64,000 nucleotides of DNA, taken from an uncultured Oscillospiraceae bacterium (GTDB lineage Bacteria > Bacillota > Clostridia > Oscillospirales > Oscillospiraceae). The stretch lies in NCBI GenBank assembly GCA_964406615.1, contig CAYOSI010000008.1, forward strand, positions 4,031 to 68,030, written 5' to 3'. The notes under the pieces were generated by a model. That model was not told where the DNA came from. It saw only the letters and a program-made list of their open reading frames with translations, and did not search any database. Numbering within the stretch: position 1 is the first letter of the stretch; each line of letters starts with the position of its first letter. This document shows, piece by piece, positions 1-64,000 of the stretch. The translations under genes and the position numbers were made by a program.

Positions 1-1
1 G

Positions 2-2032
2 ACGGCGGCCGCCCGTGCAAAGGCCATCGTCGCGCAGGGCGACGGCCTGTCCGACTATGACCGGCTGGCGTTCTACTGCGAAAAGATCTGCGCTCTCGCC
101 TCGTATAACTACGACGCTTCGCAGAGCAGCTCGACGCCCTATGGCGACCCGTGGCAGGTGATCTATGTCTTTGACGGCGACGAGACGACCAAGGTCGTCT
201 GCGAGGGCTATGCCAAAGCGTTTCAGTACCTCTGCGACCTGACGGAGTTTGACGAAAACGAGACCGTCACCTGCATAACGGTGACGGGCCAAACATCCGG
301 CGGTCATATGTGGAACATCGTGACCATGGAGGATGGAGGGCATTATCTGGTCGATGTGACGAACTGCGACAGCCTCGGAGGCAATGTCGTGTTTCTGCGC
401 GGCGGAGCGGGCGGCAGCGTGAGTACGGGCTACCCGGTGACGGCTGCCGGACAGTCGGTTACGTATGTGTACGATGAGGCGACGCTTTCGACCTTCCCGG
501 CGGCGGAGCTGGCTCTGGCGGCCGCCGATTACGGCACAGCGCAGCGCATCTCGCTTGCCGGCGCGGAAGTGATCGTGGCGGATGAGGGGCTTGTCTATAC
601 CGGCGCGCCGCAGGAGCCGGCCGTCACGGTGCGGCTGAACGGCGCGGTCCTGGAGGCCGGGACGGATTATCTCGCCGAGTACAGCGGGAATACGAACGCC
701 GGGTCGGGCTATGTGCAGATCACGGGCACGGGCGGTTACAGCGGCCGGACGGGCGCGTTTTTCCCAATTGAACCAGAGCCGCTGACCGGTGCGGCCGTGG
801 CGGTGGCAGACCAAATCTATACCGGCAAGGCGCTGAAGCCGGCCGTCACGGTGACGCTGAACGGCAAGCGGCTCACGGAGGGGACGGACTATACCCTGCG
901 CTACGCCAACAACACGAAGATCGGCACGGCGTCCGTGACCGTTACCGGACAGGGCAATTATACCGGGTCGGCCAGAGGGACGTTTGCGATCCGGGCGGCC
1001 TCCCCGGAGCTGTCCTTGTCGCTTCTGGCGACGGGCGTGAAGCTCACCTGGGGCGCGGTGGCCGGCGCGGAGCAGTACCGCGTGATGCGGAAGGCGGCGG
1101 GCGCATCGGCGTGGACGGTGCTCGGCGATACCGCCGATACGAGCTATCAGGATATTTTGCCGGACGCCGGCGTGACCTACCATTATGCCGTGCGCTGCCT
1201 GAGCGCGGACGGAACGACGTATACGAGCGCAGAGGATGCGCTGGGCCGGTCGATCACCTACACGAGCGCGCTGCCTGCGTCGCCGGGCTGGCATAAGTAC
1301 GACGGCTGTTGGTACTATGTCGGCTCGGACGGCAAGCCGATGGTGAGCCGGTGGCTGCGATCCGGAGGCTGCTGGTATTATTTTGGGCCCGACGGCGTGA
1401 TGCTCGAAAGCGCCAAGCGGACCATCGACGGCGCGGACTATATCTTCAAGGCCACCGGCGCGATGGCGACGGGCTGGGTAAAATACGACGGGAGCTGGTA
1501 TTACTGCGGCAGCTCCGGCGCGGTAAGAAAGAGCGCGTGGCTGAAATCGGGCGGGACCTGGTACTACCTGCTGTCCGACGGCAAAATGGCCGCCGGCTGC
1601 AAGCGGACCATCGGCGGCGCGGACTATATCTTCAAAGCGAGCGGCGCGATGGCGACGGGCTGGGTGAAATACGACGGGAGCTGGTACTACTGCGGCAGCT
1701 CCGGCGCGGTGAGAAAGAGCGCGTGGCTGAAGTCGGGCGGGACCTGGTACTACCTGCTGTCCGACGGCAAAACGGCTGCCGGCTGCAAGCGGACCATCGG
1801 CGGCGCGGACTATATCTTCAAAGCGAGCGGCGCGATGGCGACGGGCTGGGTGAAATACGACGGGAGCTGGTACTACTGCGGCAGCTCCGGCGCGGTGAGA
1901 AAGAGCGCATGGCTGAAGTCGGGCGGCTATTGGTACTACTTCCGGTCAGACGGCGTGATGGCGGCGGATGAAAAGCTCACCATCGGCGGGACCGCCTATA
2001 CGTTCAGCAGCAGCGGCCGGTGGGTCGGATAA
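2..2032 (+). CDS. cell-surface protein (5' end cut by window edge): transglutaminase-like core + Ig-like modules + Fn3-like + cell-wall-binding (CW_binding_1 type) repeats
   Basis: The reading frame of ORF 158..2032 stays open back to nt 2. It has a Cys/His/Asp pattern (VCEGYAKAFQYLC, GGHMWNIV, LVDVTNCD), repeated YTG..PAVTV.LNG..L..GTDY modules, and C-terminal GWVKYDGSWYY / GGTWYYL repeats. Confidence 0.8.
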   Translation, partial: TAAARAKAIVAQGDGLSDYDRLAFYCEKICALASYNYDASQSSSTPYGDPWQVIYVFDGDETTKVVCEGYAKAFQYLCDLTEFDENETVTCITVTGQTSGGHMWNIVTMEDGGHYLVDVTNCDSLGGNVVFLRGGAGGSVSTGYPVTAAGQSVTYVYDEATLSTFPAAELALAAADYGTAQRISLAGAEVIVADEGLVYTGAPQEPAVTVRLNGAVLEAGTDYLAEYSGNTNAGSGYVQITGTGGYSGRTGAFFPIEPEPLTGAAVAVADQIYTGKALKPAVTVTLNGKRLTEGTDYTLRYANNTKIGTASVTVTGQGNYTGSARGTFAIRAASPELSLSLLATGVKLTWGAVAGAEQYRVMRKAAGASAWTVLGDTADTSYQDILPDAGVTYHYAVRCLSADGTTYTSAEDALGRSITYTSALPASPGWHKYDGCWYYVGSDGKPMVSRWLRSGGCWYYFGPDGVMLESAKRTIDGADYIFKATGAMATGWVKYDGSWYYCGSSGAVRKSAWLKSGGTWYYLLSDGKMAAGCKRTIGGADYIFKASGAMATGWVKYDGSWYYCGSSGAVRKSAWLKSGGTWYYLLSDGKTAAGCKRTIGGADYIFKASGAMATGWVKYDGSWYYCGSSGAVRKSAWLKSGGYWYYFRSDGVMAADEKLTIGGTAYTFSSSGRWVG
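1431..1988 (+). repeat. three tandem 186-bp (62-codon) near-identical coding repeats
   Basis: GCGCGGACTATATCTTCAA recurs at 1431, 1617 and 1803. Copies 2 and 3 are identical for roughly the first 130 nt. Confidence 0.9.
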
Positions 2033-2046
2033 GAAAAAAGCGCGCG

Positions 2047-2077
2047 CAGCGCCGGGATCGTGATGGTCCCGGCGCTG
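2047..2077. terminator. bidirectional hairpin between convergent genes
   Basis: CAGCGCCGGGA / TCCCGGCGCTG form an 11-bp stem with a 9-nt loop, lying between the stop at 2032 (+) and the stop at 2080 (-). Confidence 0.55.
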
Positions 2078-2079
2078 TG

Positions 2080-3243
2080 TTAGTTCTTGTCGAAGAGCAG
2101 CGCAAAATAATTGTTTTCCAGAATGCGCCGGGCGAAGATATAGCGGTCGTATTGCAGTCGGCACACCGCTTCGATATACTCGCCGCCGGCGTCTGCTTCC
2201 ACAGGGACAAAGCGCTCCTCCGCAGCGATATAGCGGCCGGCCTCGGTGATCCAGTCGGAGAACGCGCTGCCCCGGAGCGTGACGAGCGGCGTGGCGGCGT
2301 CCGGCGTGTCGGATGCCTCGGCGAAGATGTCCCGCCCAGACAGGAAGCGGGAGTCGAAGGGCAGGCCAAAGAGATTTTCGAGCGTTGGCGCCAGGTCAAG
2401 CTCCGAGCAGGGAATGTCGGTCTCCGGAGCGGGGAAATCCCGGCTCCAGAGAAAAAGCTGCGCCCGGTCCGTCTCGGGGCTGCCCGTGAGGACGCATACG
2501 GCGGTGTTGTCCGGGAGCGCGTCCATGATATCGGCCAGACTGCGGTCGGCCTCGGAGGCGGTCCAGAGGAAGAAAGCGAAAAAGGGCGTTCCGCTTTCCG
2601 CGCAGCGCGTGACCGCATCGGCTGCCTCAGTCTGTGCGCCGTCCTCGGAGATCGTGATCGTTTCAAAGCCCAGCGCGGCGTAAGCGGCTTCATGCTCCGG
2701 GTCGGGAATGAAGGCATAGGCGGCATAGCCTGCATCGGCAAAGCAGCGCGCCGGGGCAAAGGGCAGGTAAATATCCTGCGCCCCGGCGTAGAGCAGGGCG
2801 GTGGTGTTGTTCACGCGGGTGGGCATGAGCCCGGACAGCAGCGCAAATTCGCATCCATCCATACCCTGATACCAGTCGGGGCAATAAACCTGTGTGAACT
2901 TTGCGCCCTCCTGCCGGAGCTGGCGGAGCGTTGGTGCATCGGAGCGGACGGAGAGGTCGGGCTTCCAGTTTTCCGCGCAGATGAGGACGAGATTTTTGCC
3001 CTTCAGGATGCCGCTGTAAGCGTTCTTTTTTGTCGCCGTTCGCTGGAGGTAGTAGCTGTTCATCTCTGCGATCAGGGCGCTGCCGGCGGTCTGCGCCGTG
3101 ACCGGGAGTTCCAGGCTGAGGATATTGTATTCCGTGCCGTCAGCGGGGGCCATGGCGTATTGCGCCGGCGGCGGGAGCATGGCCCGGGCCAGCAAAATCG
3201 CCGCCAGGATGGCGGTGAGCGTATAGAACACGAACCTGCGCAT
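2080..3243 (-). CDS. membrane-anchored sulfatase / LTA-synthase-like (alkaline phosphatase superfamily) protein
   Basis: ATG at 3243 is preceded by GGAGGA. There is an N-terminal TM segment (FVFYTLTAILAAILLA), and NLVLICAENW ... GMDGCEFALLSGLMP resembles the sulfatase-domain core. Confidence 0.55.
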   Translation of the reverse strand: MRRFVFYTLTAILAAILLARAMLPPPAQYAMAPADGTEYNILSLELPVTAQTAGSALIAEMNSYYLQRTATKKNAYSGILKGKNLVLICAENWKPDLSVRSDAPTLRQLRQEGAKFTQVYCPDWYQGMDGCEFALLSGLMPTRVNNTTALLYAGAQDIYLPFAPARCFADAGYAAYAFIPDPEHEAAYAALGFETITISEDGAQTEAADAVTRCAESGTPFFAFFLWTASEADRSLADIMDALPDNTAVCVLTGSPETDRAQLFLWSRDFPAPETDIPCSELDLAPTLENLFGLPFDSRFLSGRDIFAEASDTPDAATPLVTLRGSAFSDWITEAGRYIAAEERFVPVEADAGGEYIEAVCRLQYDRYIFARRILENNYFALLFDKN

Positions 3244-3365
3244 AGACGGCGTCCTCCGGCACTTCATCGTTACTGTTAGGATGAAGCAAAGGCCCTGCGA
3301 AAGGATTCGCAAACCGTCGGTGAAGGAAAAAATTCATACCGCGGACCCGTCCGGAGGGGCCGGAA

Positions 3366-3406
3366 CAGAAACGCATCCGTACCAAAACGGCACGGATGCG
3401 TTTCTG
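3366..3406 (-). terminator. hairpin downstream of argH
   Basis: Perfect 15-bp stem CAGAAACGCATCCGT / ACGGATGCGTTTCTG. The T tract is weak. Confidence 0.45.
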
Positions 3407-3442
3407 CTTTATGGCCGGGGTAGCCGGCAGGATGAAAAACGG

Positions 3443-4774
3443 TCAGGTCCGGAGAAAGTCCTCGAGGAAGGCAAGCTGCTCGGCCATCGGGAGATGGCGG
3501 CGCTTGACGCAGTTATCGAGGTTGATGGCGTCGTAGATGCTTTCGTCGAAGATGGGACAGACGGCCTTGTATTCTGCAAGCGTCAAGTCCTCGAGGGGCT
3601 TGCCCGCGTGGACAAGACCGGCGGAAATGCCGTAGGCCTCGCGGAAGGGAACGCCGTGCGCTACGAGCCAGTCGGCGCAGTCGGTAGCGTTGATGAAGCC
3701 TGCGCCCGCCGCCCTGCGCATGGCGTCGGGGTGAGCGGTCATGCCCGCGACCATCGGAGCGAGCACCGAGAGACAGAGCTTGGCGGTATCGAGTGCGTCA
3801 AAGACGGCTTCCTTGTCCTCCTGCAGATCCTTGTTATAGGCAAGAGGCAGGCCCTTCAGCACGGTCAGCATGGTCATCAGATCGCCGTAAACGCGGCCCG
3901 TCTTGCCGCGGATCAGCTCCGCCATATCGGGATTTTTTTTCTGCGGCATGATGGACGAGCCGGTGACAAAGCCCTCCGGCAGCGTGACGAAGTGAAATTC
4001 GAGGCTCGACCAAAGAACAAGCTCCTCGGACAGACGGGACAAATGCGCCATCATAAGGCTCAGGCTGCTCATGAGCTCAACACAGAAATCACGGTCGGAC
4101 ACGGCGTCGAGGCTGTTGAGGCAGGGACCGTCAAAGCCCAGTGCGGCGGCGGTCATGCTCCGGTCGGTGGGGAAGGTCGTTCCCGCGAGGGCACAGGCGC
4201 CGAGGGGACATTGATTGAGACGCGCCCGCGCATCCTTGAGACGTCCTGCGTCACGGGTCAGCATCATCGCATAGGCGCAGAGGTAATGCCCCAGCGTGAC
4301 GGGCTGCGCACGCTGGAGGTGGGTGTAGCCCGGCATGACGGTGTCGGCATGCTGCGCCGCCTGGTCGCGCAGCGCAGCGACCGCATCGCGGATCAGCGCG
4401 AGCGTCTCGTCGATCTGGCCGCGCAGATACAACCGCAGGTCGGTGGCGACCTGGTCGTTCCGGCTGCGTGCGGTGTGAAGACGCTTGCCTGCGTCGCCAA
4501 TGCGCTTCGTGAGCTCCATCTCGACAAAGGTGTGGATGTCCTCAGCGGACATGTCGATCTCGAGCGCGCCGGATTCAATATCGGAAAGGATGCCCTCCAG
4601 GCCCGCCTTGATCGCGGCGGCGTCCTCGGCGGAGATGATGCCCTGACGGCCCAGCATTGCGGCATGGGCCAGGGAGCCGGTGATATCCTCGCGCCACATG
4701 CGGGAGTCGAAGGGGATCGAGGAGTTAAGCTGTTTTGCCGTGTCGGCTACAAGGCCGCCCCAGAGATTGTTCAT
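3443..4774 (-). CDS. argH: argininosuccinate lyase
   Basis: 443 aa. It has an LWGG N-terminus and the fumarate-lyase family signature GSSIMPQKKNPD. Its start overlaps the argG stop (TAATG). Confidence 0.95.
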   Translation of the reverse strand: MNNLWGGLVADTAKQLNSSIPFDSRMWREDITGSLAHAAMLGRQGIISAEDAAAIKAGLEGILSDIESGALEIDMSAEDIHTFVEMELTKRIGDAGKRLHTARSRNDQVATDLRLYLRGQIDETLALIRDAVAALRDQAAQHADTVMPGYTHLQRAQPVTLGHYLCAYAMMLTRDAGRLKDARARLNQCPLGACALAGTTFPTDRSMTAAALGFDGPCLNSLDAVSDRDFCVELMSSLSLMMAHLSRLSEELVLWSSLEFHFVTLPEGFVTGSSIMPQKKNPDMAELIRGKTGRVYGDLMTMLTVLKGLPLAYNKDLQEDKEAVFDALDTAKLCLSVLAPMVAGMTAHPDAMRRAAGAGFINATDCADWLVAHGVPFREAYGISAGLVHAGKPLEDLTLAEYKAVCPIFDESIYDAINLDNCVKRRHLPMAEQLAFLEDFLRT

Positions 4775-5988
4775 TACAGCTTGCCCTGCTCGCGGAGCGC
4801 CTGCACCTGAGTGGGCAGACCCCAGAGGTTGATGAAGCCGGCGGCCTGACCCTGGTCATAATCGCTCTCGCCGAAGGTCACAAGGTCCTCGGAGTAGAGG
4901 GAGTAGGGCGAGGTCGTGCCAGCGGGGATGATGTTGCCCTTGTAGAGCTTCAGGCGGACAGAGCCGGTGACGTACTTGTTCGACTCGTTCGCAAACGCCG
5001 TGAGGGCCTCCTGCAGGGGGGAGTACCACTTGCCGTTGTAGATGAGGTCGGCGTAATCGATGGCGAGCTTCTGCTTCTCGTGCAGGGTGTCCTTATCGAC
5101 GGTGAGCATTTCAAGCTGTTCGTGAGCAAAGTACAGGATAGAGCCGCCCGGTGTTTCGTAAACGCCGCGGTCCTTCATGCCGATGAGGCGGTTTTCGACG
5201 ATATCGATGATGCCGATGCCGTTTGCGCCGCCGAGGACGTTGAGCTTCTCGATGATCTTGGAGGCCTTCATTCTCTCGCCGTCAATGGCCACAGGCGCGC
5301 CCTGTTCGAAGTCAATGGTCACATAGGTGGGCTCATCGGGGGCCTGCATCGGGGAAACGCCCATTTCGAGGAAGCCGGGCTTGTCATACTGGGGCTCATT
5401 CGCGGGGTCCTCGAGGTCGAGGCCCTCGTGGGACAGATGCCAGAGGTTCTTGTCCTTGGAGTAGTTGGTCTCGCGGCTGATTTTCAGGGGAACGTTATGC
5501 GCCTCGGCGTAGTCGATCTCCTCGTCGCGGCTCTTGATGTCCCACTCACGCCAGGGGGCGATGATCTTCATGCCGGGCGCAAAGCGCTTGATGGCAAGCT
5601 CAAAACGGACCTGGTCGTTGCCCTTGCCGGTAGCGCCGTGGACAATGGCATCCGCGCCCTCGGCGATCGCGATCTCCGCGAGCTTTTTTCCGATGACGGG
5701 ACGGGCGAACGCCGTGCCGAGCAGATAGGTCTCATATTTGGCGTCCATTTTCAGGGCGGGGATGATGATGTCATCGACCATCTCATCCACGAGGTCGGCG
5801 ACGATCAGCTTGGAAGCGCCGGTTCTGAGGGCCTTTTCCTCGAGGCCATCGAGCTCGTCGGCCTGGCCGACGTTGCCCGCGACGGCAATAACCTCGCAGT
5901 TGTCATAGTTCTCCTTGAGCCAGGGGATGATGATGGATGTGTCGAGACCGCCGGAATAGGCGAGAACGACTTTCTTGATATCAGACAT
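4774..5988 (-). CDS. argG: argininosuccinate synthase
   Basis: Contains the [13 protein letters not shown] motif. ATG at 5988 is preceded by GGAGGAAACTGAC. The upstream ATG at 6033 has no RBS. Confidence 0.95.
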
Positions 5989-6039
5989 GTCAGTTTCCTC
6001 CGAACATTTATTTTTAACGTATGGATTGTACACTTATAT

Positions 6040-6133
6040 CAAGTGAATATCAATAGGGATATGCAGGATTTTTTGAATATTTACGAACTTTTTTCAACAA
6101 AAAGTGAATACCATCCTGAATAATGAATATCCA
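6040..6133 (-). promoter_or_regulatory. AT-rich argG promoter region with five TGAATA half-sites (candidate ArgR/AhrC ARG boxes)
   Basis: TGAATA occurs at 6044, 6074, 6105, 6117 and 6124. This is the only AT-rich stretch in a GC-rich neighbourhood. Confidence 0.3.
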
Positions 6134-6137
6134 GGAC

Positions 6138-7541
6138 TTATTTCAGCATTTCCTCCGCGGCGATTCGTCCGCCGGCGAGGGAGAAGCCGAAGGCGTGGCC
6201 GGACAGGCCGACGCTGTAATCGCCGGAATCCACGCCGGAAATGTCGATGCCCGCCGAAAACAGCCCGGGGATGGGCCTTGCCTCACGGGTCAGCACGCGC
6301 ATGCGGCTGTCCACGCGGATGCCGCCGTGGGTCGTGATGATGTCCATACCTGCCCGTACGGCGTAGAACGGCCCTTCGCTCACGGGAAGCAGGCTGCGCC
6401 GGTCCTTGCCGAAGAGCGCGTCGTGTCCGGCGGCACAGGCGGCGTTATAGGCGGCGACCTCGGCGGAGAGCGAAGCCCGGTCGATGCCGGCGGCGTCCGC
6501 CAGCGCGTTGATGGAGCCGGCCTTTACGATGCCGCCCTTTTCCAGTTCCTGCTCGACAGCGCTGTAAAGCTTTTCCATGCCGTTGTCGGCGGCGTCGAGC
6601 GGCGACATCATACCGGGCAGTCCCTCATAGGCGCGGCGAAGCGCGGCCTCGTCGAGGATGGCCCAGCACATACGCCCCGGCTGGCGGGCGACGGCGTTCT
6701 GACCGTAGATGAAGTCGGAGCATATGCTCTCGTCGCAGAAGCGCTCGCCCAGCGCATTGACCCAGAGACAGTCCGGGCGGCGGATGAGCGCCGTAATCTC
6801 GCCCCGGCCGTAGAACACGGGGGCGCAGCCCTCAATGGCGATGTCCATGGGCTGGTCCGCGCCGGCCTCACCGGCGAGGCGGAAGCCGTCGCCGTCCATG
6901 GCGATGCCCTTCAAATGGGCGTAAGCCGAGGGGTCGCAGCCGGGGATCATGCGGCGCATCAGCTCCGGGCTGCCGCTGAAGCCGCCGGTGCTGATGAGCA
7001 CCGCGTCGGCGCGGAACGTCCTGGTCCTGCCGCCGACTGCGGCGGAAACGCCGCCGACGGCGTCGTTTTCGGTCAGAAGCGAGCGGGCGTCGGCCTCGGT
7101 TATCAGCTCGACGCCAAGCTCCTCGCAGCGCTTTTTCAGCACGGTCATGACCCGCAGGCCCGTCGGCGCGGGGTAGGCCATGTGAAAGACCTCGGGGCTT
7201 TGGTTCGGCATATGGTGCAGCACGCGGGAAAACGGCACGCCCAGCCCGCAGAGCCAGTCCACGGTCTCACCGCTGCGTCCGATGAGGGCGCGGACGAGCC
7301 GCGCATCCGCCCGCCAATGGGAGTATTCCATGGCAGCGCGGAAGAGCTTTTCGGGGTCGGCGTCGATGTTCAGACGCTTCTGCAGGCGGCTTCCGGCGGC
7401 GAAAACGCCCTCGGCATAGCGCCCGTTGCCGCAGAGGTATCTGCGCTTTTCGAGGACGGTGACCATGGCGCCGGCCTCGGCTGCGGTGGCGGCGGCGGAC
7501 AGACCGGCGGCGCCGCCGCCGAGAATAAGGAGCTTCTTCAT
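6138..7541 (-). CDS. FAD-dependent oxidoreductase (FAD_binding_2 / fumarate-reductase-flavoprotein-like)
   Basis: Has an N-terminal dinucleotide fold KKLLILGGGAAGLSAA and a C-terminal GGIRVD...IPGLFSAG motif. Confidence 0.85.
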   Translation of the reverse strand: MKKLLILGGGAAGLSAAATAAEAGAMVTVLEKRRYLCGNGRYAEGVFAAGSRLQKRLNIDADPEKLFRAAMEYSHWRADARLVRALIGRSGETVDWLCGLGVPFSRVLHHMPNQSPEVFHMAYPAPTGLRVMTVLKKRCEELGVELITEADARSLLTENDAVGGVSAAVGGRTRTFRADAVLISTGGFSGSPELMRRMIPGCDPSAYAHLKGIAMDGDGFRLAGEAGADQPMDIAIEGCAPVFYGRGEITALIRRPDCLWVNALGERFCDESICSDFIYGQNAVARQPGRMCWAILDEAALRRAYEGLPGMMSPLDAADNGMEKLYSAVEQELEKGGIVKAGSINALADAAGIDRASLSAEVAAYNAACAAGHDALFGKDRRSLLPVSEGPFYAVRAGMDIITTHGGIRVDSRMRVLTREARPIPGLFSAGIDISGVDSGDYSVGLSGHAFGFSLAGGRIAAEEMLK

Positions 7542-7702
7542 GTGGTGGCCTCCTTGAATATTAGGGTATGTATTCGGATCGGTTGACGGCCGGCGCGGAC
7601 TCGCGCTGCATGCCGGACACCAGGAGCGCCGTGCCGATGGCGGAGCGGACGGCGGCGGCAGCCAACCCCGCGGGGATACCGGCGGCGTCGAACGGGCCGG
7701 GG

Positions 7703-7984
7703 TCAGGGACGGTCAAACGATTTTTCGTACAGCGCGAACACGGCGTCGATGATTTCGTCATCGGTCTCCATGGCGAGGTAGCTGCCGGAATCCTCGGCCT
7801 GATCGCCGTCGATCTGGGACACGGAGAAAACGAAGGCGTCGCCCTCATCCGCGCCCTCCATGGGGGTGACGGGACGCAGGATCATATAGGTGCCGTCGGC
7901 ATAGGGAACGGAGGCGACGGGCTCAAAGCCCACGCGCTCGCCGCGGTCGTTGGTCAGAAGGATGATGTCAGGACTGTCGGACAT
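7703..7984 (-). CDS. DUF1292-like small acidic protein
   Basis: 93 aa with RBS AAAGGAGAG. The pattern D..G.E..FE...... Y..L.P ... and an acidic C-terminus are typical of DUF1292. Confidence 0.65.
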   Translation of the reverse strand: MSDSPDIILLTNDRGERVGFEPVASVPYADGTYMILRPVTPMEGADEGDAFVFSVSQIDGDQAEDSGSYLAMETDDEIIDAVFALYEKSFDRP

Positions 7985-8015
7985 GATAAAAGGCTCTCCT
8001 TTTCCGTCGATTCAA

Positions 8016-8780
8016 TCAATGGGACATACGCGCCCGCAGCGTGTCGGTAATGGCGGTTTCAAACACGGAGCAGGCTGCGGCGTGAAAAGCGTCGAGCTTG
8101 GCGGGCGCGCTCTGCGCGGTCATCGGCGTCATGCAGTAGGCGTCCACGTCGAGGACGAACTCGCGGCGCTGGTTGGGCTTGGGGTAGTCGGCGTTGAAGA
8201 TGCCGTAGCGGAGCGTGGCGCGGTCAACGCCGTAGTTGAGCTCCGTCGAGCACATGTGCCGGGCGAGCGTGCCGTCGTTTCCGGCAAAACGCAGGCCGCC
8301 CACCAGCAGAGGGTTCACATACTGCTGCCAGAAATCCGCGCCGAGGCCGGGACCGGCGTCCTCCTCCGGGAGCTTGATCTCGTTGATGTACCGCATGCCG
8401 AGCCGCCGGATCTTCAGCCCGGGATACGGCGCGGCAACGGCGTCAAGCACGTCCAGAAAAAGTTCGCGAAGCCCGGCATAGCTGTCATAGCGGCGTTCCT
8501 CGAGGAAGAGGTATTCACTGCACACGGCTACGCGGCGGCTCCGGTCTTCGGTCCAGAAGTTGTTTTCAAGGAAGTTTGTGGTGTGGGTGTCCTTTACAGG
8601 ACCCTGCGGTGTTTTGCGGATGCGCACCTCGGATTTGGTGCGGTTGAGCCGGTTCCGCACAGGATAGCTGTCGAGCAAGGCAAGAAGCGTCTCGTCCGGC
8701 TGCGCCATCGGCACGGTGTCCTGCACAAAATCCGCCCGCAGAACAACCTGCGTGATAAAGTTTTTTGCGTATGACGGCAT
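8016..8780 (-). CDS. conserved hypothetical protein (possibly TIGR04255 family)
   Basis: 254-aa ORF with ordinary composition, in an operon with the DUF1292 gene. The family call rests only on recalled N-terminal similarity. Confidence 0.55.
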   Translation of the reverse strand: MPSYAKNFITQVVLRADFVQDTVPMAQPDETLLALLDSYPVRNRLNRTKSEVRIRKTPQGPVKDTHTTNFLENNFWTEDRSRRVAVCSEYLFLEERRYDSYAGLRELFLDVLDAVAAPYPGLKIRRLGMRYINEIKLPEEDAGPGLGADFWQQYVNPLLVGGLRFAGNDGTLARHMCSTELNYGVDRATLRYGIFNADYPKPNQRREFVLDVDAYCMTPMTAQSAPAKLDAFHAAACSVFETAITDTLRARMSH

Positions 8781-8874
8781 AGCTCCGCCCGCCTTTCATT
8801 CGTAGAATGCATTGATTCTAATTATAATGTATCCGGAGCGGATTGTAAAGCGGCGCCCGCGGCCTGCAGGACGC

Positions 8875-8903
8875 AAAAATGCCCCGGCACAGGCCGGAGC
8901 ATT
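8875..8903 (-). terminator. intrinsic terminator after 8943..9377
   Basis: On the minus strand the hairpin ATGCTCCGGCC..GCCGGGGCAT is followed by TTTTT. Confidence 0.5.
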
Positions 8904-8942
8904 TACGGTGCGAAGGGCAAAAGCTATGCGAGGGCGGCCGGG

Positions 8943-9377
8943 TCACAAAAATGAGCGCATGTCCACCGCCATGGATTCCTCAAGCCGAATGAGGCGTTTG
9001 GCGATATCCTTGGACGCCTCGTCCGCCGCTGCGTACTGATTCAGATAGCGGCTGAGGGTCTTGACGCCCATGTTGCAGCCGTCCGTCATGAGGTCGGCGA
9101 TGGTGTGGTCGGATTCGCTGGCGGCCAGCTTAATCTTGGTCATGACCCCGGACATCATGGAGGCGACGGCGGGCGGCTCCTTGCCCTCGTCCCGGAAGCG
9201 GTCCAGCCGGGTCTGGATCTCCGCGCCGAGCATTTCATGCTCGCGCTTTCCGTCGCTCAGGACGGTTTCCAGCTTCGGTGCCCGCACATGCCCCAGCACG
9301 TCCTCCAGGGAGGACAGGCCCATTTTTACCCCGGCGTCACATTCGCGCAGCAGCCGGATGGTATCCTGTTCGATCAT
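8943..9377 (-). CDS. hypothetical helical protein
   Basis: 144-aa ORF with balanced composition and its own terminator. No family was recognised. Confidence 0.6.
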   Translation of the reverse strand: MIEQDTIRLLRECDAGVKMGLSSLEDVLGHVRAPKLETVLSDGKREHEMLGAEIQTRLDRFRDEGKEPPAVASMMSGVMTKIKLAASESDHTIADLMTDGCNMGVKTLSRYLNQYAAADEASKDIAKRLIRLEESMAVDMRSFL

Positions 9378-9494
9378 AGTCGCATCAATTCCTTTCGTGA
9401 TGGCATTATGCCCCGCCTGCGCGCGGAATATGCGGAATATCGGCCGGACAGCGGGCTGGTTTCTGCGCGGAAGATGAAATTATGCGGTGCCGCC

Positions 9495-10898
9495 TTATTT
9501 TTTTGCGGCCGTTTTGGAGGCCATCCAGGCGGCTTCGCCCTCTCTGGCTGCGGAGGCGACGAGAGAACCGAGTGCGATCAGCGCGATGGCGTTCGGCAGG
9601 ACCATCAAATAGTTGAAGAAGTCGGTCAGCTCCCAGACGAGGTCATTCGACAGAAGCGAGCCGAGGAAGATGAACGCGATGGCGACGACGGCATAGATGA
9701 GCAGAGCGGCCTTCTTATTCTTGAAGAGATACTGGACGTTCAGTTTGCCGAAGAGGTTCCAGCCGAGGATCGTAGAGAACGCAAAGAACAGCAAGCAGAC
9801 CGCGACAAACGCGCTGCCGATGCCGGAGCCGAATACCATTCCGAAGGAGAGCTGGGCCATGTTGGTCTTGGCGATTCCTTCCGCCGCGCCGGCGGCGAGA
9901 GGGCCGCTGCCCGCGTACAGACAGGAGATAACGACGAGCGCCGTCATGGTCAGAACGACGAAGGTATCGATGAACACGCCGATCATGGCGACCACGCCCT
10001 GATCGTGAGCATTGTCAACCTTTGCGATCGCATGGGCGTGAGGCGTGGAGCCCATGCCGGCTTCGTTGGAGAACAGGCCGCGCTTGGCGCCCTGGCTGAC
10101 TGCGGTCTTAAGGGCTGCGCCGACGCCGCCGCCGATAATGGCCTGCGGCATGAAGGCATACTTGAAGATCATGCCGACTGCGGCGGGGAGATACTGGATG
10201 CGGGCGGCCAGGATGACGAGTCCGCCGAGGATGTAAAGGCAGGCCATGAGGGGGACGAGCTTCTCGGTGACGGAAGCGATGCGCTGAATGCCGCCGAGGA
10301 AGATGAGAGCCGCGACCGCGGCAACGACGATGCCCACGACCCAGCCGGGGATGCCGAACGCATTGGCGCAGGACTCGGCGATGGAGTTCGACTGGACCAT
10401 GCAGCCCATGAAGCCGAGGGCGAGAATGATCGCGACGGAGAAGAAACCCGCCAAGAACCTGCCGAAGCCGTTCGGGAAAGCTTTGCGGATGTAATAGACC
10501 GGGCCGCCGGAGACGTTGCCGTCCGCATCAACCTCGCGGGTCTTTTGGGCAAGGACAGCTTCCGCATAGATGGTGGCCATGCCGAGAAAGGCGATGATCC
10601 ACATCCAGAAGATAGCGCCGGGGCCACCGGTCAGGATTGCACCGCAGGCGCCGACGATGTTGCCGGTGCCGACCTGCGCGGCGATCGCGGTGGTCAGGGC
10701 CTGGAAGGAGCTGATGCCGCCCTTCTGTGAACCGCCGTGGAGGGAAAAGTTTCCGAAAACCTTTTTAATCCCCTCGCCGAAGCAGCGGAGCTGCACAAAG
10801 CGGGTGCGGATGGTGAAATAGATGCCCGTGCCGATCAGCAGGACGATCAGGATGTAGTCTGCGAGATACCCGTTGACAGTCTGTACAAATGGAAGCAT
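9495..10898 (-). CDS. alanine/glycine:cation symporter (AGCS family)
   Basis: Multi-TM protein with FQALTTAIAAQVGTGNIVG. ATG at 10898 is preceded by AGAGGA. The longer ORF running to 10994 would extend into the riboswitch. Confidence 0.9.
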   Translation of the reverse strand: MLPFVQTVNGYLADYILIVLLIGTGIYFTIRTRFVQLRCFGEGIKKVFGNFSLHGGSQKGGISSFQALTTAIAAQVGTGNIVGACGAILTGGPGAIFWMWIIAFLGMATIYAEAVLAQKTREVDADGNVSGGPVYYIRKAFPNGFGRFLAGFFSVAIILALGFMGCMVQSNSIAESCANAFGIPGWVVGIVVAAVAALIFLGGIQRIASVTEKLVPLMACLYILGGLVILAARIQYLPAAVGMIFKYAFMPQAIIGGGVGAALKTAVSQGAKRGLFSNEAGMGSTPHAHAIAKVDNAHDQGVVAMIGVFIDTFVVLTMTALVVISCLYAGSGPLAAGAAEGIAKTNMAQLSFGMVFGSGIGSAFVAVCLLFFAFSTILGWNLFGKLNVQYLFKNKKAALLIYAVVAIAFIFLGSLLSNDLVWELTDFFNYLMVLPNAIALIALGSLVASAAREGEAAWMASKTAAKK

Positions 10899-10930
10899 GA
10901 GACAAGTCCTCTCTTGTAAATGATGGCAAC

Positions 10931-10961
10931 AAAATACCGCCGGGGGACAATCCTCCGACGG
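10931..10961 (-). terminator. terminator of the riboswitch expression platform
   Basis: On the minus strand CCGTCGGAGG-ATTGT-CCCCCGGCGG is followed by TATTTTGTT, about 30 nt before the RBS. Confidence 0.5.
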
Positions 10962-11004
10962 CTCACGATACGACGCCGGGCATATGCCCCGCACCGTGCT
11001 GTGA

Positions 11005-11100
11005 TCCGTCCTTTTGCCTGAGAGATTCAGCGGCTCTGACGAGCACGCCTTGCACCTTCGGCACCCCGCCCGAAGCGGGGGTTCTCGGGATTCTCCTCCA
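11005..11100 (-). promoter_or_regulatory. glycine riboswitch (single aptamer)
   Basis: The minus strand reads GGAGGAGAATCCCGAG...GGGGTGCCGAAGGTGCAAGG...AATCTCTCAGGCAAAAGGACGGA. This matches the conserved GGAGAG / CCGAAGGxGCAA / CTCAGGCAAAAGGAC core, and it lies upstream of an AGCS symporter. Confidence 0.75.
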
Positions 11101-11271
11101 CTTCCTGTTCCGTGAGGTTCAAGAAGCTTCTATGGAAATATTCTGTTTGCGAGGGCTATTATGCACGACACAAGGACGTTTGTCAATAGCAAAAGAACGT
11201 TTTTGCAAAAAATGCAGAATCGGGTGGTCAGTCCTTATCCGCGCAGAGGGAAATACCGGCAGGCGCCGTTG

Positions 11272-12303
11272 TTACCAGATGCCCAGGATATGCTGGAGCA
11301 GAAGACTCACGCCGGTGATGCCGAGCCAGCAGCAGGCGCCGAGCGCCAGCGGTTTCCCGCCGGTCCGGATGAGCTTCACGATGTCGGTGCCCAGGCCGAT
11401 GGCCGCCATGGCCCAGACAATAAAGAACTTGCTCAGCGATTTGATCGGACTGAAAACGTCGGCGGAGACGCCCAGCCGGAGGGCGATGGTGGTGATGATG
11501 GAGGCCGCGATGAAGTAGAGGATGAAGAAGGGGAAAATCTGACGGAAGCTAACCTTCTGTCCGGCGGCATTCTGTTCCCGGCGGCTGCGGATGAGCGCCA
11601 GCACAAGCGTGATGGGGATGATCGCCAGTGTGCGCGTAAGCTTTACAGTGACCGCTTTATCAAGCGTCTCGGTGCCGAGGCCCCACATGCCGTCCCAAGT
11701 GGAGGCCGCCGCCGTGACGGAGGAGGTATCGTTTACCGCGGTGCCGGCGAAAATGCCGAAGGCGTCGCCGCTGACGGTGCTGAAGCCCAGCGCCCGGCCG
11801 AGGAACGGAAACAGGATCGCTGCGAGCACGTTGTAGAAGAAAATGACCGAGATGGCCTGCGCGACCTCCTCGTCGTCCGCGTCGATGACCGGCGCCGTCG
11901 CGGCAATGGCGGAGCCGCCGCAGATCGAAGAGCCTACGCCCACGAGCGTGGAGATCCTGCCGGGGATGCGCATGACCTTATGCAGAACGAAGGCGATGAT
12001 GAGAGAGGTGGCGATGGTGCAGACGATGATCGGAAGCGACTGCTTGCCAGTCTGCCAAATGACGCCGAGGTCGAGGCCGAAGCCCAAAAGAATGACCGCC
12101 CATTGCAGGATTTTCTTGGAGGTGAATTTAATGCCCGGCTCAAAGCCCGCCTTGTTCTTCCATACCAGCGTGACGATCATGCCGGCCAGAATGGCGATCA
12201 CCGCGCCGCCGATGATGGGAAACAGCCTGCCCAGCAGCCATGAGGGTACCGCAATGGCAAGGCACAGCAGCAGACCTTTTGTGTTCTTCTTCCAAAATTC
12301 CAT
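11272..12303 (-). CDS. YeiH/UPF0324-type putative sulfate-exporter family membrane protein
   Basis: 343 aa and polytopic. Family recognised from the overall pattern ([16 protein letters not shown]...). Confidence 0.8.
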
Positions 12304-12341
12304 CTTCCAAACCTCGTTCGTTTCCGGTAGTAATGGTCCGA

Positions 12342-12815
12342 TTATACATGAGGTTCCCGGAAAAAGGAAATCTTTTTTTGAAGCAGTCCGCGGCAGCCCT
12401 CCTCCACATCCTGCCAGGTGGCCTCAAAGTCGCCGGTGTACCACGGGTCGGCCACCTCGCCGGGGCGGTCCGTAAAATCCATCAGGAGGCATATTTTACC
12501 GGCGGGGTCGCCGCCGCAGATGCGGCGCATATGGCGCAGATTCGCCCGATCCATGCCGATCAGAAGGTCATATTTTTCGTAATCGTCGTTCCGGAGCTGA
12601 CGGGCCGTTTTGCCGGTGCAGTCGATGCCGTGCTCAGCCAGCTTGCGGCGGGCCGGCGGATAGACAGGGTTTCCGATCTCCTCCGTGCTGGTGGCCGCGG
12701 ATTCGATTTGAAATTCCCGCTCCAGGCCGGCCTTCTTCACCATATCCTTCATCACAAACTCAGCCATGGGGCTTCTGCAAATGTTGCCGTGGCAAATGAA
12801 TAGAATTTTTATCAT
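12342..12815 (-). CDS. low-molecular-weight protein-tyrosine phosphatase
   Basis: The N-terminal P-loop [19 protein letters not shown] carries the CX5R(S) signature. The first 19 nt after the att core belong to the inserted element (see findings). Confidence 0.9.
12785..12796. repeat. att core copy (left junction)
   Basis: TGCCGTGGCAAA, identical to 59943-59954. Confidence 0.6.
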
Positions 12816-12865
12816 GATTTATAACCCTTTATTAAGCTTTATCCCCCTATTTATCGTACATACTA

Positions 12866-12912
12866 TCTAAAAATCGGAGGGCTGCATTGTGCATATCTCT
12901 ATGCAGCCCTCC
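12866..12912 (-). terminator. intrinsic terminator after int
   Basis: 12-bp perfect stem GGAGGGCTGCAT / ATGCAGCCCTCC, followed on the minus strand by ATTTTTA. Confidence 0.65.
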
Positions 12913-12930
12913 ATAAGTTCACGGGCAAAT

Positions 12931-12990
12931 GGTGTAAAAGTGGTGTAAACAGGGGGTCATTGGTGTAAAAATGGTGTAAATTTGGTGTAC
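12931..12990 (+). repeat. five phased GGTGTA(A/C) direct repeats (candidate integrase arm-type sites)
   Basis: Copies start at 12931, 12942, 12962, 12973 and 12984, with spacings of 11, 20, 11 and 11 nt. They sit just beyond the int stop codon. Confidence 0.55.
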
Positions 12991-13015
12991 GGTTCCGAGG
13001 CCGGCTTTCCCAGTG

Positions 13016-14179
13016 TTACTGCGCCTTTGCGACGATCTCGCTGTAGGATTTTTCCGCCGCGTCGTAGCTCAGATGGGCATATATGCGCAAAGTTGTGCCC
13101 ACGTCAGCGTGGCCCATCAGGTACTGGAGCTCCTTCACTGGCATGCCCGCCTGGGACATCCGGGTGCAGAAGGTGTGGCGGAACACATGGGGCGTCGCCA
13201 CCAGGTTCTCGTGATAGGTCTCGTTGTACTTATCCACGATCCGCTTGAGGGCGTGCTCGAAATGCCCGGCCACCTTGGGCTTGTCCTGCTGATCCAGGAA
13301 GAGAAATCCGGTCACTCCATCCACGATCATCTCGATCTTCGGCTTCTTTCGATCCCGGATGACTCTCTTGAAGGCCTGGTAAACCTTTTCGTCGGTGAGG
13401 GGGATGTACCGGATCCCGCTGGCGGTCTTGGGCTTTTCGGTATAGTACTCGCAGTGCTTCGTCCGCACCAGCTGGTGCTCCACCCGCAGGCGGCGTTTCT
13501 TGAAATCCACATCGGCGATCGTGAGGCCGCACAGCTCGCTGATCCGCAGTCCGGTGCCAAGCAGGATGACAACAACGTCATAGTACCGCCGGCGGCACTT
13601 GTCCTCCTGGATGAAAGCCAGGAGCTTTTCCTCTTCTTCCACGGTGAGCGGCCTGCGCTCCACGGTGTCGTCGGGGATCACCTTCGTCAGCGTGAACGCG
13701 AAAGGGTTCTTCCGCAGAACATCCTCCTCAACCGCCATGTCGAAGGCGGGCTTGATCACGCCGCGGATGCTCTGGATCGTGCTGTACCGGCGACCGTCGT
13801 TGTGTAGCCTTATGAACCACTCCTTGGCGTCGGAGGGCTTGATCGTGTTGATTTTCCGGAAACAGAAGTCCTCGTCCTGCAAAATGTTCTGGACAAAATC
13901 GTAGTTGAGCTTGGTGTTGTATCGCATACCCTGCTTTTGGGCCAGGTACTTCTTTACGAGCTCCAGCAGGGTGATCTCACCGGCTTGATAATCCAGACCG
14001 TCGTTAAAGGCTTTTTCGATCACCTTTTCCTTATCCCGCAGATCTTCCAGTGTGTTGGCATAAACGTATTTGCGCTTGCCTCGGATATCCGTGTATCTGT
14101 ATTGGTAGTTGCCGTCGGACCGCTGGCTCTCGCCGTCCTTCAGGACACGGCCCCGGCTGTCTTTGCGCTTTTCAGACAT
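13016..14179 (-). CDS. int: tyrosine recombinase, Tn916-Int family
   Basis: The N-terminus MSEKRKDSRGRVLKDGESQRSDGNYQYRY closely resembles the Tn916 Int arm-binding domain. The C-terminal catalytic region reads HVFRHTFCT...LMGHADVGTTLRIYAH. Confidence 0.92.
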   Translation of the reverse strand: MSEKRKDSRGRVLKDGESQRSDGNYQYRYTDIRGKRKYVYANTLEDLRDKEKVIEKAFNDGLDYQAGEITLLELVKKYLAQKQGMRYNTKLNYDFVQNILQDEDFCFRKINTIKPSDAKEWFIRLHNDGRRYSTIQSIRGVIKPAFDMAVEEDVLRKNPFAFTLTKVIPDDTVERRPLTVEEEEKLLAFIQEDKCRRRYYDVVVILLGTGLRISELCGLTIADVDFKKRRLRVEHQLVRTKHCEYYTEKPKTASGIRYIPLTDEKVYQAFKRVIRDRKKPKIEMIVDGVTGFLFLDQQDKPKVAGHFEHALKRIVDKYNETYHENLVATPHVFRHTFCTRMSQAGMPVKELQYLMGHADVGTTLRIYAHLSYDAAEKSYSEIVAKAQ

Positions 14180-14283
14180 GAATTTGTATACCTCCTAACA
14201 AATTGAAAAGCGCCTGATATGATAGTTGTAGTCTATCATATCGAGGCGCTGATTTCCAGTGTTGTTTAATGATTTAAAGTATT

Positions 14284-14490
14284 TCAGATCGAATATGCCT
14301 GTTCCAAGTATCGTTCAAAGGCCTTTCGCTTGATCAGACGTTTCGTACCGACCCACAGGACGAAGGGGCAGTTCTTTTCGTCGCTTATGTCGCGGATGCG
14401 GTTGATGCCGATATTGCTGTAGGCAGCGGCCTCCTCCAGGGTGAGGTTCGCCTTCTCCCAGATGGGGACTTCGTACTTCATGGGCGTCAC
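14284..14490 (-). CDS. xis: excisionase, Tn916-Xis family
   Basis: 68 aa. VPIWEKANLTLEEAAAYSNIG...IKRKAFERYL parallels Tn916 Xis (IPIWERYTLTIEEASKYF...IKRKQFEKII). Confidence 0.85.
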   Translation of the reverse strand: MTPMKYEVPIWEKANLTLEEAAAYSNIGINRIRDISDEKNCPFVLWVGTKRLIKRKAFERYLEQAYSI

Positions 14491-15446
14491 CTCTCCAGAC
14501 CGCGAACCTTGTCATGACTCTGGTTCCGCCCGGAATACATGAACACGATTTCCGGCGGGATACGATCCATGATCCTCTGAAGATTCTCGTAGTCGGCGCG
14601 GAGTTTTGCGTCTTCCAGGAGCTTGCGGACGGATTTGTCCTGTGCTTTGTCCAGCTCCACCTGAAGCTCAGCATTATCCGTTCGCAGAGATCGGATGGCG
14701 GCGTCGTACTTCTTTGTCTGGGTCACGAACTTACCCATCGCCGGGAAGAATTTCTTGAGGGCGGCCTCCAGCTCCTCAGCCACCTTCTTGGAGTTGAAGG
14801 GATTGATGCTGTCCAGCAGACCCAGGATATATTCTCCCTGCTTGTTGAGGTGAGCAGCCTGTTTGTAGACCCGGGGCGGGATATGATCCCGGCCGGTCAC
14901 GCTGGCGCTCTCGCCGCGCTCAAGCTCCGGGTACTTCTGGACCATATGGGTCCAGAACTCATCCTGCCATTCCGTCAGACGTTTCTTGTTGCCCACGATC
15001 TCCTTGGCGCAGAGGCGGCCGTCTGCCGTGATGGGCACAAACGTCATGTGTAAATGTGGTGTCTTTTCATCCATGTGGATGACCGCAGAGACGAAGTTTT
15101 CTTTGCCGATCTTCTCCTCGAAGAATTTCATGGCGAGCTCGAAGAACTCGCGGACTTCCTTCCTGGACTTGCCCTTGAAGAAGTGAGGGCTGGCAGTGAC
15201 CAGCGTCTCTACGAGCCGGACGCTGTCAGACCGGGTGCGGCATCCGACCTCGGCGATACGCTTCTCGGCCATGGCACGGTATTTGTCGGTAGGCTCAACC
15301 AGATGGATGTTGTACTTTGACCGGCTGGTGTCCACGTCCGGGTTGCTGGCGTAGGTCTCTTTGGTTCGCTCGTCATGGGCCTCGATCTTACTGATCTCCG
15401 GGCCTTTATATTTCTTGAAACGCATGATGGCATAGGAGGGAGGCAT
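14487..15446 (-). CDS. MobV-family relaxase (Mob_Pre / plasmid recombination enzyme)
   Basis: N-terminal SYAIMRFKKYK...HDER and the HxDExxPHxH motif (VIHMDEKTPHLHMTFVP). Confidence 0.85.
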   Translation of the reverse strand: MPPSYAIMRFKKYKGPEISKIEAHDERTKETYASNPDVDTSRSKYNIHLVEPTDKYRAMAEKRIAEVGCRTRSDSVRLVETLVTASPHFFKGKSRKEVREFFELAMKFFEEKIGKENFVSAVIHMDEKTPHLHMTFVPITADGRLCAKEIVGNKKRLTEWQDEFWTHMVQKYPELERGESASVTGRDHIPPRVYKQAAHLNKQGEYILGLLDSINPFNSKKVAEELEAALKKFFPAMGKFVTQTKKYDAAIRSLRTDNAELQVELDKAQDKSVRKLLEDAKLRADYENLQRIMDRIPPEIVFMYSGRNQSHDKVRGLER

Positions 15447-15664
15447 TACACATCCCTCCTCTGCCAGACGATGTCATACCCCAGCACGTCGGCGATCTCC
15501 ATCGCTTCGTCGTACCGGAGGGAACCCCGGCTCAGCTTGCCGGAGAGGTTCGATACGCTGTCGCTGCGGCCATATTTGAGGTGGAGCATCTCCACCAGGT
15601 CCCTCATGGTCATCCCGACCAGTATGATTTTAGATTTGATAAAATTGCGCAAGTTAAACTCCAT
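15446..15664 (-). CDS. small helix-turn-helix protein
   Basis: 72 aa with an XRE-like pattern (MTMRDLVEML...NLSGKLSRGSLRYDEAMEIADVLG). Its stop overlaps the mob start. No clear RBS. Confidence 0.55.
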   Translation of the reverse strand: MEFNLRNFIKSKIILVGMTMRDLVEMLHLKYGRSDSVSNLSGKLSRGSLRYDEAMEIADVLGYDIVWQRRDV

Positions 15665-16078
15665 AAATAAAAATACCTATAAATAGCGGAACAGCGAACC
15701 GGGCTCATCATGATGTGAACCTCGTTCGCTGTTTAGTGGTTTCAGGGGAACTTGCTGTTTGCGCTCCCGCTACGGACAACGATGCTTTGCTCATAGGCGG
15801 CATCGTTTGAGTTGTCTGATAAGTGTCTTTATTCATGGATCCGTGCAAACCCTCACGGGATCGTGGATCCCGTTCGCGGATCAGAGAATCGCGGTTCCGC
15901 ATACTCTGTACACTCCCGCGCCAATGTTTTCGCTGTTCTCACCTCCTTCGGACTGACTATGGGTTTTACAAGTCATTTCTATATAAGGATAAAACCACGC
16001 TGACCTCATTTCCTCGCATACATACGTACCGGCGTACGCTTGTACGTATGTACGTTTGATTTCGAAGTCAGGGTGGTT

Positions 16079-17479
16079 TTACGACGTAGGCGTCACCAAT
16101 GGCTTGATACCCCAGTAACCCCATACCCGGCGGCCCTGGGCGTTGGTGACCTTGTTGTTGTACTCGACGCCGTAATCCTCCTGGTGGCCGATGAGGTACA
16201 TACCGAAGCTCCGGGCGGGTCGGGGTTTGAATGCGTTGTCCTCGCACCACAGGCAGTAGATGTCATACAGCTGTTTGGCCGTGATCTTCTCGCCTGACTC
16301 AAAGGCTATGTATCCCTCGGAGCTCAGAAAGTCAAGGATGTTGTTGGCGTCCTTCTTGACCTCGGTGAGGTTTGCCTGGGCACGGTCGCTGACGGTGAAA
16401 GCGTAGTCGTTGGCGATGAGCCGTCGCAACCCCTCCAGCGCCCAGAGGACGATACCCTCCGCCTCGGCGCACATCTTCTCCGCCAGGAAAGGATCGTCCT
16501 TTCGGTCGGCAGGCTTGTCCCGGGTAGAGAGGATCAGCTGTCGGCGGTAGAAGCCGTCGCTGTGGTCGTACAGGGATTGCAGGTCGCCGTTGCCGAAGGC
16601 CATGAACCGGACGAAGATCTGCCCCTGGTAGCTCTGGACGCCCTTGCGCTCCAGATCCATAGGCATCTCCGCCGTGACGATGGACTTAACGTGATGGGTC
16701 TGGGCCAGAGCCTCCAGCTTCATGTCATCGTCCACCATCACCAGCTCGTGCTCAAGGTCCGCCCGGGCGAAGGGGCTGGCCTCCACCTTGGCGATGCTGC
16801 CGTTTTTCATGTTCTTACCGAAGATGGCCTGCATGACGAGACCGATCCGGCTCTTGCCCTCGCCGCCCTTGCCCTTGAGTACGAGCATCTTCTGGCCCTT
16901 TGTGCTGGGGATGAGGCAGTAGCCCATGTACTCCTGCAGGGTGGGGATGTCGTCCGGGTACAGGAGCTCGTCCAGAAAATGCAACCAGGTAACTGGCGCC
17001 GGCGCATCTTGGTCATATCGGATCGGGAGCCGGTTAAGGCAGTAGTCCTTTTCCTCGGTGAAGCCGCCGTCCAGCATCAGCGTACCGTTGGCGAAGTGGA
17101 TGCGATCCTGCTGTATGGGCAGCGGCGGCGACCAGCACTCGATCCGCAGAGCGTTTAGGAGGTTCCGGGCCGTCTTGGCGAGGCCTGTGGTCAACACGGG
17201 CTTGATCTTATCGAGGATCTGCTTGCGTATCTCATCCTCGTCTGTGATAGGGCCGTCCACGGTGAAGAACTCGCCGCGGATGCAGATCATGGGATGCTCC
17301 CGCAGAAACTCCGCGCAGAACTTCACCTCGTCCAGGTGCTTGCCGTCGTACCACGCCGGGTACTCGGGTTCGTCGGGTTCGTCGTCCTCGTCCTCGGCTT
17401 CTTCGATTTCTGTGATCTCGTCATCATCATTGTCTTCGATCTCGTGCCACTCACCTTCGATAACCTTCGATTCATCCAT
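16079..17479 (-). CDS. phage/plasmid primase-helicase (P4 / D5 family)
   Basis: 466 aa with an acidic N-terminus and a Walker A motif (LVLKGKGGEGKSRIG) in a D5-type NTPase context. Confidence 0.8.
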   Translation of the reverse strand: MDESKVIEGEWHEIEDNDDDEITEIEEAEDEDDEPDEPEYPAWYDGKHLDEVKFCAEFLREHPMICIRGEFFTVDGPITDEDEIRKQILDKIKPVLTTGLAKTARNLLNALRIECWSPPLPIQQDRIHFANGTLMLDGGFTEEKDYCLNRLPIRYDQDAPAPVTWLHFLDELLYPDDIPTLQEYMGYCLIPSTKGQKMLVLKGKGGEGKSRIGLVMQAIFGKNMKNGSIAKVEASPFARADLEHELVMVDDDMKLEALAQTHHVKSIVTAEMPMDLERKGVQSYQGQIFVRFMAFGNGDLQSLYDHSDGFYRRQLILSTRDKPADRKDDPFLAEKMCAEAEGIVLWALEGLRRLIANDYAFTVSDRAQANLTEVKKDANNILDFLSSEGYIAFESGEKITAKQLYDIYCLWCEDNAFKPRPARSFGMYLIGHQEDYGVEYNNKVTNAQGRRVWGYWGIKPLVTPTS

Positions 17480-17497
17480 GGTGTTTACTCGCCTCCT

Positions 17498-17698
17498 TCA
17501 TACACGCGAAAGCCCACCGACGCAGGCACACATATAATGGTCCCGCAGTCGATAGGCTTTCTTCGGTTTTCGTTCGACAGGTTTCGCCGGACTTCGCGGC
17601 GGCGCCGTCGTATGCTGTGTCGTAACAGGGTGTCGGATGTCGTTTGGCGTCGGCCCCCGGGCGCGGACACCGACCAGGTTAGGCTTGCGGTGGTTCAT
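17498..17698 (-). CDS. possible small basic protein upstream of the primase
   Basis: 66 aa. Strong RBS GGGAGGTGTTCCC precedes the ATG, and the ORF ends 19 nt before the primase start. The Pro/Arg/Thr-rich composition is not clearly protein-like. Confidence 0.3.
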   Translation of the reverse strand: MNHRKPNLVGVRARGPTPNDIRHPVTTQHTTAPPRSPAKPVERKPKKAYRLRDHYMCACVGGLSRV

Positions 17699-17826
17699 GG
17701 GAACACCTCCCGATACAAAAATTGAGGGACGCTGCCTTCGCGCCCCTCTGACCTATTATACCGGGTTAGTTTCCGCTACCTTTCAAATTCGATATTATTG
17801 CAATTTTACAAGGCTATGGAGAGGCC

Positions 17827-17850
17827 AGAAATTGCAAATTTGCAATTTCT
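17827..17850. promoter_or_regulatory. 24-bp perfect palindrome (candidate operator) in the divergent control region
   Basis: AGAAATTGCAAATTTGCAATTTCT is its own reverse complement. A third half-site, ATTGCAATTTTA, lies at ~17797-17808. Confidence 0.55.
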
Positions 17851-17970
17851 GACCATGTAATCCACCTGGCTGTCCGTTTTAATGTCCTGCCAGGAGCGTA
17901 CGATGAGGGTGGGCCACCGGGTCCGCAATAATACAGAAACCGTTTCCAAAAAGCAAAGGAGGGCAGTGTC

Positions 17971-18804
17971 ATGCCATATCTCAAGGGTAACATACAAGAT
18001 CGGATCACGGATCTGCGGGAGCAAAACGGATGGTCGAAGACAGAGCTGGCGGAGCGTATCGGTATCGACGCCTCCCGCATGGGGCGGATCGAGTCCGGCG
18101 AGACGAAGAGCGTCGGCGACGATGTGATCCTCGCGCTGGCAAAGGCCTTCGGCGTGTCCACGGATTTCCTGCTGGGCGTCAGCGATGATCCCGAGCCGAA
18201 CAATTATAACATCAAGGATCTGGGGCTGAGCATCGAGGCGGCAAAGAATCTGTATACGGAGAAGATCGACCCGGACGTGCTGAACCTCATGATGGAGGAT
18301 CCGCGGTTCGGAACGCTGACCTACATGATCAGTCGCTACCTCCATGACGTTATGGCCGAGGGATACAAAGCGCAGAGCAAGCTGTACAACATGACCGCTG
18401 CCATGATCGCCGGGATGAATCTGCCCGGAGCGCGGCCGGCGGCGCAGGAGATCATCTCCTACCGCCCTGATGTACAGACAGAACTCACTCTCATCGAAAA
18501 CGGATTTGCCGCGATCGTAAAGGACATCAAAAAGAAGATCAGCGGAAAAGTCGCGGAGAGCCGCGCCGAGGTTTTGACCAAGAGCGTATTCGTTCAGATA
18601 AAGAACGAACTGCAGAAAGGCGTCGGCAGACAGTCTCTGCGGAAGATCACTGCCAACCAGTTGGCGGACGCCGTGGTCACGGCCATGTCCGATTTTGATG
18701 GCGTGACACCCGAGATGCAGAAGAATTTGAAGGCGGCGCTGCTCCCGTATTTTTCAAAACCACTCAAGAGGAAGATGGATGACAAACGAGGAACTATGCG
18801 TTAA
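17971..18804 (+). CDS. XRE-family transcriptional regulator with long C-terminal domain
   Basis: HTH ITDLREQNGWSKTELAERIGIDASRMGRIESGE. RBS AAAGGAGGG. Confidence 0.85.
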   Translation: MPYLKGNIQDRITDLREQNGWSKTELAERIGIDASRMGRIESGETKSVGDDVILALAKAFGVSTDFLLGVSDDPEPNNYNIKDLGLSIEAAKNLYTEKIDPDVLNLMMEDPRFGTLTYMISRYLHDVMAEGYKAQSKLYNMTAAMIAGMNLPGARPAAQEIISYRPDVQTELTLIENGFAAIVKDIKKKISGKVAESRAEVLTKSVFVQIKNELQKGVGRQSLRKITANQLADAVVTAMSDFDGVTPEMQKNLKAALLPYFSKPLKRKMDDKRGTMR

Positions 18805-19435
18805 GGCCCAGGCCGGCGATCTCGACGCACGCAACGAGTTGATCCTACAGAACATCGACTTCATACGGGCACAGGCGTGGGATCTGATCCTGCGTTACCC
18901 GACCTACGATATCCGGGAAACGGATCTGGAGCAGGAGGGCTGCTTCGGTATGATGCGTGCTGTGAGCACCTTCGACCCGGCGCGCGGGAGCAAATTTCTG
19001 ACCTATGCCAAGTGGTGGATCGTGAAATACATGAAGAAGCACATCAAAGGCGATGTGAAGAATCAGCCGCCTGCTCATACGATCCACCACACGATTTGGT
19101 TTGAGAATCGGATCAAGGCAGACGAGCGAAAATACGATCTGCGGCCGCAAGAGGTTCGCGTCTTCTGCTACATTCGTGTTGAGCAGCTTTACGTCGGATT
19201 CCAAAAACTCACGCCCCGTCAGCAAGATTATCTCCGCTATCGCTTCGGCTTCGATGAAGAGGATCATGAGCGTTCGTTGAAAGAGACCGCTGAGTATTTT
19301 CATCTTCGCGTGACCCGAGCCAGGAGGCTGGAACGGGAAGCGCTTAATTGCCTGCGTCATTACATAATCAAGGATGACGAGAGACGCTCCGCGCCTCCAA
19401 AGCCGGAGACAGAAAAGATGCTGATCGGCTGGTGA
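18779..19435 (+). CDS. sigma-70 family factor (Tn916 Orf7-like regulatory sigma)
   Basis: Region 2-like FIRAQAWDL...GCFGMMRAVSTFDPARGSKFLTYAKWWI and a region 4-like C-terminus. Overlaps the XRE gene by 26 nt. Confidence 0.8.
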   Translation: MTNEELCVKAQAGDLDARNELILQNIDFIRAQAWDLILRYPTYDIRETDLEQEGCFGMMRAVSTFDPARGSKFLTYAKWWIVKYMKKHIKGDVKNQPPAHTIHHTIWFENRIKADERKYDLRPQEVRVFCYIRVEQLYVGFQKLTPRQQDYLRYRFGFDEEDHERSLKETAEYFHLRVTRARRLEREALNCLRHYIIKDDERRSAPPKPETEKMLIGW

Positions 19436-19469
19436 TTTCAAATCATGGATTTCGGAAACCGTTTCCAGA

Positions 19470-19510
19470 AAAAGTAGTATTACAACACAGGGGATTTCGA
19501 TACTACTTTT
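19470..19510 (+). terminator. hairpin after the sigma gene
   Basis: 11-bp stem AAAAGTAGTAT / ATACTACTTTT. The 19-nt loop is large. Confidence 0.4.
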
Positions 19511-20003
19511 CAGGAGCGAAGTCAAGCGTCTGCAGGCAGACGCAAAAGTGGTGTAAGAATCGGCCCATTGTGGTACTAACGAGATTTCAAAAACGTCGGA
19601 ATCGGTTTCACTCCGAACGAGGGATTTTTGAAAAACGTGTTTGTCCGCTGCGGCGGGGACGGGGGATTTTATATACCGTTCTGCGGCCCGGCCGGAACAA
19701 AATCTTCTCGCTTATCACCGCTCGAAGATTTCGCCCCGTCCTCTTGCGGACAGCAGCCGGTCTCTGCCTGTGCGCAGGCCGATCCCGTCCGCTGCCCGCG
19801 GCTCGGTAAGCGATGCCGCCGAAAGCAGGGCGTCATCCCTTCCCGTGCCTACGGCCGCAGAAGGTATAACTCACTAGACCTTGCAAGCAAGGTCGTTCGC
19901 CACGGGAACAGCCTGTTCCCATTGGATCCCCTCGGTTTCCGGAGCCTGTAGGTACCCAAACTGCGCAATTCGAATTTTGGCTTCGGCTCCGGAAATGCAA
20001 AAA

Positions 20004-20050
20004 GCTCCAACTGTCATCCGTAAGCATGGACGACAGTCGGAGCTTTTTGC
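20004..20050. terminator. long hairpin downstream of the MBL gene (bidirectional, A/T runs on both sides)
   Basis: AAAAAGCTCCAACTGTCATCC ... GGACGACAGTCGGAGCTTTTT. Confidence 0.6.
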
Positions 20051-20152
20051 TGCGCTTCGATTTGTGGTTTTTGTCCGACAGGCATCACCGGACAAAATCA
20101 AAAAACTCGCGCATCGCCGCGGCGGGACGGGAGAAGAAAACGGCGCGAAGGA

Positions 20153-20953
20153 TTATAAATCGATTTCCTCCAAATCTTCCGGCACAAACAGGTTTCTGTG
20201 GAAGAATTGTTTACCCTCTTGGGTATAAAGCTGTTTGCGATCGTTGATGTTCTGATCCTCCGTATGATAGAGCAGAAGGTTTTGGACGCCCAACTGCTCT
20301 GCCAGCTCGCAGGCATCTTTTACAGTGGAGTGCTTCATGCGATGCGGTTGATAACGCTCTGCCTCCGCCTCCAGACAGAACGCCTCATGCAGAAGCCAAG
20401 TGCTGTTTTCGGCATAGGGTCTTTCGCATTCGTTGTACGGCTCGTCGCCGCAGAAGGTCAGCTTTCTGCTGTTGTCCAGTTCCATACAGAAGCCGAATTG
20501 CGTGGCCTTGACGGATCGGATATCGAAGAAGGTCACGTTCCTGCCGAGGATCGTTTTTGTCTCACCATCTGCGACCTCGATGAAACGCACGTTCTCCCGG
20601 ATCCCGTCGCCATCTCGACCGGGGAACAGAAGCTCGGCTACGGTGTGCAGGATATGGATGACCTCGGCGTGAGAATAGATATTGACGCCACGCTTCGGCG
20701 CGCCCGGCGGGCCTTTGCGGGCAAATTGCCGGAGCATCCAGAAGATACCGGTGATATGATCTGTGTGCCGGTGAGTGACGAAGATGTCGCTGATCTCTCG
20801 GGGGCGGATGCCCGTGTGTTTTAATTGTCGTAAAAGACCATTTCCGCCACCGCCGTCCACCAGAAAGTGCCTGCCATTCTCGCTGAGCACAAAGCAGGTG
20901 TTGTAGCATTCCGTGACCATGGCGTGCCCGGTTCCCAGCATAGTAAGTTTCAT
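20153..20953 (-). CDS. MBL-fold metallo-hydrolase
   Basis: Contains HRHTDHITG (HxHxDH). ATG at 20953 lies 10 nt after AGGAG. The GTG at 20962 lies too close to the RBS. Confidence 0.85.
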   Translation of the reverse strand: MKLTMLGTGHAMVTECYNTCFVLSENGRHFLVDGGGGNGLLRQLKHTGIRPREISDIFVTHRHTDHITGIFWMLRQFARKGPPGAPKRGVNIYSHAEVIHILHTVAELLFPGRDGDGIRENVRFIEVADGETKTILGRNVTFFDIRSVKATQFGFCMELDNSRKLTFCGDEPYNECERPYAENSTWLLHEAFCLEAEAERYQPHRMKHSTVKDACELAEQLGVQNLLLYHTEDQNINDRKQLYTQEGKQFFHRNLFVPEDLEEIDL

Positions 20954-21004
20954 AGTGATCACACTCCTATTGTTCCTAATAATATCACAACCTGGAAAGA
21001 AAGC

Positions 21005-21033
21005 GTCCCGCCAACCGAAACGGTCGGCGGGAC
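21005..21033 (-). terminator. terminator after the esterase lipoprotein gene
   Basis: On the minus strand GTCCCGCCGACC-GTTTC-GGTTGGCGGGAC is followed by a T-rich run. Confidence 0.55.
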
Positions 21034-21159
21034 GATCCGTTCGCTGCCCGTGTCAGCGCAGGCGGATGGACCTGGTCAGATAGGAATGATTCAAGGAAGA
21101 AACAAAATGAAAAACACCCATGAAAGATAACGGAGCACGGGCCTCCGTATTAGGATTGA

Positions 21160-23043
21160 TCAGTCGGCAGTCCAACCAGGGACACGCAGGATAGAGCCGC
21201 CTCCTTGGCCGTACTGAGCCGTGTTATAACCAATGGTGCCCGACTCCTCAGCGGGCAGGGCTAGATAAACGTCTTCTCCGTCCATAGATCCGACCAGCCG
21301 ATCCTCTGTCTGTGAGGCGGTGAGCTTGTCCGCGTCAGCTTCCGGGATCCAGGGACGATCCAGCTCGGAAAGCTTCGGGCGTGATTGCTCTTCGGCGCGG
21401 CTTTGGGCGAGGAGCCATTCGTACCCTGCATCCAGCCGCTGACCATAGACCCAGGTCAGCATGTGGCTGCCGCCGCTGAAGGACAGCCAGTGAAAGTTGA
21501 TGGGGCCGCTATCTGTGGTAAGAAACTCTCTCAAAAGCATGTTCTGCTCGTCCACGGTGAGATCCAGCGGATGGAACTCGGACCGAGGAATGGCGACACC
21601 GGATATGTCCTGATAAAGATGATCCATTTCATTCCACACGCCCGTGGAGAACGCATCCCCGGCGCAATTGGTAAAGAGGACATTGTCATCGGAGATGAGA
21701 TAGTACCAGTTGCTGCCGTAGTCGCTGTCATTTCCGTCGTCGTCCATAGACCAGATGGTGGCGTCGGTGGAGGGATAATAAGCCGCGCCGTTGTACTCGG
21801 CTTCCTTATTGTAGTTGTTGCCCCACTGCATACCAAGCAGCCAAAGACCTGCGAAATAGTTGTCCCGCTGTCCGGCCATGGCTACGATCTGCATGCCGCC
21901 CATGGATTGGCCGGTGCCATAGATATGATCCATGTCAATGCTGTACTGCTCGGTGAGAGCGTCCATCAGCTGCCATGTTGCCGGCACGCCGGCAGAGAGC
22001 GTCCAGTTGTCACGCGTCGTGCGGATGGCGGTCTCGATCTGCGGGGAGAGGACGATGATGCCGCCCAGCCCCTGATCCCGGGCCAGCTGCTGTACTTCGT
22101 CGGAGGCGTAGTTTACGGGAGCCTGACCCTCGGTCAGGGTGATCATGGGATCGCTGCCCAAGGAACCTGCGTCCATGATATGGAGAACAAGGGCGTATTT
22201 CTGTGCCGGGTCATAATCGGCGGGAACATACAGAGCGTAAGGAAGCTCCACATCGGTAAGCTCTCCCGTGGCTTCCTCAAAACAGTCGGTTGCTAAAAAA
22301 GCCGGGTAGTCAGGGTCGTAGTTCTCGTCGCTGGACTTGTAGTGAAGCTCATAGCCTTCGATTCCCTCGATGACATAGGCGTCCGGCTTGTAGGTGATGA
22401 TGGTCGGGCCGCCGGAAGCACCGCCGCTGGCTTCGCCGCTGCCGCCGTCCAGGGAGACGGCATCATAGTTGGTAACAAAATCTGTGCCAGGGGTTACGGT
22501 CAGCGCAGAGCCGCTGACCTCGCCAATCTGTTTCACACCCGCGATGAGAGACATCGTGTAGCGGGGAACGCTGGCGAGCATATAATCGGTATTCACTTCA
22601 ATAATGACGAAATGTCCTGCGTCCAGGCTTTCCGCGGGGACAGAAGGTTCATCGTTCACATATACACGAACTGCGATGCCGGGGACGCTGCCGATAGCGG
22701 TGCCATCCTGCAGGTTGGGATTCTGGAGACTGTAATCGTCGATCTCGTAGTCGTCCAGAGAGACGGACGCAGCTTCGATCTCATCGGCATATTCCACAGC
22801 GATGGCGCGGAGCTTGGCTCCGTCCGAATCTACAAAACCAAGAGCCTTGACGCCGAGTATAGCTTCATCTGCAGTCAACTGAACGGCTGGTTTGACAGCC
22901 TCGGCTGATTCGGCGGTCTCGTCCTGCTTGGCGGTCGTCTCCGGTTCTGGCTCGGAAACAGCGTCTGCTTTGGCACTACACGCCGAAAACAGTGTACAAA
23001 GGGCGATCAAAATGAGACAAATTGAAAACCGACGTGATTTCAT
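21160..23043 (-). CDS. lipoprotein: Ig-like N-terminal domains + Gly-rich hinge + alpha/beta-hydrolase (COG4099-type esterase/peptidase)
   Basis: Signal/lipobox LCTLFSAC. Also has YALYVPADYDPAQKYALVLHIMDAG and the nucleophile elbow GQSMGG. RBS AAGGAGGG. Confidence 0.8.
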   Translation of the reverse strand: MKSRRFSICLILIALCTLFSACSAKADAVSEPEPETTAKQDETAESAEAVKPAVQLTADEAILGVKALGFVDSDGAKLRAIAVEYADEIEAASVSLDDYEIDDYSLQNPNLQDGTAIGSVPGIAVRVYVNDEPSVPAESLDAGHFVIIEVNTDYMLASVPRYTMSLIAGVKQIGEVSGSALTVTPGTDFVTNYDAVSLDGGSGEASGGASGGPTIITYKPDAYVIEGIEGYELHYKSSDENYDPDYPAFLATDCFEEATGELTDVELPYALYVPADYDPAQKYALVLHIMDAGSLGSDPMITLTEGQAPVNYASDEVQQLARDQGLGGIIVLSPQIETAIRTTRDNWTLSAGVPATWQLMDALTEQYSIDMDHIYGTGQSMGGMQIVAMAGQRDNYFAGLWLLGMQWGNNYNKEAEYNGAAYYPSTDATIWSMDDDGNDSDYGSNWYYLISDDNVLFTNCAGDAFSTGVWNEMDHLYQDISGVAIPRSEFHPLDLTVDEQNMLLREFLTTDSGPINFHWLSFSGGSHMLTWVYGQRLDAGYEWLLAQSRAEEQSRPKLSELDRPWIPEADADKLTASQTEDRLVGSMDGEDVYLALPAEESGTIGYNTAQYGQGGGSILRVPGWTAD

Positions 23044-23058
23044 GGTGAGTCCCTCCTT

Positions 23059-23535
23059 TTAGACTGCGGTGAGTTGCTTTTTGAAAAGCAGGCCAAAGAT
23101 TTTTTTGTTCAGCGGCGTGAGGAGCCATACCTGGACGCAGAAGGCGAAGATCCAGTTGACGGGGGTCTTCGATACCACCGCCGCAAGAAACTGCCCGAAA
23201 CTCCAATGGAACTGAATCATGTTGATCAGGTTCGAGTAGACGCACATCAGCGGCGCCATGATCATGACGGTGTGGCCCACCCGCAGGCAGGTGTATTCGA
23301 TAGGGTTCGAGACCTTATACTGCCCGGCCTTTTTACCCGCCCACTTCTGGACGAAGAAAAACTGCATGATGAAGGCAAACGGCGCTTTCTGACAGAATGC
23401 GATACCCACCTGCCGGAAGAGTTCCGGGGAGAACTCCCCAAGAATGAGATATTTGTTGTACGTTGCCATGGTAGTGGCCATCAGGAGCACGCCCGTGATG
23501 GTAAAAATGACGCGCTGGAAGGTAGTTTTCGGCAT
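23059..23535 (-). CDS. DUF2798-like membrane protein
   Basis: ATG at 23535 follows AGGAGGGAG. The N-terminus MPKTTFQRVIFTITGVLLMATTMATYN parallels the two paralogs at 58222 and 58918. Confidence 0.7.
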   Translation of the reverse strand: MPKTTFQRVIFTITGVLLMATTMATYNKYLILGEFSPELFRQVGIAFCQKAPFAFIMQFFFVQKWAGKKAGQYKVSNPIEYTCLRVGHTVMIMAPLMCVYSNLINMIQFHWSFGQFLAAVVSKTPVNWIFAFCVQVWLLTPLNKKIFGLLFKKQLTAV

Positions 23536-23551
23536 GGTGCTCCCTCCTGTA

Positions 23552-23854
23552 TCAAGGCAGATTGCCCTTGGTGAATGAACCAATGACGCCGGGCTCGGAG
23601 ATGAGGACACGGTTCATGGGCGCTGTGGAAACGCCCCGGAAGGCGGTGATGGGATAGGCGTACAGGTCATTTGAAATACCAAGCGACCGCCCCTTGCAGT
23701 TGAGGAAGCATTGCCCGCAGCTCTGGCAGTTTTCCGGGTAGGCGATCACCGACTTATGGGCTTCCTGATTGAAGTAGAACACGTCCATTGGGCAGAGGTT
23801 CACGCAGTTTTCGCAGCCGATGCACTTGTTCAGGTCGATCCGTACAACGCTCAT
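23552..23854 (-). CDS. small 2x[4Fe-4S]-type ferredoxin-domain protein
   Basis: Contains CIGCENCVNLCP and CQSCGQCFLNC. Its ATG overlaps the flavoprotein stop (ATGA). The 5' extension of the ORF track to 24196 is Arg/Pro-rich junk. Confidence 0.8.
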   Translation of the reverse strand: MSVVRIDLNKCIGCENCVNLCPMDVFYFNQEAHKSVIAYPENCQSCGQCFLNCKGRSLGISNDLYAYPITAFRGVSTAPMNRVLISEPGVIGSFTKGNLP

Positions 23855-25701
23855 TTCTTGCCTCCTTTGCTGCCCCAGGTGGATTTGGGAGCTGTAAAAC
23901 CTTTGGCCTCCGGCTCGCCGGGGAAGTAGTAGTGATAGCGGTCGGTATAGGCGGCGCTTACGTCGCCCGTCCATTCGGCGGGAACGGGACGCTTCTCCAG
24001 CATCATGCCGTTCTCGCTCTTCTGCACCGTTACATAGCATAGGTATTCGTCGTCGACCCGGTAGGGGATATCCGCCCGGTAGTGGGTGCCGCGGCTCTCG
24101 GCGCGGCAGAGACTGGCCCGGAGCTTCATCTCTGCGGACAGGAGCTTGTGCTGTACTTCCATGCACAGCCGCAGATCGTGGCCGCTGCGGGCGCACAGCC
24201 GGGGAGCGACGTTGTCCCGCATATATTCCACCTGCGTTAGTGCCGCCTGCAATGTCGGTTCGGTCTTCGCCACGCTGACCCAGTAGGGGGCCATGATGCT
24301 GTGGAGTACGTCCCGCGCCCAGTTGGGGTCGAAGCCCTTTTCGCGGGTGAGGGGAGCAGATAGCGCTTCGAGCTTCGCGGTGATGTCCTCTTCACTGACG
24401 GTTTTCCGAACTTTGCCATCCACGAATTTTGCAGCCGCTTTGCCGGCATGGTCGCCGTCGATGGAGCAGAAGCAGGAGGTGAAGCCCACGCCGCAGGGAT
24501 AGGCGGAGCCGGAGGGCGCGGTGGCGTGGGTGCCGTCGCCCGCGATGAACAGACCGGGCACGCCGGGGACGTCGTTTCGGACCTCGAAGCCATTGAATAT
24601 GCCGCTGGTCAGGTGGCAGCACATGCCGGTGGCAGCGCCGGCGAGGTCGCTGCGGCCCACCGGCGTGGACAGCTTGCCGGAACGCACCTCCTCGGGATCG
24701 GAGCCGTAGACTCGGCTGCCGCCCCGGCGAGTGTATGTAGCCGTCGCCACGTCCTGGATCTCAGAGCCGTCGCTGATTTCCACGCCGTAGACAGCCTTCC
24801 GAACACGGCTCAATGCCATAGCATTGCCTTTGTTTTTTGCATAGTCAGAAGCATTTTCCTCCGCTATATCGCCGCCGCAGAGCCAGATGTTCTCAAGATA
24901 CTGCCAGTGGTTGTCGTAGAAGGCGTTGCCGGGGGCGTTGTTGGAGGTGGCATGGAAGTCCTCGAACTCCTTGCCTGCGATGGGAAGGCCAAGCTGATAG
25001 GCCATGTACTCCCCGTCAAAGGTGTCGCTTCCCACCGGGTAGCCCGTGGGCTTGTAGCTGCCGCCGCCGGTGGCCAGAACCACCGCCTTGGCATGAATGG
25101 TGATAAACCTTCCGCTGGGGACATGAAGACCGATGACGCCGGAAACAGCACCATCAACCGTCAGTAAATCGGCGGCCATGGTGTGTTCCAGATACGGGAT
25201 CCCATAACGGTCCAGCGTGGCGATCCACTTCTTGTGGCGGTCCAGGCGGTCATAGGTGGCCCGATAGCCCCAGAAATCCTCTTTGTCGTAGAAATCCCCG
25301 GCCTCGGATGCCTTGGGATACTGGGCAAGGATGCCCCAGTCGGTAAGGCGCTCGTAGATGCCCTTCGACTCCTCCAGCCAGCGGCGGTACCAGTTGAGGT
25401 TCGCGATATAATCGCCGCCCTCCATCATGGCCCGGATGTATGCCTCTTTCTTATCGCCCCGGTCGGGGTCGAACCAGCGGAAGGAACTGGGCCAGGGGGA
25501 CAGGCCGGAATAACCGGGGCGGCCCTTGTCCATGACGAGGACGGATGCGCCGCCCAGCTTGGCGGACACGGCGGCGTTCAGCCCGGCAAAGCCGCAGCCG
25601 ATCACCAGCACATCGGTTTCGTATGTATCCTCGTAGGGGCAGGGGACTTTTTCCGGGCGGGGCAGCTCGATGCCCCGGGGATTCATGGTCGTTTCGTTCA
25701 T
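23851..25701 (-). CDS. FAD flavoprotein of the succinate-dehydrogenase/fumarate-reductase/AprA superfamily
   Basis: Contains DVLVIGCGFAGLNAAVSA and the ESRGTHYRAD signature. 616 aa. Confidence 0.85.
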   Translation of the reverse strand: MNETTMNPRGIELPRPEKVPCPYEDTYETDVLVIGCGFAGLNAAVSAKLGGASVLVMDKGRPGYSGLSPWPSSFRWFDPDRGDKKEAYIRAMMEGGDYIANLNWYRRWLEESKGIYERLTDWGILAQYPKASEAGDFYDKEDFWGYRATYDRLDRHKKWIATLDRYGIPYLEHTMAADLLTVDGAVSGVIGLHVPSGRFITIHAKAVVLATGGGSYKPTGYPVGSDTFDGEYMAYQLGLPIAGKEFEDFHATSNNAPGNAFYDNHWQYLENIWLCGGDIAEENASDYAKNKGNAMALSRVRKAVYGVEISDGSEIQDVATATYTRRGGSRVYGSDPEEVRSGKLSTPVGRSDLAGAATGMCCHLTSGIFNGFEVRNDVPGVPGLFIAGDGTHATAPSGSAYPCGVGFTSCFCSIDGDHAGKAAAKFVDGKVRKTVSEEDITAKLEALSAPLTREKGFDPNWARDVLHSIMAPYWVSVAKTEPTLQAALTQVEYMRDNVAPRLCARSGHDLRLCMEVQHKLLSAEMKLRASLCRAESRGTHYRADIPYRVDDEYLCYVTVQKSENGMMLEKRPVPAEWTGDVSAAYTDRYHYYFPGEPEAKGFTAPKSTWGSKGGKK

Positions 25702-25712
25702 TGGTTCACCCT

Positions 25713-27992
25713 CTAAAAAATTTCGCTGTGTCTTGCTTTCATTTCAAGGCTCTGGGTCAGAAGCTGGATCTTCTCATCGGCGTTGATGACTACCGCGCCC
25801 TGCAGGACGCCCCGGGAAAACCAATAAGTTTCCTTTCGGTTCGCCACTTTGTCGTTCGTCTCCACGGTCTTGTAGGTCAGCTCCGCTTTCTTGCCCGCGT
25901 CGCCGATGGCGTACATGGTCGCGCCCACGCCCTCCACATGCATGCCGAGGACGCGGTTGGCGTAGTAAACGCCGCTGTCCCCCGTGGCATGGGCTCCGGC
26001 CACCCGACCCTGGGCATTGGCCTCCTGCACCAGCTGGTAGTTGACGCCGTCGTAGGCGCAGCAGTCGCCGCAGGCATAAATGTCCGGAACGCTCGTGCGC
26101 ATGAACATATCCACCTCGATGGCCCGGTCGGCCTTCGCGCCGGCGTCAAGGGCGAGCGTTGTATTGGCTTTCATACCGCAGGACACGATGACCATATCAG
26201 CGGGGAAAAATCGTCCATCGCCGAGCTTCACGCCGATGACGTGTCCGTCCTCATCGCCCTCGATGGCCTCTACGGAGATACCCTCATAGCAGTCGATGTT
26301 GGCTTTTTTCATAAGCTCCCGCAGATAAGCCGAGGAGCCTGCGTCCACCTGCTTCCACATGATCTGGGGCGTGGCCTCCAGGACGGTCACGGGAATGGCG
26401 GACTTCATCAGCTCTCCGGCGGCCTCCAGACCCAGCACACCGCCGCCGATGACCACGGCATGTTTGCAGGTCTTCATACGCTCTACCATATCCGCCGCGT
26501 CACAGAGGTGCCGCACGGAGATCACGCCATCCAGCTCGCGGCCCTGGAACGGGGGCATGAAGCATTCCGCGCCCATGGCCAGGATGAGCTTGTCGTATTC
26601 GTATATCTTGCCGTACGCTGTCTCCACGGTTTTGGCCTCGGGATGGAGGGCGGTCGCGGTCACGCCGAGACGAAGGTCGATGCTCCGCTTGGCATACCAT
26701 TCGGCAGGATGGATATATATGGTCTCCGGCGCGGCGACGACCTCGTCGATCACGCCCTTTGTGATCATGGGGCGGTTGATGGGCAGATGATCCTCCGAGG
26801 AGAGGATGGTAATTTCCCCGGTGGTGTCCCGCTGGCGGATGGCGTCTGCCGCGGAAACGCCCGCGGAGCAGCCGCCGATGATGAGATATTTCCAGTCCGT
26901 GTCGTTTCGGTAGGTGATCTCCTCCTCGTCCACGGGGACGCACTGGTCGAGACCCACGCCGCACACCGGGCAGGCGCCCAGGGAGGCGTCGAAGATCTCG
27001 CCGCAGACGAGGCATTTGACGAGCTTCAGCTGCCGGGGATTGGGCACGCCCAGCACGCAGCAGGCAATACCGAAGCCGTAATCGAGAGCGTTCTTGTGGT
27101 CTCTTTCCGTGGGGATGCCGGACACGAACCAGTCCGGCATATCGAGCTTCATGCCCAGCGCGGAGAGATAGGACCGCAGCATGTCCGGGACGGGATCGCC
27201 AGCGTTCTGCGTATAGAACACCGCCGCCCGCTTGCCGGAAACGTCCTTCCGGCGCAGGGAGGTGACGATATCCCATACCGCCTTCGATACATTGCCGTCC
27301 GCTCCCTCCGAGCCGAAGAGATAGGCGTTCGCCTTCGGCAATGCCGCCAGCACGTCGTCCCGGCTCAGGATAGAGAGATCCAGATCCAGCACCTTCGGCG
27401 CGCCGTCCTCATAGCTTGCTATACCGCTTTCCACAGACTTCGCTAGGTAGCCGAGGATGCTGCCGCCGGTGTGGACGACCGCCACGGTGGGCCGGTTTTC
27501 TTTTTCCTGCGTCTCTTTCGGAGCGGGAGGGAGCGCGTCTGCGCCAAAGGACAGCTGCGCCTCACGATCCGTCACGGTCAGGAATGGCGTTCCGAAGCGG
27601 TCCGCCGACATATGAAGGTCGAATGTTCTACTGCCCAGCTTCAGCGTCCGGTCCGCCCGGATCTCGATGGTGTGCGCGGGATGGATGCCAAGAGAGGCCA
27701 GCGTAAACAGTACGGTATGCCCGGCGATGACGCATACCTCCGGGGTGTGCTGCATGACCGCTTGGACAAAGGTCACATCGTCCCTTGTCCCGTGGCAGAT
27801 CATATATAGAAGAGACAGTTTCTCGGTGAAGGGGGCGAGCGCCTTTAAAAGCTCGGGCGTGTACCGCTCCGGCACGGAGCCGATGAGGGCGAAGCCCCCG
27901 CCGAGATCCGCAAGGGCTGCGTGGCAGGCGTGGGCCCTGCCCTCCTCCGTACGGATGGTCCAATATCCAGTTTCCTCTTTGCGTACGATCAT
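25713..27992 (-). CDS. multidomain redox protein: MBL/flavodoxin-like (flavodiiron-like, apparently degenerate) + rubredoxin-type Cys4 knuckle + NAD(P)H:FAD pyridine-nucleotide-disulfide-type reductase
   Basis: Contains KCLVCGEIFD..CPVCG, then KYLIIGGCSAGVSAADAIR, VVIGGGVLGLEAAGEL and IYACGDCC. The start is uncertain: ATG at 27992 versus GTG at 28007, both with weak RBS. Confidence 0.75.
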   Translation of the reverse strand: MIVRKEETGYWTIRTEEGRAHACHAALADLGGGFALIGSVPERYTPELLKALAPFTEKLSLLYMICHGTRDDVTFVQAVMQHTPEVCVIAGHTVLFTLASLGIHPAHTIEIRADRTLKLGSRTFDLHMSADRFGTPFLTVTDREAQLSFGADALPPAPKETQEKENRPTVAVVHTGGSILGYLAKSVESGIASYEDGAPKVLDLDLSILSRDDVLAALPKANAYLFGSEGADGNVSKAVWDIVTSLRRKDVSGKRAAVFYTQNAGDPVPDMLRSYLSALGMKLDMPDWFVSGIPTERDHKNALDYGFGIACCVLGVPNPRQLKLVKCLVCGEIFDASLGACPVCGVGLDQCVPVDEEEITYRNDTDWKYLIIGGCSAGVSAADAIRQRDTTGEITILSSEDHLPINRPMITKGVIDEVVAAPETIYIHPAEWYAKRSIDLRLGVTATALHPEAKTVETAYGKIYEYDKLILAMGAECFMPPFQGRELDGVISVRHLCDAADMVERMKTCKHAVVIGGGVLGLEAAGELMKSAIPVTVLEATPQIMWKQVDAGSSAYLRELMKKANIDCYEGISVEAIEGDEDGHVIGVKLGDGRFFPADMVIVSCGMKANTTLALDAGAKADRAIEVDMFMRTSVPDIYACGDCCAYDGVNYQLVQEANAQGRVAGAHATGDSGVYYANRVLGMHVEGVGATMYAIGDAGKKAELTYKTVETNDKVANRKETYWFSRGVLQGAVVINADEKIQLLTQSLEMKARHSEIF

Positions 27993-28141
27993 ATTGACAA
28001 CCTGCACTCGTTTCAGTGTGAATTAGTTCGGCAACCGAAGTAATTATATCAGGCTGCGGTGAAATCTGTCAAGTACCTAACGAAAAAAGTGAGAAGAAAA
28101 AATCTTCCCACTTTCCTGTTCGGTGATATGCTATGATTCGG

Positions 28142-28582
28142 TTATTCGGCGCTCTCACGCTCGCGCCAGTCGGCGCTGAGCTTGGTCAGAAGCTGACGCA
28201 GGATCTCCTGTTCCTCCGGGGTGAGGGAGGAGAACAGATCCTTGTCGGTTTCCTCTGCCAAAAGGTCGTTGAACATCTTTTCCCCCTCGGGAGTGAATCG
28301 TATAATACGGGCGCGGCGGTCCTTTTCAGAGGGGGTGCGGGTGATGTAGCCCTGGCCCTCCAGCTTGGTGATGTGCTCGCTCATGGCGGGGGACTTGATC
28401 CCCAGGGCCTCCTGGATCTCCAGCTGGGTGGATGGGCCGTGGTTGTGGAGAAAGCGCAGCACGCGGATCTGCCCGTCCAGCCCGCCGCGGACGCGCCGGA
28501 ACTGGTGCCAGCAAAGCTCAAAGCGCATGATAAGGCTGCCGGTCTGCTCGCTTGGAATGTGTTTTTCCCTGCTGTTTGCCAT
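28142..28582 (-). CDS. MarR-family transcriptional regulator
   Basis: Winged-HTH pattern LRFLHNHGPSTQLEIQEALGIKSPAMSEHITKLEGQGYITR..DRRA. ATG at 28582 follows GGGAGGAAG. Confidence 0.85.
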   Translation of the reverse strand: MANSREKHIPSEQTGSLIMRFELCWHQFRRVRGGLDGQIRVLRFLHNHGPSTQLEIQEALGIKSPAMSEHITKLEGQGYITRTPSEKDRRARIIRFTPEGEKMFNDLLAEETDKDLFSSLTPEEQEILRQLLTKLSADWRERESAE

Positions 28583-28670
28583 GTCGCTTCCTCCCGGGGC
28601 TGGATACGCCAAACAGTATGCCTCAGATTCGGGATTTCGTCAAGCGTCTTCGGCAGCCAAAGAATTTTTA

Positions 28671-28720
28671 TTTGGTACCTTGACAAATGTGCAATGACGT
28701 GATAACATCAAGGTACCAAA
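28671..28720. promoter_or_regulatory. 13-bp perfect inverted repeat bracketing a sigma-70-like promoter (candidate MarR operator)
   Basis: TTTGGTACCTTGA (28671-83) and TCAAGGTACCAAA (28708-20). Between them lie TTGACA (28680-85), a 17-nt spacer and TAACAT (28703-08). Confidence 0.55.
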
Positions 28721-28753
28721 CAAAAATGAACGACGAAAGGACTCGATATAATA

Positions 28754-29557
28754 ATGGAAGAAAACAAGAATGTATGCCCCTGCTGCAGCAGGCATTGCGA
28801 TCTGAGCGCCCCCAGCTGCGAGCGGGGCGAGGAATACAAGCGCACCGGCGTCATCCCGGAGAGAAAGGGCCATGGAGAACATGGGGAGCATGGCCATCAC
28901 GAACACGGAGAGCATGGACGCCGTGAGCACGGCGACTACGGTCCTCGCGGTCCCCATGGCGAGTGCGGTGAGCACGGACCTCATCACGGTCCCCACGGCG
29001 AGCCCGCCCCTCACGGCGGCCCCGGTCGCCATAAAGAGTGGGGGAGCATCCTGGACAGCGAGCGCTATGCCTCCATGGATGTGGACGGAAAGCTGATGGT
29101 CAATATCCACGAGCTGCGGCACATGGGCCGGTTCGGCTTCGACGGCAAGGGGGGCCAGAACGGCATCCTGCGGATGCTGTCCGAGGATGGCGCCATGACC
29201 CAGCGTGCGCTCACGGAACGGTTGGGCATCCAGCCCGGCTCTGCCAGCGAGGTGCTGGGGAAGCTCGAAAAGGCCGGCTTCATCACCCGCACCCAAAGCG
29301 AGGCCGATCGCCGCACCACGGACGTGGCCCTCACGGACGAAGGCCGCGCCCAGGCGGCGGAGGCCGCCTCCCGGCGGGACGCGCGGGTGCATGAGATGTT
29401 CTCCGTTCTGTCCGAGGAGGAAAAAGCGGCGTTCCTCGCCACGATGGAGAAGCTGAACCGGGCCTGGTCGGAAAAGGGCAGGGAGTACCGCCGGGAAGGA
29501 CACCACGGCCCCCGCGGGGAGCACCGCGGTCCTCACGGTGAGCATAAGCACGAGTGA
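28754..29557 (+). CDS. MarR-family regulator with Cys-rich and His-rich N-terminal extension and His-rich tail
   Basis: CPCCSRHCDLSAPSC is followed by HGEHGEHGHHEHGEHG..HGECGEHGPHHGPHGE. The MarR core reads GILRMLSEDGAMTQRALTERLGIQPGSASEVLGKLEKAGFITR..DRR, and the tail is GHHGPRGEHRGPHGEHKHE. Confidence 0.8.
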   Translation: MEENKNVCPCCSRHCDLSAPSCERGEEYKRTGVIPERKGHGEHGEHGHHEHGEHGRREHGDYGPRGPHGECGEHGPHHGPHGEPAPHGGPGRHKEWGSILDSERYASMDVDGKLMVNIHELRHMGRFGFDGKGGQNGILRMLSEDGAMTQRALTERLGIQPGSASEVLGKLEKAGFITRTQSEADRRTTDVALTDEGRAQAAEAASRRDARVHEMFSVLSEEEKAAFLATMEKLNRAWSEKGREYRREGHHGPRGEHRGPHGEHKHE

Positions 29558-29616
29558 TAACAAAACGCGCCTGGACAGGAAACTGTCCGGGCGCTTGGCG
29601 CTGAAAGAGAGCTGAT

Positions 29617-31356
29617 ATGTGGAAGTACATTAAACCTTATATCCACTTCATGATCCTGGCAGGCCTCTCCATGGTGTGCGAGGTGAGCGTGGATCTTATG
29701 CAGCCCAGCATCATGACCCGCATCGTGGACGACGGCGTTTTGGGTGTCTCCAACGGCGGCGTGAGCGATATGCACGTCATCCTGACGATGGGATTGACCA
29801 TGCTGGGGCTGGTGGCTCTGGGCGGCCTCGGCGGCGCGCTGTGCAGCGTGTTCGCGAACATCGCCTGCGAGAACGCGGGAAACGGGATGCGGAAGGACTG
29901 TTTTTCCCGCATCATGGATTTCTCCTTCCCGCAGGTGGATCGCTTTGGCACCGGTACGCTGATCACCCGCATCACAAATGACATCACCCAGGTGCAGCAG
30001 ATGATCATGACCTCTGTCCGGGGCATGATACGCACGACGTTCATGTTCCTGGGCAGTATCTATTTCATGTTCCGGCTGTACCCCCGGTTCGGACTCATCG
30101 TGCTGTGTGCGCTTCCGTTCATCGTGGGCGTCATGCTCCTGTGCCTTACGCGAGCAAATCCGTTTTTCACAAGGATGCAGGAGCAGCTCGACGGCGTTAA
30201 CGCAATTCTGCAGGAGGACATTTCCGGCATCCGCATCATCAAAGCCTGTGTCCGGGAGCTTCATGAAAAGCTGCGCTTCGGGAAGGCAAACGACGAGCTC
30301 ATCGGCACTCAGCTCCATGTGCTCGTCATCTTTGCTCTCATGAGTCCGGTGATGAACATGCTCATGTACCTGGCGGTCATTGCGATCCTTGCAGCGGGAC
30401 ATGCGCAGGCAGCGTCCGGCGGAGCCACGCCCGGCGCGGTCATGGGGGCCATCGCCTACACGACCCAGCTTCTAAACAGTATCATGGGTCTCGTGATGCT
30501 GTTCCAGAACATCTCCCGGGGCGGCGCGTCCTGGAAGCGGGTCCGTCAGATCCTGCGCACCGAGCCGGAACTGCAGGACGGAGACTTTGACGGGGATACG
30601 GACGTCCGGGGCCAGATCGAGTTCCGGGATGTGTCCTTCACCTATCCCGGCACGGAAACCCCCGTGCTGAAAAACATCGACCTGGCGATCCGGCCCGGCG
30701 AGACGCTGGCGATCATGGGAGCTACCGGCTGCGGCAAATCCACGCTGGTGAATCTTATCCCCCGGTTCTACGACGTGACCGGCGGCGCGGTCCTGGTGGA
30801 CGGCGTGGACGTGCGGGAGTATAAGCAGCGGGCACTGAGGGAGAGGATCTCCATCGCGCTGCAGAAGGCCGAGCTGTTCAGCACTTCCGTGGAGGAAAAC
30901 ATCCGCTGGGGCGATATGGGCGCCGAAGCGGACGCGGTGAAGAAGGCCGCAGAGACCGCTCGGGCAGACGGCTTCATCGCCGCCATGCCCGAGGGGTATG
31001 ATGCCGTGGTGGCGGAGCGGGGCATGAGCCTTTCCGGTGGGCAGCGCCAGCGGGTGTCCATTGCCCGGGCGGTACTGAAAAACGCGGAGATCCTCATTTT
31101 CGACGACGCCACCTCCGCGCTCGACCTTAGGACCGAGGCGGCACTGTACGAGGCGCTGGAGCGGGATCACGCAGACTGCACCAAGATCATCGTGGCGCAG
31201 CGGATCGCCTCGGTGCGCCGGGCGGACCGCATTGCCGTTATGGAAAACGGAACGATCTCGGCCTGCGGCTCTCATGACGAGCTGATGGCCCAAAGCCCGA
31301 TCTATCGGGATATTTACTATTCGCAGATGGGAAGCGAGGTGGCGGACGTTGGCTGA
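29617..31356 (+). CDS. ABC transporter, fused permease/ATPase (exporter half 1)
   Basis: Six-TM domain, Walker A GATGCGKST, LSGGQRQR, and Walker B ILIFDDATSALD. Confidence 0.9.
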   Translation: MWKYIKPYIHFMILAGLSMVCEVSVDLMQPSIMTRIVDDGVLGVSNGGVSDMHVILTMGLTMLGLVALGGLGGALCSVFANIACENAGNGMRKDCFSRIMDFSFPQVDRFGTGTLITRITNDITQVQQMIMTSVRGMIRTTFMFLGSIYFMFRLYPRFGLIVLCALPFIVGVMLLCLTRANPFFTRMQEQLDGVNAILQEDISGIRIIKACVRELHEKLRFGKANDELIGTQLHVLVIFALMSPVMNMLMYLAVIAILAAGHAQAASGGATPGAVMGAIAYTTQLLNSIMGLVMLFQNISRGGASWKRVRQILRTEPELQDGDFDGDTDVRGQIEFRDVSFTYPGTETPVLKNIDLAIRPGETLAIMGATGCGKSTLVNLIPRFYDVTGGAVLVDGVDVREYKQRALRERISIALQKAELFSTSVEENIRWGDMGAEADAVKKAAETARADGFIAAMPEGYDAVVAERGMSLSGGQRQRVSIARAVLKNAEILIFDDATSALDLRTEAALYEALERDHADCTKIIVAQRIASVRRADRIAVMENGTISACGSHDELMAQSPIYRDIYYSQMGSEVADVG

Positions 31357-33175
31357 AAAAAGAACGAATCAGACCGCGTTCCAGCAGTTCGGACCCCGCC
31401 GCGGCGGAGGGCCCGGCGGACCCTTTGCAAGCGCCGAGCAGGCGAAGGATGTAAAGGGCACGCTCCGGCGCATCCTGTCCTACTTTGCCCAAGAGCGCCG
31501 CCTAATCGCCGCCATGTTTGGCGTAGTGCTGCTGGGCAGCGCCTGCGGCATCTGGGCCCCCAGCCTACAGAGCTCGGCGGTGGACATGATCGCCGGGACC
31601 CGGGAAGGGCGGTTTGCTTTCACCCTGGGGATGATGCTGGGTGCCTATCTGCTGTTCAGCGGCAGCCAGTTTCTGCAGGACTATATCAGCGCCCATCTAA
31701 GTCAGCGCATCGTGCGCAGGCTCAGGGGGGAGCTTTTCGCGAAGATCTTGGATATACCCGTGAAGTATCTCGACGACCACGCCCATGGCGACGTGATGAG
31801 CCGTATGACGAACGATGTGGAGAACATTTCCACCACCGTGTCTCAGGCGCTGCCGTCCCTGTTTTCCGGGGTGCTCATGGTAATAGGTACCGTGGCGGTG
31901 ATGCTGTGGTACTGCTGGCAGCTCACGCTTCTGAGCCTGGCCACCGTGGCCCTGACACTGATTGCTACGAAGCTCATGGCCGGGAAAATGCGTCAGTTTT
32001 CCCGGGAGCGTCAGAAGCTCCTCGGAATGCTCAACAGCAATGTGGAGGAGATGGTTTCCGGGTATCACACCGTGGTGGCGTACAACCACCAAAGCGCCTC
32101 GGAAACGGAATTTCGGGAGACCTCGGACGGTCTCACCAAGGCGGGCATCCGCGTGGGGAGCTTGGGCGGCATTTTCGGACCCATTATGAACTGCGTATCG
32201 AACCTGAGCTTCGTGGTGATCGCAGCCTTCGGCGGGTACTTCGCCATCCGCGGCATCATCTCCGTAGGTGTGATCTCCGCGTTCATCATCTACGCAAAGC
32301 AGTTCAGCCGCCCGCTGAATCAGATCGCCCAGATCTACAGCCAGATCCAATCGGCCGTGGCAGGCGCGGAGCGCGTTTTCGCCGTGATGGACGAGGCGGA
32401 CGAGGACATGACCGGAGAAGAGCTCTCCGCGGAAGAGTCAGCGACTGTCCACTTCGACCATGTGGATTTCGGTTACCGGGAGGACACACCGGTGCTGAAG
32501 GATTTTACCGTGACTGTTCCCACCGGAAAGAAAGTTGCGCTCGTCGGCGCGACGGGCAGCGGCAAGACCACGGTGGTGAACCTTCTCATGCGTTATTACG
32601 ACATCGGCGGCGGGCGCATCTATGTGAACGATCAGGATCTGGGGCGTGTCTCCCGGTCTGATCTTCGGAAAAAACTCGCCATCGTACTACAGGACACTGT
32701 GCTGTTCACCGACACCGTGCGCAGCAACCTGACCTTCGGGAACCCGGACGCCACGGATGAGGATATCTGGCGTGCGCTGGATATGTCCTGTTGCCGGGGA
32801 CTTGTGGAGTCGCTGCCCGAGGGGCTCGATACCGTGCTCACCGGCGCTGGAGCCAATCTCAGCCAGGGCCAGCGGCAGCTGCTTGCCATCGCCCGGGCGT
32901 TCGTGGCCGACCCCAAAATACTCATTTTGGATGAGGCAACGTCCAGCGTGGACACCCGCACGGAGAAGGCCATCCAGGACGCCATGCAGCGCATCATGCG
33001 GGACCGGACCAGCATCGTCATCGCCCACCGGCTTTCCACCATCCGGGATTCGGATGTCATCGTGGTGGTGGACGCGGGACGCATCGCGGAGCAGGGCAGC
33101 CATGACGAGCTTTTGGCCCGGGAGGGCAAATACTACGATCTCTATATGACCCAGTTTGCGGGGATCGCAACATAA
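31349..33175 (+). CDS. ABC transporter, fused permease/ATPase (exporter half 2)
   Basis: GATGSGKTT, LSQGQRQL and ILILDEATSSVD. Overlaps the upstream gene by 8 nt. Confidence 0.9.
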   Translation: MAEKRTNQTAFQQFGPRRGGGPGGPFASAEQAKDVKGTLRRILSYFAQERRLIAAMFGVVLLGSACGIWAPSLQSSAVDMIAGTREGRFAFTLGMMLGAYLLFSGSQFLQDYISAHLSQRIVRRLRGELFAKILDIPVKYLDDHAHGDVMSRMTNDVENISTTVSQALPSLFSGVLMVIGTVAVMLWYCWQLTLLSLATVALTLIATKLMAGKMRQFSRERQKLLGMLNSNVEEMVSGYHTVVAYNHQSASETEFRETSDGLTKAGIRVGSLGGIFGPIMNCVSNLSFVVIAAFGGYFAIRGIISVGVISAFIIYAKQFSRPLNQIAQIYSQIQSAVAGAERVFAVMDEADEDMTGEELSAEESATVHFDHVDFGYREDTPVLKDFTVTVPTGKKVALVGATGSGKTTVVNLLMRYYDIGGGRIYVNDQDLGRVSRSDLRKKLAIVLQDTVLFTDTVRSNLTFGNPDATDEDIWRALDMSCCRGLVESLPEGLDTVLTGAGANLSQGQRQLLAIARAFVADPKILILDEATSSVDTRTEKAIQDAMQRIMRDRTSIVIAHRLSTIRDSDVIVVVDAGRIAEQGSHDELLAREGKYYDLYMTQFAGIAT

Positions 33176-33204
33176 AATAAGATATTTAGAAGTATAAAAA
33201 ATCT

Positions 33205-33232
33205 GGCGCTTCCCATCCTGGGGGGAAGCGCC
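33205..33232. terminator. bidirectional terminator between the ABC and MATE genes
   Basis: GGCGCTTCCC / GGGAAGCGCC stem, flanked by an A run and a T run. Confidence 0.6.
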
Positions 33233-33248
33233 GAGTTTTATGATCCGT

Positions 33249-34592
33249 TCAGATAACGCCACTATGTTTCATAACGCTCCGGGAAGCAAGCACGGCGTAG
33301 ACCGCCGCCGCGATTTCGGAGAACCACAGGGACCACCACGCTGCGCCAACGCCCCATGTACGGGCAAAGAGCCATGCCAGCGGCACGAACAGGATAAGCT
33401 GCCGGATGGCTGTGCCCAGCATGTTCACGACTCCGTTTCCGAGACCCGACATGGCGTAGCCCAGGATCATGGTTACGGAGGCAAAAATAAACGTGGGCGC
33501 GATGATCCGCAGAGCGGGAACACCCAGCGCCAGCATCTCCGGGCTGGGGGAGAACAGCCCAAGCAGTTGCCGGGGGATGGCGAGAAACAGGATTGTGGCG
33601 AACACTGCAATGCCGCACGCTATGGGCAGTATGGTGCGGATCGCCTCCTTGATGCGGGCACTGTTCCCCGCCCCATAGCTGTACCCCACGATGGGGATAG
33701 CTGCCTGGCCGAGACCGTTCATGGGCATGAATAGAAAGTTCTGGAGCTTATAATAGACTCCGAAGAAGGCGACGGCGGCGGTGGAGTAGTTCAGAAGCAC
33801 TGCGTTCATGGCGAAGTTCATGACGCTTGTCATGGCCTGGGTCAGGATGGTGGGAAGGCCGACCTTGTAGATCGTGCCGACGGTTTTCGCTCTCAGGCGG
33901 AAGCCCTTCCAGAGCATCTGCACCTCGGGATTCTTATAGCGGTTTAAGAGCAACGCCGTCGCCGCGCCCAGCCACTGACCGATAACGGTGGCGATGGCCG
34001 CGCCGGTGACGCCGAGAGCGGGAAAGCCCAGAAGACCGAAGATCATAATGGGATCAAGGATGATATTTGTGACCGCGCCGACGATGAGGGAGACCATGCT
34101 CAGGTCCGTCTTGCCCGAGGCCTGCAGGAAGCGCTGGGCCATCGTCTCCACGAAGGTGCCGGTACAGAAGATCATGCAGATGCGAAGATACGCCTCGCAC
34201 ATCCCGGCGTTTTCTCCGCCTTTGGCCAGCGCCCACGCGATGGGATGGACAAAAAACAGTCCCGCCAGGACGAATACGGCGGAACTTATGAGCGCCAGCA
34301 CAAAGCCCGTCGTTGCGGCATAGCCTACATCCTCGGTCTTTTTCTGTCCTAGCAACCGTGAAAGCAGGGCGTTGATACCGACGCTCGTGCCGACGGCGAG
34401 GGCGATCATGAGCATCTGCACCGGGAAGGAAAGCGATGTTGCGGCGAGGGCGTTTTCGCTCAGCCTGGCCACGAAAATGCTGTCCACGATGTTATACAGT
34501 GACTGGACGAGCAGAGAGACCATCAACGGCAGGGACATGCCCAGCACCAGCTTCGTCATCGGCGTGTTCGCCATTTTATTAGTTCGTTCCAT
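33249..34592 (-). CDS. MATE-family efflux transporter
   Basis: 12-TM protein. The N-terminus PMTKLVLGMSLPLMVSLLVQSLYNIVDSIFVARL is typical of MATE. ATG at 34592 follows GGAGG. Confidence 0.88.
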   Translation of the reverse strand: MERTNKMANTPMTKLVLGMSLPLMVSLLVQSLYNIVDSIFVARLSENALAATSLSFPVQMLMIALAVGTSVGINALLSRLLGQKKTEDVGYAATTGFVLALISSAVFVLAGLFFVHPIAWALAKGGENAGMCEAYLRICMIFCTGTFVETMAQRFLQASGKTDLSMVSLIVGAVTNIILDPIMIFGLLGFPALGVTGAAIATVIGQWLGAATALLLNRYKNPEVQMLWKGFRLRAKTVGTIYKVGLPTILTQAMTSVMNFAMNAVLLNYSTAAVAFFGVYYKLQNFLFMPMNGLGQAAIPIVGYSYGAGNSARIKEAIRTILPIACGIAVFATILFLAIPRQLLGLFSPSPEMLALGVPALRIIAPTFIFASVTMILGYAMSGLGNGVVNMLGTAIRQLILFVPLAWLFARTWGVGAAWWSLWFSEIAAAVYAVLASRSVMKHSGVI

Positions 34593-34776
34593 AATGCCTC
34601 CACAAACAAAAATGTGCAAACCGAGATCGGTTTGCACATTTAATATGGTCGCGTCCTAAAATTATTTTAGCAGAATTTTTGGGAATTGTCAAAGTGTGAT
34701 AATGAAAGTCACAGATCCAAATCATATAGAAATACCCGGTGTTGTTTGATCGCAAGCGATACTGGGCGCTTATTTG

Positions 34777-36960
34777 CTATCCGTTCAATTCCCTGTATTC
34801 AGAGGGCGTCATGCCCGTAACGCGGCGGAAATTTCGGGAGAACGTGACGGCGTTGGCGTAGCCGCAGATCTCGGCAACGCCTGCGACAGTCCGGTTCTTC
34901 TCCATAAGAAGGGGCTTTGCCTTCTCCACGCGATGGGCGTTGATGTACTCGGAGATCGTGGTGTTCAGCTTTTTGCGGAACAGACGGGACAGGTGCTGAA
35001 CGCTAACGCCGGTAGACTCGCATACGATCGGTATGCTGAGGTTCGGATCGGCCAGGTTTTCCGCGATATATGCTTCTGCCCGGATGACCGGGTCCTCACT
35101 GCCAGCATCCAACGCCTTCCGGCTCAGATACGCAAATACTTCCTCTGTCGCTCGGTTAAGCGAGGAAATGGAATTGGCACTGCGAAGTCTTTCGGCTGCG
35201 GCGCTTACTGTCTCGTCCGAAAGCCCGCTGGATAGGACCGCGTCGGATAAAAGACCCGCGATGGTGTAGATCCGTTCCTGGGCATGGGAATAATGCTGCC
35301 GACTTTTCGCTACATGATCCTCCAGGATCGTGGCGACCATGGAAGGAACAAACTCATATTTCTCCAGAAGCAGCGTGTTGGAAAGGACCTGCAGCTGCTT
35401 CATATATTCTCCGCTGGGCAGAACGCCTGTTCCGGCCAGAACCTCCTCCTGCATGAGAACATCGGCATTGCTGTCCACCGCCTGATGGAAGCCGAAGAGA
35501 TTGCGGGACTCCTGGTATGCGGTTTTCAGTGCCTCCGGTGCGGGGACCCGGGAGCTGATCATGGCACAGAGGTCGAAGCCATACTCCGATTCGATGAGGG
35601 AAACGGTCTCCAGCACGGCGGTCCGTATGGAACTGGATAGGACATCCTGCTCCGACAGGGAGAGTACGGCGCAGTAGTTTCGATCGATATGGGTGACGGC
35701 AGTTTCAAAGCTGCCGCCGGAGAACTGGGATAGGGTAGAGCGGAGGATGAGACAGGTCATGTCCTCATTCATGGCTGGTGAGGTGTCCTCTATAATACCC
35801 CGTCCGCCGCTGACGTTGAACAGGACTGTATAATATCCGGCGCTGTTTTCCGGAAGGCTGGCCTCATGGAGCTGCTGGGCGGGGATCGCTCCGGCGAAGC
35901 CGCCGTTCAGAAGACGGGTCAGGGCCTGATGCTGGCGCTCGGTGCGGGATCGATCCCGGTAATCGGAAAGGGAGGTGCGGATGGTATTCATGATCTCATC
36001 GTAGGTGGGATCGCCGTCCGGGGATTGAGGCAGACCGTCGATGAGGGCGGTCATGGCCTTATAACGGCGCATGGAAACAGACCGCAGGTAAATCATGCCC
36101 ACGATGAGAAGCAGGGCGAAATAGATGATGAATACGCCCATAACGGTCCAGAGCGGCGCGTAAAAGCTGCGGGTGGGGATGGCGGTCAGGTAGGTGAAGC
36201 CATCCTGCTCCATGTAAAAGCAACGCACGCGGGTGCCTACGAGCTCGCTGACCGCGTCAGCGCTCCGCCAGTTGATGCCGGGGTGATTCGTCACGATGGT
36301 GGAAAGGCTGAACTCGTCGTTGAACATGCAGCAGAAGACATCGTTGTCCCGGTATATGGAGTGCAGAAAGGCGCGCATATCCAGCATGACCAGGATCGAA
36401 GCGAGCGCATCCCCGTCCTGGGAAAGGCAGAGTGAAACGTAATGGGGCGGGGTATAATTGTCGTTCAGGATGTGCCAGCCTGCCGTCTCGGCCAGGTCGA
36501 TCTCGTAGGAGTTGGGGATGATATCGCTGAGAAGGGCCGCGTCGTGCCTGTAGTTGTAATAGGTTTTCTCTGTGTAGATCCGTCCATGGGACGGGCTGAG
36601 GACATACAGGCTGCCGACATACTGGCTCTCGCCTGCATGATCGGACAGCAGGGAGCAGAGCTTCATCGAATCGACTTCTTCCGCCGGCATTTCGATGTCG
36701 GTCTGGAAGCGGCGGTCATTCAGGAGAGAATCACTGACCATCTGCAGCTCTCGCAGGATACCGGTGGTCTGCGCCTCAAAGCGCTGTGTGGCGATGGTTC
36801 CGACCTGATTGATCTGTCGAGAAACGACAACCTGAACGCAAATAAGCACTGCAATACCGAGGATCAGAGGCAGGATCAGGAGAAGGCTGAACTGTCTGGC
36901 ATAGCTTCTGTAGCTCTTATTGCGGCCGGTTTCGGCGCCGTCATAATTCCTGTGAAGCAT
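34777..36960 (-). CDS. membrane-spanning AraC-family regulator (TM - extracytoplasmic domain - TM - cytoplasmic domain - AraC HTH)
   Basis: TM segments LLLILPLILGIAVLICVQVVV and LWTVMGVFIIYFALLLIVGMIYL. The C-terminal AraC HTH reads SEYINAHRVEKAKPLL...VAEICGYANAVTFSRNFRRVTGMTPSEYR. ATG at 36960 follows AGGGG. The GTG at 37020 lacks an RBS. Confidence 0.8.
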   Translation of the reverse strand: MLHRNYDGAETGRNKSYRSYARQFSLLLILPLILGIAVLICVQVVVSRQINQVGTIATQRFEAQTTGILRELQMVSDSLLNDRRFQTDIEMPAEEVDSMKLCSLLSDHAGESQYVGSLYVLSPSHGRIYTEKTYYNYRHDAALLSDIIPNSYEIDLAETAGWHILNDNYTPPHYVSLCLSQDGDALASILVMLDMRAFLHSIYRDNDVFCCMFNDEFSLSTIVTNHPGINWRSADAVSELVGTRVRCFYMEQDGFTYLTAIPTRSFYAPLWTVMGVFIIYFALLLIVGMIYLRSVSMRRYKAMTALIDGLPQSPDGDPTYDEIMNTIRTSLSDYRDRSRTERQHQALTRLLNGGFAGAIPAQQLHEASLPENSAGYYTVLFNVSGGRGIIEDTSPAMNEDMTCLILRSTLSQFSGGSFETAVTHIDRNYCAVLSLSEQDVLSSSIRTAVLETVSLIESEYGFDLCAMISSRVPAPEALKTAYQESRNLFGFHQAVDSNADVLMQEEVLAGTGVLPSGEYMKQLQVLSNTLLLEKYEFVPSMVATILEDHVAKSRQHYSHAQERIYTIAGLLSDAVLSSGLSDETVSAAAERLRSANSISSLNRATEEVFAYLSRKALDAGSEDPVIRAEAYIAENLADPNLSIPIVCESTGVSVQHLSRLFRKKLNTTISEYINAHRVEKAKPLLMEKNRTVAGVAEICGYANAVTFSRNFRRVTGMTPSEYRELNG

Positions 36961-37340
36961 AGACTTACCCCTATGGATGATTCTGAGAAAAACAGACGAA
37001 TAGGAACATGGTTTGCGCACAATATTTTATATCGTTTGACGAATTATCGCAAGGGAAATGACGAAAATCGGCGGTGAATGAGATAAAGAGTGCGAAGGTT
37101 AATAATTGTTCGTGCCCTGGGTCCATGAAAAAGTACGCAGATTGTACAAAGGTTCATGATTGACAGTTTACAAATTAACGATCCGAATGCTATGGTGGAT
37201 TTGCCCAAAGGAAACGGCGAAATAGGCAAACAAGACAATACAAAATCACCAACGTGAGAGAACCTTTATTAAATTGTAATACGGCCTGTCCCGGGCATAC
37301 ATCAGGGAAAATACATATTAAATGATAGGAGAGAACCAAA

Positions 37341-39041
37341 ATGAAGCGAATTCTTGCGATCGTCATGATGGCTGCGCTGATGCTGACCCTGTTCGTGGGC
37401 TGCGGCGGCGGAGCGGACACACAGGCTCCCGCGGCGGCCGAGGAAGCGGCCGCCCCGGCGGAAGCGGCTGCTCCCGCGGAAGCGGAGGCTCCGGCAGCAA
37501 ATATCGAGGAGAGCGACACCGTCGCTGTCGCGGCGACGGACGGATACCTCCGGGATAAGGTCACGGTCGCCATCAGCGGCGACGGCAAGACCTTCGATCC
37601 CTTCACCCCGCAGAGCAGCTGGGGCAAGGTGAAGTTCCCGCTGTTCCAGCTTTTGGCGGAGGTGGACTCCAAGGGTGAGATCCGTTACGTCATCCTGAAG
37701 TCCTTTACCGAGATCGATGACATGACCTACGAAGGCGAGATCTGGGACTGCGTGTACGATACCGCCGGCAACAACATCACCGCGGACGACGTGGTCTGGA
37801 GCATCCAAAAGTTCATCGACAGCGGCAACAAGGGCGGCGTCAACCGGCTGGAGAGCCTGGAAGTCTCCGGCGACTATACCTTTATCTGGCACTGCAGCGA
37901 GCCCTTCGGCCCCGGCGATATGGGGAAGAACCTGTCCAACTGCTCCATCGTCTGCCGCGAAACCTATGAGGCCATGGGGCCTGACGGCATGGCCTCCGAG
38001 CCCATCTGCACCGGCCCTTATATGCTGAAAGAATACGTCCCCGGCTCCTCTGTGACCCTTGTTGCCAACGAGGATTACTGGATGAAAAACATCCCCGATG
38101 AGCAGTGGCTTGCGGATAACAACTACGCGACAGGCTTCCAGAATGTCCGGGAGATCGAGTATCAGATCATCCAGGACGCCGGCTCCCGGGCCATCGCTCT
38201 GGAGATGGGCACGGTGGACGCGGTGGACTCCATGAATGCCGCCGATGTGGACTATTTCATCCAGAATCCCGACCTGGGCGTTATCCCCGTGGAGCTGCCC
38301 CAGGATCCCCCCGTGGCCTTCTACTTTGACTGCAACGAGGCCTCCCCCTGCTCTGATGTGAAGCTCCGTCAGGCCATCTGCTACGCCATTGATAATGCCA
38401 CGGTCGCGGAGGGGCTGGAGTTCCCCGCGCAGCCTGCCTACGGCATGCAGCCCCGCATGTACGACGCCCCCGAAAGCTGGACCACCGGCGAGGGCCGCGA
38501 CTATTACACCTATAATGTGGAGACCGCCAAGGCGCTTCTGGCGGAGTCCTCCTACAACGGCGAGACCCTGACCATCATGTACATGAACCAGCCTGCCATC
38601 ACCGACGCGGTCATTCTGGTGCAGGATGCGCTCAAGCAGGTAGGGATCACGGTGGATCTTCTCCCGGCGGACATCTCCGTTCTCAACGACTACAAGCTTG
38701 ACTTTACCAAATGGGACATGATGTTCGATATCATGGGCGGCGGCAACTATCTGAGCACCACGCTCAAGAAGTTCTGGACCGAGGACAGCAAGTCCATGAT
38801 GAACGGCCTGCAGGTCACCGGCATCGTGGATGAGCATCTGGATGATCTGTTCGTGGCGCTCAAAGATAACACGAATGACGAGACCATTTCCGCGTGGGAT
38901 GAATACTTCACCGACGAGATGTGCTATGGCTATGCCCTGTGTCTGTACTCGAACCAGACCGCCTGTCAGGCCGACGTGAACTGCGTCATCACCGGCGCAC
39001 AGAGGAACATCACGCCGCAAGCCTTTACCTTCGCGGACTAA
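37341..39041 (+). CDS. ABC substrate-binding lipoprotein, peptide/nickel (family 5) type
   Basis: Lipobox LFVGC followed by an Ala/Pro/Glu linker. 566 aa with SBP_bac_5-like sequence. RBS TAGGAGAG. Confidence 0.88.
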   Translation: MKRILAIVMMAALMLTLFVGCGGGADTQAPAAAEEAAAPAEAAAPAEAEAPAANIEESDTVAVAATDGYLRDKVTVAISGDGKTFDPFTPQSSWGKVKFPLFQLLAEVDSKGEIRYVILKSFTEIDDMTYEGEIWDCVYDTAGNNITADDVVWSIQKFIDSGNKGGVNRLESLEVSGDYTFIWHCSEPFGPGDMGKNLSNCSIVCRETYEAMGPDGMASEPICTGPYMLKEYVPGSSVTLVANEDYWMKNIPDEQWLADNNYATGFQNVREIEYQIIQDAGSRAIALEMGTVDAVDSMNAADVDYFIQNPDLGVIPVELPQDPPVAFYFDCNEASPCSDVKLRQAICYAIDNATVAEGLEFPAQPAYGMQPRMYDAPESWTTGEGRDYYTYNVETAKALLAESSYNGETLTIMYMNQPAITDAVILVQDALKQVGITVDLLPADISVLNDYKLDFTKWDMMFDIMGGGNYLSTTLKKFWTEDSKSMMNGLQVTGIVDEHLDDLFVALKDNTNDETISAWDEYFTDEMCYGYALCLYSNQTACQADVNCVITGAQRNITPQAFTFAD

Positions 39042-39125
39042 ACCGAAACACAAAGCAACCGACTTACATCCAAGGCGGCGCGGTACTGCCGCGCCGTCCT
39101 TTTGTTACCATGAAAGGACGCCGAT

Positions 39126-40094
39126 ATGGGCCGATATATAATCAAACGTCTGCTCATCACGATCCCGATCGTGATCTGTGTGGCGGTCATTATCTTCACC
39201 CTGCTGTATTTTACGCCGGGCGATCCGGCGCAGATGATCCTGGGCACTTCGGCCACTACGGAGGAGCTTGCCTCCTACCGGGAGTATCTGGGCCTGAACC
39301 GACCGTTCCATGTGCAGCTGGGTGAGTATCTCTATAATCTGTTTGTCAAATTTGATCTCGGCAACTCATGGGTGTCCAAGATGGACATCATGAGCGAGAT
39401 CCGTACCCGTCTGCCCCGGACCTTTGCCATCAGTATGTACAGCATCCTGGCCGGAGCGGCCTGCGGCATTCCCCTAGGGGTCATGGCGGCGGTCCATCAG
39501 GACGGCAAGGCGGACAAATTCGTTCTCGTCATGTCCAGCGTGATGCACTGCATCCCGGGCTATGTGATCGCCATGGTGCTGGTGGTGGTGTTCGCTCTGA
39601 AGCTCAAATGGCTGCCGGCCTATGGCATCGGAGGGTTCAAGTATTACATCCTGCCATGTCTGTGCATCCTGCTGGGCAGCTTCTCCGGCATGGCGCGCAG
39701 TATGCGCTCCAGTATGCTGGAGATCATCCGCTCCGATTTCGTGATGGCGGCGAGAGCGCAGGGCTTTTCCAAAAACATCGTGAACTACCGGCACGCCCTG
39801 CCGAACGCGCTCATCCCCATCATCACCCAGATCGGCGCACAGTTCGCCGGCGCGCTAGGCGGCACGATGATCCTGGAGACCATCTTCTCCATCCCCGGCA
39901 TGGGCCTCTATATCACCGGAGCGATCAACAGCCGGGACATCCCCATCGTGACGAGCTCCGTGATCTTCCTTGCCATCTGGTTCTGCCTCGTGATGCTGGC
40001 GGTGGACATCGTATACGCGCTGATCGATCCCCGGATCAAGGCGCAGTATGAAGCCCAGGGGAAATCCCATAGAAGGAGGCAGGCGGCAAAATGA
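39126..40094 (+). CDS. ABC permease (OppB/DppB/NikB-like)
   Basis: The N-terminus YIIKRLLITIPIVI and the EAA-type loop are typical. Confidence 0.9.
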   Translation: MGRYIIKRLLITIPIVICVAVIIFTLLYFTPGDPAQMILGTSATTEELASYREYLGLNRPFHVQLGEYLYNLFVKFDLGNSWVSKMDIMSEIRTRLPRTFAISMYSILAGAACGIPLGVMAAVHQDGKADKFVLVMSSVMHCIPGYVIAMVLVVVFALKLKWLPAYGIGGFKYYILPCLCILLGSFSGMARSMRSSMLEIIRSDFVMAARAQGFSKNIVNYRHALPNALIPIITQIGAQFAGALGGTMILETIFSIPGMGLYITGAINSRDIPIVTSSVIFLAIWFCLVMLAVDIVYALIDPRIKAQYEAQGKSHRRRQAAK

Positions 40095-41002
40095 ATGAAG
40101 TGACGGGAAAAAACAGCATCGACACAGGGCTTCGCCTGGAGGACGATATCCGGCTGAAAAAGGAAACGAACTTCAAGCAGATGCTCAAGCGGCTGGCCAA
40201 AAACAAGCTGGCTGTCACCGGCGGCATCGTATTTCTGATCCTGTGCCTCATTTCCCTGTGCGCGCCTCTGATCGCGCCTTATGACTATTCCGCCATCGAT
40301 CCCGCCAACAAATATCTGCGGCCCTGCGCCGAGCATTTGTTCGGCACGGATCAGTACGGACGGGACATCTTTTCCCGCGTCATCTACGGTGGGCGCTGGA
40401 GCCTGACGCTGGGCCTCGCATCCACGCTGGTCAGCACGTTCCTGGGCGTCATCGTCGGCTCTGTTGCGGGCTATTTTGGAGGTAAGGTGGACATGGTCAT
40501 CATGCGCTTTATCGACATCGTCCAGTGCATCCCTGGCATCCTGCTCACGATCTGTATCTCCGTGGTCCTGGGCTCCGGCGTGGTCAACACCGTCATTGCC
40601 ATGTCCTTCGGCAGTATATGGGGCACGGCGCGCATGCTGCGAGGACAAATCCTCATGGTGCGCGAGAGCGAATATGTGGAGGCGGCGAGGGCCACCAATG
40701 TCAGCTCCTTCCGCACCATTGTGAAATACGTTCTGCCGAACTCCATCCAGCAGACTATCATCGGCGCCTGCATGAGCATCGGCGGCATGATCACCCAGAT
40801 CTCCGGCCTGAGCTTTCTCGGTCTCGGCGTGCAGCCGCCTCTGCCGGAATGGGGCGCCATGCTGAGCGACGGCCGGAACTTCCTTCGATATTATCCCAAT
40901 ATGCTGCTAGCTCCTTGCATCATGATCGCATTGACGATCCTCTCCATCAGCCTCTTTGGCGACGGGCTGCGTGACGCCATGGACCCCCGTATGAAAGATT
41001 GA
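40091..41002 (+). CDS. ABC permease (OppC/DppC/NikC-like)
   Basis: Contains HLFGTDQYGRDIFSRVIYG. ATGA overlap with the upstream gene. Confidence 0.9.
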   Translation: MNEVTGKNSIDTGLRLEDDIRLKKETNFKQMLKRLAKNKLAVTGGIVFLILCLISLCAPLIAPYDYSAIDPANKYLRPCAEHLFGTDQYGRDIFSRVIYGGRWSLTLGLASTLVSTFLGVIVGSVAGYFGGKVDMVIMRFIDIVQCIPGILLTICISVVLGSGVVNTVIAMSFGSIWGTARMLRGQILMVRESEYVEAARATNVSSFRTIVKYVLPNSIQQTIIGACMSIGGMITQISGLSFLGLGVQPPLPEWGAMLSDGRNFLRYYPNMLLAPCIMIALTILSISLFGDGLRDAMDPRMKD

Positions 41003-41014
41003 GGTATTTGTGCT

Positions 41015-42145
41015 ATGGATGAAACAATAATCACAGAAAAAACCTCCGAGGAAAAACGGGGACATCACGACCATCATGAGAGGCGTCTCCACAAAAAGGA
41101 GCATCATGGCGAGAAGCACGGCGAGCATCCCCATCATCGTCATGACGGCACGTTTCTGCGGGTGAAAAACCTGTGGGTGGAATATACCGCGGGCAAGCGC
41201 ATCGTTCACGCGGTGAACGGCATTTCCTTCGACATCAAGCGCGGTGAGTCTCTGGGTGTGGTGGGCGAGTCCGGCTGCGGAAAGAGCACTATCGCGAAAG
41301 CGCTTTTGCGCATTCTGCCGGATCACGGCGCCCGGATTGCCGGGGGCGAGATCTGGTTCAAGGGGCAAAATCTGGTAGAGCTGCCCGAGGCGGATATGGA
41401 GCATATCCGCGGCGCGCAGATCTCCATGATATTCCAGGATCCCATGACCGCTCTGAACCCGGTCAAGCGCATTCTGGATCAGGTGGCGTCGGTCATCCGG
41501 CTCCATACCCCCGGTATGAGCAAAAAGGAGTCCGAGGCGGCCGCCATTGATATGCTGAAGACCGTTGGCATCAAGGAAGACCGCGTGCGGGAGTACCCCC
41601 ACCAGTTTTCCGGCGGCATGCAGCAGCGTGTAGAGGTGGCCATCGGCCTCTCCTGCCACCCGGATCTGCTTCTGGCCGACGAGCCCACCACGGCCCTGGA
41701 CGTGACAATTCAGGCGCAGGTGCTCGACCTCATCCGCGATCTGATGGAAAAGCAGAACACGACGCTTCTGCTCATCACCCATAACCTGGGTATCGTGGCG
41801 GAGATGTGCGATTATGTTGCGGTGGTCTACGGCGGCGAGATCGTGGAGTACGGCTCCAAGCGGGAAGTATTCAAAAACCCCAGCCATCCCTATACCATCG
41901 GCCTGTTCGGCGCGGTACCCAGCATGCAGTCCGCCGGGCAGCGTCTGAAGCCCATCGACGGCGTCATGCCCGATCCCAGCGATCTGCCCGCGGGCTGCAA
42001 GTTCCACACCCGCTGCCCCTATGCCACACCGGCGTGCAGCGAAGGGAACGTCCCTGTGGTCGATCTGGGCGGAACCCACCGCTGCCAGTGCCATAACATC
42101 GAGGCGGTCCGCGCCGCGCAGGAGAAGGAGGAGGTGCAGGTATGA
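41015..42145 (+). CDS. ABC ATPase (OppD/NikD-like) with ~45-aa His-rich N-terminal extension
   Basis: [17 protein letters not shown] and [12 protein letters not shown]. The N-terminus reads [42 protein letters not shown] lies 9 nt upstream, and there is no alternative downstream start. Confidence 0.88.
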
Positions 42146-43110
42146 GCACGCTGCTGGAACTGAAAGGCCTCAAACGCTATTTTGATACGCCCAAGGGCAA
42201 GCTCCACGCGGTGGACGATATCAACATGTCCTTCGAGGAAGGCACGACCATGGGCGTGGTGGGCGAATCCGGCTGCGGCAAATCCACCCTGGCCCGGACG
42301 ATCATCCACCTGCAGAATCCCACAGACGGGCAAATTCTGTATAAAGGCGAGGATATCACCTACCCCAATCGGAAGCAGCTGAAACGGCTCCGGGAGGAGA
42401 TGCAGATCATCTTCCAGGACCCCTACAGCACCCTGAACCCCCGCTATACGGTGGAGGATACACTCAAAGAGCCGCTGGTCCTGTCCGGACAGTATGAAAA
42501 GGCATCCCTCGATAAGCAGATCACAAAGCTCATGGACATGATCGGCATTTCCGGGCGGCTGCGCATGGCGTATCCCCATGAGCTTTCCGGCGGCCGCCGT
42601 CAGCGCGTGGGCATCGGGCGGGCGCTGGCCATGAACCCCAAGTTCATTGCCTGCGACGAGCCGGTGGCGAGTCTCGACGTGTCCATCCAGGCGCAGATCA
42701 TTAATCTGCTGGAGGACCTGCAGAAGGACTTTGGCCTGACGTACATGTTTGTGACCCACGACCTGAGCGTGGTGCGGCATATCTCCCACAACATCAGCGT
42801 CATGTATCTGGGGCAGCTCGTGGAAACGAGCCCCTCGGAGGAGCTGTTTTCCAACCCGCTGCACCCCTACACGAAGGCGCTGATCTCCGCGATCCCGTCC
42901 ACGGATATCGACGCTCCCCGAAAGCGCATTCGTCTCCAGGGGGAGCTGATGAGCCCCATCAATCCCGAACCCGGCTGCCGTTTCGCTCCGCGATGCCCGT
43001 ATGCGGCGGAAGCATGCTCTCAGCCGCAGAAGCTGGAGGAGATGGCTCCCGGCCATTTCGTTGCCTGCTGCCGGGCAAAGGAACTGAATGAAAACGATCA
43101 GGAGAACTGA
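42142..43110 (+). CDS. ABC ATPase (OppF/NikE-like)
   Basis: [17 protein letters not shown] and FIACDEPVASLD. ATGA overlap with the upstream gene. Confidence 0.9.
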   Translation: MSTLLELKGLKRYFDTPKGKLHAVDDINMSFEEGTTMGVVGESGCGKSTLARTIIHLQNPTDGQILYKGEDITYPNRKQLKRLREEMQIIFQDPYSTLNPRYTVEDTLKEPLVLSGQYEKASLDKQITKLMDMIGISGRLRMAYPHELSGGRRQRVGIGRALAMNPKFIACDEPVASLDVSIQAQIINLLEDLQKDFGLTYMFVTHDLSVVRHISHNISVMYLGQLVETSPSEELFSNPLHPYTKALISAIPSTDIDAPRKRIRLQGELMSPINPEPGCRFAPRCPYAAEACSQPQKLEEMAPGHFVACCRAKELNENDQEN

Positions 43111-43113
43111 ACT

Positions 43114-45666
43114 ATGAACGGACAAATCTTGAAAGCCGGCGCGGGCAAAGCGGAGATCGTATTCCCCGCCGATATGTTTCCCACCGATAAGCTGTACGGA
43201 GTGCACGATGCTCCCTGCGCTCGCATCCTTGTATTTGACGGCGGTCTGCGGGCCGCGATCGTGAGTCTGGAACTGGTGAACGCTCCGGACGAGTGCATCG
43301 AAAAAGCCCGGAACATCGTCCGGAATACGACCGATACTCCCTATGAGAATGTTTGGGTCCATGTGACCCATGCCATCACCACGCCTCATGCTCCCGGTGG
43401 ACCGGGCGGTCCCAAGCCCGGCGGTCCCAAGCCGCCCATGGGCGGAGGCTTTAAGCCCGACCCCGACGCGCCGAGAAAGCGGAAGCTCTTTGTCGCCGCC
43501 ATCGAGAGCGCGGTAACAGAGGCGGCGGATCAGGCGGCGGCGTCCTTCCGGGAAGCGGTCTTCGGCGTTGGCACAGGGGACTGTCTCGTCAATGTGAACC
43601 GGGACGAGGAGACCCCCTTCGGCTGGTGGGTCGCTCAGAACCCTGCGGAGATATCCAACAAGACCATGACCGTCCTCCGCTTCGACGGCGCGGACGGGAA
43701 ACCCATCGGCGCGCTGGTGAGCTATGGTCTCAAGCCCTGCGCGATCGACATGGCCGGACAGAGTTCGGAGGATCGCATGGTCTCGGCGGATGTGCCGGGC
43801 TATGCCTGCCATATGGCGGAGGATACCTTCGGCGCTCCCTGCCTGTTTTGCATGAGCGCGGCGGGCGATCAGGTCCCCCGGGAACAGGCGTTTTACGACC
43901 GCATCACGGAGAGCGGCGAGGTGGAACGCGTCGATCTTGGCGTGGAAAAGGGCTATGAGATCGTGGAGCGTCTCGGAGCGGAAATGGGAGCGGACATCCT
44001 TCGCATTCTGGATTCTGTCTCCGACAAGACGGGCGAGGCCGTTACCGACCATGCCTCGGGCAGTATCCTGTGCCAGCAGAAGAGCCGCAGTCCCATCCCC
44101 ATGGTGCCGCAGAAGGAGCTGGAATTCAAAAAAGAGGGCGAGGACGTCCTGGGCGCGGAGGCGATCCGACTGGGCGATGTTGCTCTTGTCGCCATCAAGC
44201 CGGAGACGAATACCCGGACAGAGCTGGAGCTGAAAGAGGCTTCTCCGTTTGCTCACACGCTGCTTATCTCCATGGTGAACGGCGGCATGAAGTACATGCC
44301 CGACGCCTCTGCCTATGAGCGGATCACATGGGAAGCCCAAAGCTCCATGCTCATGCCCGGAACGGCGGAAAAGTGGGTAAGGAGAGTGACCGATATGCTG
44401 AAGGATCTGAAAGAGGAGAAAAAAGCGCCCAAGATCACCGTGGTCGCGGAACCATTCTCCGACGGCCAGCGCATCACAAAGGCGATCCTTACCTTCGAGA
44501 CGGAAGTTCCCAATGTGGATGAAATCGAGGTCGTGGACCGTACCATAACCGATCGGAAGGTGGAAGGAAACACGGTGACCCTCACCCTGTCTATGGACGA
44601 TAAAGCGGCCAAGATCATTCCGGATTTTGAGTTCAAGCCCGGCGGACCCTTTGGAAACGGCGGCCCTGGTGGTCCTGGTGGTCCTGGTGGCCCCGGTGGT
44701 CCTGGTGGTCCTGGCGGTCCCGGTGGTCCCGGCGGGCCCGGAGGTCCCGGCGGTCCTGGTGGTCCCGGCAGACGCGGACCCACGCGCATGGGGAAAAAGC
44801 GCCGCCCGATCGCCGTGGAGGTCAAACTCCCGGGGTATGACGCGCCCATCGCGTCCACCAAGGCCATCCAGCCCGTGATCGACGATTTCGTGCAGGGCGA
44901 ATATAAGGGGATGCTCTACAACCTGTTCGTCCCCAAAGACTATGACCCGGCGAAGAAGTATCCGCTGGTGCTGTTCATTCCCGACGCGGGACCCAATGGC
45001 GACGATCCGCTGCTGGCTCTGGCGCAGGGCATCGGCGGTACCTGCTGGGCCGATCCTGCAGAGCAGGCAAAGCATCCCTGCTTTGTCCTGGCGATCCAGG
45101 TTCCCTCCGGCGTGCATCTGACGGACGACGATTATACCGTCTCCGCGGAATTTGACATCATCATGGAGCTCTTTGAGAAGATCGTGTCGGAGTACAGCAT
45201 CGACCGCAACCGGCTGTACAACACCGGGCAGTCCCAGGGCTGCATGGCGTCCTGCGAGATGGATATTCGCTGGCCGGATCTGTTCGCGGCGTCCATGCTG
45301 ATTGCCGGTCACTGGGATGTTCAGAAAATGGTGAAGCTTACCAAGAAAAAGCTGCTGTTTGGCTTGTCGGAAGGCGGTTTGAAGGAATATCCCAACTTCA
45401 ACGAGATCACCGACGGACTGGAGGCCCAGGGCGTAAAGGTGGCCCGGATCCGGCTGAATTTCCGGGATGGATGGGAAGTGAACGACGCCAAGGTTCGGGA
45501 GGGCATCGGCGACGCGCAGGTGGTCTATATCATCTTTGATGAGGCAACGGCTTTCCCTGACGACGGCAAAGAACGCGTCAAGATCCTGCACCACCAGCGC
45601 GGCTGGGAGCTGACCTATTGCCTGGAATCCGCCCGGGATTGGATATTCGCGCAGTCGAAGGAGTAA
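43114..45666 (+). CDS. cytoplasmic fusion protein: ceramidase-like N-terminal domain + Ig-like domain + (Gly-Gly-Pro)12 hinge + alpha/beta-hydrolase (COG4099-type)
   Basis: No signal peptide. KAGAGKAEIVFP...GVHDAPCARILVF resembles the neutral/alkaline ceramidase N-terminus. The C-terminus has YNLFVPKDYDPAKKYPLVLFIPDAG and GQSQGC. AGGAGAA RBS, and the gene starts 3 nt after the oppF-like stop. Confidence 0.8.
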   Translation: MNGQILKAGAGKAEIVFPADMFPTDKLYGVHDAPCARILVFDGGLRAAIVSLELVNAPDECIEKARNIVRNTTDTPYENVWVHVTHAITTPHAPGGPGGPKPGGPKPPMGGGFKPDPDAPRKRKLFVAAIESAVTEAADQAAASFREAVFGVGTGDCLVNVNRDEETPFGWWVAQNPAEISNKTMTVLRFDGADGKPIGALVSYGLKPCAIDMAGQSSEDRMVSADVPGYACHMAEDTFGAPCLFCMSAAGDQVPREQAFYDRITESGEVERVDLGVEKGYEIVERLGAEMGADILRILDSVSDKTGEAVTDHASGSILCQQKSRSPIPMVPQKELEFKKEGEDVLGAEAIRLGDVALVAIKPETNTRTELELKEASPFAHTLLISMVNGGMKYMPDASAYERITWEAQSSMLMPGTAEKWVRRVTDMLKDLKEEKKAPKITVVAEPFSDGQRITKAILTFETEVPNVDEIEVVDRTITDRKVEGNTVTLTLSMDDKAAKIIPDFEFKPGGPFGNGGPGGPGGPGGPGGPGGPGGPGGPGGPGGPGGPGGPGRRGPTRMGKKRRPIAVEVKLPGYDAPIASTKAIQPVIDDFVQGEYKGMLYNLFVPKDYDPAKKYPLVLFIPDAGPNGDDPLLALAQGIGGTCWADPAEQAKHPCFVLAIQVPSGVHLTDDDYTVSAEFDIIMELFEKIVSEYSIDRNRLYNTGQSQGCMASCEMDIRWPDLFAASMLIAGHWDVQKMVKLTKKKLLFGLSEGGLKEYPNFNEITDGLEAQGVKVARIRLNFRDGWEVNDAKVREGIGDAQVVYIIFDEATAFPDDGKERVKILHHQRGWELTYCLESARDWIFAQSKE
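44659..44769 (+). repeat. in-frame 9-bp microsatellite-like repeat encoding (GGP)12-G
   Basis: GGY GGY CCY repeated 12 times with synonymous variation. Confidence 0.9.
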
Positions 45667-45677
45667 ACACAAGAAAA

Positions 45678-45704
45678 AGCGGAGAGTCCCTCTCCGCTTT
45701 TGTT
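45678..45704 (+). terminator. intrinsic terminator after the fusion hydrolase gene
   Basis: AGCGGAGAG-TCCC-TCTCCGCT followed by TTTGTT. Confidence 0.6.
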
Positions 45705-45723
45705 CCATGAAGGAGATCGCATT

Positions 45724-46551
45724 ATGAAAATATCGGAGATCATCGAAAAGCTGCGCCAGTTTCATCCGCAGATCGATGAGGAGAAAACCTGCGACATCGT
45801 GAAATACGGCGATCCGGATAAGGAATGCACCGGCATCGTGACCTGCTGCTTTGCGTCCTCGGATGTGATCCGTGAAGCCGCCCGCCTCGGCGCGAATTTC
45901 ATCATCACCCACGAACCGCTGTTCTGGACCCACGAGGACGAGACGGACTGGCTCGCGGACAGCGCCATTTTCGCCGCAAAAAAGAAGCTGCTGGATGATG
46001 CGGGCATCGTTGTCTGGAGAGATCACGACCATATCCACGGCGGGAAGCCCAGCAATAATCCGCCTGCGATCGACGGCATCTACTACGGTATCATGAAGGA
46101 GCTTGGATGGGACGAGTATAAGCTCGACTATCCCAACAAGCCGCTTGTCTTCCAGCTCCCGGAGCGGGACGCCACCGAACTGGGGCTGGAGCTGAAGGAG
46201 AAGCTGAACCTGAACGGTGTCCGGATCGTGGGCGATCCGCACGCCAGAGTGTCCCGGGTGTTCTTCTGTGAACACATCAAGGATCACGACTGGAAGGAAA
46301 AGGAGAAGATCCGCAAGACCGACACCGAAGGGATCGATGCGGTCATTCCGCTGGAGATGATCGACTGGTCTTTGGCGGCGTTTGTGCGGGATTCGTGCCA
46401 GCTGGGCCGGCCGCGGATCATGTACAACGTGGGGCATTTCAACTTCGAGGAGCTGGGCATGAAATACATGGTGCGGTACCTGCCTCAGATCGTGGGGGAT
46501 GTCCCGGTGCATTATGTGCCGTCCGGCGATTCCTTTAACTTTATTCTGTAA
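45724..46551 (+). CDS. NIF3-like (dinuclear metal centre, GTP cyclohydrolase 1 type 2 homolog) protein
   Basis: MKISEIIEKL...GIVTCCFASSDVIREAARLGANFIITHEPLFW. ATG at 45724 lies 8 nt after AAGGAG. Confidence 0.75.
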   Translation: MKISEIIEKLRQFHPQIDEEKTCDIVKYGDPDKECTGIVTCCFASSDVIREAARLGANFIITHEPLFWTHEDETDWLADSAIFAAKKKLLDDAGIVVWRDHDHIHGGKPSNNPPAIDGIYYGIMKELGWDEYKLDYPNKPLVFQLPERDATELGLELKEKLNLNGVRIVGDPHARVSRVFFCEHIKDHDWKEKEKIRKTDTEGIDAVIPLEMIDWSLAAFVRDSCQLGRPRIMYNVGHFNFEELGMKYMVRYLPQIVGDVPVHYVPSGDSFNFIL

Positions 46552-46564
46552 GAAGGCGAGTTCC

Positions 46565-47491
46565 ATGAACGCTATCGATTTTTCCTGCAAGCACGACATC
46601 CTCATACGTCACAAGGATGGTACGCTCACGCCGATGGACGAGCCGTATTATGAGGTCGAAAAAATCGCCCCCGACACATGGAAGATCATGAGCTCCGGAG
46701 ATTATCATTATCTAGTGGCCGGGGACGATGAAGGTATCGCTATCGATACCGGATACGGCGCGGGAAATCTGCGGGAGTTTCTGGAAGAGCTCTGCGGCAA
46801 GCCCGTGAGGAAGGTCATCAACACCCATCACCACTTCGATCATACCGCCAATAACAGCTACTTTGATCTGGCGTATATGGCGGAGGAGTCCGTGGAGCTG
46901 GCATGCAGACCGTATCCCAGCTTTGACGGTATTGAGTTTCCACGGGATTACGCTGTTCAGATCGTGACGGACGGGGAGATAATTCCCCTTGCCGGACGCG
47001 AGCTTCCGGTATTCAAGATCGGCGACCATACGGCGGGCGGCATTGCGATACTGGATCCCCGGGAGCGGCTGCTCTTCACCGGCGACGAGATCATGCCGGA
47101 AGGAAAGATGATCGGCGGCACAGTCGAGAAGTTCGCGCGGGATATGGAAAAGCTCATGCTCCATCGCGATGCGTTTGACCGTGTATGCGGAGGCCCCGAG
47201 ATGCTGCCCGGCGAACAGGTCGAGATGTTTTACGAGGCCGCGAACAAAATCCTTGCTGGGGAGCAGTCGCCGGCAGAACCGCGGAAGCCCCGGGGGCCGT
47301 TTCACAAGGATGAGGGTTCGGAGGGGCAGAAAATATACGACTGTCAGCATCCCCATCCAGAGGATGTACCGGGCGGACCCGGCAAAGGCGGACCCGAAGG
47401 TCCAAAGCCGCTGCAGTTGGGCGATATGGGCGAGTTTGTTTACAAGGGACTGCGTTTCGGATATCGGAAGGATAAGCTGCGGGACAGCTGA
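46565..47491 (+). CDS. MBL-fold metallo-hydrolase
   Basis: Contains VINTHHHFDHTANN (HxHxDH). No signal peptide. Confidence 0.8.
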   Translation: MNAIDFSCKHDILIRHKDGTLTPMDEPYYEVEKIAPDTWKIMSSGDYHYLVAGDDEGIAIDTGYGAGNLREFLEELCGKPVRKVINTHHHFDHTANNSYFDLAYMAEESVELACRPYPSFDGIEFPRDYAVQIVTDGEIIPLAGRELPVFKIGDHTAGGIAILDPRERLLFTGDEIMPEGKMIGGTVEKFARDMEKLMLHRDAFDRVCGGPEMLPGEQVEMFYEAANKILAGEQSPAEPRKPRGPFHKDEGSEGQKIYDCQHPHPEDVPGGPGKGGPEGPKPLQLGDMGEFVYKGLRFGYRKDKLRDS

Positions 47492-47503
47492 CGGAGGAGC
47501 ATT

Positions 47504-48970
47504 ATGGCAATAACAAAGGCAACAACGAAATATGGAACGCTGGTGGGCGTTCCGGGAAAATGCGGGAATACCGTATTCAAAGGCGTGCCCTACGCAAAGC
47601 CCCCGGTGGGAGAGCTTCGGCTCATGCCGCCGCAGGAGCCGGATTTCTGGCAGGGGGAGCGGGTGTGCGATGCGTTTTCCGCTGCCTGCATCCAGTACCG
47701 CCGGAAGGCTCCTGCTCACGGAGCGCCGAAGGGACACGGCGCACCGCCGCCCCCGCCTCCTATGGAGCAGAGCGAGGACAGTCTGTATCTGAATATCTGG
47801 ACGCCGGCGGAGACAGCGGAGGAAAAGCTCCCTGTCATGCTGTGGATCCACGGCGGCGGCTTCAACACCGGCGCGGGATTTGAACCGGAGTTTGACGGCA
47901 CGGCCATGAACCGCCGGGGAGTCATCCTTGTGACGATCAATCATCGAGGCGGTCCGTTGGGGTACCTGACTCACCCGTATCTGGATTCCCGCGACCCACG
48001 AGGCGTGTCCGGGAATTACGGGCTTCTTGACCAGCTCGCGGCCATGCGCTGGGTGCATGAGAACATCGCGGCCTTCGGCGGCGATCCGAACAATGTGACT
48101 ATTTTCGGCCAGTCCTCCGGAGGAATGTCCGTGAAATTCCATCTGGGCTCGCCGCGGTCGAAAGGACTGTTTAATCGCGTCATCATCCAGTCCGGCGGCG
48201 GGCTCAACGGAGCAGATCCGGTACGGCCTCGGGAGGAGCTTCAGAAGATAACCCAGGGGGCGTTGGAACTTTTGGGCTGGCAGCCCGAGGAGCTTTTGAC
48301 GCGGGACGGCAAAGAGATCATGGAGAAGTTTTCCGAGGCCGCGGCGGAGTATATGCAGGGGCGTGAGCTCTTTATCTATCAGCCCTGCATCGACGGATGG
48401 TTTCTGGAAGACGCACCCGAAAAGGCGATCCTGGACGGCAGGCTGAACACGGAGGACATCATGAGCGGCAGCGTGGTGGGCGACTCATGGATGTTTTCCC
48501 GCAAGGTGCGGATGCGCTTTCCTGAGGATGATCCCGCCCTGCGTGCCTTCGCATATTCCCCGGGGCTTTCTCTGGCCCGGTGGCAGATAAGAAACGGGAA
48601 GAAGCCCATCCATACCTATTTCCTGGAGAGAGATCAGGGCGGCGGACGGGGCATGCCCCATTCCTCGGAGCTGGCGTATGTGTTCGGAACGCTGGACACG
48701 CGGACGGAGGACGACACAAAGACGCCCTTTGACCGCTATCTGTCCGAGAAGCTGAACGCCTATTGGTGCAATTATGCCCGCACGGGCGATCCCAATGGAG
48801 CAGAGCTTCCCGCATGGCCCGCTTATACGGAGGAAACGCCGGTGGTTATGCATGGAACGGACGAGTACCTGCGCGCGGAAAACATCGTGGAAAATGAGCG
48901 CGCCGAGCAGGTGATCGAGTTCACCATCGCCCATCCCGGCATGCTGGAATCTGCCGAGGGGCTTTTATGA
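47504..48970 (+). CDS. carboxylesterase type B (PnbA-like)
   Basis: GVPYAKPPVGELRL, EDSLYLNIWTP, VMLWIHGGGF and NVTIFGQSSGG. Confidence 0.9.
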   Translation: MAITKATTKYGTLVGVPGKCGNTVFKGVPYAKPPVGELRLMPPQEPDFWQGERVCDAFSAACIQYRRKAPAHGAPKGHGAPPPPPPMEQSEDSLYLNIWTPAETAEEKLPVMLWIHGGGFNTGAGFEPEFDGTAMNRRGVILVTINHRGGPLGYLTHPYLDSRDPRGVSGNYGLLDQLAAMRWVHENIAAFGGDPNNVTIFGQSSGGMSVKFHLGSPRSKGLFNRVIIQSGGGLNGADPVRPREELQKITQGALELLGWQPEELLTRDGKEIMEKFSEAAAEYMQGRELFIYQPCIDGWFLEDAPEKAILDGRLNTEDIMSGSVVGDSWMFSRKVRMRFPEDDPALRAFAYSPGLSLARWQIRNGKKPIHTYFLERDQGGGRGMPHSSELAYVFGTLDTRTEDDTKTPFDRYLSEKLNAYWCNYARTGDPNGAELPAWPAYTEETPVVMHGTDEYLRAENIVENERAEQVIEFTIAHPGMLESAEGLL

Positions 48971-49599
48971 AAGGGCTCCGAACAGTTCTATACGTCCTTA
49001 TGGCGATGGCGCTGCTGACCGGCAGCGCTGTCGCCGCAACGGAATATGATTCGAACGCCGGATGCGGCGAGATGCCGGAGGTGGTGGAGAACATCGTTTC
49101 TCTGTCGGGGGAGATCGGGGATGCCCCGGAAGAGATCGGCTATACCACCGGCCTCCCGGAGCTGGACACGGAGATCGGGAAGATATTTGACGAGATCGGC
49201 GCCGAGGATATGAGCCAGTACCGGGCGCTCATAAACGCTTTTCTTTATGTGGCGGCAAACTATACCTATATGGATCACGACTGGGAGGCGTATGGCTTCG
49301 GTGAGGACGACGCCGACTGGACCGCCCATCGGGCGCTTGTGTTTTTCCAAAGCGGCGGAGGCGTGTGCTACGACTATGCGTCGGCCTTTTGTGTGCTGGC
49401 CCGCGCTCTGGGCTATGAGGCCAATAACGTGGTCGGCAGCGTGTTTGGACGGGAGCACGGCTTTGTGTGTATCCCCCAGGGAGATATGCTTGCGCTGTAC
49501 GACCCGGAGCTTGCCTCCGTTCAGCCGGATCTGTACCCGGATCTGACCTTGTTCCAGTTTCTGGACCATGGAGAATATGAAGCCTATTTCTGGCAGTAA
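48967..49599 (+). CDS. secreted transglutaminase-like (papain-fold) domain protein
   Basis: Signal peptide ...LTGSAVAA. The core reads GGGVCYDYASAFCVLARALGYEANNVVGSVFGREHGFVCI...LYDPE. ATGA overlap with the esterase stop. Confidence 0.7.
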   Translation: MKGLRTVLYVLMAMALLTGSAVAATEYDSNAGCGEMPEVVENIVSLSGEIGDAPEEIGYTTGLPELDTEIGKIFDEIGAEDMSQYRALINAFLYVAANYTYMDHDWEAYGFGEDDADWTAHRALVFFQSGGGVCYDYASAFCVLARALGYEANNVVGSVFGREHGFVCIPQGDMLALYDPELASVQPDLYPDLTLFQFLDHGEYEAYFWQ

Positions 49600-49620
49600 A
49601 GGAGAGAAGAAGGCGGGATC

Positions 49621-51456
49621 ATGAAAAAGACAGCGAAGATCATGGCGGCGATACTGGTTTTTGCCCTGCTCACGGGCGTGGCGCCCGCGCTGGCGTCGGA
49701 CGAGGCGAGCGGTACAGCGGCGGATGCTCTGGATCTGTCCCAATATGAGGGAGATTGGGCCTATATGGAGGCGGGGTCTTTTGTCTTGGGCTCCGGCGGC
49801 AAGCAGGCCACCGGCGCCGACAGCTCAGCCAGCGGGGAGACCTCTCAGGACGCGGAGTATAACGCGGTTCCCGTGTGGGCGCTGACAGGCATCCCCTATG
49901 TGGAGAATCCCACCATCGTGGACGGAGAGCCGCTGCAGGTGATGAACATCTTTGTCCCGGGCGCGTATATGACGGCGGGGCCGACCGGCGGCGCGGTCAT
50001 CGACCCGGAGGGAAGCATGACCGTGGATTATTTCGACGAGACCGGCGAGCTTGTGGGCACCCATACCTGGACAGCACAAACGGCACCGGTGGTGTTCATC
50101 AATACCGTGGACGGCTATGCCGGGAGCATGGCCTTTAACATCTCCGGCAGCAAAGCGGGGATCTATTACTATGAGTTTCTGGAAAAGGGCTTCATCGTTG
50201 TTGGTGTGACGAGCCGGGGGATCGGCCTCAAAATGGGCCCCAGCCAGGAGCCCGCGACGGTGGATGACGACGGCATCGTGGTCGGCAAAGCGCCCGCCGG
50301 GATCGTGGATCTTAAGGCGGCGGTGGCATTCCTCCGCTATAACGACGCGGTTCTGCCCGGCGACAGCGAGCGTATCTTCACCCACGGAGCCAGTGCGGGC
50401 GGTGCCATGTCTGCGCTGCTGGGCGCCAGCGGCGATGCGGCGGGATATAAGCCTTATCTTGAAGAGATCGGTGCGGCGGATGCCTCCGATGCGGTGTTCG
50501 GCTCGCTGGTGTTCTGCCCCATCGCGGATCTCGACCACGGCGACGCCGCTTATGAGTGGAACCACAAGTATCAGACATGGGATTCCCTGATGGGCGATTT
50601 TACCCCATATCAGCTGGCTCTGCATAATACGCTGATCGACATCTATGTGGAATATGTGCGGAGTCTGGGCTTCGACCTCGGCGACGACGGCGAGAGCGGC
50701 GTGTATTACGACGAGCTTACGGAAAGGCTGGTGGAGGCGCTGAACCATGGCGTGAGCGTAAGCACCTATACCGGCGATGCCGCAACGCCGGAGGAGGTCG
50801 CAGCGTCCCTGGACACGGAGGGCAGCATCCTCGACCGCTGGCTTACGGAAAACGGCCTTACGATGGACGATGTGCTGGTCTGGAACGAGGAAAAGGAGAC
50901 CTTTGAGATCGACGGCTTCCGTATTCTGGACATGAGCGGGGTCTATTCCCGCCGCAAGCCGGTCCCCGGCTTTGACGGCAACACGGAGTCCGGCCTGTTT
51001 GGACCTAACGGTACGACAGAGGACGTTTCCACCCATTTCAGCATCGTGTATCTGGAAGCTCTGGAGCGGCTGATGGCCTCGGAGGATGAGGAGATCGCCG
51101 CCCAGGCCGCGGCGGCCTACGAGGACTGTGCGGCGGAAATCCTGCTGGTGACCGGCAGCGGCGTTACCGATCTCATGAACCCCATGTTTTACCTGGCGGG
51201 GAACGCCGATTCCACCAAGGCGCAGTGCTGGCGGTTCCATATTGGGACCTCGGACTCCGATCTCGGGACCTCGGCGTCCTGGCTCATGTATAACACACTC
51301 CGCGCAGCGGACGAGGACTATGTGACGGAATTTGAACTCATCTACGGAGCGCCCCACTCCGCGGCGGACTATCTGACGGTGATCGGTTCCCGGAAGATCC
51401 CGCAGAACGCGCTGACCTGGATCGCCCAGTGCGCGGCGGGCGACGTGACGGAATAA
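49621..51456 (+). CDS. secreted tannase-like alpha/beta hydrolase (bacterial tannase family)
   Basis: Signal peptide ...APALA/SD. HGASAGGAMSALLGASGD...YLEEIGAADASDAVFGSLVFCPIADLDHGDAAYEW resembles the recalled Lactobacillus plantarum tannase core (GTSAGG...CPI.NLEHAD.AYEW). The Ser codon is at 50392-50394. Confidence 0.65.
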   Translation: MKKTAKIMAAILVFALLTGVAPALASDEASGTAADALDLSQYEGDWAYMEAGSFVLGSGGKQATGADSSASGETSQDAEYNAVPVWALTGIPYVENPTIVDGEPLQVMNIFVPGAYMTAGPTGGAVIDPEGSMTVDYFDETGELVGTHTWTAQTAPVVFINTVDGYAGSMAFNISGSKAGIYYYEFLEKGFIVVGVTSRGIGLKMGPSQEPATVDDDGIVVGKAPAGIVDLKAAVAFLRYNDAVLPGDSERIFTHGASAGGAMSALLGASGDAAGYKPYLEEIGAADASDAVFGSLVFCPIADLDHGDAAYEWNHKYQTWDSLMGDFTPYQLALHNTLIDIYVEYVRSLGFDLGDDGESGVYYDELTERLVEALNHGVSVSTYTGDAATPEEVAASLDTEGSILDRWLTENGLTMDDVLVWNEEKETFEIDGFRILDMSGVYSRRKPVPGFDGNTESGLFGPNGTTEDVSTHFSIVYLEALERLMASEDEEIAAQAAAAYEDCAAEILLVTGSGVTDLMNPMFYLAGNADSTKAQCWRFHIGTSDSDLGTSASWLMYNTLRAADEDYVTEFELIYGAPHSAADYLTVIGSRKIPQNALTWIAQCAAGDVTE

Positions 51457-51479
51457 AAAGGAAGGAGAGAGTCAATCCA

Positions 51480-53060
51480 ATGAAAAAAGCGCTTGTTTGG
51501 CTGCTGATCGCCGCTATGCTGCTGGCAGGCTCTGCGGCGTTCGCGTCGGAGGAGCCGGATGCGGAAACGTCGGCCTCGATACCCGCTGATGCGGAAACCT
51601 CGGCAACTGCCGTGGTAGACGCGGAGACGGGAGCGAGCCTGAAGGGACAGGCCTATGTGGACGCGTTGACGGCGGCAAGTCCCAACGTTACCGGGACGAT
51701 CGATCTTGAGTCCCTGAACGCGGTATCGGGCGGGACTTGGTCGGACGGGTCGACGCCTCTTCTCGTGGGCGCGGCGGTCCGGGATGTGACGCCTACCAAG
51801 GAAAACGACCTTTTGCCGATGCCCGGTCTCGGGCGTTTGGCTCCGGATTTTGTCGGTGTTATCAATCCCATCCACTCCCGCGTGATCGCGTTCGCTATGG
51901 GAGAGACTCGCGCTCTGCTGATCTGCACGGAATCCGGCAAGGGCCCGCTGGGCGACCAGTTTGCGGAACGGATCAGCGAGCACACCGGGATCCCTGTGGA
52001 GGCGATCTTCTTCACCTCGACGCTCTCCCATGCCGCGCCGGAGGTGTCCCGGGGCAATCTGACGCTGGATCAGTCGCCGGACGACGGGAACGACATCAAA
52101 TGGGCGCGTATGACCTTGGAGCTGATCTGCGACGCGGCAGATGAGGCGCTGGCGAACATGCAGCCCGCGACGGCTTATATCGGCTATGGCGAGAGCTATG
52201 TCAACGTGAACACGATCTATCCCTATACGCTGGAAGAGGACGGCTCAACGATCAATGCCATGGGCTACAACCTTGCCGGCGATACGGACCCGACTCTGGT
52301 TGTGATCCGCTTTGACGACGCAAGCGGCGATCCCATCGCGTTCATCGTGAACTATGCCTGCCACGGGACCACCATGACCGGCAACTCCGCGTACTATGGC
52401 GCTACCGGCATCGACCCCGATTTCTGCGGTCAGATCTCTATGCTGCTGGAGGAAAAATACGACGGCGCGGTGGCTTTGTATACGGCGGGGGCCGCGGGCG
52501 ATCTCGGCCCGTTCATCTCCAATCAGATCATCTATCCCGATCCCTATACCGGGGAATATGTGACGGTCTATGCCAGCGATACGCTGCTCCGGGACGAGGT
52601 GGCGTTCATGCAGTATAACGACATCAAGCAGGTCCTGAAAAACGGCATGGAGAAGGTCGACGTGGATGTGGTGGCGTATGCGGAGGACGCGACGCTGCTG
52701 CCCGGCGAGGATGGAAAGGACGGTGTGCCGCTCTCGCTGCAGCTTCTCCGCGTGGGAGACATAGCGTTCATTGGCACGACGGGAGAGCTGTACCACTCCA
52801 TCGGCGCGTATATCCGCGAGAACTCGACCCTGCCCTATACGGTGATCGTGGACAATACCTGGAACTGGGAAAACGCCCGCACGGGCTACATACCCGACGA
52901 CGCGGGCCTTATGACCTACGACGCGAAGGGGGTTCTCGGCCTGGGCGGCAGCCCCGGGTATGCCGTGGGAACAGTAAACCCGTATCTGTCGGCGCTGACA
53001 AACAAGCTCATTGCCGATACAGAGCCAACCCCTGCCTCGGCGTCCGGCGATCCTTCATGA
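51480..53060 (+). CDS. secreted neutral/alkaline-ceramidase-like hydrolase
   Basis: ATG at 51480 follows AGGAGAG. It has a signal peptide ...AAFA/SEE, then VGAAVRDVTP, PIHSRVIAFA, NYACHGTTM and AGAAGDLGP. Confidence 0.6.
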   Translation: MKKALVWLLIAAMLLAGSAAFASEEPDAETSASIPADAETSATAVVDAETGASLKGQAYVDALTAASPNVTGTIDLESLNAVSGGTWSDGSTPLLVGAAVRDVTPTKENDLLPMPGLGRLAPDFVGVINPIHSRVIAFAMGETRALLICTESGKGPLGDQFAERISEHTGIPVEAIFFTSTLSHAAPEVSRGNLTLDQSPDDGNDIKWARMTLELICDAADEALANMQPATAYIGYGESYVNVNTIYPYTLEEDGSTINAMGYNLAGDTDPTLVVIRFDDASGDPIAFIVNYACHGTTMTGNSAYYGATGIDPDFCGQISMLLEEKYDGAVALYTAGAAGDLGPFISNQIIYPDPYTGEYVTVYASDTLLRDEVAFMQYNDIKQVLKNGMEKVDVDVVAYAEDATLLPGEDGKDGVPLSLQLLRVGDIAFIGTTGELYHSIGAYIRENSTLPYTVIVDNTWNWENARTGYIPDDAGLMTYDAKGVLGLGGSPGYAVGTVNPYLSALTNKLIADTEPTPASASGDPS

Positions 53061-53099
53061 AATCAATAAAAGAAAACATATTATTTTGGAGGTAAGAAA

Positions 53100-53864
53100 A
53101 TGAAGAAAGTGATTTCCCTGTGCCTTGCGCTACTGATGATCGCGGCTCTCACTGCCTGCGGCGCGAAGGACGAAGTTGTTGTTGAAGCCCCGCTGGCTGA
53201 AGAAGCGCCTGCAGCTGCTCCCGCAGAACCCGCCGCCCCGGCGGCTCCCGCGGAGGAAGCCGTTCCTGCGGCTCCCGAGGCGCCTGTCGTGGAGCCTGCG
53301 GCACCCGCGTCCAGTGAGCCGGATATGCGCTCGGATGTCGGCGCTGTGACGACGTGGAAGAACTATATCAAGGGCTTTGTGGCGAGCAACGCCCCCAGCG
53401 CGGCGGAGGCCGAGAGCATCTCTCAGCAGATCGATGACGCTGCCACGGTGGATGAGGTGGAGTCGATCTTCGAGGTCACCGTCCTGTTCGACAATCTTGG
53501 CGTGCTGCGCTTTGACGATTGGATGGCCCAGAACGGCGGAGCTTCCAGCGAGACGGGCAGCGGTCCTGTACCGCCCGCGGAACCTCTGACCGGCGGCGCG
53601 AGCAAGGAATCGACGAATACCGCTCATGGCGGGACGCCGGGTGCGACCTCGGAGGAGGATTACAAGGCCTATCTGAAGGCGTGGCTCGCTGCGGACCGTG
53701 AAGTTGAGACGCACCTGACGGACGCGATCATTGACGGCTTCATCGAGAAGATCGACGCCGGGAAATACGACGAGTCCCCGGTGGACATGCTCTTCAACGG
53801 CATGATGGAGACCGGCGTAGCCATGACCTACGAGGAATTTGTCGCCGCGAACGGCGTGTATTGA
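53100..53864 (+). CDS. lipoprotein of unknown function with Ala/Pro-rich linker
   Basis: Lipobox ALTAC, then an (A/P/E)-rich tract, followed by a globular C-terminal region. Confidence 0.7.
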   Translation: MKKVISLCLALLMIAALTACGAKDEVVVEAPLAEEAPAAAPAEPAAPAAPAEEAVPAAPEAPVVEPAAPASSEPDMRSDVGAVTTWKNYIKGFVASNAPSAAEAESISQQIDDAATVDEVESIFEVTVLFDNLGVLRFDDWMAQNGGASSETGSGPVPPAEPLTGGASKESTNTAHGGTPGATSEEDYKAYLKAWLAADREVETHLTDAIIDGFIEKIDAGKYDESPVDMLFNGMMETGVAMTYEEFVAANGVY

Positions 53865-53880
53865 TTGTTTCGCGATTCGG

Positions 53881-53910
53881 AAAGAGAGGGCTTTCCTGCC
53901 CTCTCTTTTC
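53881..53910 (+). terminator. intrinsic terminator
   Basis: AAAGAGAGGGC-TTTCCT-GCCCTCTCTTT followed by TC. Confidence 0.6.
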
Positions 53911-53934
53911 GGTATGGTAAAGAAAAGGAGAAAA

Positions 53935-54747
53935 ATGATGAAAAGAATGATTGCATTGGTGTTGGCCCTCGCTCTGTGCGCCGCTCTCGGAACGGCGGCT
54001 GCTGCATCTGGAGAGGCATCCTTCAGCGAGCCGATCACAGTAACGGAAATCAACGAGATGGTCGCGGCTGCGGGAAATGCAAGTGCCCTTCATCTGGTAT
54101 ACAGTCAGATCGCAAATGCCTATAATGCCGGCTCTATGCTGGATGAGAACGGAGAGGAGATGCCTGCCGACCCTGCGAAGGCGGCGGAATACTTCCTTCT
54201 GGCGGGTGCGACCGGCGACGGATACGATTATGTCGAGGCAGGCCAGCTCTACGAGCAGGGGCTCGTGACCGGCGAACCGGATTACACCGCGGCGATGGAT
54301 TGCTATATCCTGGCGGCAGGAGCGAGCAATTCCTCCTGCAAGGGAGTGCGCAACATCGGACAGTGGTATGACAATGGAAACGATTTCGTGGAACGCGATC
54401 CCCGAATCGCTGCGGCATGGTATGTCTGGGCGATCATGCTGGACGACGCTTCCTCCTGCTATTACCTCGGGAATCTATATCAGCAGGGCGACATCACATG
54501 GGACGGGAAGCCGGATTACGCCGCCGCAGCGAAATACTATCAGATGGCCGCGGATAAAAACAATGACAGCGCCACCGGTGTGGCGAAAGCGCTCTACTGG
54601 CTCGGGTACTTCTATGAAAACGGCCTCGGCGTCGATATGAATACCGATATTGCGCTCACTCTCTATGAGCGGGCGGCGGCAGCGGGAGAGGTCAAGCTGG
54701 AGGAACTGTATAACCGGGCGGTCACAGCGGTGGAGCGGCTCGGCTGA
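53935..54747 (+). CDS. secreted Sel1-like repeat (TPR-like) protein
   Basis: ATG at 53935 follows AAAGGAG. It has a signal peptide and repeated A..(Y/W)...A...G...A...LG..Y..G units. Confidence 0.75.
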   Translation: MMKRMIALVLALALCAALGTAAAASGEASFSEPITVTEINEMVAAAGNASALHLVYSQIANAYNAGSMLDENGEEMPADPAKAAEYFLLAGATGDGYDYVEAGQLYEQGLVTGEPDYTAAMDCYILAAGASNSSCKGVRNIGQWYDNGNDFVERDPRIAAAWYVWAIMLDDASSCYYLGNLYQQGDITWDGKPDYAAAAKYYQMAADKNNDSATGVAKALYWLGYFYENGLGVDMNTDIALTLYERAAAAGEVKLEELYNRAVTAVERLG

Positions 54748-54811
54748 GATAAGTAAATCAAAACTTCGCGTTCATTCATTAAAAGCATCAACACGAAGAA
54801 GGAGCAACACT

Positions 54812-56107
54812 ATGAAAATCGTAACAAGAATTATCCTGTCTCTGATTATGGCGTCTGCCTTGATAATGTCTGTTGCAGTAAACGCCTCCGCAGCAGAACC
54901 GGCTGGGGACCATATCATATCCGTGACGGCGATTACCCAGGTTTTCGGAGACGGAATGAAGGCTTCGGCGGCGGCGATCGAATATGACGCCGATATCGCC
55001 CCCGATTCGGTCAGCGCGGAGGACTATGCGATCGACGGATATGAGGTTATCGGTGCGTTTGTGAACGGCGAGGCCGCGCTGGCGGAAGAAAGCGGTGAGG
55101 GCCCGTTCGTCATCGTTGTGCTGGACACCTCGACGGTGCAGGGCTCGAATTACGTCGGCATGGGCGGCGGAGCATCCGGAGGGAGAGGGAAAAGAGCCTC
55201 CGGCGAGATGGGCGGTTCGTCCGAGATCACGCTCTCTGTTGTTCAAGCCGGCGAGGTCAGTACAGCAAAAGGGCAGGTCTATTCTGGAAACAATACGGAA
55301 TATGTAACGGCTGCCGAGGAGAATATCAATCTGGTTTTCGATGATTTTCAGCAGCTGGTGTTTGAGAGCGAGTACGGCGATTTTATGTACAACCTCTATG
55401 TTCCCGCGGAGTATGACGAGAGCGAAAGCTATCCCATGGTGCTGTTTATGCCGGACGCGACCGGCAACGGCTCCAATCCGGTAAAGACGCTGATCCAGGG
55501 CAATGGCGCGATCATCTGGGCACAACCGGAAAACCAAGAGGAAAATACCTGCTTTGTCCTTGCACCCCAGTTTGAAGACACGGCCTACGATGTGGAAATG
55601 ACCTTCGCGCTGATCGACGAGCTTCTGGATGAGTACAGCATCGATCCGAATCGCCTCTATGTTACCGGGCAGTCTGCCGGGACCATCCGTGCCATCACGA
55701 TGATGATCGAGCAGCCGGATCGTTTCGCGGCAGCTATGCTGGTAGCAGGTCAGGCGGAAAACGGTTATGAGAATCGTATCTCCGAATTGTCCGGTCAAAC
55801 CATTTGGATGATTGCGTCCACCGGCGACGTGCGGGCGCTGCCCGGTATGACTGCCATTATGGAGGCTGTGGCGGAAAAAGGAACGGAGACCACCGAAGGC
55901 GCGTGGAGTGCCAAGCTTCCCATCGCGGAGCAGAACGCCAAGGCGGAGGTAATGACTGAGGCGGGCACAAGCTTCTATTTCACAGTGCTGGATGATGTGC
56001 TCCCTGACGGCGCGGAGGATAGTGATGCTACCTGGCACATGAACACCTGGCGCGTCGCGTATGAAATTGACGCCATTCGCGCCTGGGTTTTTGAACAGAG
56101 TAAATAG
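54812..56107 (+). CDS. secreted esterase: Ig-like N-terminal domain + Gly-rich hinge + alpha/beta-hydrolase (COG4099-type)
   Basis: ATG at 54812 follows GAAGGAG. It has a signal peptide ...VNASA, then YNLYVPAEYDESESYPMVLFMPDATG and GQSAG. Confidence 0.8.
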   Translation: MKIVTRIILSLIMASALIMSVAVNASAAEPAGDHIISVTAITQVFGDGMKASAAAIEYDADIAPDSVSAEDYAIDGYEVIGAFVNGEAALAEESGEGPFVIVVLDTSTVQGSNYVGMGGGASGGRGKRASGEMGGSSEITLSVVQAGEVSTAKGQVYSGNNTEYVTAAEENINLVFDDFQQLVFESEYGDFMYNLYVPAEYDESESYPMVLFMPDATGNGSNPVKTLIQGNGAIIWAQPENQEENTCFVLAPQFEDTAYDVEMTFALIDELLDEYSIDPNRLYVTGQSAGTIRAITMMIEQPDRFAAAMLVAGQAENGYENRISELSGQTIWMIASTGDVRALPGMTAIMEAVAEKGTETTEGAWSAKLPIAEQNAKAEVMTEAGTSFYFTVLDDVLPDGAEDSDATWHMNTWRVAYEIDAIRAWVFEQSK

Positions 56108-56252
56108 CATTACGTTAAGCGCCTGATTTGATCGAATAGATTGTGCGATTAACGTATGCAGATCAAATCTCATAACATGAATTATCATATAGGGATTTGA
56201 GCACGTATACGATGGCAGACAGCCGATACAAATATCAGAAAGAGGAACTGCA

Positions 56253-58067
56253 ATGGCACACAAAAAGTTCACCGCTATTCTTCTGACCCTTATCATGCTT
56301 TCGGGGCTGACGCCGACAGCCCTTGCTTCAGGGGAGGTAATGCGCGATGCGTCTGACTATGTGGGCAGCATCGACAATGCGAATATCGACCCAACGCTGT
56401 ATCTCGATTACTCCGCAGGCATTGAGGCGGGCGTATATCACTGGATCCTGAGTGAAGACGGCTCTTACTACACGCTGACTGCCGTGAACGAGGAGGGCAA
56501 CGCTGCATCGGCGGTTGAGGCGGAGACAACTGTTGACGCGCCCATGGAGGAATCCACAGAGACTGGGAGCGGATCCGGTGAAGCCAGTCGAGGCTCCGGC
56601 GAGGCCAGCAGAGGAGCGGCTTATGACGGCGTTTATATGAGTGCCAATGTCACAAATCCTTCGTATCAAACCATGCTTATTTATGTTCCCGCAGCATATT
56701 TGACAATTGATGAAGACGGGGTTGTGACCGGTATCGATCATGATGCTCAGGCAGGAAACTATACGGCGGATACAGCGCCTATTATATATGCCAATGAGTG
56801 CGTTGGGTGGCGTTCCAGCACGCCTCGCTCGTGCGATACATCATACATCAGGCAGGGAATGATCTATGTGGCTGCTGGCGCGCGAAGCCGAGGAGCAACG
56901 GATGAGAATGGTATTCCTTCCGGCAAAGCGCCAACACAGGTGGTGGATCTCAAGGCCGGCGTGATTGAGCTCAGAGCGAACGCGGACGTGATCCCTGGCA
57001 ATAAAGACCGCGTCGTTTCCATCGGGACCTCCGGCGGTGGGGAGATGAGCTCTATTTTCGGCGCCAGCGGCAATATGCCGGAGTATTTCGAATACATGTA
57101 CGAATCCGGTGTGCTGGGTGTGACAAAAAACGCAGATGGTACTTATACCAGCGCATACCCGGACAACGTTTTTGCGGCGCAGTGCTTTTGCCCCATTGCG
57201 GACATCGAGGACGCCGACATTGCTTATGCCTGGTGGTGGGTCGATCTGGCGGATGACGGAGGGGTATACAACAGCACAATAACAGACTTTGAGCGCCGAC
57301 TGCAGGAGCTGGAGGCTGACGCTTTCGTGGAGTATCTGAACAGCCTCGGCCTGAGCGATACGGATGGGAACACCCTGACGCTGGACAGCCTGCGTTCCGG
57401 CAGCTTCTATGACGCGATATTACAGAATCTTACTGATGCTCTCAATGCCATGGTCGAGGCTGGAAGCATTGATCCTGAGGCCGCTTATTCCGATCACACA
57501 AATTGGCTCACGCAGGACGCAGATGGTGTGTGGCATATCACGGATCTGCGAGGATTTATGATCGGAACAGGGCTTGTGAATAATCGCAATAAGGCGATAC
57601 CCGGCTTTGATAAGATGGACAAATCCGCAGAGAACAATGCTTTTGGGACCGCAGATGAGGAAGCCGTCCATTACTCCATCAGCGTCGCGCAGATCCTCTC
57701 CGACAATTACGAGGAACTCTCCAAACTGGAAGGCTTCAACGCTAAGCAGGTGGATAATTACATCGATGAGGCGCTGACAGGCAGTGAGGCGCAGGATATT
57801 GCGGAGCAGGTCAATCTCATGAACGCCACGGAGATCCTGCTGGGCTATGACGGGCTTTCCGCCGTGGATCCCGCGCAGCATTGGCGCGTGCGCAGCGGCA
57901 CCGCAGATCAGCACACCTCCTTCACCATCGGTTATAATCTCTGTCTCGCGGCGCAATCGCGCGGCCTGGATGCCGACTACCATCTTGTATGGAATATGGG
58001 CCATGGCTCCAACGAGGGCTCTTCCACCGGCACCTTTATCGACTGGGTCAACGAGATCTGCGCATAA
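56253..58067 (+). CDS. secreted tannase-like alpha/beta hydrolase (paralog of 49621..51456)
   Basis: Signal peptide ...PTALA/SGE. SIGTSGGGEMSSIFGASGN...AQCFCPIADIEDADIAYAWWW. The Ser codon is at 57030-57032. Confidence 0.65.
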   Translation: MAHKKFTAILLTLIMLSGLTPTALASGEVMRDASDYVGSIDNANIDPTLYLDYSAGIEAGVYHWILSEDGSYYTLTAVNEEGNAASAVEAETTVDAPMEESTETGSGSGEASRGSGEASRGAAYDGVYMSANVTNPSYQTMLIYVPAAYLTIDEDGVVTGIDHDAQAGNYTADTAPIIYANECVGWRSSTPRSCDTSYIRQGMIYVAAGARSRGATDENGIPSGKAPTQVVDLKAGVIELRANADVIPGNKDRVVSIGTSGGGEMSSIFGASGNMPEYFEYMYESGVLGVTKNADGTYTSAYPDNVFAAQCFCPIADIEDADIAYAWWWVDLADDGGVYNSTITDFERRLQELEADAFVEYLNSLGLSDTDGNTLTLDSLRSGSFYDAILQNLTDALNAMVEAGSIDPEAAYSDHTNWLTQDADGVWHITDLRGFMIGTGLVNNRNKAIPGFDKMDKSAENNAFGTADEEAVHYSISVAQILSDNYEELSKLEGFNAKQVDNYIDEALTGSEAQDIAEQVNLMNATEILLGYDGLSAVDPAQHWRVRSGTADQHTSFTIGYNLCLAAQSRGLDADYHLVWNMGHGSNEGSSTGTFIDWVNEICA

Positions 58068-58080
58068 AAACGAAAGGACC

Positions 58081-58109
58081 TTGCATTCTTCTCCGGCATC
58101 CGATATAAT
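58081..58109 (+). promoter_or_regulatory. sigma-70-like promoter for the DUF2798 gene
   Basis: TTGCAT, a 17-nt spacer, then TATAAT. Confidence 0.5.
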
Positions 58110-58221
58110 GATCGGCGGAAAAGGCAAGACCTTTGGAAACCGGAAATAAGTCGTATGCGGCGTAGTCTGTTTCGTCAGGCTGCGCCGTTTCTTCATACTT
58201 AGTTTTCGGAGGTATCGTAAA

Positions 58222-58746
58222 ATGCCAAAAACCAAAGGACAGGGGATCATGTTCGGTGTCATCATGTCGTATGCCATGGCCATCGGGATGGAGGTGTACA
58301 ACATTGCCATCAAAATGGGCTTCAGCCTGAACATCGGCGGGCTGTCCTCCATGACGAACGCTGTGTTCCCTGCGGCGCTGGTAGAAGCGTCGTACATGGG
58401 TCTGTTTGTGTTCCTGTTCTCCAATCTCTGGGGCAACCGGGCCGGGGCGGCCTTCGCGGCAAAGCACACCGATCCGGAAAAGGACAATCCGTATTTTTGC
58501 CAGCTCATGCGGCAGGCGGGGACGGTGGCGGTCATGTGTCCCACCATGAGTCTCGTGGCCTCGATCCTGTTCAATGTGATTCTGGCGAGGCAGCCGGTGA
58601 CGCAGCTCCCGGCCATCTGGGTGGGGACGGTGTTCAAGAACTTCCCCATGGCGTTTTTCTGGAATATGTTCGCCGCCGCGCCGTTTTCCCGCTGGCTGTT
58701 CAGCCTGGTGTATCGGGAATATCAGGAGACGAAAACAGAGTCATAA
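58222..58746 (+). CDS. DUF2798-like membrane protein
   Basis: MPKTKGQGIMFGVIMSYAMAIGMEVYN... RBS GGAGG. Paralog of 23059..23535 and 58918..59625. Confidence 0.7.
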   Translation: MPKTKGQGIMFGVIMSYAMAIGMEVYNIAIKMGFSLNIGGLSSMTNAVFPAALVEASYMGLFVFLFSNLWGNRAGAAFAAKHTDPEKDNPYFCQLMRQAGTVAVMCPTMSLVASILFNVILARQPVTQLPAIWVGTVFKNFPMAFFWNMFAAAPFSRWLFSLVYREYQETKTES

Positions 58747-58750
58747 CGCC

Positions 58751-58780
58751 TTGACAAATCGCGCAAACGCCCGATATAAT
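58751..58780 (+). promoter_or_regulatory. sigma-70-like promoter for the second DUF2798 gene
   Basis: TTGACA, an 18-nt spacer, then TATAAT. Confidence 0.55.
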
Positions 58781-58917
58781 GTCACGAAAAATCAAATACA
58801 GCTGTGAACGACACATGTAGCGCCCGGCGCGTAAATCTGATTACGGTACACCATGATCGGAGGCGGGGCCGCTGCCTGTGTCGTTTATTGTTTTGAATGA
58901 GAAAGTGAGGAGTTATT

Positions 58918-59625
58918 ATGCCAAGAAATCAGTTTCAACGTATGTTTTTTGCCTTTGTCACCGTGGTCATCACGGTGCACGCCTACGTGTTCTACAGCCT
59001 GTATGTGGTGAACGGGAACACGCTCATGCAAATCACAGGTGCGTCCAGTGTCCTTGGTGCGATCCGCGCCCAAGGCGGCGTGTATATGTTTGGACGGATG
59101 CTGCCCATCTGGGCGGTCATCCTGGTGGAATTCTGCCTAGCCTTCGCACTGGAAAACCTCGTGGGAAGCCCGGCCTCCTTCAAACTCGCCTGCCGGGTGT
59201 TCAATCCTCAGAAGAACCATCCCATGATGTTTGAAACGGCCATCATCTGCGCCACGGTGGGCATCATGTGCCCGGCCATGAGCCTCATCGCCGCGGGGCT
59301 GTACTATCCGTACTATGCCGGGTTCAACCTCTGGACGTTTCTGGCAAACTGGCTGAAGCTGGTGTGCTTCAATTTCCCCTTCGCGTATTTTACCCAACTG
59401 TTCTTCATCCAGCCGGCGGTGCGGACGATCTTCAAGCTGGTGTTCCGCAGGGATATCAAAGCCCGTGCCCGGGAGGCCCGGCAGAAGGAGCAGAGCGGCA
59501 AAAAGCTCATGCCGGAAAACGAGGCGGACGCTGTGGCGGACATCTTCAAGCGGATTGACGAGATCAAGGAGGAACTGCGGGAGGAGATCGTCGAGAGTCT
59601 CATGGAGTCTCGGGATAAGAAATAA
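58918..59625 (+). CDS. DUF2798-like membrane protein with charged C-terminal tail
   Basis: MPRNQFQRMFFAFVTVVITVHAYVFYS... RBS GAGGAG. The C-terminal ~55 aa are Lys/Glu/Arg-rich. Confidence 0.7.
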   Translation: MPRNQFQRMFFAFVTVVITVHAYVFYSLYVVNGNTLMQITGASSVLGAIRAQGGVYMFGRMLPIWAVILVEFCLAFALENLVGSPASFKLACRVFNPQKNHPMMFETAIICATVGIMCPAMSLIAAGLYYPYYAGFNLWTFLANWLKLVCFNFPFAYFTQLFFIQPAVRTIFKLVFRRDIKARAREARQKEQSGKKLMPENEADAVADIFKRIDEIKEELREEIVESLMESRDKK

Positions 59626-59800
59626 ATAACTCAGATGAAAAGCGTCTGCGCGAAGTTGGGGCCCTGCCAATTCCCGGGCGTGCAGGGGGATCGCCACCGC
59701 AGAGGAGACAGAAGGATCACCCGGAAAGCAGTGGCGAGATATCGTGATATGATGTTGGGAAGTGACTGGTCTTGAGGAAAGCTCGATCTCGCAATAAAAC

Positions 59801-59845
59801 CCATGGAGGACATCGTTCGATCGACGGTGTCCTCCATGGATTTTT
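59801..59845 (+). terminator. long hairpin terminator near the element's right end
   Basis: CCATGGAGGACA...TGTCCTCCATGG followed by ATTTTT. Confidence 0.6.
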
Positions 59846-59861
59846 CATATCAGGCGCAGGT

Positions 59862-59879
59862 GGTGTAAAAGTGGTGTAT
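59862..59879 (+). repeat. two GGTGTA(A/T) repeats spaced 11 nt (right-end arm-type sites)
   Basis: GGTGTAAAAGTGGTGTAT. The 12-mer AAAAGTGGTGTA is shared with 12937-12948 and 19544-19555. Confidence 0.55.
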
Positions 59880-59913
59880 TATTGCACGATTTTACTGAAA
59901 AAGGTCAGTATTT

Positions 59914-59973
59914 TCAAGGGCTGCAGGGTTCTTGATCAATGATGCCGTGGCAAACGAAAAGTATTTTAATCAT
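59914..59973 (-). pseudogene. displaced original 5' end of the LMW-PTP gene (19-codon stub)
   Basis: The minus strand reads GGAGGATTTTTGTTT ATG ATT AAA ATA CTT TTC GTT TGC CAC GGC, encoding MIKILFVCHG. It then diverges and stops. The intact gene begins [10 protein letters not shown]. Confidence 0.65.
59943..59954. repeat. att core copy (right junction)
   Basis: TGCCGTGGCAAA, identical to 12785-12796. Confidence 0.6.
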
Positions 59974-60084
59974 AAACAAAAATCCTCCTAAAATGCGGTG
60001 CAGAGACTGAGGGGCTGCTGCCATTTTATCATAAACAGCGAGTTTTGTGGAGCGCAATGTGGAGGATGGGCGAAGGGCGGCGTC

Positions 60085-61284
60085 CTATTTTTGGTAAGAC
60101 TTATACAGTATGGGCTGAAGGATCATGCACAGGACGGCATACGCAGGAATGATAACGGCGGCTATGGTGGTCACGCTGCCTCCCAAGCTGACAAGTCCGG
60201 ACTCCTTTATATCAATATAGACCTCCAATAGCTGGTCAGGAAAGAAGGAACACAATCCCGGAAGCGTGATGATCCTGCTTAAAAACGGGAGCGCGCACAA
60301 CACAATAAATGGAACAATAATAGCCGTCGGTGTGGAATGTGTCCATGCCGACACCAGCATGGACAATGTGGAGGAGAATAATGTGCCGACATAACCGCCT
60401 GCCACGATCAGTAAATATGCCTGTAAAAGGGTCACATTATATACGCTTCTCCACAAAGCCAACTGGATCGGACAGTCAGCGCCGTCGGCTCCCAGCACCA
60501 AAAGGACGATCAGCGTATATAAAAATACAAAAGCCGCATAGAAAACCGAAACAATGGCGAAGCCTGCCGCAATTTTTGATAGGGTTCCTTTGCCTCTTCC
60601 CAATTTGGTTGAGAAGAAAATAGCATCCGCTTTTGTCTGAAATTCGTCTGAAAATATTCCGGATACAAAGAATCCGATCACCAATGTCAAAATCAATATA
60701 AATGTGGAAATATTTTGCAGCAAGGCAGACCAGCCGTCCATATATTCATAATAAAAGGGCGTTTCCAGGCTTTCATATTGCTGAATCAAAAACCTTTTTT
60801 CTTCGTCTGTGAAGGTTTCTTCTCCGGAATCAAGCCATGCTTTTAAAGTGGAGATCCTCCTTTCATAAATCGTCCCCGCTTCGTCCTCCGAAACATTATC
60901 AGCCGCAAAATAATCATAATCCCTATATTCGCTGAATGCGTGATTGATGACATCCCGGATCGTTGCAATTCCCTGCTTTTTTGCATATGCTTTATCCTGC
61001 TCCGCTATATCGTCGGACAGGGCTTCTTTAGAATGGTTGATTTCCCCGTTTTCTGCAAGAACCTTGCGGAATACGTCTTCGGTCAGATACCCGGCCCATT
61101 CGTTTTTCGCGTCTCTAAGATTTTTTGCCGCCGAGATGCCGGTCGAATGATTTCCGTTTTCATCCACATACTCGACCCGGTTGATCGTTAAAATACTGGT
61201 CGCGATCAGTATCACAAGCAGGACAGCCATTGTTATTCTGTTTTTTGACCTGGAAAATACCTTCTTTATCTCAAATCGAAGCAT
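60085..61284 (-). CDS. ABC-2-type transporter permease
   Basis: MLRFEIKKVF followed by TM segments. The start lies 1 nt after the ATPase stop (TAACATG). Low GC. Confidence 0.75.
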   Translation of the reverse strand: MLRFEIKKVFSRSKNRITMAVLLVILIATSILTINRVEYVDENGNHSTGISAAKNLRDAKNEWAGYLTEDVFRKVLAENGEINHSKEALSDDIAEQDKAYAKKQGIATIRDVINHAFSEYRDYDYFAADNVSEDEAGTIYERRISTLKAWLDSGEETFTDEEKRFLIQQYESLETPFYYEYMDGWSALLQNISTFILILTLVIGFFVSGIFSDEFQTKADAIFFSTKLGRGKGTLSKIAAGFAIVSVFYAAFVFLYTLIVLLVLGADGADCPIQLALWRSVYNVTLLQAYLLIVAGGYVGTLFSSTLSMLVSAWTHSTPTAIIVPFIVLCALPFLSRIITLPGLCSFFPDQLLEVYIDIKESGLVSLGGSVTTIAAVIIPAYAVLCMILQPILYKSYQK

Positions 61285-61285
61285 G

Positions 61286-62158
61286 TTAATCACCGGTTCT
61301 TTCTCCAAAGTAATACAAAAACACATCTTCCAAGGATGCCTCTGCGCTTTGGGCGTTTGCATATGGCTTTTCGCGCGAAATGATTCTAAGGGCAACACCG
61401 CTCGCTTCGGATTTTATATTGGAAATTTTATATCTTTCCATCAAAACAGGTACCATGCTCTTTTCTACGAAGCATTCCCAAACCGTTTCCGGCATGGAAT
61501 CTATCAGTTCCTCTGCCGTCCCTTTGTGCATAATTTTTCCGTCGTTCATCAGCCAGATTTCATTGACTATATATTCGATATCCGAAACGATATGCGTCGA
61601 TAGCAGTACGAGCCTGTCCTCGGAAAGCTCGCTGATTAAATTGCGAAAACGGATTCTTTCGTTAGGGTCAAGTCCCGCTGTCGGCTCATCAAGTATCAGA
61701 ATTTTGGGATTATTCAGCATAGCCTGTGCGATTCCCGCCCGGCGCTTCATACCGCCGGATAATTTTCTCATCTTTTTATGCGCTGCATTGGATAAGCCAA
61801 CCTTAGAGATCAATTCTTTTACCCGCGTCTTTGCAATAGCCGGTCGGATTCCTTTCAACGATGCGATATAGAGCAAATAATCCTGTACTGAAAATTCCGG
61901 ATAAAATCCAAATTCCTGGGGTAAATAACCCAATAACCTGCGGTATTCACCGTCCATTTCAAAAATATCTTTTCCATTGCAGCGAATCGTTCCGCATGTA
62001 GGCTTTAACAGGGTGCACAGCATCCGCATCAGCGTTGTTTTTCCTGCTCCGTTTACTCCCAAAAGACCATAAACACCGCTTTTCATGGTAAGATTGATAT
62101 GGTTTACAGCGGTGAAATCTCCAAATTTTTTTGTTAAATCGTCAAGCTCTAATTTCAT
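61286..62158 (-). CDS. ABC transporter ATP-binding protein
   Basis: GLLGVNGAGKTT, LSGGMKRR and ILILDEPTAGLD. ATG at 62158 lies 9 nt after GGAGG. Confidence 0.9.
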   Translation of the reverse strand: MKLELDDLTKKFGDFTAVNHINLTMKSGVYGLLGVNGAGKTTLMRMLCTLLKPTCGTIRCNGKDIFEMDGEYRRLLGYLPQEFGFYPEFSVQDYLLYIASLKGIRPAIAKTRVKELISKVGLSNAAHKKMRKLSGGMKRRAGIAQAMLNNPKILILDEPTAGLDPNERIRFRNLISELSEDRLVLLSTHIVSDIEYIVNEIWLMNDGKIMHKGTAEELIDSMPETVWECFVEKSMVPVLMERYKISNIKSEASGVALRIISREKPYANAQSAEASLEDVFLYYFGERTGD

Positions 62159-62903
62159 AAAACGACGCCTCCAAATATCTGCTGTATTTTCTGAAAATTC
62201 GATGAACGGAAAAGGCAAGAAAAAGTATTGCCGATCCCAATAAAATGCACCATATTGGAATTGTTATCATCACATATATTTTTTCGTTCAGAACAATAAA
62301 CAGCCATATTGTACTCCATATAATACATAGGATCACGGCAGCCGCTTCACTAAAAGCATGTTTACTGCATAGGATTCCAAAGCATATGCAGGCAGTTATA
62401 CAAAGCGGAAACAAAAATTGAATAACCAGCTCCAATAATTCAAAATGGAATCCGGCTGAAGCGGCTCCCAAAAACAGGGTAATCAAACAAATATCGACAA
62501 TGCCGAACAGCAGCATTCGCGCTGCATATACCTGTTTAAGCGAATAATAGGAAGCGGCTTCTATTTCCATGCATCCGCATGATCTGTTTTTCCATAATTC
62601 AGGGATAATAAGAATTACAAACAGGGATGCCGCCACGCCCATGCTTTTTTTCATGTATACTTCCTCTTGCATAGAGCTTAATGCAATCCACAATGCCATT
62701 AAAATCAGGAATTGAAGAAGCCACCATCGTTTTTGCGTAACTTTTAACTGTGTCCATAAAAATTCATGATAGGGTAACATTTTGTCTTGTTCTGCTATAA
62801 AAAAGGCTTTTTTTGATTTCTGAATGGTTTCTTGTATTTTTTCCTCTTGAGATTTTATCTGCATGACTTCCTTATACATTTTCATTTTTTCTTCCAGATG
62901 CAT
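62142..62903 (-). CDS. polytopic membrane protein (anti-sigma-factor-like position)
   Basis: Has a cytoplasmic N-terminus followed by several TM segments. It overlaps the ECF sigma stop. RBS GGAGGAG. Confidence 0.6.
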   Translation of the reverse strand: MHLEEKMKMYKEVMQIKSQEEKIQETIQKSKKAFFIAEQDKMLPYHEFLWTQLKVTQKRWWLLQFLILMALWIALSSMQEEVYMKKSMGVAASLFVILIIPELWKNRSCGCMEIEAASYYSLKQVYAARMLLFGIVDICLITLFLGAASAGFHFELLELVIQFLFPLCITACICFGILCSKHAFSEAAAVILCIIWSTIWLFIVLNEKIYVMITIPIWCILLGSAILFLAFSVHRIFRKYSRYLEASFYEIRA

Positions 62904-63450
62904 GGTTCTCCTCCTCTCGCAGCAGTTTTTCTAACTGTTTTTTGCCTGCCCTAAGCCGATACTTTGCCAAAGGCAGTCCAATCTGCAGTACGTGGGCAAT
63001 TTCGGTTAACTTCAGTTCCTGAAAATAATAAAGCACCAGCACCTCGCTTAACTCATCAGGCAGTTGTTTCAATGCCTGCTCAATATAGATTTTGTTTAGA
63101 ACATTCTCTACTTGATGCTCCGGCAAATTTTTTTCCGATACTGATTCGGTTTCTTCTATGGGAACCTCTTTTCTTTTCTTCCAATAGTCTTTACACAAAT
63201 GGCTGGCTATCGTATATAAATAATTCAGTGTTTTCCCTCTGAAATGATAATCAGACAATTTTGTGAAAAAGCGTACAAAGGTTTCCTGGGTCAAATCCTC
63301 TGCGTACGTTTTGTCAGAACAATGGTAATGAAAATAGCTTAAAATTTTCGGATAATATTTGCGGACGAACAAATCAAGCGCATGATCGTCGCCCTGCTTC
63401 ATTTTCTGGATTAGCAGAAAATCACTGTACACAAAATTCTCCTTTCCCAT
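62872..63450 (-). CDS. ECF-type sigma-70 family factor
   Basis: IQKMKQGDDHALDLFVRKYYPKI...AEDLTQETFVRF (region 2) and a region 4 HTH (ELKLTEIAHVLQIGLPLAKYRL). An alternative GTG start at 63432 has a better RBS (AAAGGAG). Confidence 0.8.
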   Translation of the reverse strand: MGKENFVYSDFLLIQKMKQGDDHALDLFVRKYYPKILSYFHYHCSDKTYAEDLTQETFVRFFTKLSDYHFRGKTLNYLYTIASHLCKDYWKKRKEVPIEETESVSEKNLPEHQVENVLNKIYIEQALKQLPDELSEVLVLYYFQELKLTEIAHVLQIGLPLAKYRLRAGKKQLEKLLREEENHASGRKNENV

Positions 63451-63608
63451 TATCAGGAGTTCAAAACATGGACCCCTTCTGCAATGTATAACGAGCGGGG
63501 GGCACGAAAGGATAGTATGTAAACGAATTTTTCAGGATTTCAGTTGGAAGATAAGAAGCGAGTGTCCAAACAGCATCTTTCCAATGCGTTCAGAACACTC
63601 GCAGTGTG

Positions 63609-63995
63609 TTAGGTCGTCACGATCAAGTTGCTATAATATTCGGCGCTCCCTGACAAGACATTATCGTAAAACTGTTGTTTCCCGTCAATATAAGCGATGC
63701 TTGCGTTCAGCTCCTCAATGGCCTTCAATAGGTTATCCCGTTTTCTCGCGAGGATGGCTTTGCGTTCAGGTATGGAATCCGGCCCTTCCATACAGAGGGA
63801 AAGGTATACCTTCATTTCTTGAAGGCTCATACCGCAGGCTTTTAAGCAGGTCAGGCTTTTGATCCAAGCGATATCGCGATCATCAAAGATGCGATAGTTA
63901 TTATGGTTGCGTTTTACGTTGGGAACCAGACCTTGATTGCAGTAAAATTTTAAAGTTTCATATGATAACCCGGTTTCCTTGCAGGTTTGCTTCAT
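63609..63995 (-). CDS. MerR-family transcriptional regulator
   Basis: The N-terminal HTH reads CKETGLSYETLKFYCNQGLVPNVKRNHNNYRIFDDRDIAWI. Confidence 0.85.
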   Translation of the reverse strand: MKQTCKETGLSYETLKFYCNQGLVPNVKRNHNNYRIFDDRDIAWIKSLTCLKACGMSLQEMKVYLSLCMEGPDSIPERKAILARKRDNLLKAIEELNASIAYIDGKQQFYDNVLSGSAEYYSNLIVTT

Positions 63996-64000
63996 GCTAT

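Follow-up and report, generated by a model that had tools for sequence, protein, structure and literature searches.

It is very probable that positions 12797-59954 of the 64,000-nucleotide stretch of Oscillospiraceae DNA analyzed here (the window) represent an integrative mobilizable element (IME) of 47,158 bp, which is site-specifically inserted in the 5' end of an LMW-PTP phosphatase gene and carries a replacement start for it. Occupied and empty alleles differ by one precise unit of this length, and the same element was found in several hosts. Therefore, the case shows a mobile element inside an essential-looking coding motif without destruction of the gene. The initial annotation had called restoration at the 5' end uncommon, in agreement with a review on IMEs, in which 5'-end integration with restoration has already been described as the rarer case (PMC5704250). 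The element is a new example of this known, less common integration style, and not of a new mechanism.

Integration site and empty allele

The insertion had been proposed on the basis of a 12-mer, TGCCGTGGCAAA, which indeed has exactly two copies in the window, with an ATG on the minus strand 19 nt beyond each of them (at 12815 and 59973). In the orientation of the gene this core covers phosphatase codons 7-11, including the catalytic Cys-His-Gly. The proposed alignment of the two end regions revealed 27 identical nucleotides out of 31 from the ATG through the core; beyond the core a single mismatch is followed by a matching CATT, and then the similarity ends. The two ends contain the following features:

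12785-12796: core copy adjoining the phosphatase body (TTTGCCACGGCA in gene orientation); crossover region, exactly at which the identity to the element copies of other hosts falls
12930-12989, plus strand: five TGGTGTA(AA) repeats at a spacing of mostly 11 nt, in the interval that separates the core from the int stop codon; putative arm-type integrase-binding sites
59861-59878, plus strand: two TGGTGTA(AA) repeats found in a repeat scan, putative arm-type sites 65-82 nt inside the far-end core
59943-59954: far-end core copy; contigs of other hosts are 97.6-100% identical up to here and unrelated beyond

By itself, the 12-mer repeat is not above chance. The window contains 362 maximal exact direct repeats of at least 12 nt, 233 of which have a length of exactly 12 nt, and at least two matches to the core pattern with one mismatch allowed were present in 5 of 100 shuffled sequences. 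These numbers would fit a coincidental repeat, or an ancestral 47 kb that was lost in another strain by ordinary recombination at short similar sequences, in both cases without any integrase event. The significance of the 12-mer comes from its context, namely the in-frame extended similarity, an 18-nt repeat inside each end, and an empty site elsewhere. The 18-mer, TGGTGTAAAAGTGGTGTA, lies just within the ends at 12930 and 59861 and had been overlooked in the initial annotation. A scan of the window found TGGTGTA(AA) repeats only just inside both element ends, and related elements have equivalent repeats at the place of the left-end cluster.

The empty site was found on a contig from a sister sample (L082), the flanks of which are 99.3% identical to the window. 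In this contig window positions 63272-59938 are joined directly to 12815-5831, and the entire 47,158 bp, a count that takes in one core copy, are absent. The right-flank sequence continues up to the core and the left-flank sequence follows after it, and the junction reads GGAGGATTTTTGTTTATGATTAAAATACTTTTCGTTTGCCACGGCAACATTTGCAGAAGC, exactly as had been predicted for an empty site. The empty-site phosphatase (protein P0121) differs from the rebuilt protein only at residue 7, which is Val in the former and Ile in the window. The junction therefore places the crossover inside the 12-nt core (codons 7-11), in line with the proposal that it had taken place within the catalytic P-loop codons. The element is thus bounded by the direct-repeat sites attL and attR, and the core is identical in attL, attR and the empty attB. 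One pattern scan of viral contigs yielded no excised circle or attP junction of the 47-kb element.

The boundaries were confirmed in other hosts. Four contigs (L114-L117) encode an integrase with 99% identity, and their DNA matches the element at 97.4% until the core is reached. Beyond it, the phosphatase body has an identity of only 70% and is followed by other downstream genes (SpoIIID, MazE) than in the window. The element end, which includes ATGATAAAAATTCTATTCATT, is thus fused to a rather different phosphatase body, and therefore the new N-terminus travels with the element. Similarly, on contigs L105-L113 the far end is conserved up to the core and is then followed by two other stubs, one of which reads TTG-TRILFVCHG. 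Taken together, near-identical copies exist in at least three junction contexts; these sightings cover the two element ends, about 3-4 kb each. One protein from the middle of the cargo was looked up and found only in the same sample.

More distant relatives are frequent at this position. A genome survey identified elements of the same family directly upstream of the gene at 7 of 80 phosphatase loci; an integrase with 49-60% identity is encoded there at five loci, one locus has only a 57-aa integrase fragment and Xis, and one only an Xis match at the contig edge. In a metagenome survey the phosphatase gene directly follows the integrase at nine loci. In many Oscillospiraceae this position is occupied by relatives with an integrase of 50-73% identity, and for some of these a single contig includes both ends and a stub. 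Three complete relatives of about 10 kb (L089, L090, L094) have one common far end and three different host stubs. All relatives, dozens of elements, sit at the same phosphatase codons. A coincidental repeat or an ancestral segment does not explain why the same segment ends are found in other hosts with the identity breaking exactly at the core, why arm-type repeats are present at both ends, why an integrase and an excisionase adjoin the junction, or why so many related elements share one codon position. It has only a vanishing probability, and the multi-host junction data refute it for practical purposes.

The rebuilt phosphatase gene and the displaced start

The features related to the start of the gene lie at two places 47 kb apart:

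12342-12815, minus strand: rebuilt LMW-PTP gene (157 aa); codons 1-7 and the upstream region are element DNA, the body from the core on is host DNA
12797-12830, minus strand: element-supplied start, read from the sequence, comprising codons 1-7 with the ATG at 12813-12815 and a Shine-Dalgarno-like AAAGGG at 12825-12830
12877-12913, minus strand: hairpin whose GC-rich 12-bp stem is perfectly paired, with the U-run GAUUUUUAG behind it (RNA fold)
59801-59839: hairpin at the cargo end, its 17-bp stem flanked on either side by T-runs (plus strand from a terminator scan, minus strand as inferred from the sequence)
59914-59973, minus strand: stub ORF, host codons 1-10 (MIKILFVCHG) fused to element DNA, translated up to a stop after 19 codons
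59983-60051, minus strand: displaced native expression signals from a sequence scan, the GGAGGA ribosome binding site (RBS, 59983-59988) and the promoter-like TCCACA-17-TAAAAT (60051-60023)

The left core copy belongs to the start of an intact phosphatase, as had been annotated. The translation shows the CX5R(S) P-loop CHGNICRS (C8-HGNIC-R14-S15) and a DPWY motif (D123-P-W-Y), and homologues carry Pfam LMWPc (PF01451). Matches to the NCBIfam models Wzb and ArsC are under the equivalog cut-offs, and therefore the protein is assigned to the LMW-PTP superfamily only, and not to a substrate. The right copy encodes the annotated stub behind GGAGGA, the 5' end of which is identical to that of the empty-site allele. 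The promoter-like site, in which a TG motif precedes the second hexamer, and the RBS are contiguous with the phosphatase gene in the empty allele, and thus the claim that the original promoter, RBS and first codons were displaced by 47 kb holds.

It had also been claimed that the element supplies a substitute N-terminus and a substitute promoter. The first part is correct, as codons 1-7 travel with the element and contain only one change, Val7 to Ile. The substitute promoter is hypothetical; no sigma-70 consensus was recognized upstream of the rebuilt ATG (12816-13015). The motif AAAGGCTTATAAAGGGTTATAAA upstream of this ATG is conserved in related elements. The AAAGGG site is a weaker RBS than the displaced GGAGGA. 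The hairpin at 12877-12913, which follows int and precedes the phosphatase ATG by about 60 nt, looks like a terminator; a simple terminator scan missed it because its loop has 13 nt. Preservation of the phosphatase function is evident, as judged from the reading frame, at the level of the coding sequence; it is not extended here to expression, because no promoter was recognized for the rebuilt gene and the terminator-like hairpin precedes its ATG. At the other end, the hairpin at 59801-59839 is a putative bidirectional terminator, which would shield the element from the displaced promoter of the host.

Mobility module and cargo

The phosphatase-proximal end of the element contains int, 220 nt from the left core copy, xis, and further genes typical of mobility, and the remainder is cargo:

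13016-14179, minus strand: tyrosine integrase of the Tn916/Tn1549 family, 387 aa (Pfam Phage_integrase, PF00589, 1.6e-37; Integrase_DNA, PF02920, the Tn916 N-terminal domain, 2.1e-21)
14284-14490, minus strand: excisionase of the Tn916-Xis type, 68 aa (Pfam Tn916-Xis, 7.6e-25)
14487-15446, minus strand: MobV-family relaxase, 319 aa (Pfam Mob_Pre, 2.6e-54; NCBIfam MobV, 170 bits versus a cut-off of 100)
15446-15664, minus strand: small DUF6471 protein directly upstream of mob (Pfam DUF6471, 5.7e-06, 26.6 bits, marginally under the curated cut-off of 26.8)
16079-17479, minus strand: P4-type primase/helicase, 466 aa (Pfam DUF5906, D5_N and Pox_D5; NCBIfam primase_Cterm, 112 bits versus a cut-off of 108.7)
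17971-19435, plus strand: regulatory pair from a profile scan, an HTH_3 protein (17971-18804) and a sigma-70-like factor (18779-19435)
20153-59625: cargo of about 40 kb (Pfam and NCBIfam scans; DUF2798 from the gene table)

The integrase matches PDB 6EMY, which we take to be the Tn1549 integrase, with an E value of 6.6e-87, and the alignment contains GLRISE, HVFRHTF, GHAD and RIYAH, i.e., the conserved Arg, His-x-x-Arg, His and Tyr of the catalytic domain. Its N-terminal arm-site DNA-binding domain of the Tn916 type also matches 1BB8 and 1B69. Over the full length it shares 45.6% identity with its counterpart from the vanB element of pMG2200, in which a sigma factor and an HTH gene likewise precede xis-int. 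The gene order DUF6471-mob recurs on one of the contigs from other hosts (L115), and the DUF6471 protein may be a relaxosome accessory protein. The primase has a putative replication function for the excised form. No origin of transfer was located in the element, only candidate inverted repeats.

The cargo encodes MBL-fold hydrolases and several esterases (EstA-Ig/S9, carboxylesterase, BD-FAE, PHB-depolymerase-like), two flavoprotein oxidoreductases, two MarR regulators and one AraC regulator, a pair of ABC exporter genes, a MatE pump, an Opp-type ABC importer (37341-43110), NIF3, a ceramidase-like protein, a Sel1 protein, and two DUF2798 proteins. With 47 kb the element is large for an IME.

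This size would also suit a prophage or a self-transmissible conjugative element, and Tn916 and Tn1549, which are conjugative transposons, use an integrase and an excisionase of the same type. However, 36 element ORFs, picked as likely genes by GC3, were scanned, and none matched phage families (capsid, terminase, tail, portal) or conjugation-pore and coupling-protein families (VirB4, VirD4, FtsK/TcpA, VirB6); the sole hint was TrbL_2 with an E value of 0.0075, below the threshold. In addition, the relaxase is a MobV protein, typical of mobilizable plasmids and IMEs, and we regard a prophage or a conjugative element as extremely improbable. Because conjugation-pore and phage genes are lacking, the element is classified as an IME, with its own int and xis at one end, attL and attR together with an empty attB, and a relaxase that is not accompanied by mating-pore or coupling genes. 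A conjugative transposon of the Tn916/Tn1549 type would have a low target specificity with non-homologous coupling sequences and its own conjugation module, which are not features of the present element.

Alternatively, the 47 kb might be a composite of a small IME, which would extend from int to the sigma factor over about 7-10 kb, and a decayed neighbor or captured host island, with the two now between one pair of attachment sites and moving, or being lost, together. Those close relatives for which a single contig covers both ends measure only about 10 kb, the cargo has a GC content of about 60%, like the host flank, compared to 53-57% for the mobility module, and tandem arrays or decayed remnants, which the literature calls common in Firmicutes, exist at the phosphatase site elsewhere (L092, L105-L113). 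However, a third core copy is absent from the window, even with one mismatch allowed, as are internal clusters of arm-type repeats; the whole 47,158 bp are missing at the empty site, and the last 3 kb of the cargo accompany the far end in another host (L105-L113). A composite origin is therefore unlikely, and it would alter the history of the element only, not its present nature.

Proposed mechanism

In the mechanism proposed for the IME, the Tn916/Tn1549-family integrase recombined the attachment site of the element with the chromosomal core TTTGCCACGGCA in LMW-PTP codons 7-11, a step that the sequence comparisons show. As the int-proximal end contains a Shine-Dalgarno-like site, an ATG and near-identical codons 1-7, integration regenerates a full-length phosphatase gene, and the native promoter, RBS and first ten codons are left as a 19-codon stub 47 kb upstream. 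The integrase N-terminal domain probably binds the TGGTGTA(AA) repeats inside both ends, and the excisionase would reverse integration. The MobV relaxase is predicted to nick the excised circle, which may be replicated by the P4-type primase, and transfer would make use of the mating pore of a co-resident conjugative element, because the island itself has none. After integration, the phosphatase would be transcribed only from element DNA.

It is conceivable, though rather doubtful, that integration is not neutral and that the P-loop codons are a landing pad that gives the element family control over the phosphatase gene. The phosphatase would then lie behind the int operon and, given the upstream hairpin, the lack of a recognizable promoter and the weaker RBS, its expression would be lowered or tied to the regulatory state of the element. 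The displaced host promoter and strong RBS would drive a 19-residue peptide and transcription into the far end, and tyrosine-phosphatase signaling and element behavior could be coupled.

Comparison with known elements

Firmicutes IMEs with a single site-specific tyrosine integrase likewise have an int/xis module at one end, a relaxase without a mating pore, optionally a replication gene and adaptive cargo, and tandem arrays at the same attachment site (PMC5704250). MOBV1 IMEs are abundant in Faecalibacterium, a relative of the present host (PMC12084326). The present element differs in its target, the P-loop codons at the LMW-PTP 5' end, and with 47 kb it far exceeds the 10 kb or so of its relatives. 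The literature searched contained no report of this target. Elements of the family appear to be widely distributed among Oscillospiraceae of the gut, and their cargo can comprise 40 kb with esterase, transporter and oxidoreductase genes; the family thus offers a route for metabolic gene flow in the microbiome.

With the Tn1549 and Tn916 integrases the present system shares the Tn916-type N-terminal arm-binding domain (Tn916 Int 1BB8/1TN9) and a Tn916-type Xis, and the direct repeats within its two ends are similar to the Tn916 arm-type sites. Insertion of Tn916 and Tn1549 takes place at many AT-rich sites, does not involve homology, and leaves coupling sequences that are not identical. In contrast, the present element uses one GC-rich 12-nt core, always in the same codons, and is devoid of a conjugation module. 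An integrase related to those of Tn916 and Tn1549 is now strictly site-specific for a GC-rich coding core, and a comparison could help to locate the determinants of target choice.

Duplication of the end of a protein-coding gene on integration is also known from SGI1 and the MGIs, which target the 3' end of trmE or yicC, and from IMEs with guaA or rpsI as the target (PMC5704250). The logic is the same, in that the attachment site is part of a conserved coding sequence and the frame is maintained by a look-alike gene end on the element. However, those elements replace the 3' end, and the gene keeps its own promoter and start, whereas here the 5' end is replaced, and therefore the element has to provide promoter, RBS and start codon.

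A public record starts the phosphatase at Met17. The weak start signal of the element leads to this gene call, in which the catalytic cysteine is lost.

Insertion site and unoccupied allele

The initial annotation had proposed a 47-kb insertion into the start of the LMW-PTP gene (12342-12815, minus strand) on the basis of a pair of 12-nt repeats, and the pair was present as described. The window has exactly two copies of the 12-mer TGCCGTGGCAAA (12785-12796 and 59943-59954), and on the minus strand the A of an ATG lies 19 nt from the core at both copies (12815 and 59973). The left ATG opens an intact LMW-PTP of 157 aa, the translation of which contains the CX5R(S) P-loop and the DPWY loop. The right copy is indeed a stub: GGAGGA is followed by the ATG, MIKILFVCHG, unrelated sequence, and a stop after 19 codons. 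In the proposed alignment of the two copies, 27 of the 31 nt between the start of the ATG and the end of the core are identical; beyond the core there is one mismatch, CATT matches, and similarity then ends. Counted across the window, maximal exact direct repeats of 12 nt or longer number 362, and 233 of these have a length of exactly 12 nt. Therefore, a 12-nt repeat is not unusual in this window, and the case rests on its context, not on the 12-mer alone; a chance repeat was rejected as an explanation.

The context is given by an unoccupied allele. The public gene call for the phosphatase of the window, P0001, is truncated (141 aa), and its cluster has a single other member, P0121, via which the empty site was reached. 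P0121 is a full-length phosphatase of 157 aa with Val7, exactly the predicted product of the unoccupied allele. Its gene lies on contig L082 (sample SRR10165006), and the occupied allele comes from the neighboring run SRR10165007 (contig L001). Positions 1-3335 of L082 are 99.25% identical to 63272-59938 of the window, and positions 3300-10284 are 99.37% identical to 12815-5831. In a three-way alignment L082 switches at TTTGCCACGGCA from right-flank to left-flank sequence, and it reproduces the empty-site sequence that had been predicted for related genomes. The attB junction reads ...ATGATTAAAATACTTTTCGTTTGCCACGGCAACATTTGCAG..., and the insert comprises 47,158 bp when one core copy is counted. 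The crossover, which had been placed in codons 7-10, is located by the L082 alignment within the 12-nt core spanning codons 7-11. Recombination was site-specific, at the 12-nt core within the P-loop codons, and a look-alike 5' end brought in by the element re-establishes the reading frame with one conservative amino-acid change. The expected attP junction is ...AAAGGGTTATAAATCATGATAAAAATTCTATTCATTTGCCACGGCATCATTGATCAAGAACCCTGCAGCC..., and a scan of viral contigs for an attP pattern gave no match. Exact-protein look-ups with the phosphatase of the window and with the sigma factor of the right flank showed that neither is on record.

Gene content and classification of the element

Likely genes were picked by third-position GC and then scanned against Pfam and NCBIfam. 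The mobility genes lie directly inside the left core copy, and all are on the minus strand and read toward the phosphatase.

Mobility module and cargo of the element
13016-14179, minus strand: tyrosine integrase with Tn916-type N-terminal DNA-binding domain (Pfam/NCBIfam)
14284-14490, minus strand: Tn916-type excisionase (Pfam/NCBIfam)
14487-15446, minus strand: MobV relaxase (Pfam/NCBIfam)
15446-15664, minus strand: small protein, DUF6471 match just below the cut-off (Pfam)
16079-17479, minus strand: P4-type primase/helicase (Pfam/NCBIfam)
17971-19435: divergent HTH regulator and sigma-like factor (Pfam/NCBIfam)
about 40 kb of cargo: several esterases, MBL-fold hydrolases, two flavoprotein oxidoreductases, MarR and AraC regulators, an ABC exporter pair, a MatE pump, an Opp-type importer

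By domain content and sequence, the integrase belongs to the Tn916/Tn1549 family. It matches the solved integrase structure 6EMY, which we take to be the Tn1549 integrase, with an E value of 6.6e-87, and shares 45.6% identity with the integrase that the vanB element of plasmid pMG2200 encodes. The element itself is no transposon of the Tn916/Tn1549 type: it is site-specific, its core is identical, and it lacks a conjugation module. Among the chosen element ORFs, no match to conjugation-pore, coupling-protein or phage structural families was found in Pfam and NCBIfam, and therefore the gene content is that of an integrative mobilizable element (IME). A self-transmissible conjugative element was rejected for the lack of the first two groups, and a prophage for the lack of the third. 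The element is a site-specific MobV-type IME, a mechanism class that is already known, with an unusually large cargo. The region upstream of mob was examined for an origin of transfer and showed just unremarkable inverted repeats.

Repeats that the initial annotation had overlooked are found at both ends. The heptamer TGGTGTA, usually as TGGTGTAAA, is present five times at 12930-12989, between the core and the stop codon of int, mostly with a spacing of 11 nt. Another two copies lie at 59861-59878, at a distance of 65-82 nt from the right core copy on its inner side. The seven heptamers all point the same way, and further clusters are absent from the window. The 18-mer TGGTGTAAAAGTGGTGTA, which is common to both ends, ranks among the window's longest dispersed repeats. 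Position and phasing fit putative arm-type sites for the N-terminal domain of the integrase. By analogy to the Tn916/Tn1549 integrases and to MobV-type IMEs, the integrase would bind these repeats, and the excisionase would drive excision to a circle. The relaxase would nick the circle, which could then be transferred via the pore of a helper conjugative element.

Two features of the cargo region were noted in addition. A 1528-aa ORF at 42019-46605 (minus strand) is antisense to real plus-strand genes and is a spurious high-GC ORF, judged by codon-position GC. A short run of GGTGGTCCT-type 9-nt repeats is located at 44665-44714 (plus strand), inside the ORF 43114-45666, which encodes an 850-aa protein with a C-terminus resembling PHB-depolymerase-type esterases.

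Expression of the rebuilt phosphatase gene

The native start has been displaced by 47 kb, as had been claimed, and the stub retains a promoter-like site (60051-60023), the GGAGGA ribosome-binding site and codons 1-10. It had also been claimed that the element supplies a substitute promoter and N-terminus. The N-terminus is supplied by the element, but a search between int and the phosphatase ATG revealed no sigma-70 consensus site; the observation of the initial annotation is thus confirmed, and its interpretation is supported except for the promoter. A hairpin with a 12-bp stem and a U-run lies 60 nt upstream of the ATG, and the Shine-Dalgarno-like site of the element is weaker than the displaced one. 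Any expression of the phosphatase must start in element DNA and may well be at a different level than in the empty-site allele. The occupied allele has been called from Met17 (P0001), omitting the catalytic Cys8, and the empty allele at full length (P0121); the weaker ribosome-binding site supplied by the element probably accounts for the Met17 call.

The rating of 5'-end restoration as uncommon was fair. Literature searches retrieved no report of an LMW-PTP gene as attachment site, a limited negative result, and the target, the P-loop codons of a phosphatase, appears to be undescribed.

Occurrence in other hosts and related elements

The comparative evidence is unusually complete, comprising the empty site, junctions in multiple hosts and a broad family. 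An integrase with 99% identity (P0122) is encoded on five JGI metagenome contigs, four of which (L114-L117) reach beyond int. Over the mobility genes and up to and including ATGATAAAAATTCTATTCATTTGCCACGGCA, these four match the window at 97.4% nucleotide identity; past this point the phosphatase body is only 70% identical and the downstream genes differ (SpoIIID, MazE). The same element end is joined to a different phosphatase body, which shows that the rebuilt N-terminus, together with the sequence upstream of it, is part of the element and moves along with it. At the far end, the last cargo protein is unchanged on nine metagenome contigs, which match the window at 97.6-100% identity as far as the core and are unrelated from there on. 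Eight of them run into the stub TTG-TRILFVCHG, the remaining one into another stub. The same element is present in at least three junction contexts, the window included. An exact look-up of an esterase from the middle of the cargo found the same sample only and is uninformative on whether the cargo travels.

The TTG-initiated stub was inspected on contig L107 (2040-2663), and the same junction is present in L105-L111 and L113. In L107 it is preceded by TTTACTAC arm-like repeats and a sequence like the 3' tip of int (GGTAGTAAAAC); the next gene encodes a DUF4256 protein rather than an integrase. This upstream sequence looks like the remnant of an older resident element.

Related elements lie directly upstream of the phosphatase gene, in the same orientation, in 7 of 80 genome loci fetched with the phosphatase; these seven are all from Oscillospiraceae or other Clostridia. 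In five of the seven (L009, L010, L011, L027, L065) the integrase is 49-60% identical; L034 has a 57-aa integrase fragment and Xis only, and L006 an Xis match only, at a contig edge. No stub was found within 10 kb upstream in the occupied genome loci, where the elements exceed the fetched flank or the contigs end. Among metagenome loci fetched with the integrase, every one with enough downstream sequence has a ribosome-binding site, ATG, M-x-K-x-L-F-x-C-H-G and the core right after int, and nine run on into a phosphatase gene. Three complete relatives of about 10 kb (L089, L090, L094) have one far end in common, which bears TTTACAC-type arm repeats of its own, and each has a different stub upstream. 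The layout common to all these elements is the int stop, phased arm repeats, a conserved AAAGGCTTATAAAGGG-like motif, ATG and core. At L092 (4200-4520) two elements form a tandem array at one attachment site: the integrase-side end of an approximately 10-kb relative is connected via the core to the far end of another element, which contains TTTACTAC-type arm repeats as well as a ParA-like gene. In L096 (2446-2640) and L101 (1538-1594) non-phosphatase DNA follows the element start codons and core. In L096 it bears the element's own type of arm repeats, and this attP-like junction represents either an excised circle or tandem copies. Two motifs noticed by eye in relatives, CTTGATATT at the far ends and AATATCAAG at the integrase-proximal ends, might be a pair of inverted core-type binding sites.

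Flanking regions and phosphatase relatives

The right flank (60000-64000) has a GC content of 40-45%, compared to about 60% in the left flank and the element. Its genes encode an ECF sigma factor, a membrane protein, an ABC ATPase, a permease and, by eye from the translation, a probable MerR-type regulator, and all point toward the phosphatase. The empty-site strain has this flank too, at least up to position 63272 of the window, where L082 ends, and thus it is not part of the element; it may be an older acquired island. In the left flank, tandem repeats of about 186 bp at 1429-1910, with a 131-nt exact copy at 1592 and 1778, lie in ORF 158-2032 (plus strand), the Trp-Tyr-Tyr-codon-rich repeats of which probably indicate a cell-wall-binding repeat protein.

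The phosphatase proteins of Oscillospiraceae and of MAGs labelled Prevotella or Bacteroidales (L013, L015, L024, L028 and others) are 70-80% identical. This is unusually high across phyla and could be due to horizontal gene transfer or binning contamination; none of the loci with these labels contains the integrase. A Prevotellaceae locus (L040, 5764-5874) has a second, partial phosphatase-like fragment of 37 aa with 70% identity, 1.4 kb downstream of the intact gene.

Follow-up and report, generated by a model that had tools for sequence, protein, structure and literature searches.

What does a gene set take up and dismantle when it surrounds an oligomer importer with ester and amide hydrolases, and is it a single unit? 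We addressed this for an uncultured gut bacterium of the Oscillospiraceae (contig CAYOSI010000008.1), analysing a 64,000-nucleotide stretch of its DNA (the window). Positions 37341-59625 hold 18 co-directional ORFs, all on the plus strand, with gaps of -4 to 171 nt and reading frames that overlap or nearly abut. The first five make up a complete Opp-type importer; four cytoplasmic hydrolases follow, then seven secreted proteins and finally two small membrane proteins (Table 1). This confirms the 22-kb importer and multi-hydrolase cluster proposed in an initial annotation. The analysis shows the gene content of the locus, the folds of its proteins, their conserved residues, the synteny and the limits of the surrounding element.

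Gene content and operon limits

Profile searches of all locus proteins showed the family calls of the initial annotation to be essentially right, including that of a complete Opp/Nik-type importer, and independent gene calls on a metagenome contig of the same strain (L080) were identical to ours. An N-terminal hydrophobic segment is present in the solute-binding protein (SBP) and in the seven proteins listed as secreted, and none was found in the four called cytoplasmic; the predicted localisation was thus borne out, although of the 'eight' secreted proteins announced only seven had been named, the eighth being the SBP. The two small membrane proteins are indeed a pair of paralogues, but their DUF2798 label is weak, one reaching 18.2 bits where 23.5 is required, the other giving no match. 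The hairpin behind the second tannase gene, together with a perfect -35/-10 pair at 58751-58780, suggests that the main operon ends there, the hairpin being its probable end, in which case the two membrane-protein genes (58222-59625) would form separate units. The divergent AraC-type regulator upstream has two transmembrane segments (residues 40-71 and 285-317) around a loop of ~215 residues predicted to lie outside.

Table 1. Positions of the genes, repeats and hairpins discussed, in window coordinates, with supporting matches
Feature	Position	Strand	Match or remark
attL-like repeat	12780-12815		overlaps 5' end of functional LMW protein-tyrosine-phosphatase gene (12342-12815, -)
Three arm-type motifs, GGTGTAAAARTGGTGTA	12931-12989	+	just inside attL, beside int end
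Tn916-type tyrosine integrase	13016-14179	-	Phage_integrase 1.6e-37, Integrase_DNA 2.1e-21
Excisionase	14284-14481	-	Tn916-Xis 9e-25; called in L089 too
Mob_Pre (MOBV) relaxase	14487-15446	-	PF01076 2.6e-54
DUF5906 primase/helicase-like replication protein	16079-17479	-	PF19263 5.7e-17
Second EstA_Ig_like esterase, element cargo	21160-23043	-	PF18435 2.8e-11
Third DUF2798-like small membrane protein	23059-23610	-	25% identical to 58222-58746, E 8e-8
FrdA/SdhA-like flavoprotein	23851-25701	-	FAD_binding_2, Succ_DH_flav_C
Rubredoxin-like domain fused to NAD(P)H oxidoreductase, flavoprotein partner	25713-28007	-	Pyr_redox_2 4.6e-59
Two divergent MarR regulators	28142-28612; 28754-29557	-; +
Heterodimeric ABC exporter pair	29617-33175	+	ABC_membrane + ABC_tran in both proteins
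MATE efflux pump	33249-34637	-	MatE 3e-54
Membrane-bound AraC-type one-component regulator	34777-37020	-	HTH_18 9.7e-24; upstream, divergent from operon
Family-5 solute-binding lipoprotein	37341-39041	+	SBP_bac_5 1.3e-51
Hairpin	39074-39098		behind the SBP gene
OppB-like permease	39126-40094	+	BPD_transp_1
OppC-like permease	40091-41002	+	BPD_transp_1; OppC_N in one of the two permeases
OppD-like ATPase, His-rich N-terminus	41015-42145	+	ABC_tran + oligo_HPY
OppF-like ATPase	42142-43110	+	ABC_tran + oligo_HPY
Cytoplasmic fusion (850 aa), ceramidase-fold domain + EstA-like esterase	43114-45666	+
NIF3-like protein	45724-46551	+	PF01784 7.7e-14
Glyoxalase-II-like MBL hydrolase	46565-47491	+	Lactamase_B 1.2e-17; PDB 1XM8 4.5e-11
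Type-B carboxylesterase	47504-48970	+	COesterase 6.3e-95, 319 bits; p-nitrobenzyl esterase 1C7J 1.4e-66
Secreted transglutaminase-core protein	48967-49599	+	PF01841 (Transglut_core) 9.2e-10
Secreted tannase 1 (Tan1)	49621-51456	+	NF041556 237 bits
Secreted ceramidase-fold protein 2	51480-53060	+	PF04734 26 bits, below cut-off; 4WGK 0.0085
Ala/Pro-rich lipoprotein	53100-53864	+	matches no known family
Secreted Sel1-repeat protein	53938-54747	+	Sel1 1.3e-23
Secreted EstA_Ig_like esterase	54812-56107	+	PF18435 4.3e-18; 3DOH 1.1e-26
Secreted tannase 2 (Tan2)	56253-58067	+	NF041556 256 bits
Terminator-like hairpin	58157-58188	+	13-bp stem
Two small membrane proteins, weakly DUF2798-like	58222-58746; 58918-59625	+	paralogues, 34% identity
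Strong terminator-like hairpin	59801-59839	+	17-bp stem
Arm-type motif	59862-59878	+	just inside attR
attR-like repeat	59938-59973		truncated copy of phosphatase gene 5' end (MIKILFVCHG..., then stop)

Conservation across genomes

We fetched 79 related loci with the EstA-like esterase as the search criterion. Opp permeases were present in 43, all of which carry the esterase by construction, together with the ceramidase-fold gene (34 loci), the MBL hydrolase (19), an AraC regulator (11), the carboxylesterase (10) and the NIF3-like protein (9). Where the EstA-like domain was at least 40% identical and at least 6 kb was available on both sides, the importer was found in 22 of 25 loci. In most loci the EstA-like esterase is either fused to the ceramidase-fold domain or encoded next to it, and orthologues of the AraC-type regulator hold the same position in 11. 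Synteny therefore shows that the importer and cytoplasmic hydrolases do co-occur, together forming a cassette present in about 40 loci; its hosts are Oscillospiraceae, Lachnospiraceae (including the cultured Hungatella hathewayi WAL-18680) and Chloroflexota, and sources of the related loci include the gut of deer, goat, reindeer and rabbit. The secreted half, in contrast, was not seen beyond this organism and its near relatives (L011, L080, L094), and relatives of Tan1 with 75% and 55% identity occur by themselves in other places. The 22 kb, initially read as one unit, is thus conserved in distant lineages only in its importer and cytoplasmic part, and the division into inside and outside enzymes, likened in the initial annotation to polysaccharide utilisation loci, is a local assembly rather than a conserved design.

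The likeness to such loci (Sus-like in Bacteroidota) and to Gram-positive ABC-based glycan loci lies in a sensor-regulator, secreted pre-digestion, an importer with a binding lipoprotein and cytoplasmic finishing enzymes. However, there is neither a SusC/SusD pair nor a glycoside hydrolase or other carbohydrate-cleaving enzyme in the locus, its enzymes being ester and amide hydrolases, and only its importer and cytoplasmic half is conserved across genomes. Our literature searches found no published description of an importer and hydrolase system of this composition, in keeping with the initial annotation; the cassette is recurrent yet so far undescribed.

The enclosing element

The suggestion that the locus is mobile gained real support from att-like repeats, arm-type sites and genes for an integrase, an excisionase and a relaxase, features that place the locus at the right end of an integrated element of ~47 kb (12.8-59.97 kb). 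The two att-like repeats are identical at 31 of 36 positions and form the region's best local alignment within the window (score 47 against a mean of 18.1, s.d. 2.8; next best 28). The arm-type motif occurs only at the two sites listed, mirrored at the element ends, with 0.01 matches expected by chance. An integrase 49% identical to ours adjoins a ptp gene in another locus (L081). Searches for an empty integration site or a second copy of the element found neither. An extra arm-type 13-mer lies at 19544, suggesting a 6.7-kb mobility module joined to cargo. The GC content of the right flank (60-64 kb) is 0.40-0.45 against 0.62 for the left, a sharp contrast by which the site may hold several stacked elements.

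With its Tn916-type integrase bearing an N-terminal DNA-binding domain, Tn916-type Xis and Mob_Pre relaxase, the element resembles the small integrative mobilizable elements (int-xis plus a MOBV relaxase) known from Firmicutes, as it does in having imperfect direct repeats at its flanks, arm-type repeats and no conjugation machinery. At about 47 kb, of which about 40 kb is metabolic and efflux cargo, it is very large for an element of this kind; also unlike them, it has a protein-coding gene as its target, inserting at the 5' end of the phosphatase gene and bringing a replacement 5' end. That the whole gene set is cargo of an integrative mobilizable element in the 5' end of the phosphatase gene, an element that may still be mobile, forms part of the tentative overall explanation given below.

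Candidate substrates

Both tannases match solved bacterial tannases (1e-36 to 1e-42) and fall below the NCBIfam equivalog cut-off (237 and 256 bits against 300). With residue roles taken from PMC4233993, Tan1 keeps the triad Ser163/Asp419/His451 and the galloyl-binding Lys343/Glu357/Asp421; Tan2 keeps the triad and Lys343/Glu357, its sole difference being Asp421 to His. Triad and galloyl-binding Lys and Glu (and, in Tan1, Asp) are thus those of the homologous enzymes 4J0C, 3WA6, 6YQ4 and 7Q6Y. In being secreted and about 600 residues long they resemble subtype A tannases, but they retain the catalytic Asp that is replaced by Asn in that subtype (PMC11571031), and the subtype B model gives them the higher score, so that they fit neither cleanly. 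In seven other loci, from several lineages, a homologue retaining the full set of six residues is found no more than 10 kb from the EstA-like gene; an eighth tannase so placed is the L011 orthologue of Tan2, with the same Asp421-to-His change. Two homologues near the cassette, directly downstream of it, have no signal peptide (L046, L071). Known tannase genes (Lactiplantibacillus plantarum TanA/TanB, Clostridium butyricum, Fusobacterium) are not described within an Opp-type importer and multi-hydrolase operon, and unlike the L. plantarum system, which includes a gallate decarboxylase, the window contains no such gene (UbiD/LpdC-type) and no phloroglucinol-pathway genes.

Other companions recur beside the cassette. 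Amidohydro_2, whose members include aromatic-acid decarboxylases and lactonases, lies within it in six loci, and MatE homologues near it in seven other loci. Homologues of the FrdA-like flavoprotein (65-70% identical) form part of the cassette operon in L008, L018, L038, L039 and L043, and homologues of its oxidoreductase partner (49-56% identical) adjoin the flavoprotein in these loci and in L019. Together with the tannases and the gut sources named above, these genes would point to plant phenolic (galloyl-type) esters as the substrate. Among the substrates first listed, hydrolysable tannins and phenolic esters thereby gain indirect support, from the galloyl-binding residues and companion genes, and synthetic polyesters and complex lipids none. 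Against phenolic esters, the ceramidase fold suggests an amide rather than an ester bond, and the SBP has no close solved relative, its nearest structures binding opines, peptides or nickel; the sub-threshold tannase scores and the missing gallate decarboxylase and phloroglucinol-pathway genes also count against them. A tannase lies within 10 kb in only 5 of the 43 importer-bearing loci, and the cassette's own substrate may therefore be different or broader. Our best explanation, to which we give slightly less than even credence as a whole, is a sensor-controlled, two-layer operon for plant phenolic esters carried as cargo of a mobile element.

An unlikely alternative is uptake and breakdown of peptide-like natural products with amide and ester bonds (depsipeptides, lipopeptides, acylated peptides). 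On this view Opp would bring in the peptide, N-deacylation would fall to the ceramidase-fold enzyme, opening of ester or lactone bonds to the esterases and MBL hydrolase, and the tannases would be an unrelated local addition. The importer bears every hallmark of the peptide/nickel ABC family. Most cassette loci have no tannase, and the frequent fusion or adjacency of the ceramidase-fold and EstA-like genes suggests two bond types in one substrate. The fusion protein, with about 20 full-length homologues, begins with a ceramidase-fold domain (residues 1-440), continues with an Ig-like domain and a (PGG)n linker, and ends in the EstA-like serine esterase. The first domain belongs to a large uncharacterised family, and its only structural relatives are N-acyl amidases (AF2 model, pLDDT 94; all Foldseek matches neutral ceramidases, probability 1.0). 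It shares the catalytic-domain fold of 2ZWS and 4WGK (PF04734; TM 0.71) and equivalents of the Arg, Glu, Tyr, first His and GD..P motif. However, identity is only 16%, there is no above-threshold Pfam match and no ceramidase C-terminal domain, and the domain stands in a cytoplasmic protein, joined to an esterase. Moreover, throughout the family the second His of T-H-x-H is hydrophobic, the position aligned with His204 in 2ZWS is taken by Lys, Gln or Arg, and a new invariant His appears at position 92. The 'ceramidase-like' domain thus has the neutral-ceramidase fold with a remodelled metal site, and amidase chemistry cannot be assumed. The conserved set also contains no peptidase, and the recurrent companions are not peptide-processing enzymes.

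Less likely still are aliphatic polyester oligomers (cutin/suberin, polyhydroxyalkanoate or synthetic polyesters such as PBAT), depolymerised outside, imported and finished in the cytoplasm. The C-terminal part of the fusion (1.6e-27 to 3DOH) and the secreted esterase alike share with Thermotoga maritima EstA an Ig-like N-terminal domain followed by an alpha/beta-hydrolase with G-x-S-x-G (GQSQG). Unlike EstA, for which we know of no natural substrate, they belong to an importer operon, where the one has a ceramidase-fold domain attached and the other a Sel1 protein as partner; in H. hathewayi, Sel1 repeats are fused to the esterase. EstA-like domains weakly match both a PHB-depolymerase-family esterase (8DAJ) and PHA-depolymerase-type models (NF050058, 45-63 bits; TIGR01840), but all model scores are far below the cut-offs (150 and 108). 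The carboxylesterase belongs to the p-nitrobenzyl esterase group, which includes a Clostridium hathewayi enzyme reported to hydrolyse PBAT; looking up the hathewayi esterase by name in the literature yielded no paper. Neither a cutinase nor a lipase family turned up, and polyesters leave the tannases with intact galloyl pockets, Amidohydro_2 and the reductase pair unexplained.

Import of metal-polyphenol complexes to recover tannin-sequestered iron or another metal, freed inside by the hydrolases and reductase pair, is improbable. Galloyl and catechol groups chelate iron, and the best NCBIfam match of the SBP is a nickel/metallophore-type protein, though at 62.7 bits against a cut-off of 600. 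A 2025 paper reports polyphenols used as xenosiderophores by Akkermansia (PMC12552655). The His-rich extension of OppD is conserved in the close clade but absent from a distant clade that keeps the cassette, and the regulator is the AraC-type sensor, none that responds to iron or another metal having been found. A chance neighbourhood of housekeeping hydrolases beside an ordinary oligopeptide transporter is very improbable and is contradicted by the synteny data: although every family is individually common and the secreted genes are not co-conserved beyond close relatives, about 40 loci from more than one phylum share the syntenic core, gene fusions (ceramidase-fold/EstA-like; EstA-like/Sel1) tie partners together, and reading frames overlap or nearly abut.

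If the locus does serve plant phenolic esters, for which we infer substrate, order of steps and regulation, 37341-58067 could be one inducible catabolic operon of two layers, a reading we hold with the same reserve as the whole. The membrane-bound sensor would probably switch it on. The first layer would be the old, widely shared cassette, whose binding lipoprotein, permeases and ATPases may import a small oligomeric substrate, to be dismantled bond by bond by the fusion protein, MBL hydrolase, NIF3-like protein and carboxylesterase. A lineage-specific second layer, added downstream (both tannases, ceramidase-fold protein 2, the EstA-like esterase with its Sel1 partner, the transglutaminase-core protein and the lipoprotein), would pre-digest larger or bound forms outside the cell. 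The most likely substrates would be galloyl-type hydrolysable tannins and related hydroxybenzoyl or hydroxycinnamoyl conjugates, and the freed phenolic acids may be reduced, decarboxylated or exported by companion genes: on this element the FrdA-like reductase pair, MATE pump and MarR-controlled ABC exporters, and in other genomes Amidohydro_2.

Composition and layout of the locus

The locus comprises 18 open reading frames, all on the plus strand and separated by gaps of −4 to 171 nt. A metagenome contig (L080, sample SRR10165007) carries an identical carboxylesterase gene and the same gene order and, since its genes were called independently, confirms the start codons chosen here. Proteins were assigned by Pfam, NCBIfam and PDB sequence searches. 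The importer consists of a family-5 binding lipoprotein (SBP_bac_5, 176 bits against a cut-off of 32.4; lipobox FVGC), two BPD_transp_1 permeases and a pair of ATPases ending in an oligo_HPY region, the last four proteins all scoring above Pfam cut-offs; every architectural feature of an Opp/Dpp/Nik-type ABC importer is present. NCBIfam equivalog scores for the importer were far under the cut-offs (best 62.7 against 600), and the structures nearest to the binding protein were opine, peptide or nickel binders at E values of 1e-17 or weaker. Sequence searches against solved structures gave nothing informative on the specificity of the binding protein, the metallo-β-lactamase-fold hydrolase (MBL) or the second ceramidase-like protein. 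The OppD-like ATPase begins with an extension of ∼45 residues rich in His, Asp, Glu and Lys; His-rich extensions also occur in orthologues of the close clade (6–12 His in the first 80 residues), those of a distant clade being without them, and possibly bind metal.

Among the cytoplasmic proteins is an 850-aa fusion of a ceramidase-fold domain with an esterase, the C-terminal third of which resembles Thermotoga maritima EstA (3DOH, 1.6e-27) and belongs to the EstA type. With it are encoded a NIF3-like protein, the glyoxalase-II-like MBL and a type-B carboxylesterase (PF00135, 319.5 bits against a cut-off of 27; p-nitrobenzyl esterase, 1.4e-66). The Ig-like and esterase domains of the fusion protein are joined by a (PGG)n linker, encoded by a 9-nt period in eleven overlapping copies; homologues of the protein have similar Gly/Pro linkers, and shorter Gly/Pro-rich stretches are found in the MBL and carboxylesterase. 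A 1528-aa antisense open reading frame in this region is a trap, being a shadow.

Seven proteins carry N-terminal signal or lipoprotein sequences, namely a transglutaminase-core protein, tannase homologue 1 (Tan1), the second ceramidase-like protein, an Ala/Pro-rich lipoprotein, a Sel1-repeat protein, an EstA_Ig_like esterase and tannase homologue 2 (Tan2). A hydrophobicity scan concurred with the division into secreted and cytoplasmic proteins made in the initial annotation. The last two genes, annotated there as DUF2798 membrane proteins, do encode small membrane proteins, paralogues with 34% identity, but the DUF2798 model touched only one of them, below threshold. The candidate mobile element described below carries three such paralogous, weakly DUF2798-like proteins, which may serve in transport or export; the gene for each adjoins one for an esterase or tannase.

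Consensus scans, weak evidence when taken alone, placed one hairpin downstream of the binding-protein gene, a terminator-like one downstream of the Tan2 gene, a perfect −35/−10 pair ahead of the last gene and a strong hairpin close to the right end. From their placement, the main operon probably ends with Tan2. Upstream and divergent lies the gene for a 747-aa AraC-family regulator in which two predicted membrane helices surround a loop of ∼215 residues, and which is therefore probably a membrane-bound one-component sensor.

Coordinates of features in the window
Feature	Position	Strand	Description
Choline-binding-repeat protein	158-2032		624 aa, left edge of window
Left flank	2-12.8 kb	-	chromosomal genes
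Phosphatase gene	12342-12815	-	low-molecular-weight protein-tyrosine phosphatase
Left repeat	12780-12815		working 5' end of phosphatase gene
Arm-type repeats	12931-12989		three copies
Candidate mobile element	12.8-59.97 kb		∼47.2 kb
Arm-type match	19544		13 nt
DUF2798-like protein 1	23059-23610		
Flavoprotein	23851-25701	-	FrdA/SdhA-like
Oxidoreductase	25713-28007	-	764 aa; rubredoxin-like domain and NAD(P)H oxidoreductase
Locus	37341-59625	+	18 genes
Main operon (probable)	37341-58067	+	
OppD-like N-terminal extension	41015-41150	+	
Antisense open reading frame	42019-46605	-	shadow
Fusion protein	43114-45666	+	ceramidase-fold domain and EstA-like esterase
9-nt period	44638-44786	+	(PGG)n linker
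MBL	46565-47491	+	
Tan1	49621-51456	+	
Second ceramidase-like protein	51480-53060	+	secreted
Tan2	56253-58067	+	
Terminator-like hairpin	58157-58188		
DUF2798-like protein 2	58222-58746	+	
DUF2798-like protein 3	58918-59625	+	
Final hairpin	59801-59839		
Arm-type motif	59862-59878		
Right repeat	59938-59973		36 nt
Right flank	60000-64000	-	four-gene operon

The parallel initially drawn with polysaccharide utilisation loci applies to part of this arrangement. Their logic of sensor, outside enzymes, dedicated importer and inside enzymes is seen here, but neither the SusC/SusD pair nor the carbohydrate-active enzymes of Sus-like systems occur among the 18 genes or in the flanks, so the likeness is one of logic only. 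We take the locus for a substrate-specific catabolic operon; its parts are drawn from known superfamilies. Our literature searches found no paper describing the combination of importer and multiple hydrolases, in agreement with the initial remark that no described system of this composition was known.

The conserved core and its ceramidase-fold enzyme

About 20 full-length homologues of the fusion protein, 48–74% identical, were found in uncultured Oscillospiraceae and Clostridiales. A scan with one genome per species yielded 73 distinct loci (L007–L079) and, with six metagenome loci, all 79 were searched with every protein of the window, the EstA-like esterase being the search criterion. Opp-type permeases were present in 43 of the 79; all 43 have the EstA-like esterase by selection, and the same loci contain a ceramidase-fold gene (34), an MBL (19), an AraC regulator (11), a carboxylesterase (10), NIF3 (9) and a MATE pump (7). 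The cassette of importer and cytoplasmic hydrolases is hosted by Oscillospiraceae, Lachnospiraceae, the cultured Hungatella hathewayi WAL-18680 and several Chloroflexota. The WAL-18680 copy lies at about 720.7–742.0 kb of NZ_JH379027.1. A distant clade encodes the ceramidase-fold and esterase parts in two genes, and because the two are either fused or adjacent they are expected to share one task. OppF is 63–93% identical across loci while the binding protein falls to 25–30%, a divergence that hints at related, not identical, substrates.

The secreted half is nearly absent elsewhere. Among the loci searched, the transglutaminase-core protein was found in one, the Sel1 protein in two, the lipoprotein in none and the DUF2798-like protein in one. 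In a red-deer gut genome (L011) the transglutaminase-core, Tan2 and DUF2798-like genes follow the cassette, and the segment from Tan1 to the EstA-like esterase is missing. Tan1 is 94% identical in a related locus (L094) with the same gene order, and its relatives at 75% and 55% identity are solitary amid unrelated genes. Since the core recurs and the secreted half does not, we read the 22 kb, on gene content, as a conserved core with a lineage-specific secreted extension. Its initial description as a single unit thus stands for the importer and cytoplasmic genes, which recur in ∼40 loci, but not for the secreted ones. Synteny upheld the linkage of esterase and importer: of the 25 loci in which the EstA-like domain has 40% identity or more and no less than 6 kb is available on either side, 22 carry the importer.

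An AlphaFold2 model of residues 1–444 of the fusion protein, made with 57 homologues (mean pLDDT 94), matched only the neutral ceramidases 2ZWS/2ZXC and 4WGK significantly (probability 1.0, E 6e-27, TM 0.71, 16% identity), and the family profile aligned with 2ZWS at 2e-18. Pfam gave no match to PF04734 in the fusion protein, and the secreted second ceramidase-like protein scored 26.4 bits against a threshold of 32.1. The canonical neutral-ceramidase zinc site, which we take to be His, His, Glu and Tyr (2ZWS, 4WGK), is incomplete in the fusion-type domain, which retains Glu, Tyr and only the first His. We compared ∼48 fusion-type members column by column with distant homologues that Pfam recognises as PF04734. 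The distant homologues keep the T-H-x-H motif and the His aligned with His204 of 2ZWS. In all ∼48 fusion-type members, however, the second His of the motif is Ile, Phe or Leu and the His204 equivalent is Lys; newly conserved are His92 in all of them and His83, Asp212 and Glu370 in nearly all. The secreted paralogue has a different pattern, T-L-S-H, with the His204 equivalent retained.

When 1.84 billion representative proteins were searched exhaustively, at least 256 clusters at 50% identity were placed in the ceramidase-fold family with the limit at E≤1e-30, and 827 with it at E≤1e-10; most are stand-alone proteins of ∼420 aa. In the best 142, six residues (His86, His92, Arg163, Asp252, Glu364 and Tyr394) hardly vary, a hydrophobic residue occupies position 88, and position 207 is Gln, Lys or Arg and in none His. 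As zinc-site residues are replaced family-wide and new conserved residues appear, the alignments and the model describe what we take to be a large, distinct ceramidase-fold branch with a predicted remodelled metal site. The label ceramidase-like is therefore apt for the fold but at odds with the Pfam threshold and the metal site, and the name ceramidase is unjustified. Literature searches on bacterial PF04734 relatives returned nothing relevant and, as far as we could find, this family of core enzymes is uncharacterised in the literature.

Tannases and the candidate substrate

Tan1 and Tan2 matched solved bacterial tannases at 1e-35 to 1e-42. [quoted passage not shown] Tan1 keeps the full triad and all three galloyl-binding residues. 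Tan2 keeps the triad, Lys343 and Glu357 and has His in place of Asp421, a replacement shared by its 79% identical orthologue in the red-deer gut genome. Both fall below the NCBIfam cut-offs, with tannase_B scores of 237 (Tan1) and 256 bits (Tan2) against an equivalog cut-off of 300 and tannase_A scores of 178 and 253 bits against 550, and are therefore homologues, not assured equivalogs. Two tannase subtypes are described, A being secreted and ∼600 aa long and B keeping the catalytic Asp (PMC11571031); Tan1 and Tan2 resemble A in length and secretion and B in the catalytic Asp. Both are very probably galloyl-ester hydrolases, and the initial tannase-like calls are borne out by the structure matches and the triad, intact in both, even though the curated cut-off was missed.

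Eight other loci, spread over several lineages, also have a tannase homologue no more than 10 kb from the EstA-like gene (L007, L011, L015, L032, L046, L047, L048 and L071), and all six key residues are present in seven of these eight, the exception being L011 (Asp421 to His). In two, from H. hathewayi (L046) and L071, the tannase gene comes straight after the cassette and its product lacks a signal peptide, so that a galloyl-type ester would be expected to reach the cytoplasm of these hosts. The H. hathewayi order is AraC (cupin type), binding protein, OppBCDF, MBL, an EstA-like–Sel1 fusion, Amidohydro_2 and tannase, and Amidohydro_2 homologues occupy the same position in five further loci. 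Non-oxidative aromatic-acid decarboxylases and lactonases are among the members of the Amidohydro_2 family. The H. hathewayi fusion (L046, 10004–11947) is an EstA_Ig_like esterase that ends in Sel1 repeats and lacks a signal peptide; the window encodes the two parts as distinct secreted proteins in neighbouring genes. The fusion accounts for the Sel1 gene standing just ahead of the secreted esterase and implies that the two proteins cooperate, as far as gene fusion is a guide. Literature searches for a hathewayi polyester esterase gave nothing relevant.

Upstream of the locus, a flavoprotein and an adjoining oxidoreductase are encoded on the minus strand. Homologues of this redox pair, 50–70% identical, sit inside the cassette operon of L008, between the MBL and carboxylesterase genes, and others adjoin the cassette in L018, L019, L038, L039 and L043. 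Because of these placements, the pair would be functionally part of the locus, though 9 kb upstream in the window, and its role could be to reduce an unsaturated or quinoid acid after release. Longer versions of the oxidoreductase (about 850 aa, for example in L018) add an ODP/flavodiiron-like N-terminal domain. The same region encodes a further EstA_Ig_like esterase, the DUF2798-like protein at 23059–23610, a MATE pump, a pair of ABC exporter proteins and two MarR regulators; such a set would be typical of responses to toxic aromatic compounds. Many of the source genomes come from the guts of deer, goat, reindeer and rabbit. Together these clues would favour plant phenolic esters as the substrate and make a link between the locus and tannin-type esters plausible. 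Most cassette loci have no tannase within 10 kb, and neither a gallate decarboxylase nor a downstream aromatic pathway was found in the 64-kb window.

The candidate mobile element and its implications

Third-position GC content and Pfam showed the left flank to be ordinary chromosome, its minus-strand genes being argH, argG and those for an FAD protein, a sodium:alanine symporter, a YeiH-type protein and the phosphatase; plus-strand open reading frames there were rejected on the same evidence as shadows of these genes. Straight after the phosphatase start codon stand three copies of GGTGTAAAARTGGTGTA, and after these come genes for an integrase and an excisionase, both of Tn916 type, a Mob_Pre relaxase and a DUF5906 replication protein. 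The only other occurrence of this arm-type motif in the window, where 0.01 matches are expected by chance, starts 23 nt past the final hairpin of the locus. Beyond it lies a 36-nt repeat identical at 31 of 36 positions to the left repeat. On the minus strand it reads MIKILFVCHG and then stop, a severed 5' end of the phosphatase gene. It is also the best alignment of the attL region within the window (score 47 against a background of 18.1±2.8, the next-best being 28), and the order of sites, core–arm at the left and arm–core at the right, matches that expected of attL and attR. In another metagenome, a 49% identical integrase stands beside a phosphatase gene with identical first 30 nt, which makes the 5' end of low-molecular-weight phosphatase genes the apparent target of this integrase family. 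Eight metagenome contigs from other species, with human gut among their sources, match the first 30 nt of the severed copy exactly, and over the remainder their phosphatase genes are only 60–78% identical.

The simplest reading, which we consider fairly probable, is an integrative mobilizable element with the locus as its right-hand 22 kb. The marks of that class (recombinase, excisionase, relaxase and flanking att repeats) are present, and no conjugation-machinery or type IV secretion families were found between 12.8 and 60 kb. The initial description of the locus as mobile is thus supported by the mobility genes, att-like repeats and arm-type motifs, but exact look-ups, one metagenome DNA scan and a plasmid search revealed no empty site, circular junction or second copy. 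The scan for an empty site returned the eight contigs only, sharing just the 30-nt 5' end; look-ups of the fusion protein, flank open reading frames and phosphatase gave no records (two queries came from longest-ORF starts, one a GC shadow); no plasmid relatives of the locus or mobility module were found; and no integrase lay within 10 kb in the other fetched loci except for a weak match in L031. A 13-nt arm-type match at the border of the mobility genes and the cargo suggests a 6.7-kb mobility module joined to 40 kb of cargo. Two elements in tandem, with an att site at ∼19.6 kb, were rejected: only that match is present there, and no phosphatase-gene remnant.

At the right flank, GC content drops abruptly to 0.40–0.45, against 0.62 in the left flank. 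Its operon encodes an ECF sigma factor, a 253-aa protein, an ABC ATPase and a 437-aa membrane protein, and may be a separate foreign block or island abutting attR. At the left edge of the window, a protein with choline-binding (cell-wall-binding) repeats is encoded; similar proteins flank the H. hathewayi cassette (L046, 17559–20539), probably by coincidence.

Tentatively, and with doubts that outweigh our confidence, we propose that this might be the first recognisable polyphenol-ester utilisation locus. A dedicated Opp-type importer would carry galloyl or hydroxycinnamoyl conjugates into the cell, where the ceramidase-fold enzyme, with its remodelled metal site, would act on them alongside the EstA-like esterase. 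The cassette, common to herbivore- and human-gut Clostridia and to Chloroflexota, would here be extended by secreted tannases, and cassette and tannases would spread as cargo of the 47-kb mobilizable element.

Herbivore and human diets contain hydrolysable tannins and other phenolic esters as major anti-nutritional and bioactive components and, to our knowledge, the capture and processing of these compounds by strict anaerobes is poorly mapped beyond single tannase genes. A conserved importer-plus-hydrolase cassette would serve as a genetic marker for the trait in gut metagenomes, and H. hathewayi WAL-18680, as a cultured carrier of the core, would be the model in which to test it. The cassette would also point to a large enzyme family that combines the ceramidase fold with an altered metal site. 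Should the 47-kb element prove mobile, the trait could pass horizontally among gut Clostridia, a spread that would be relevant to host adaptation to tannin-rich diets.
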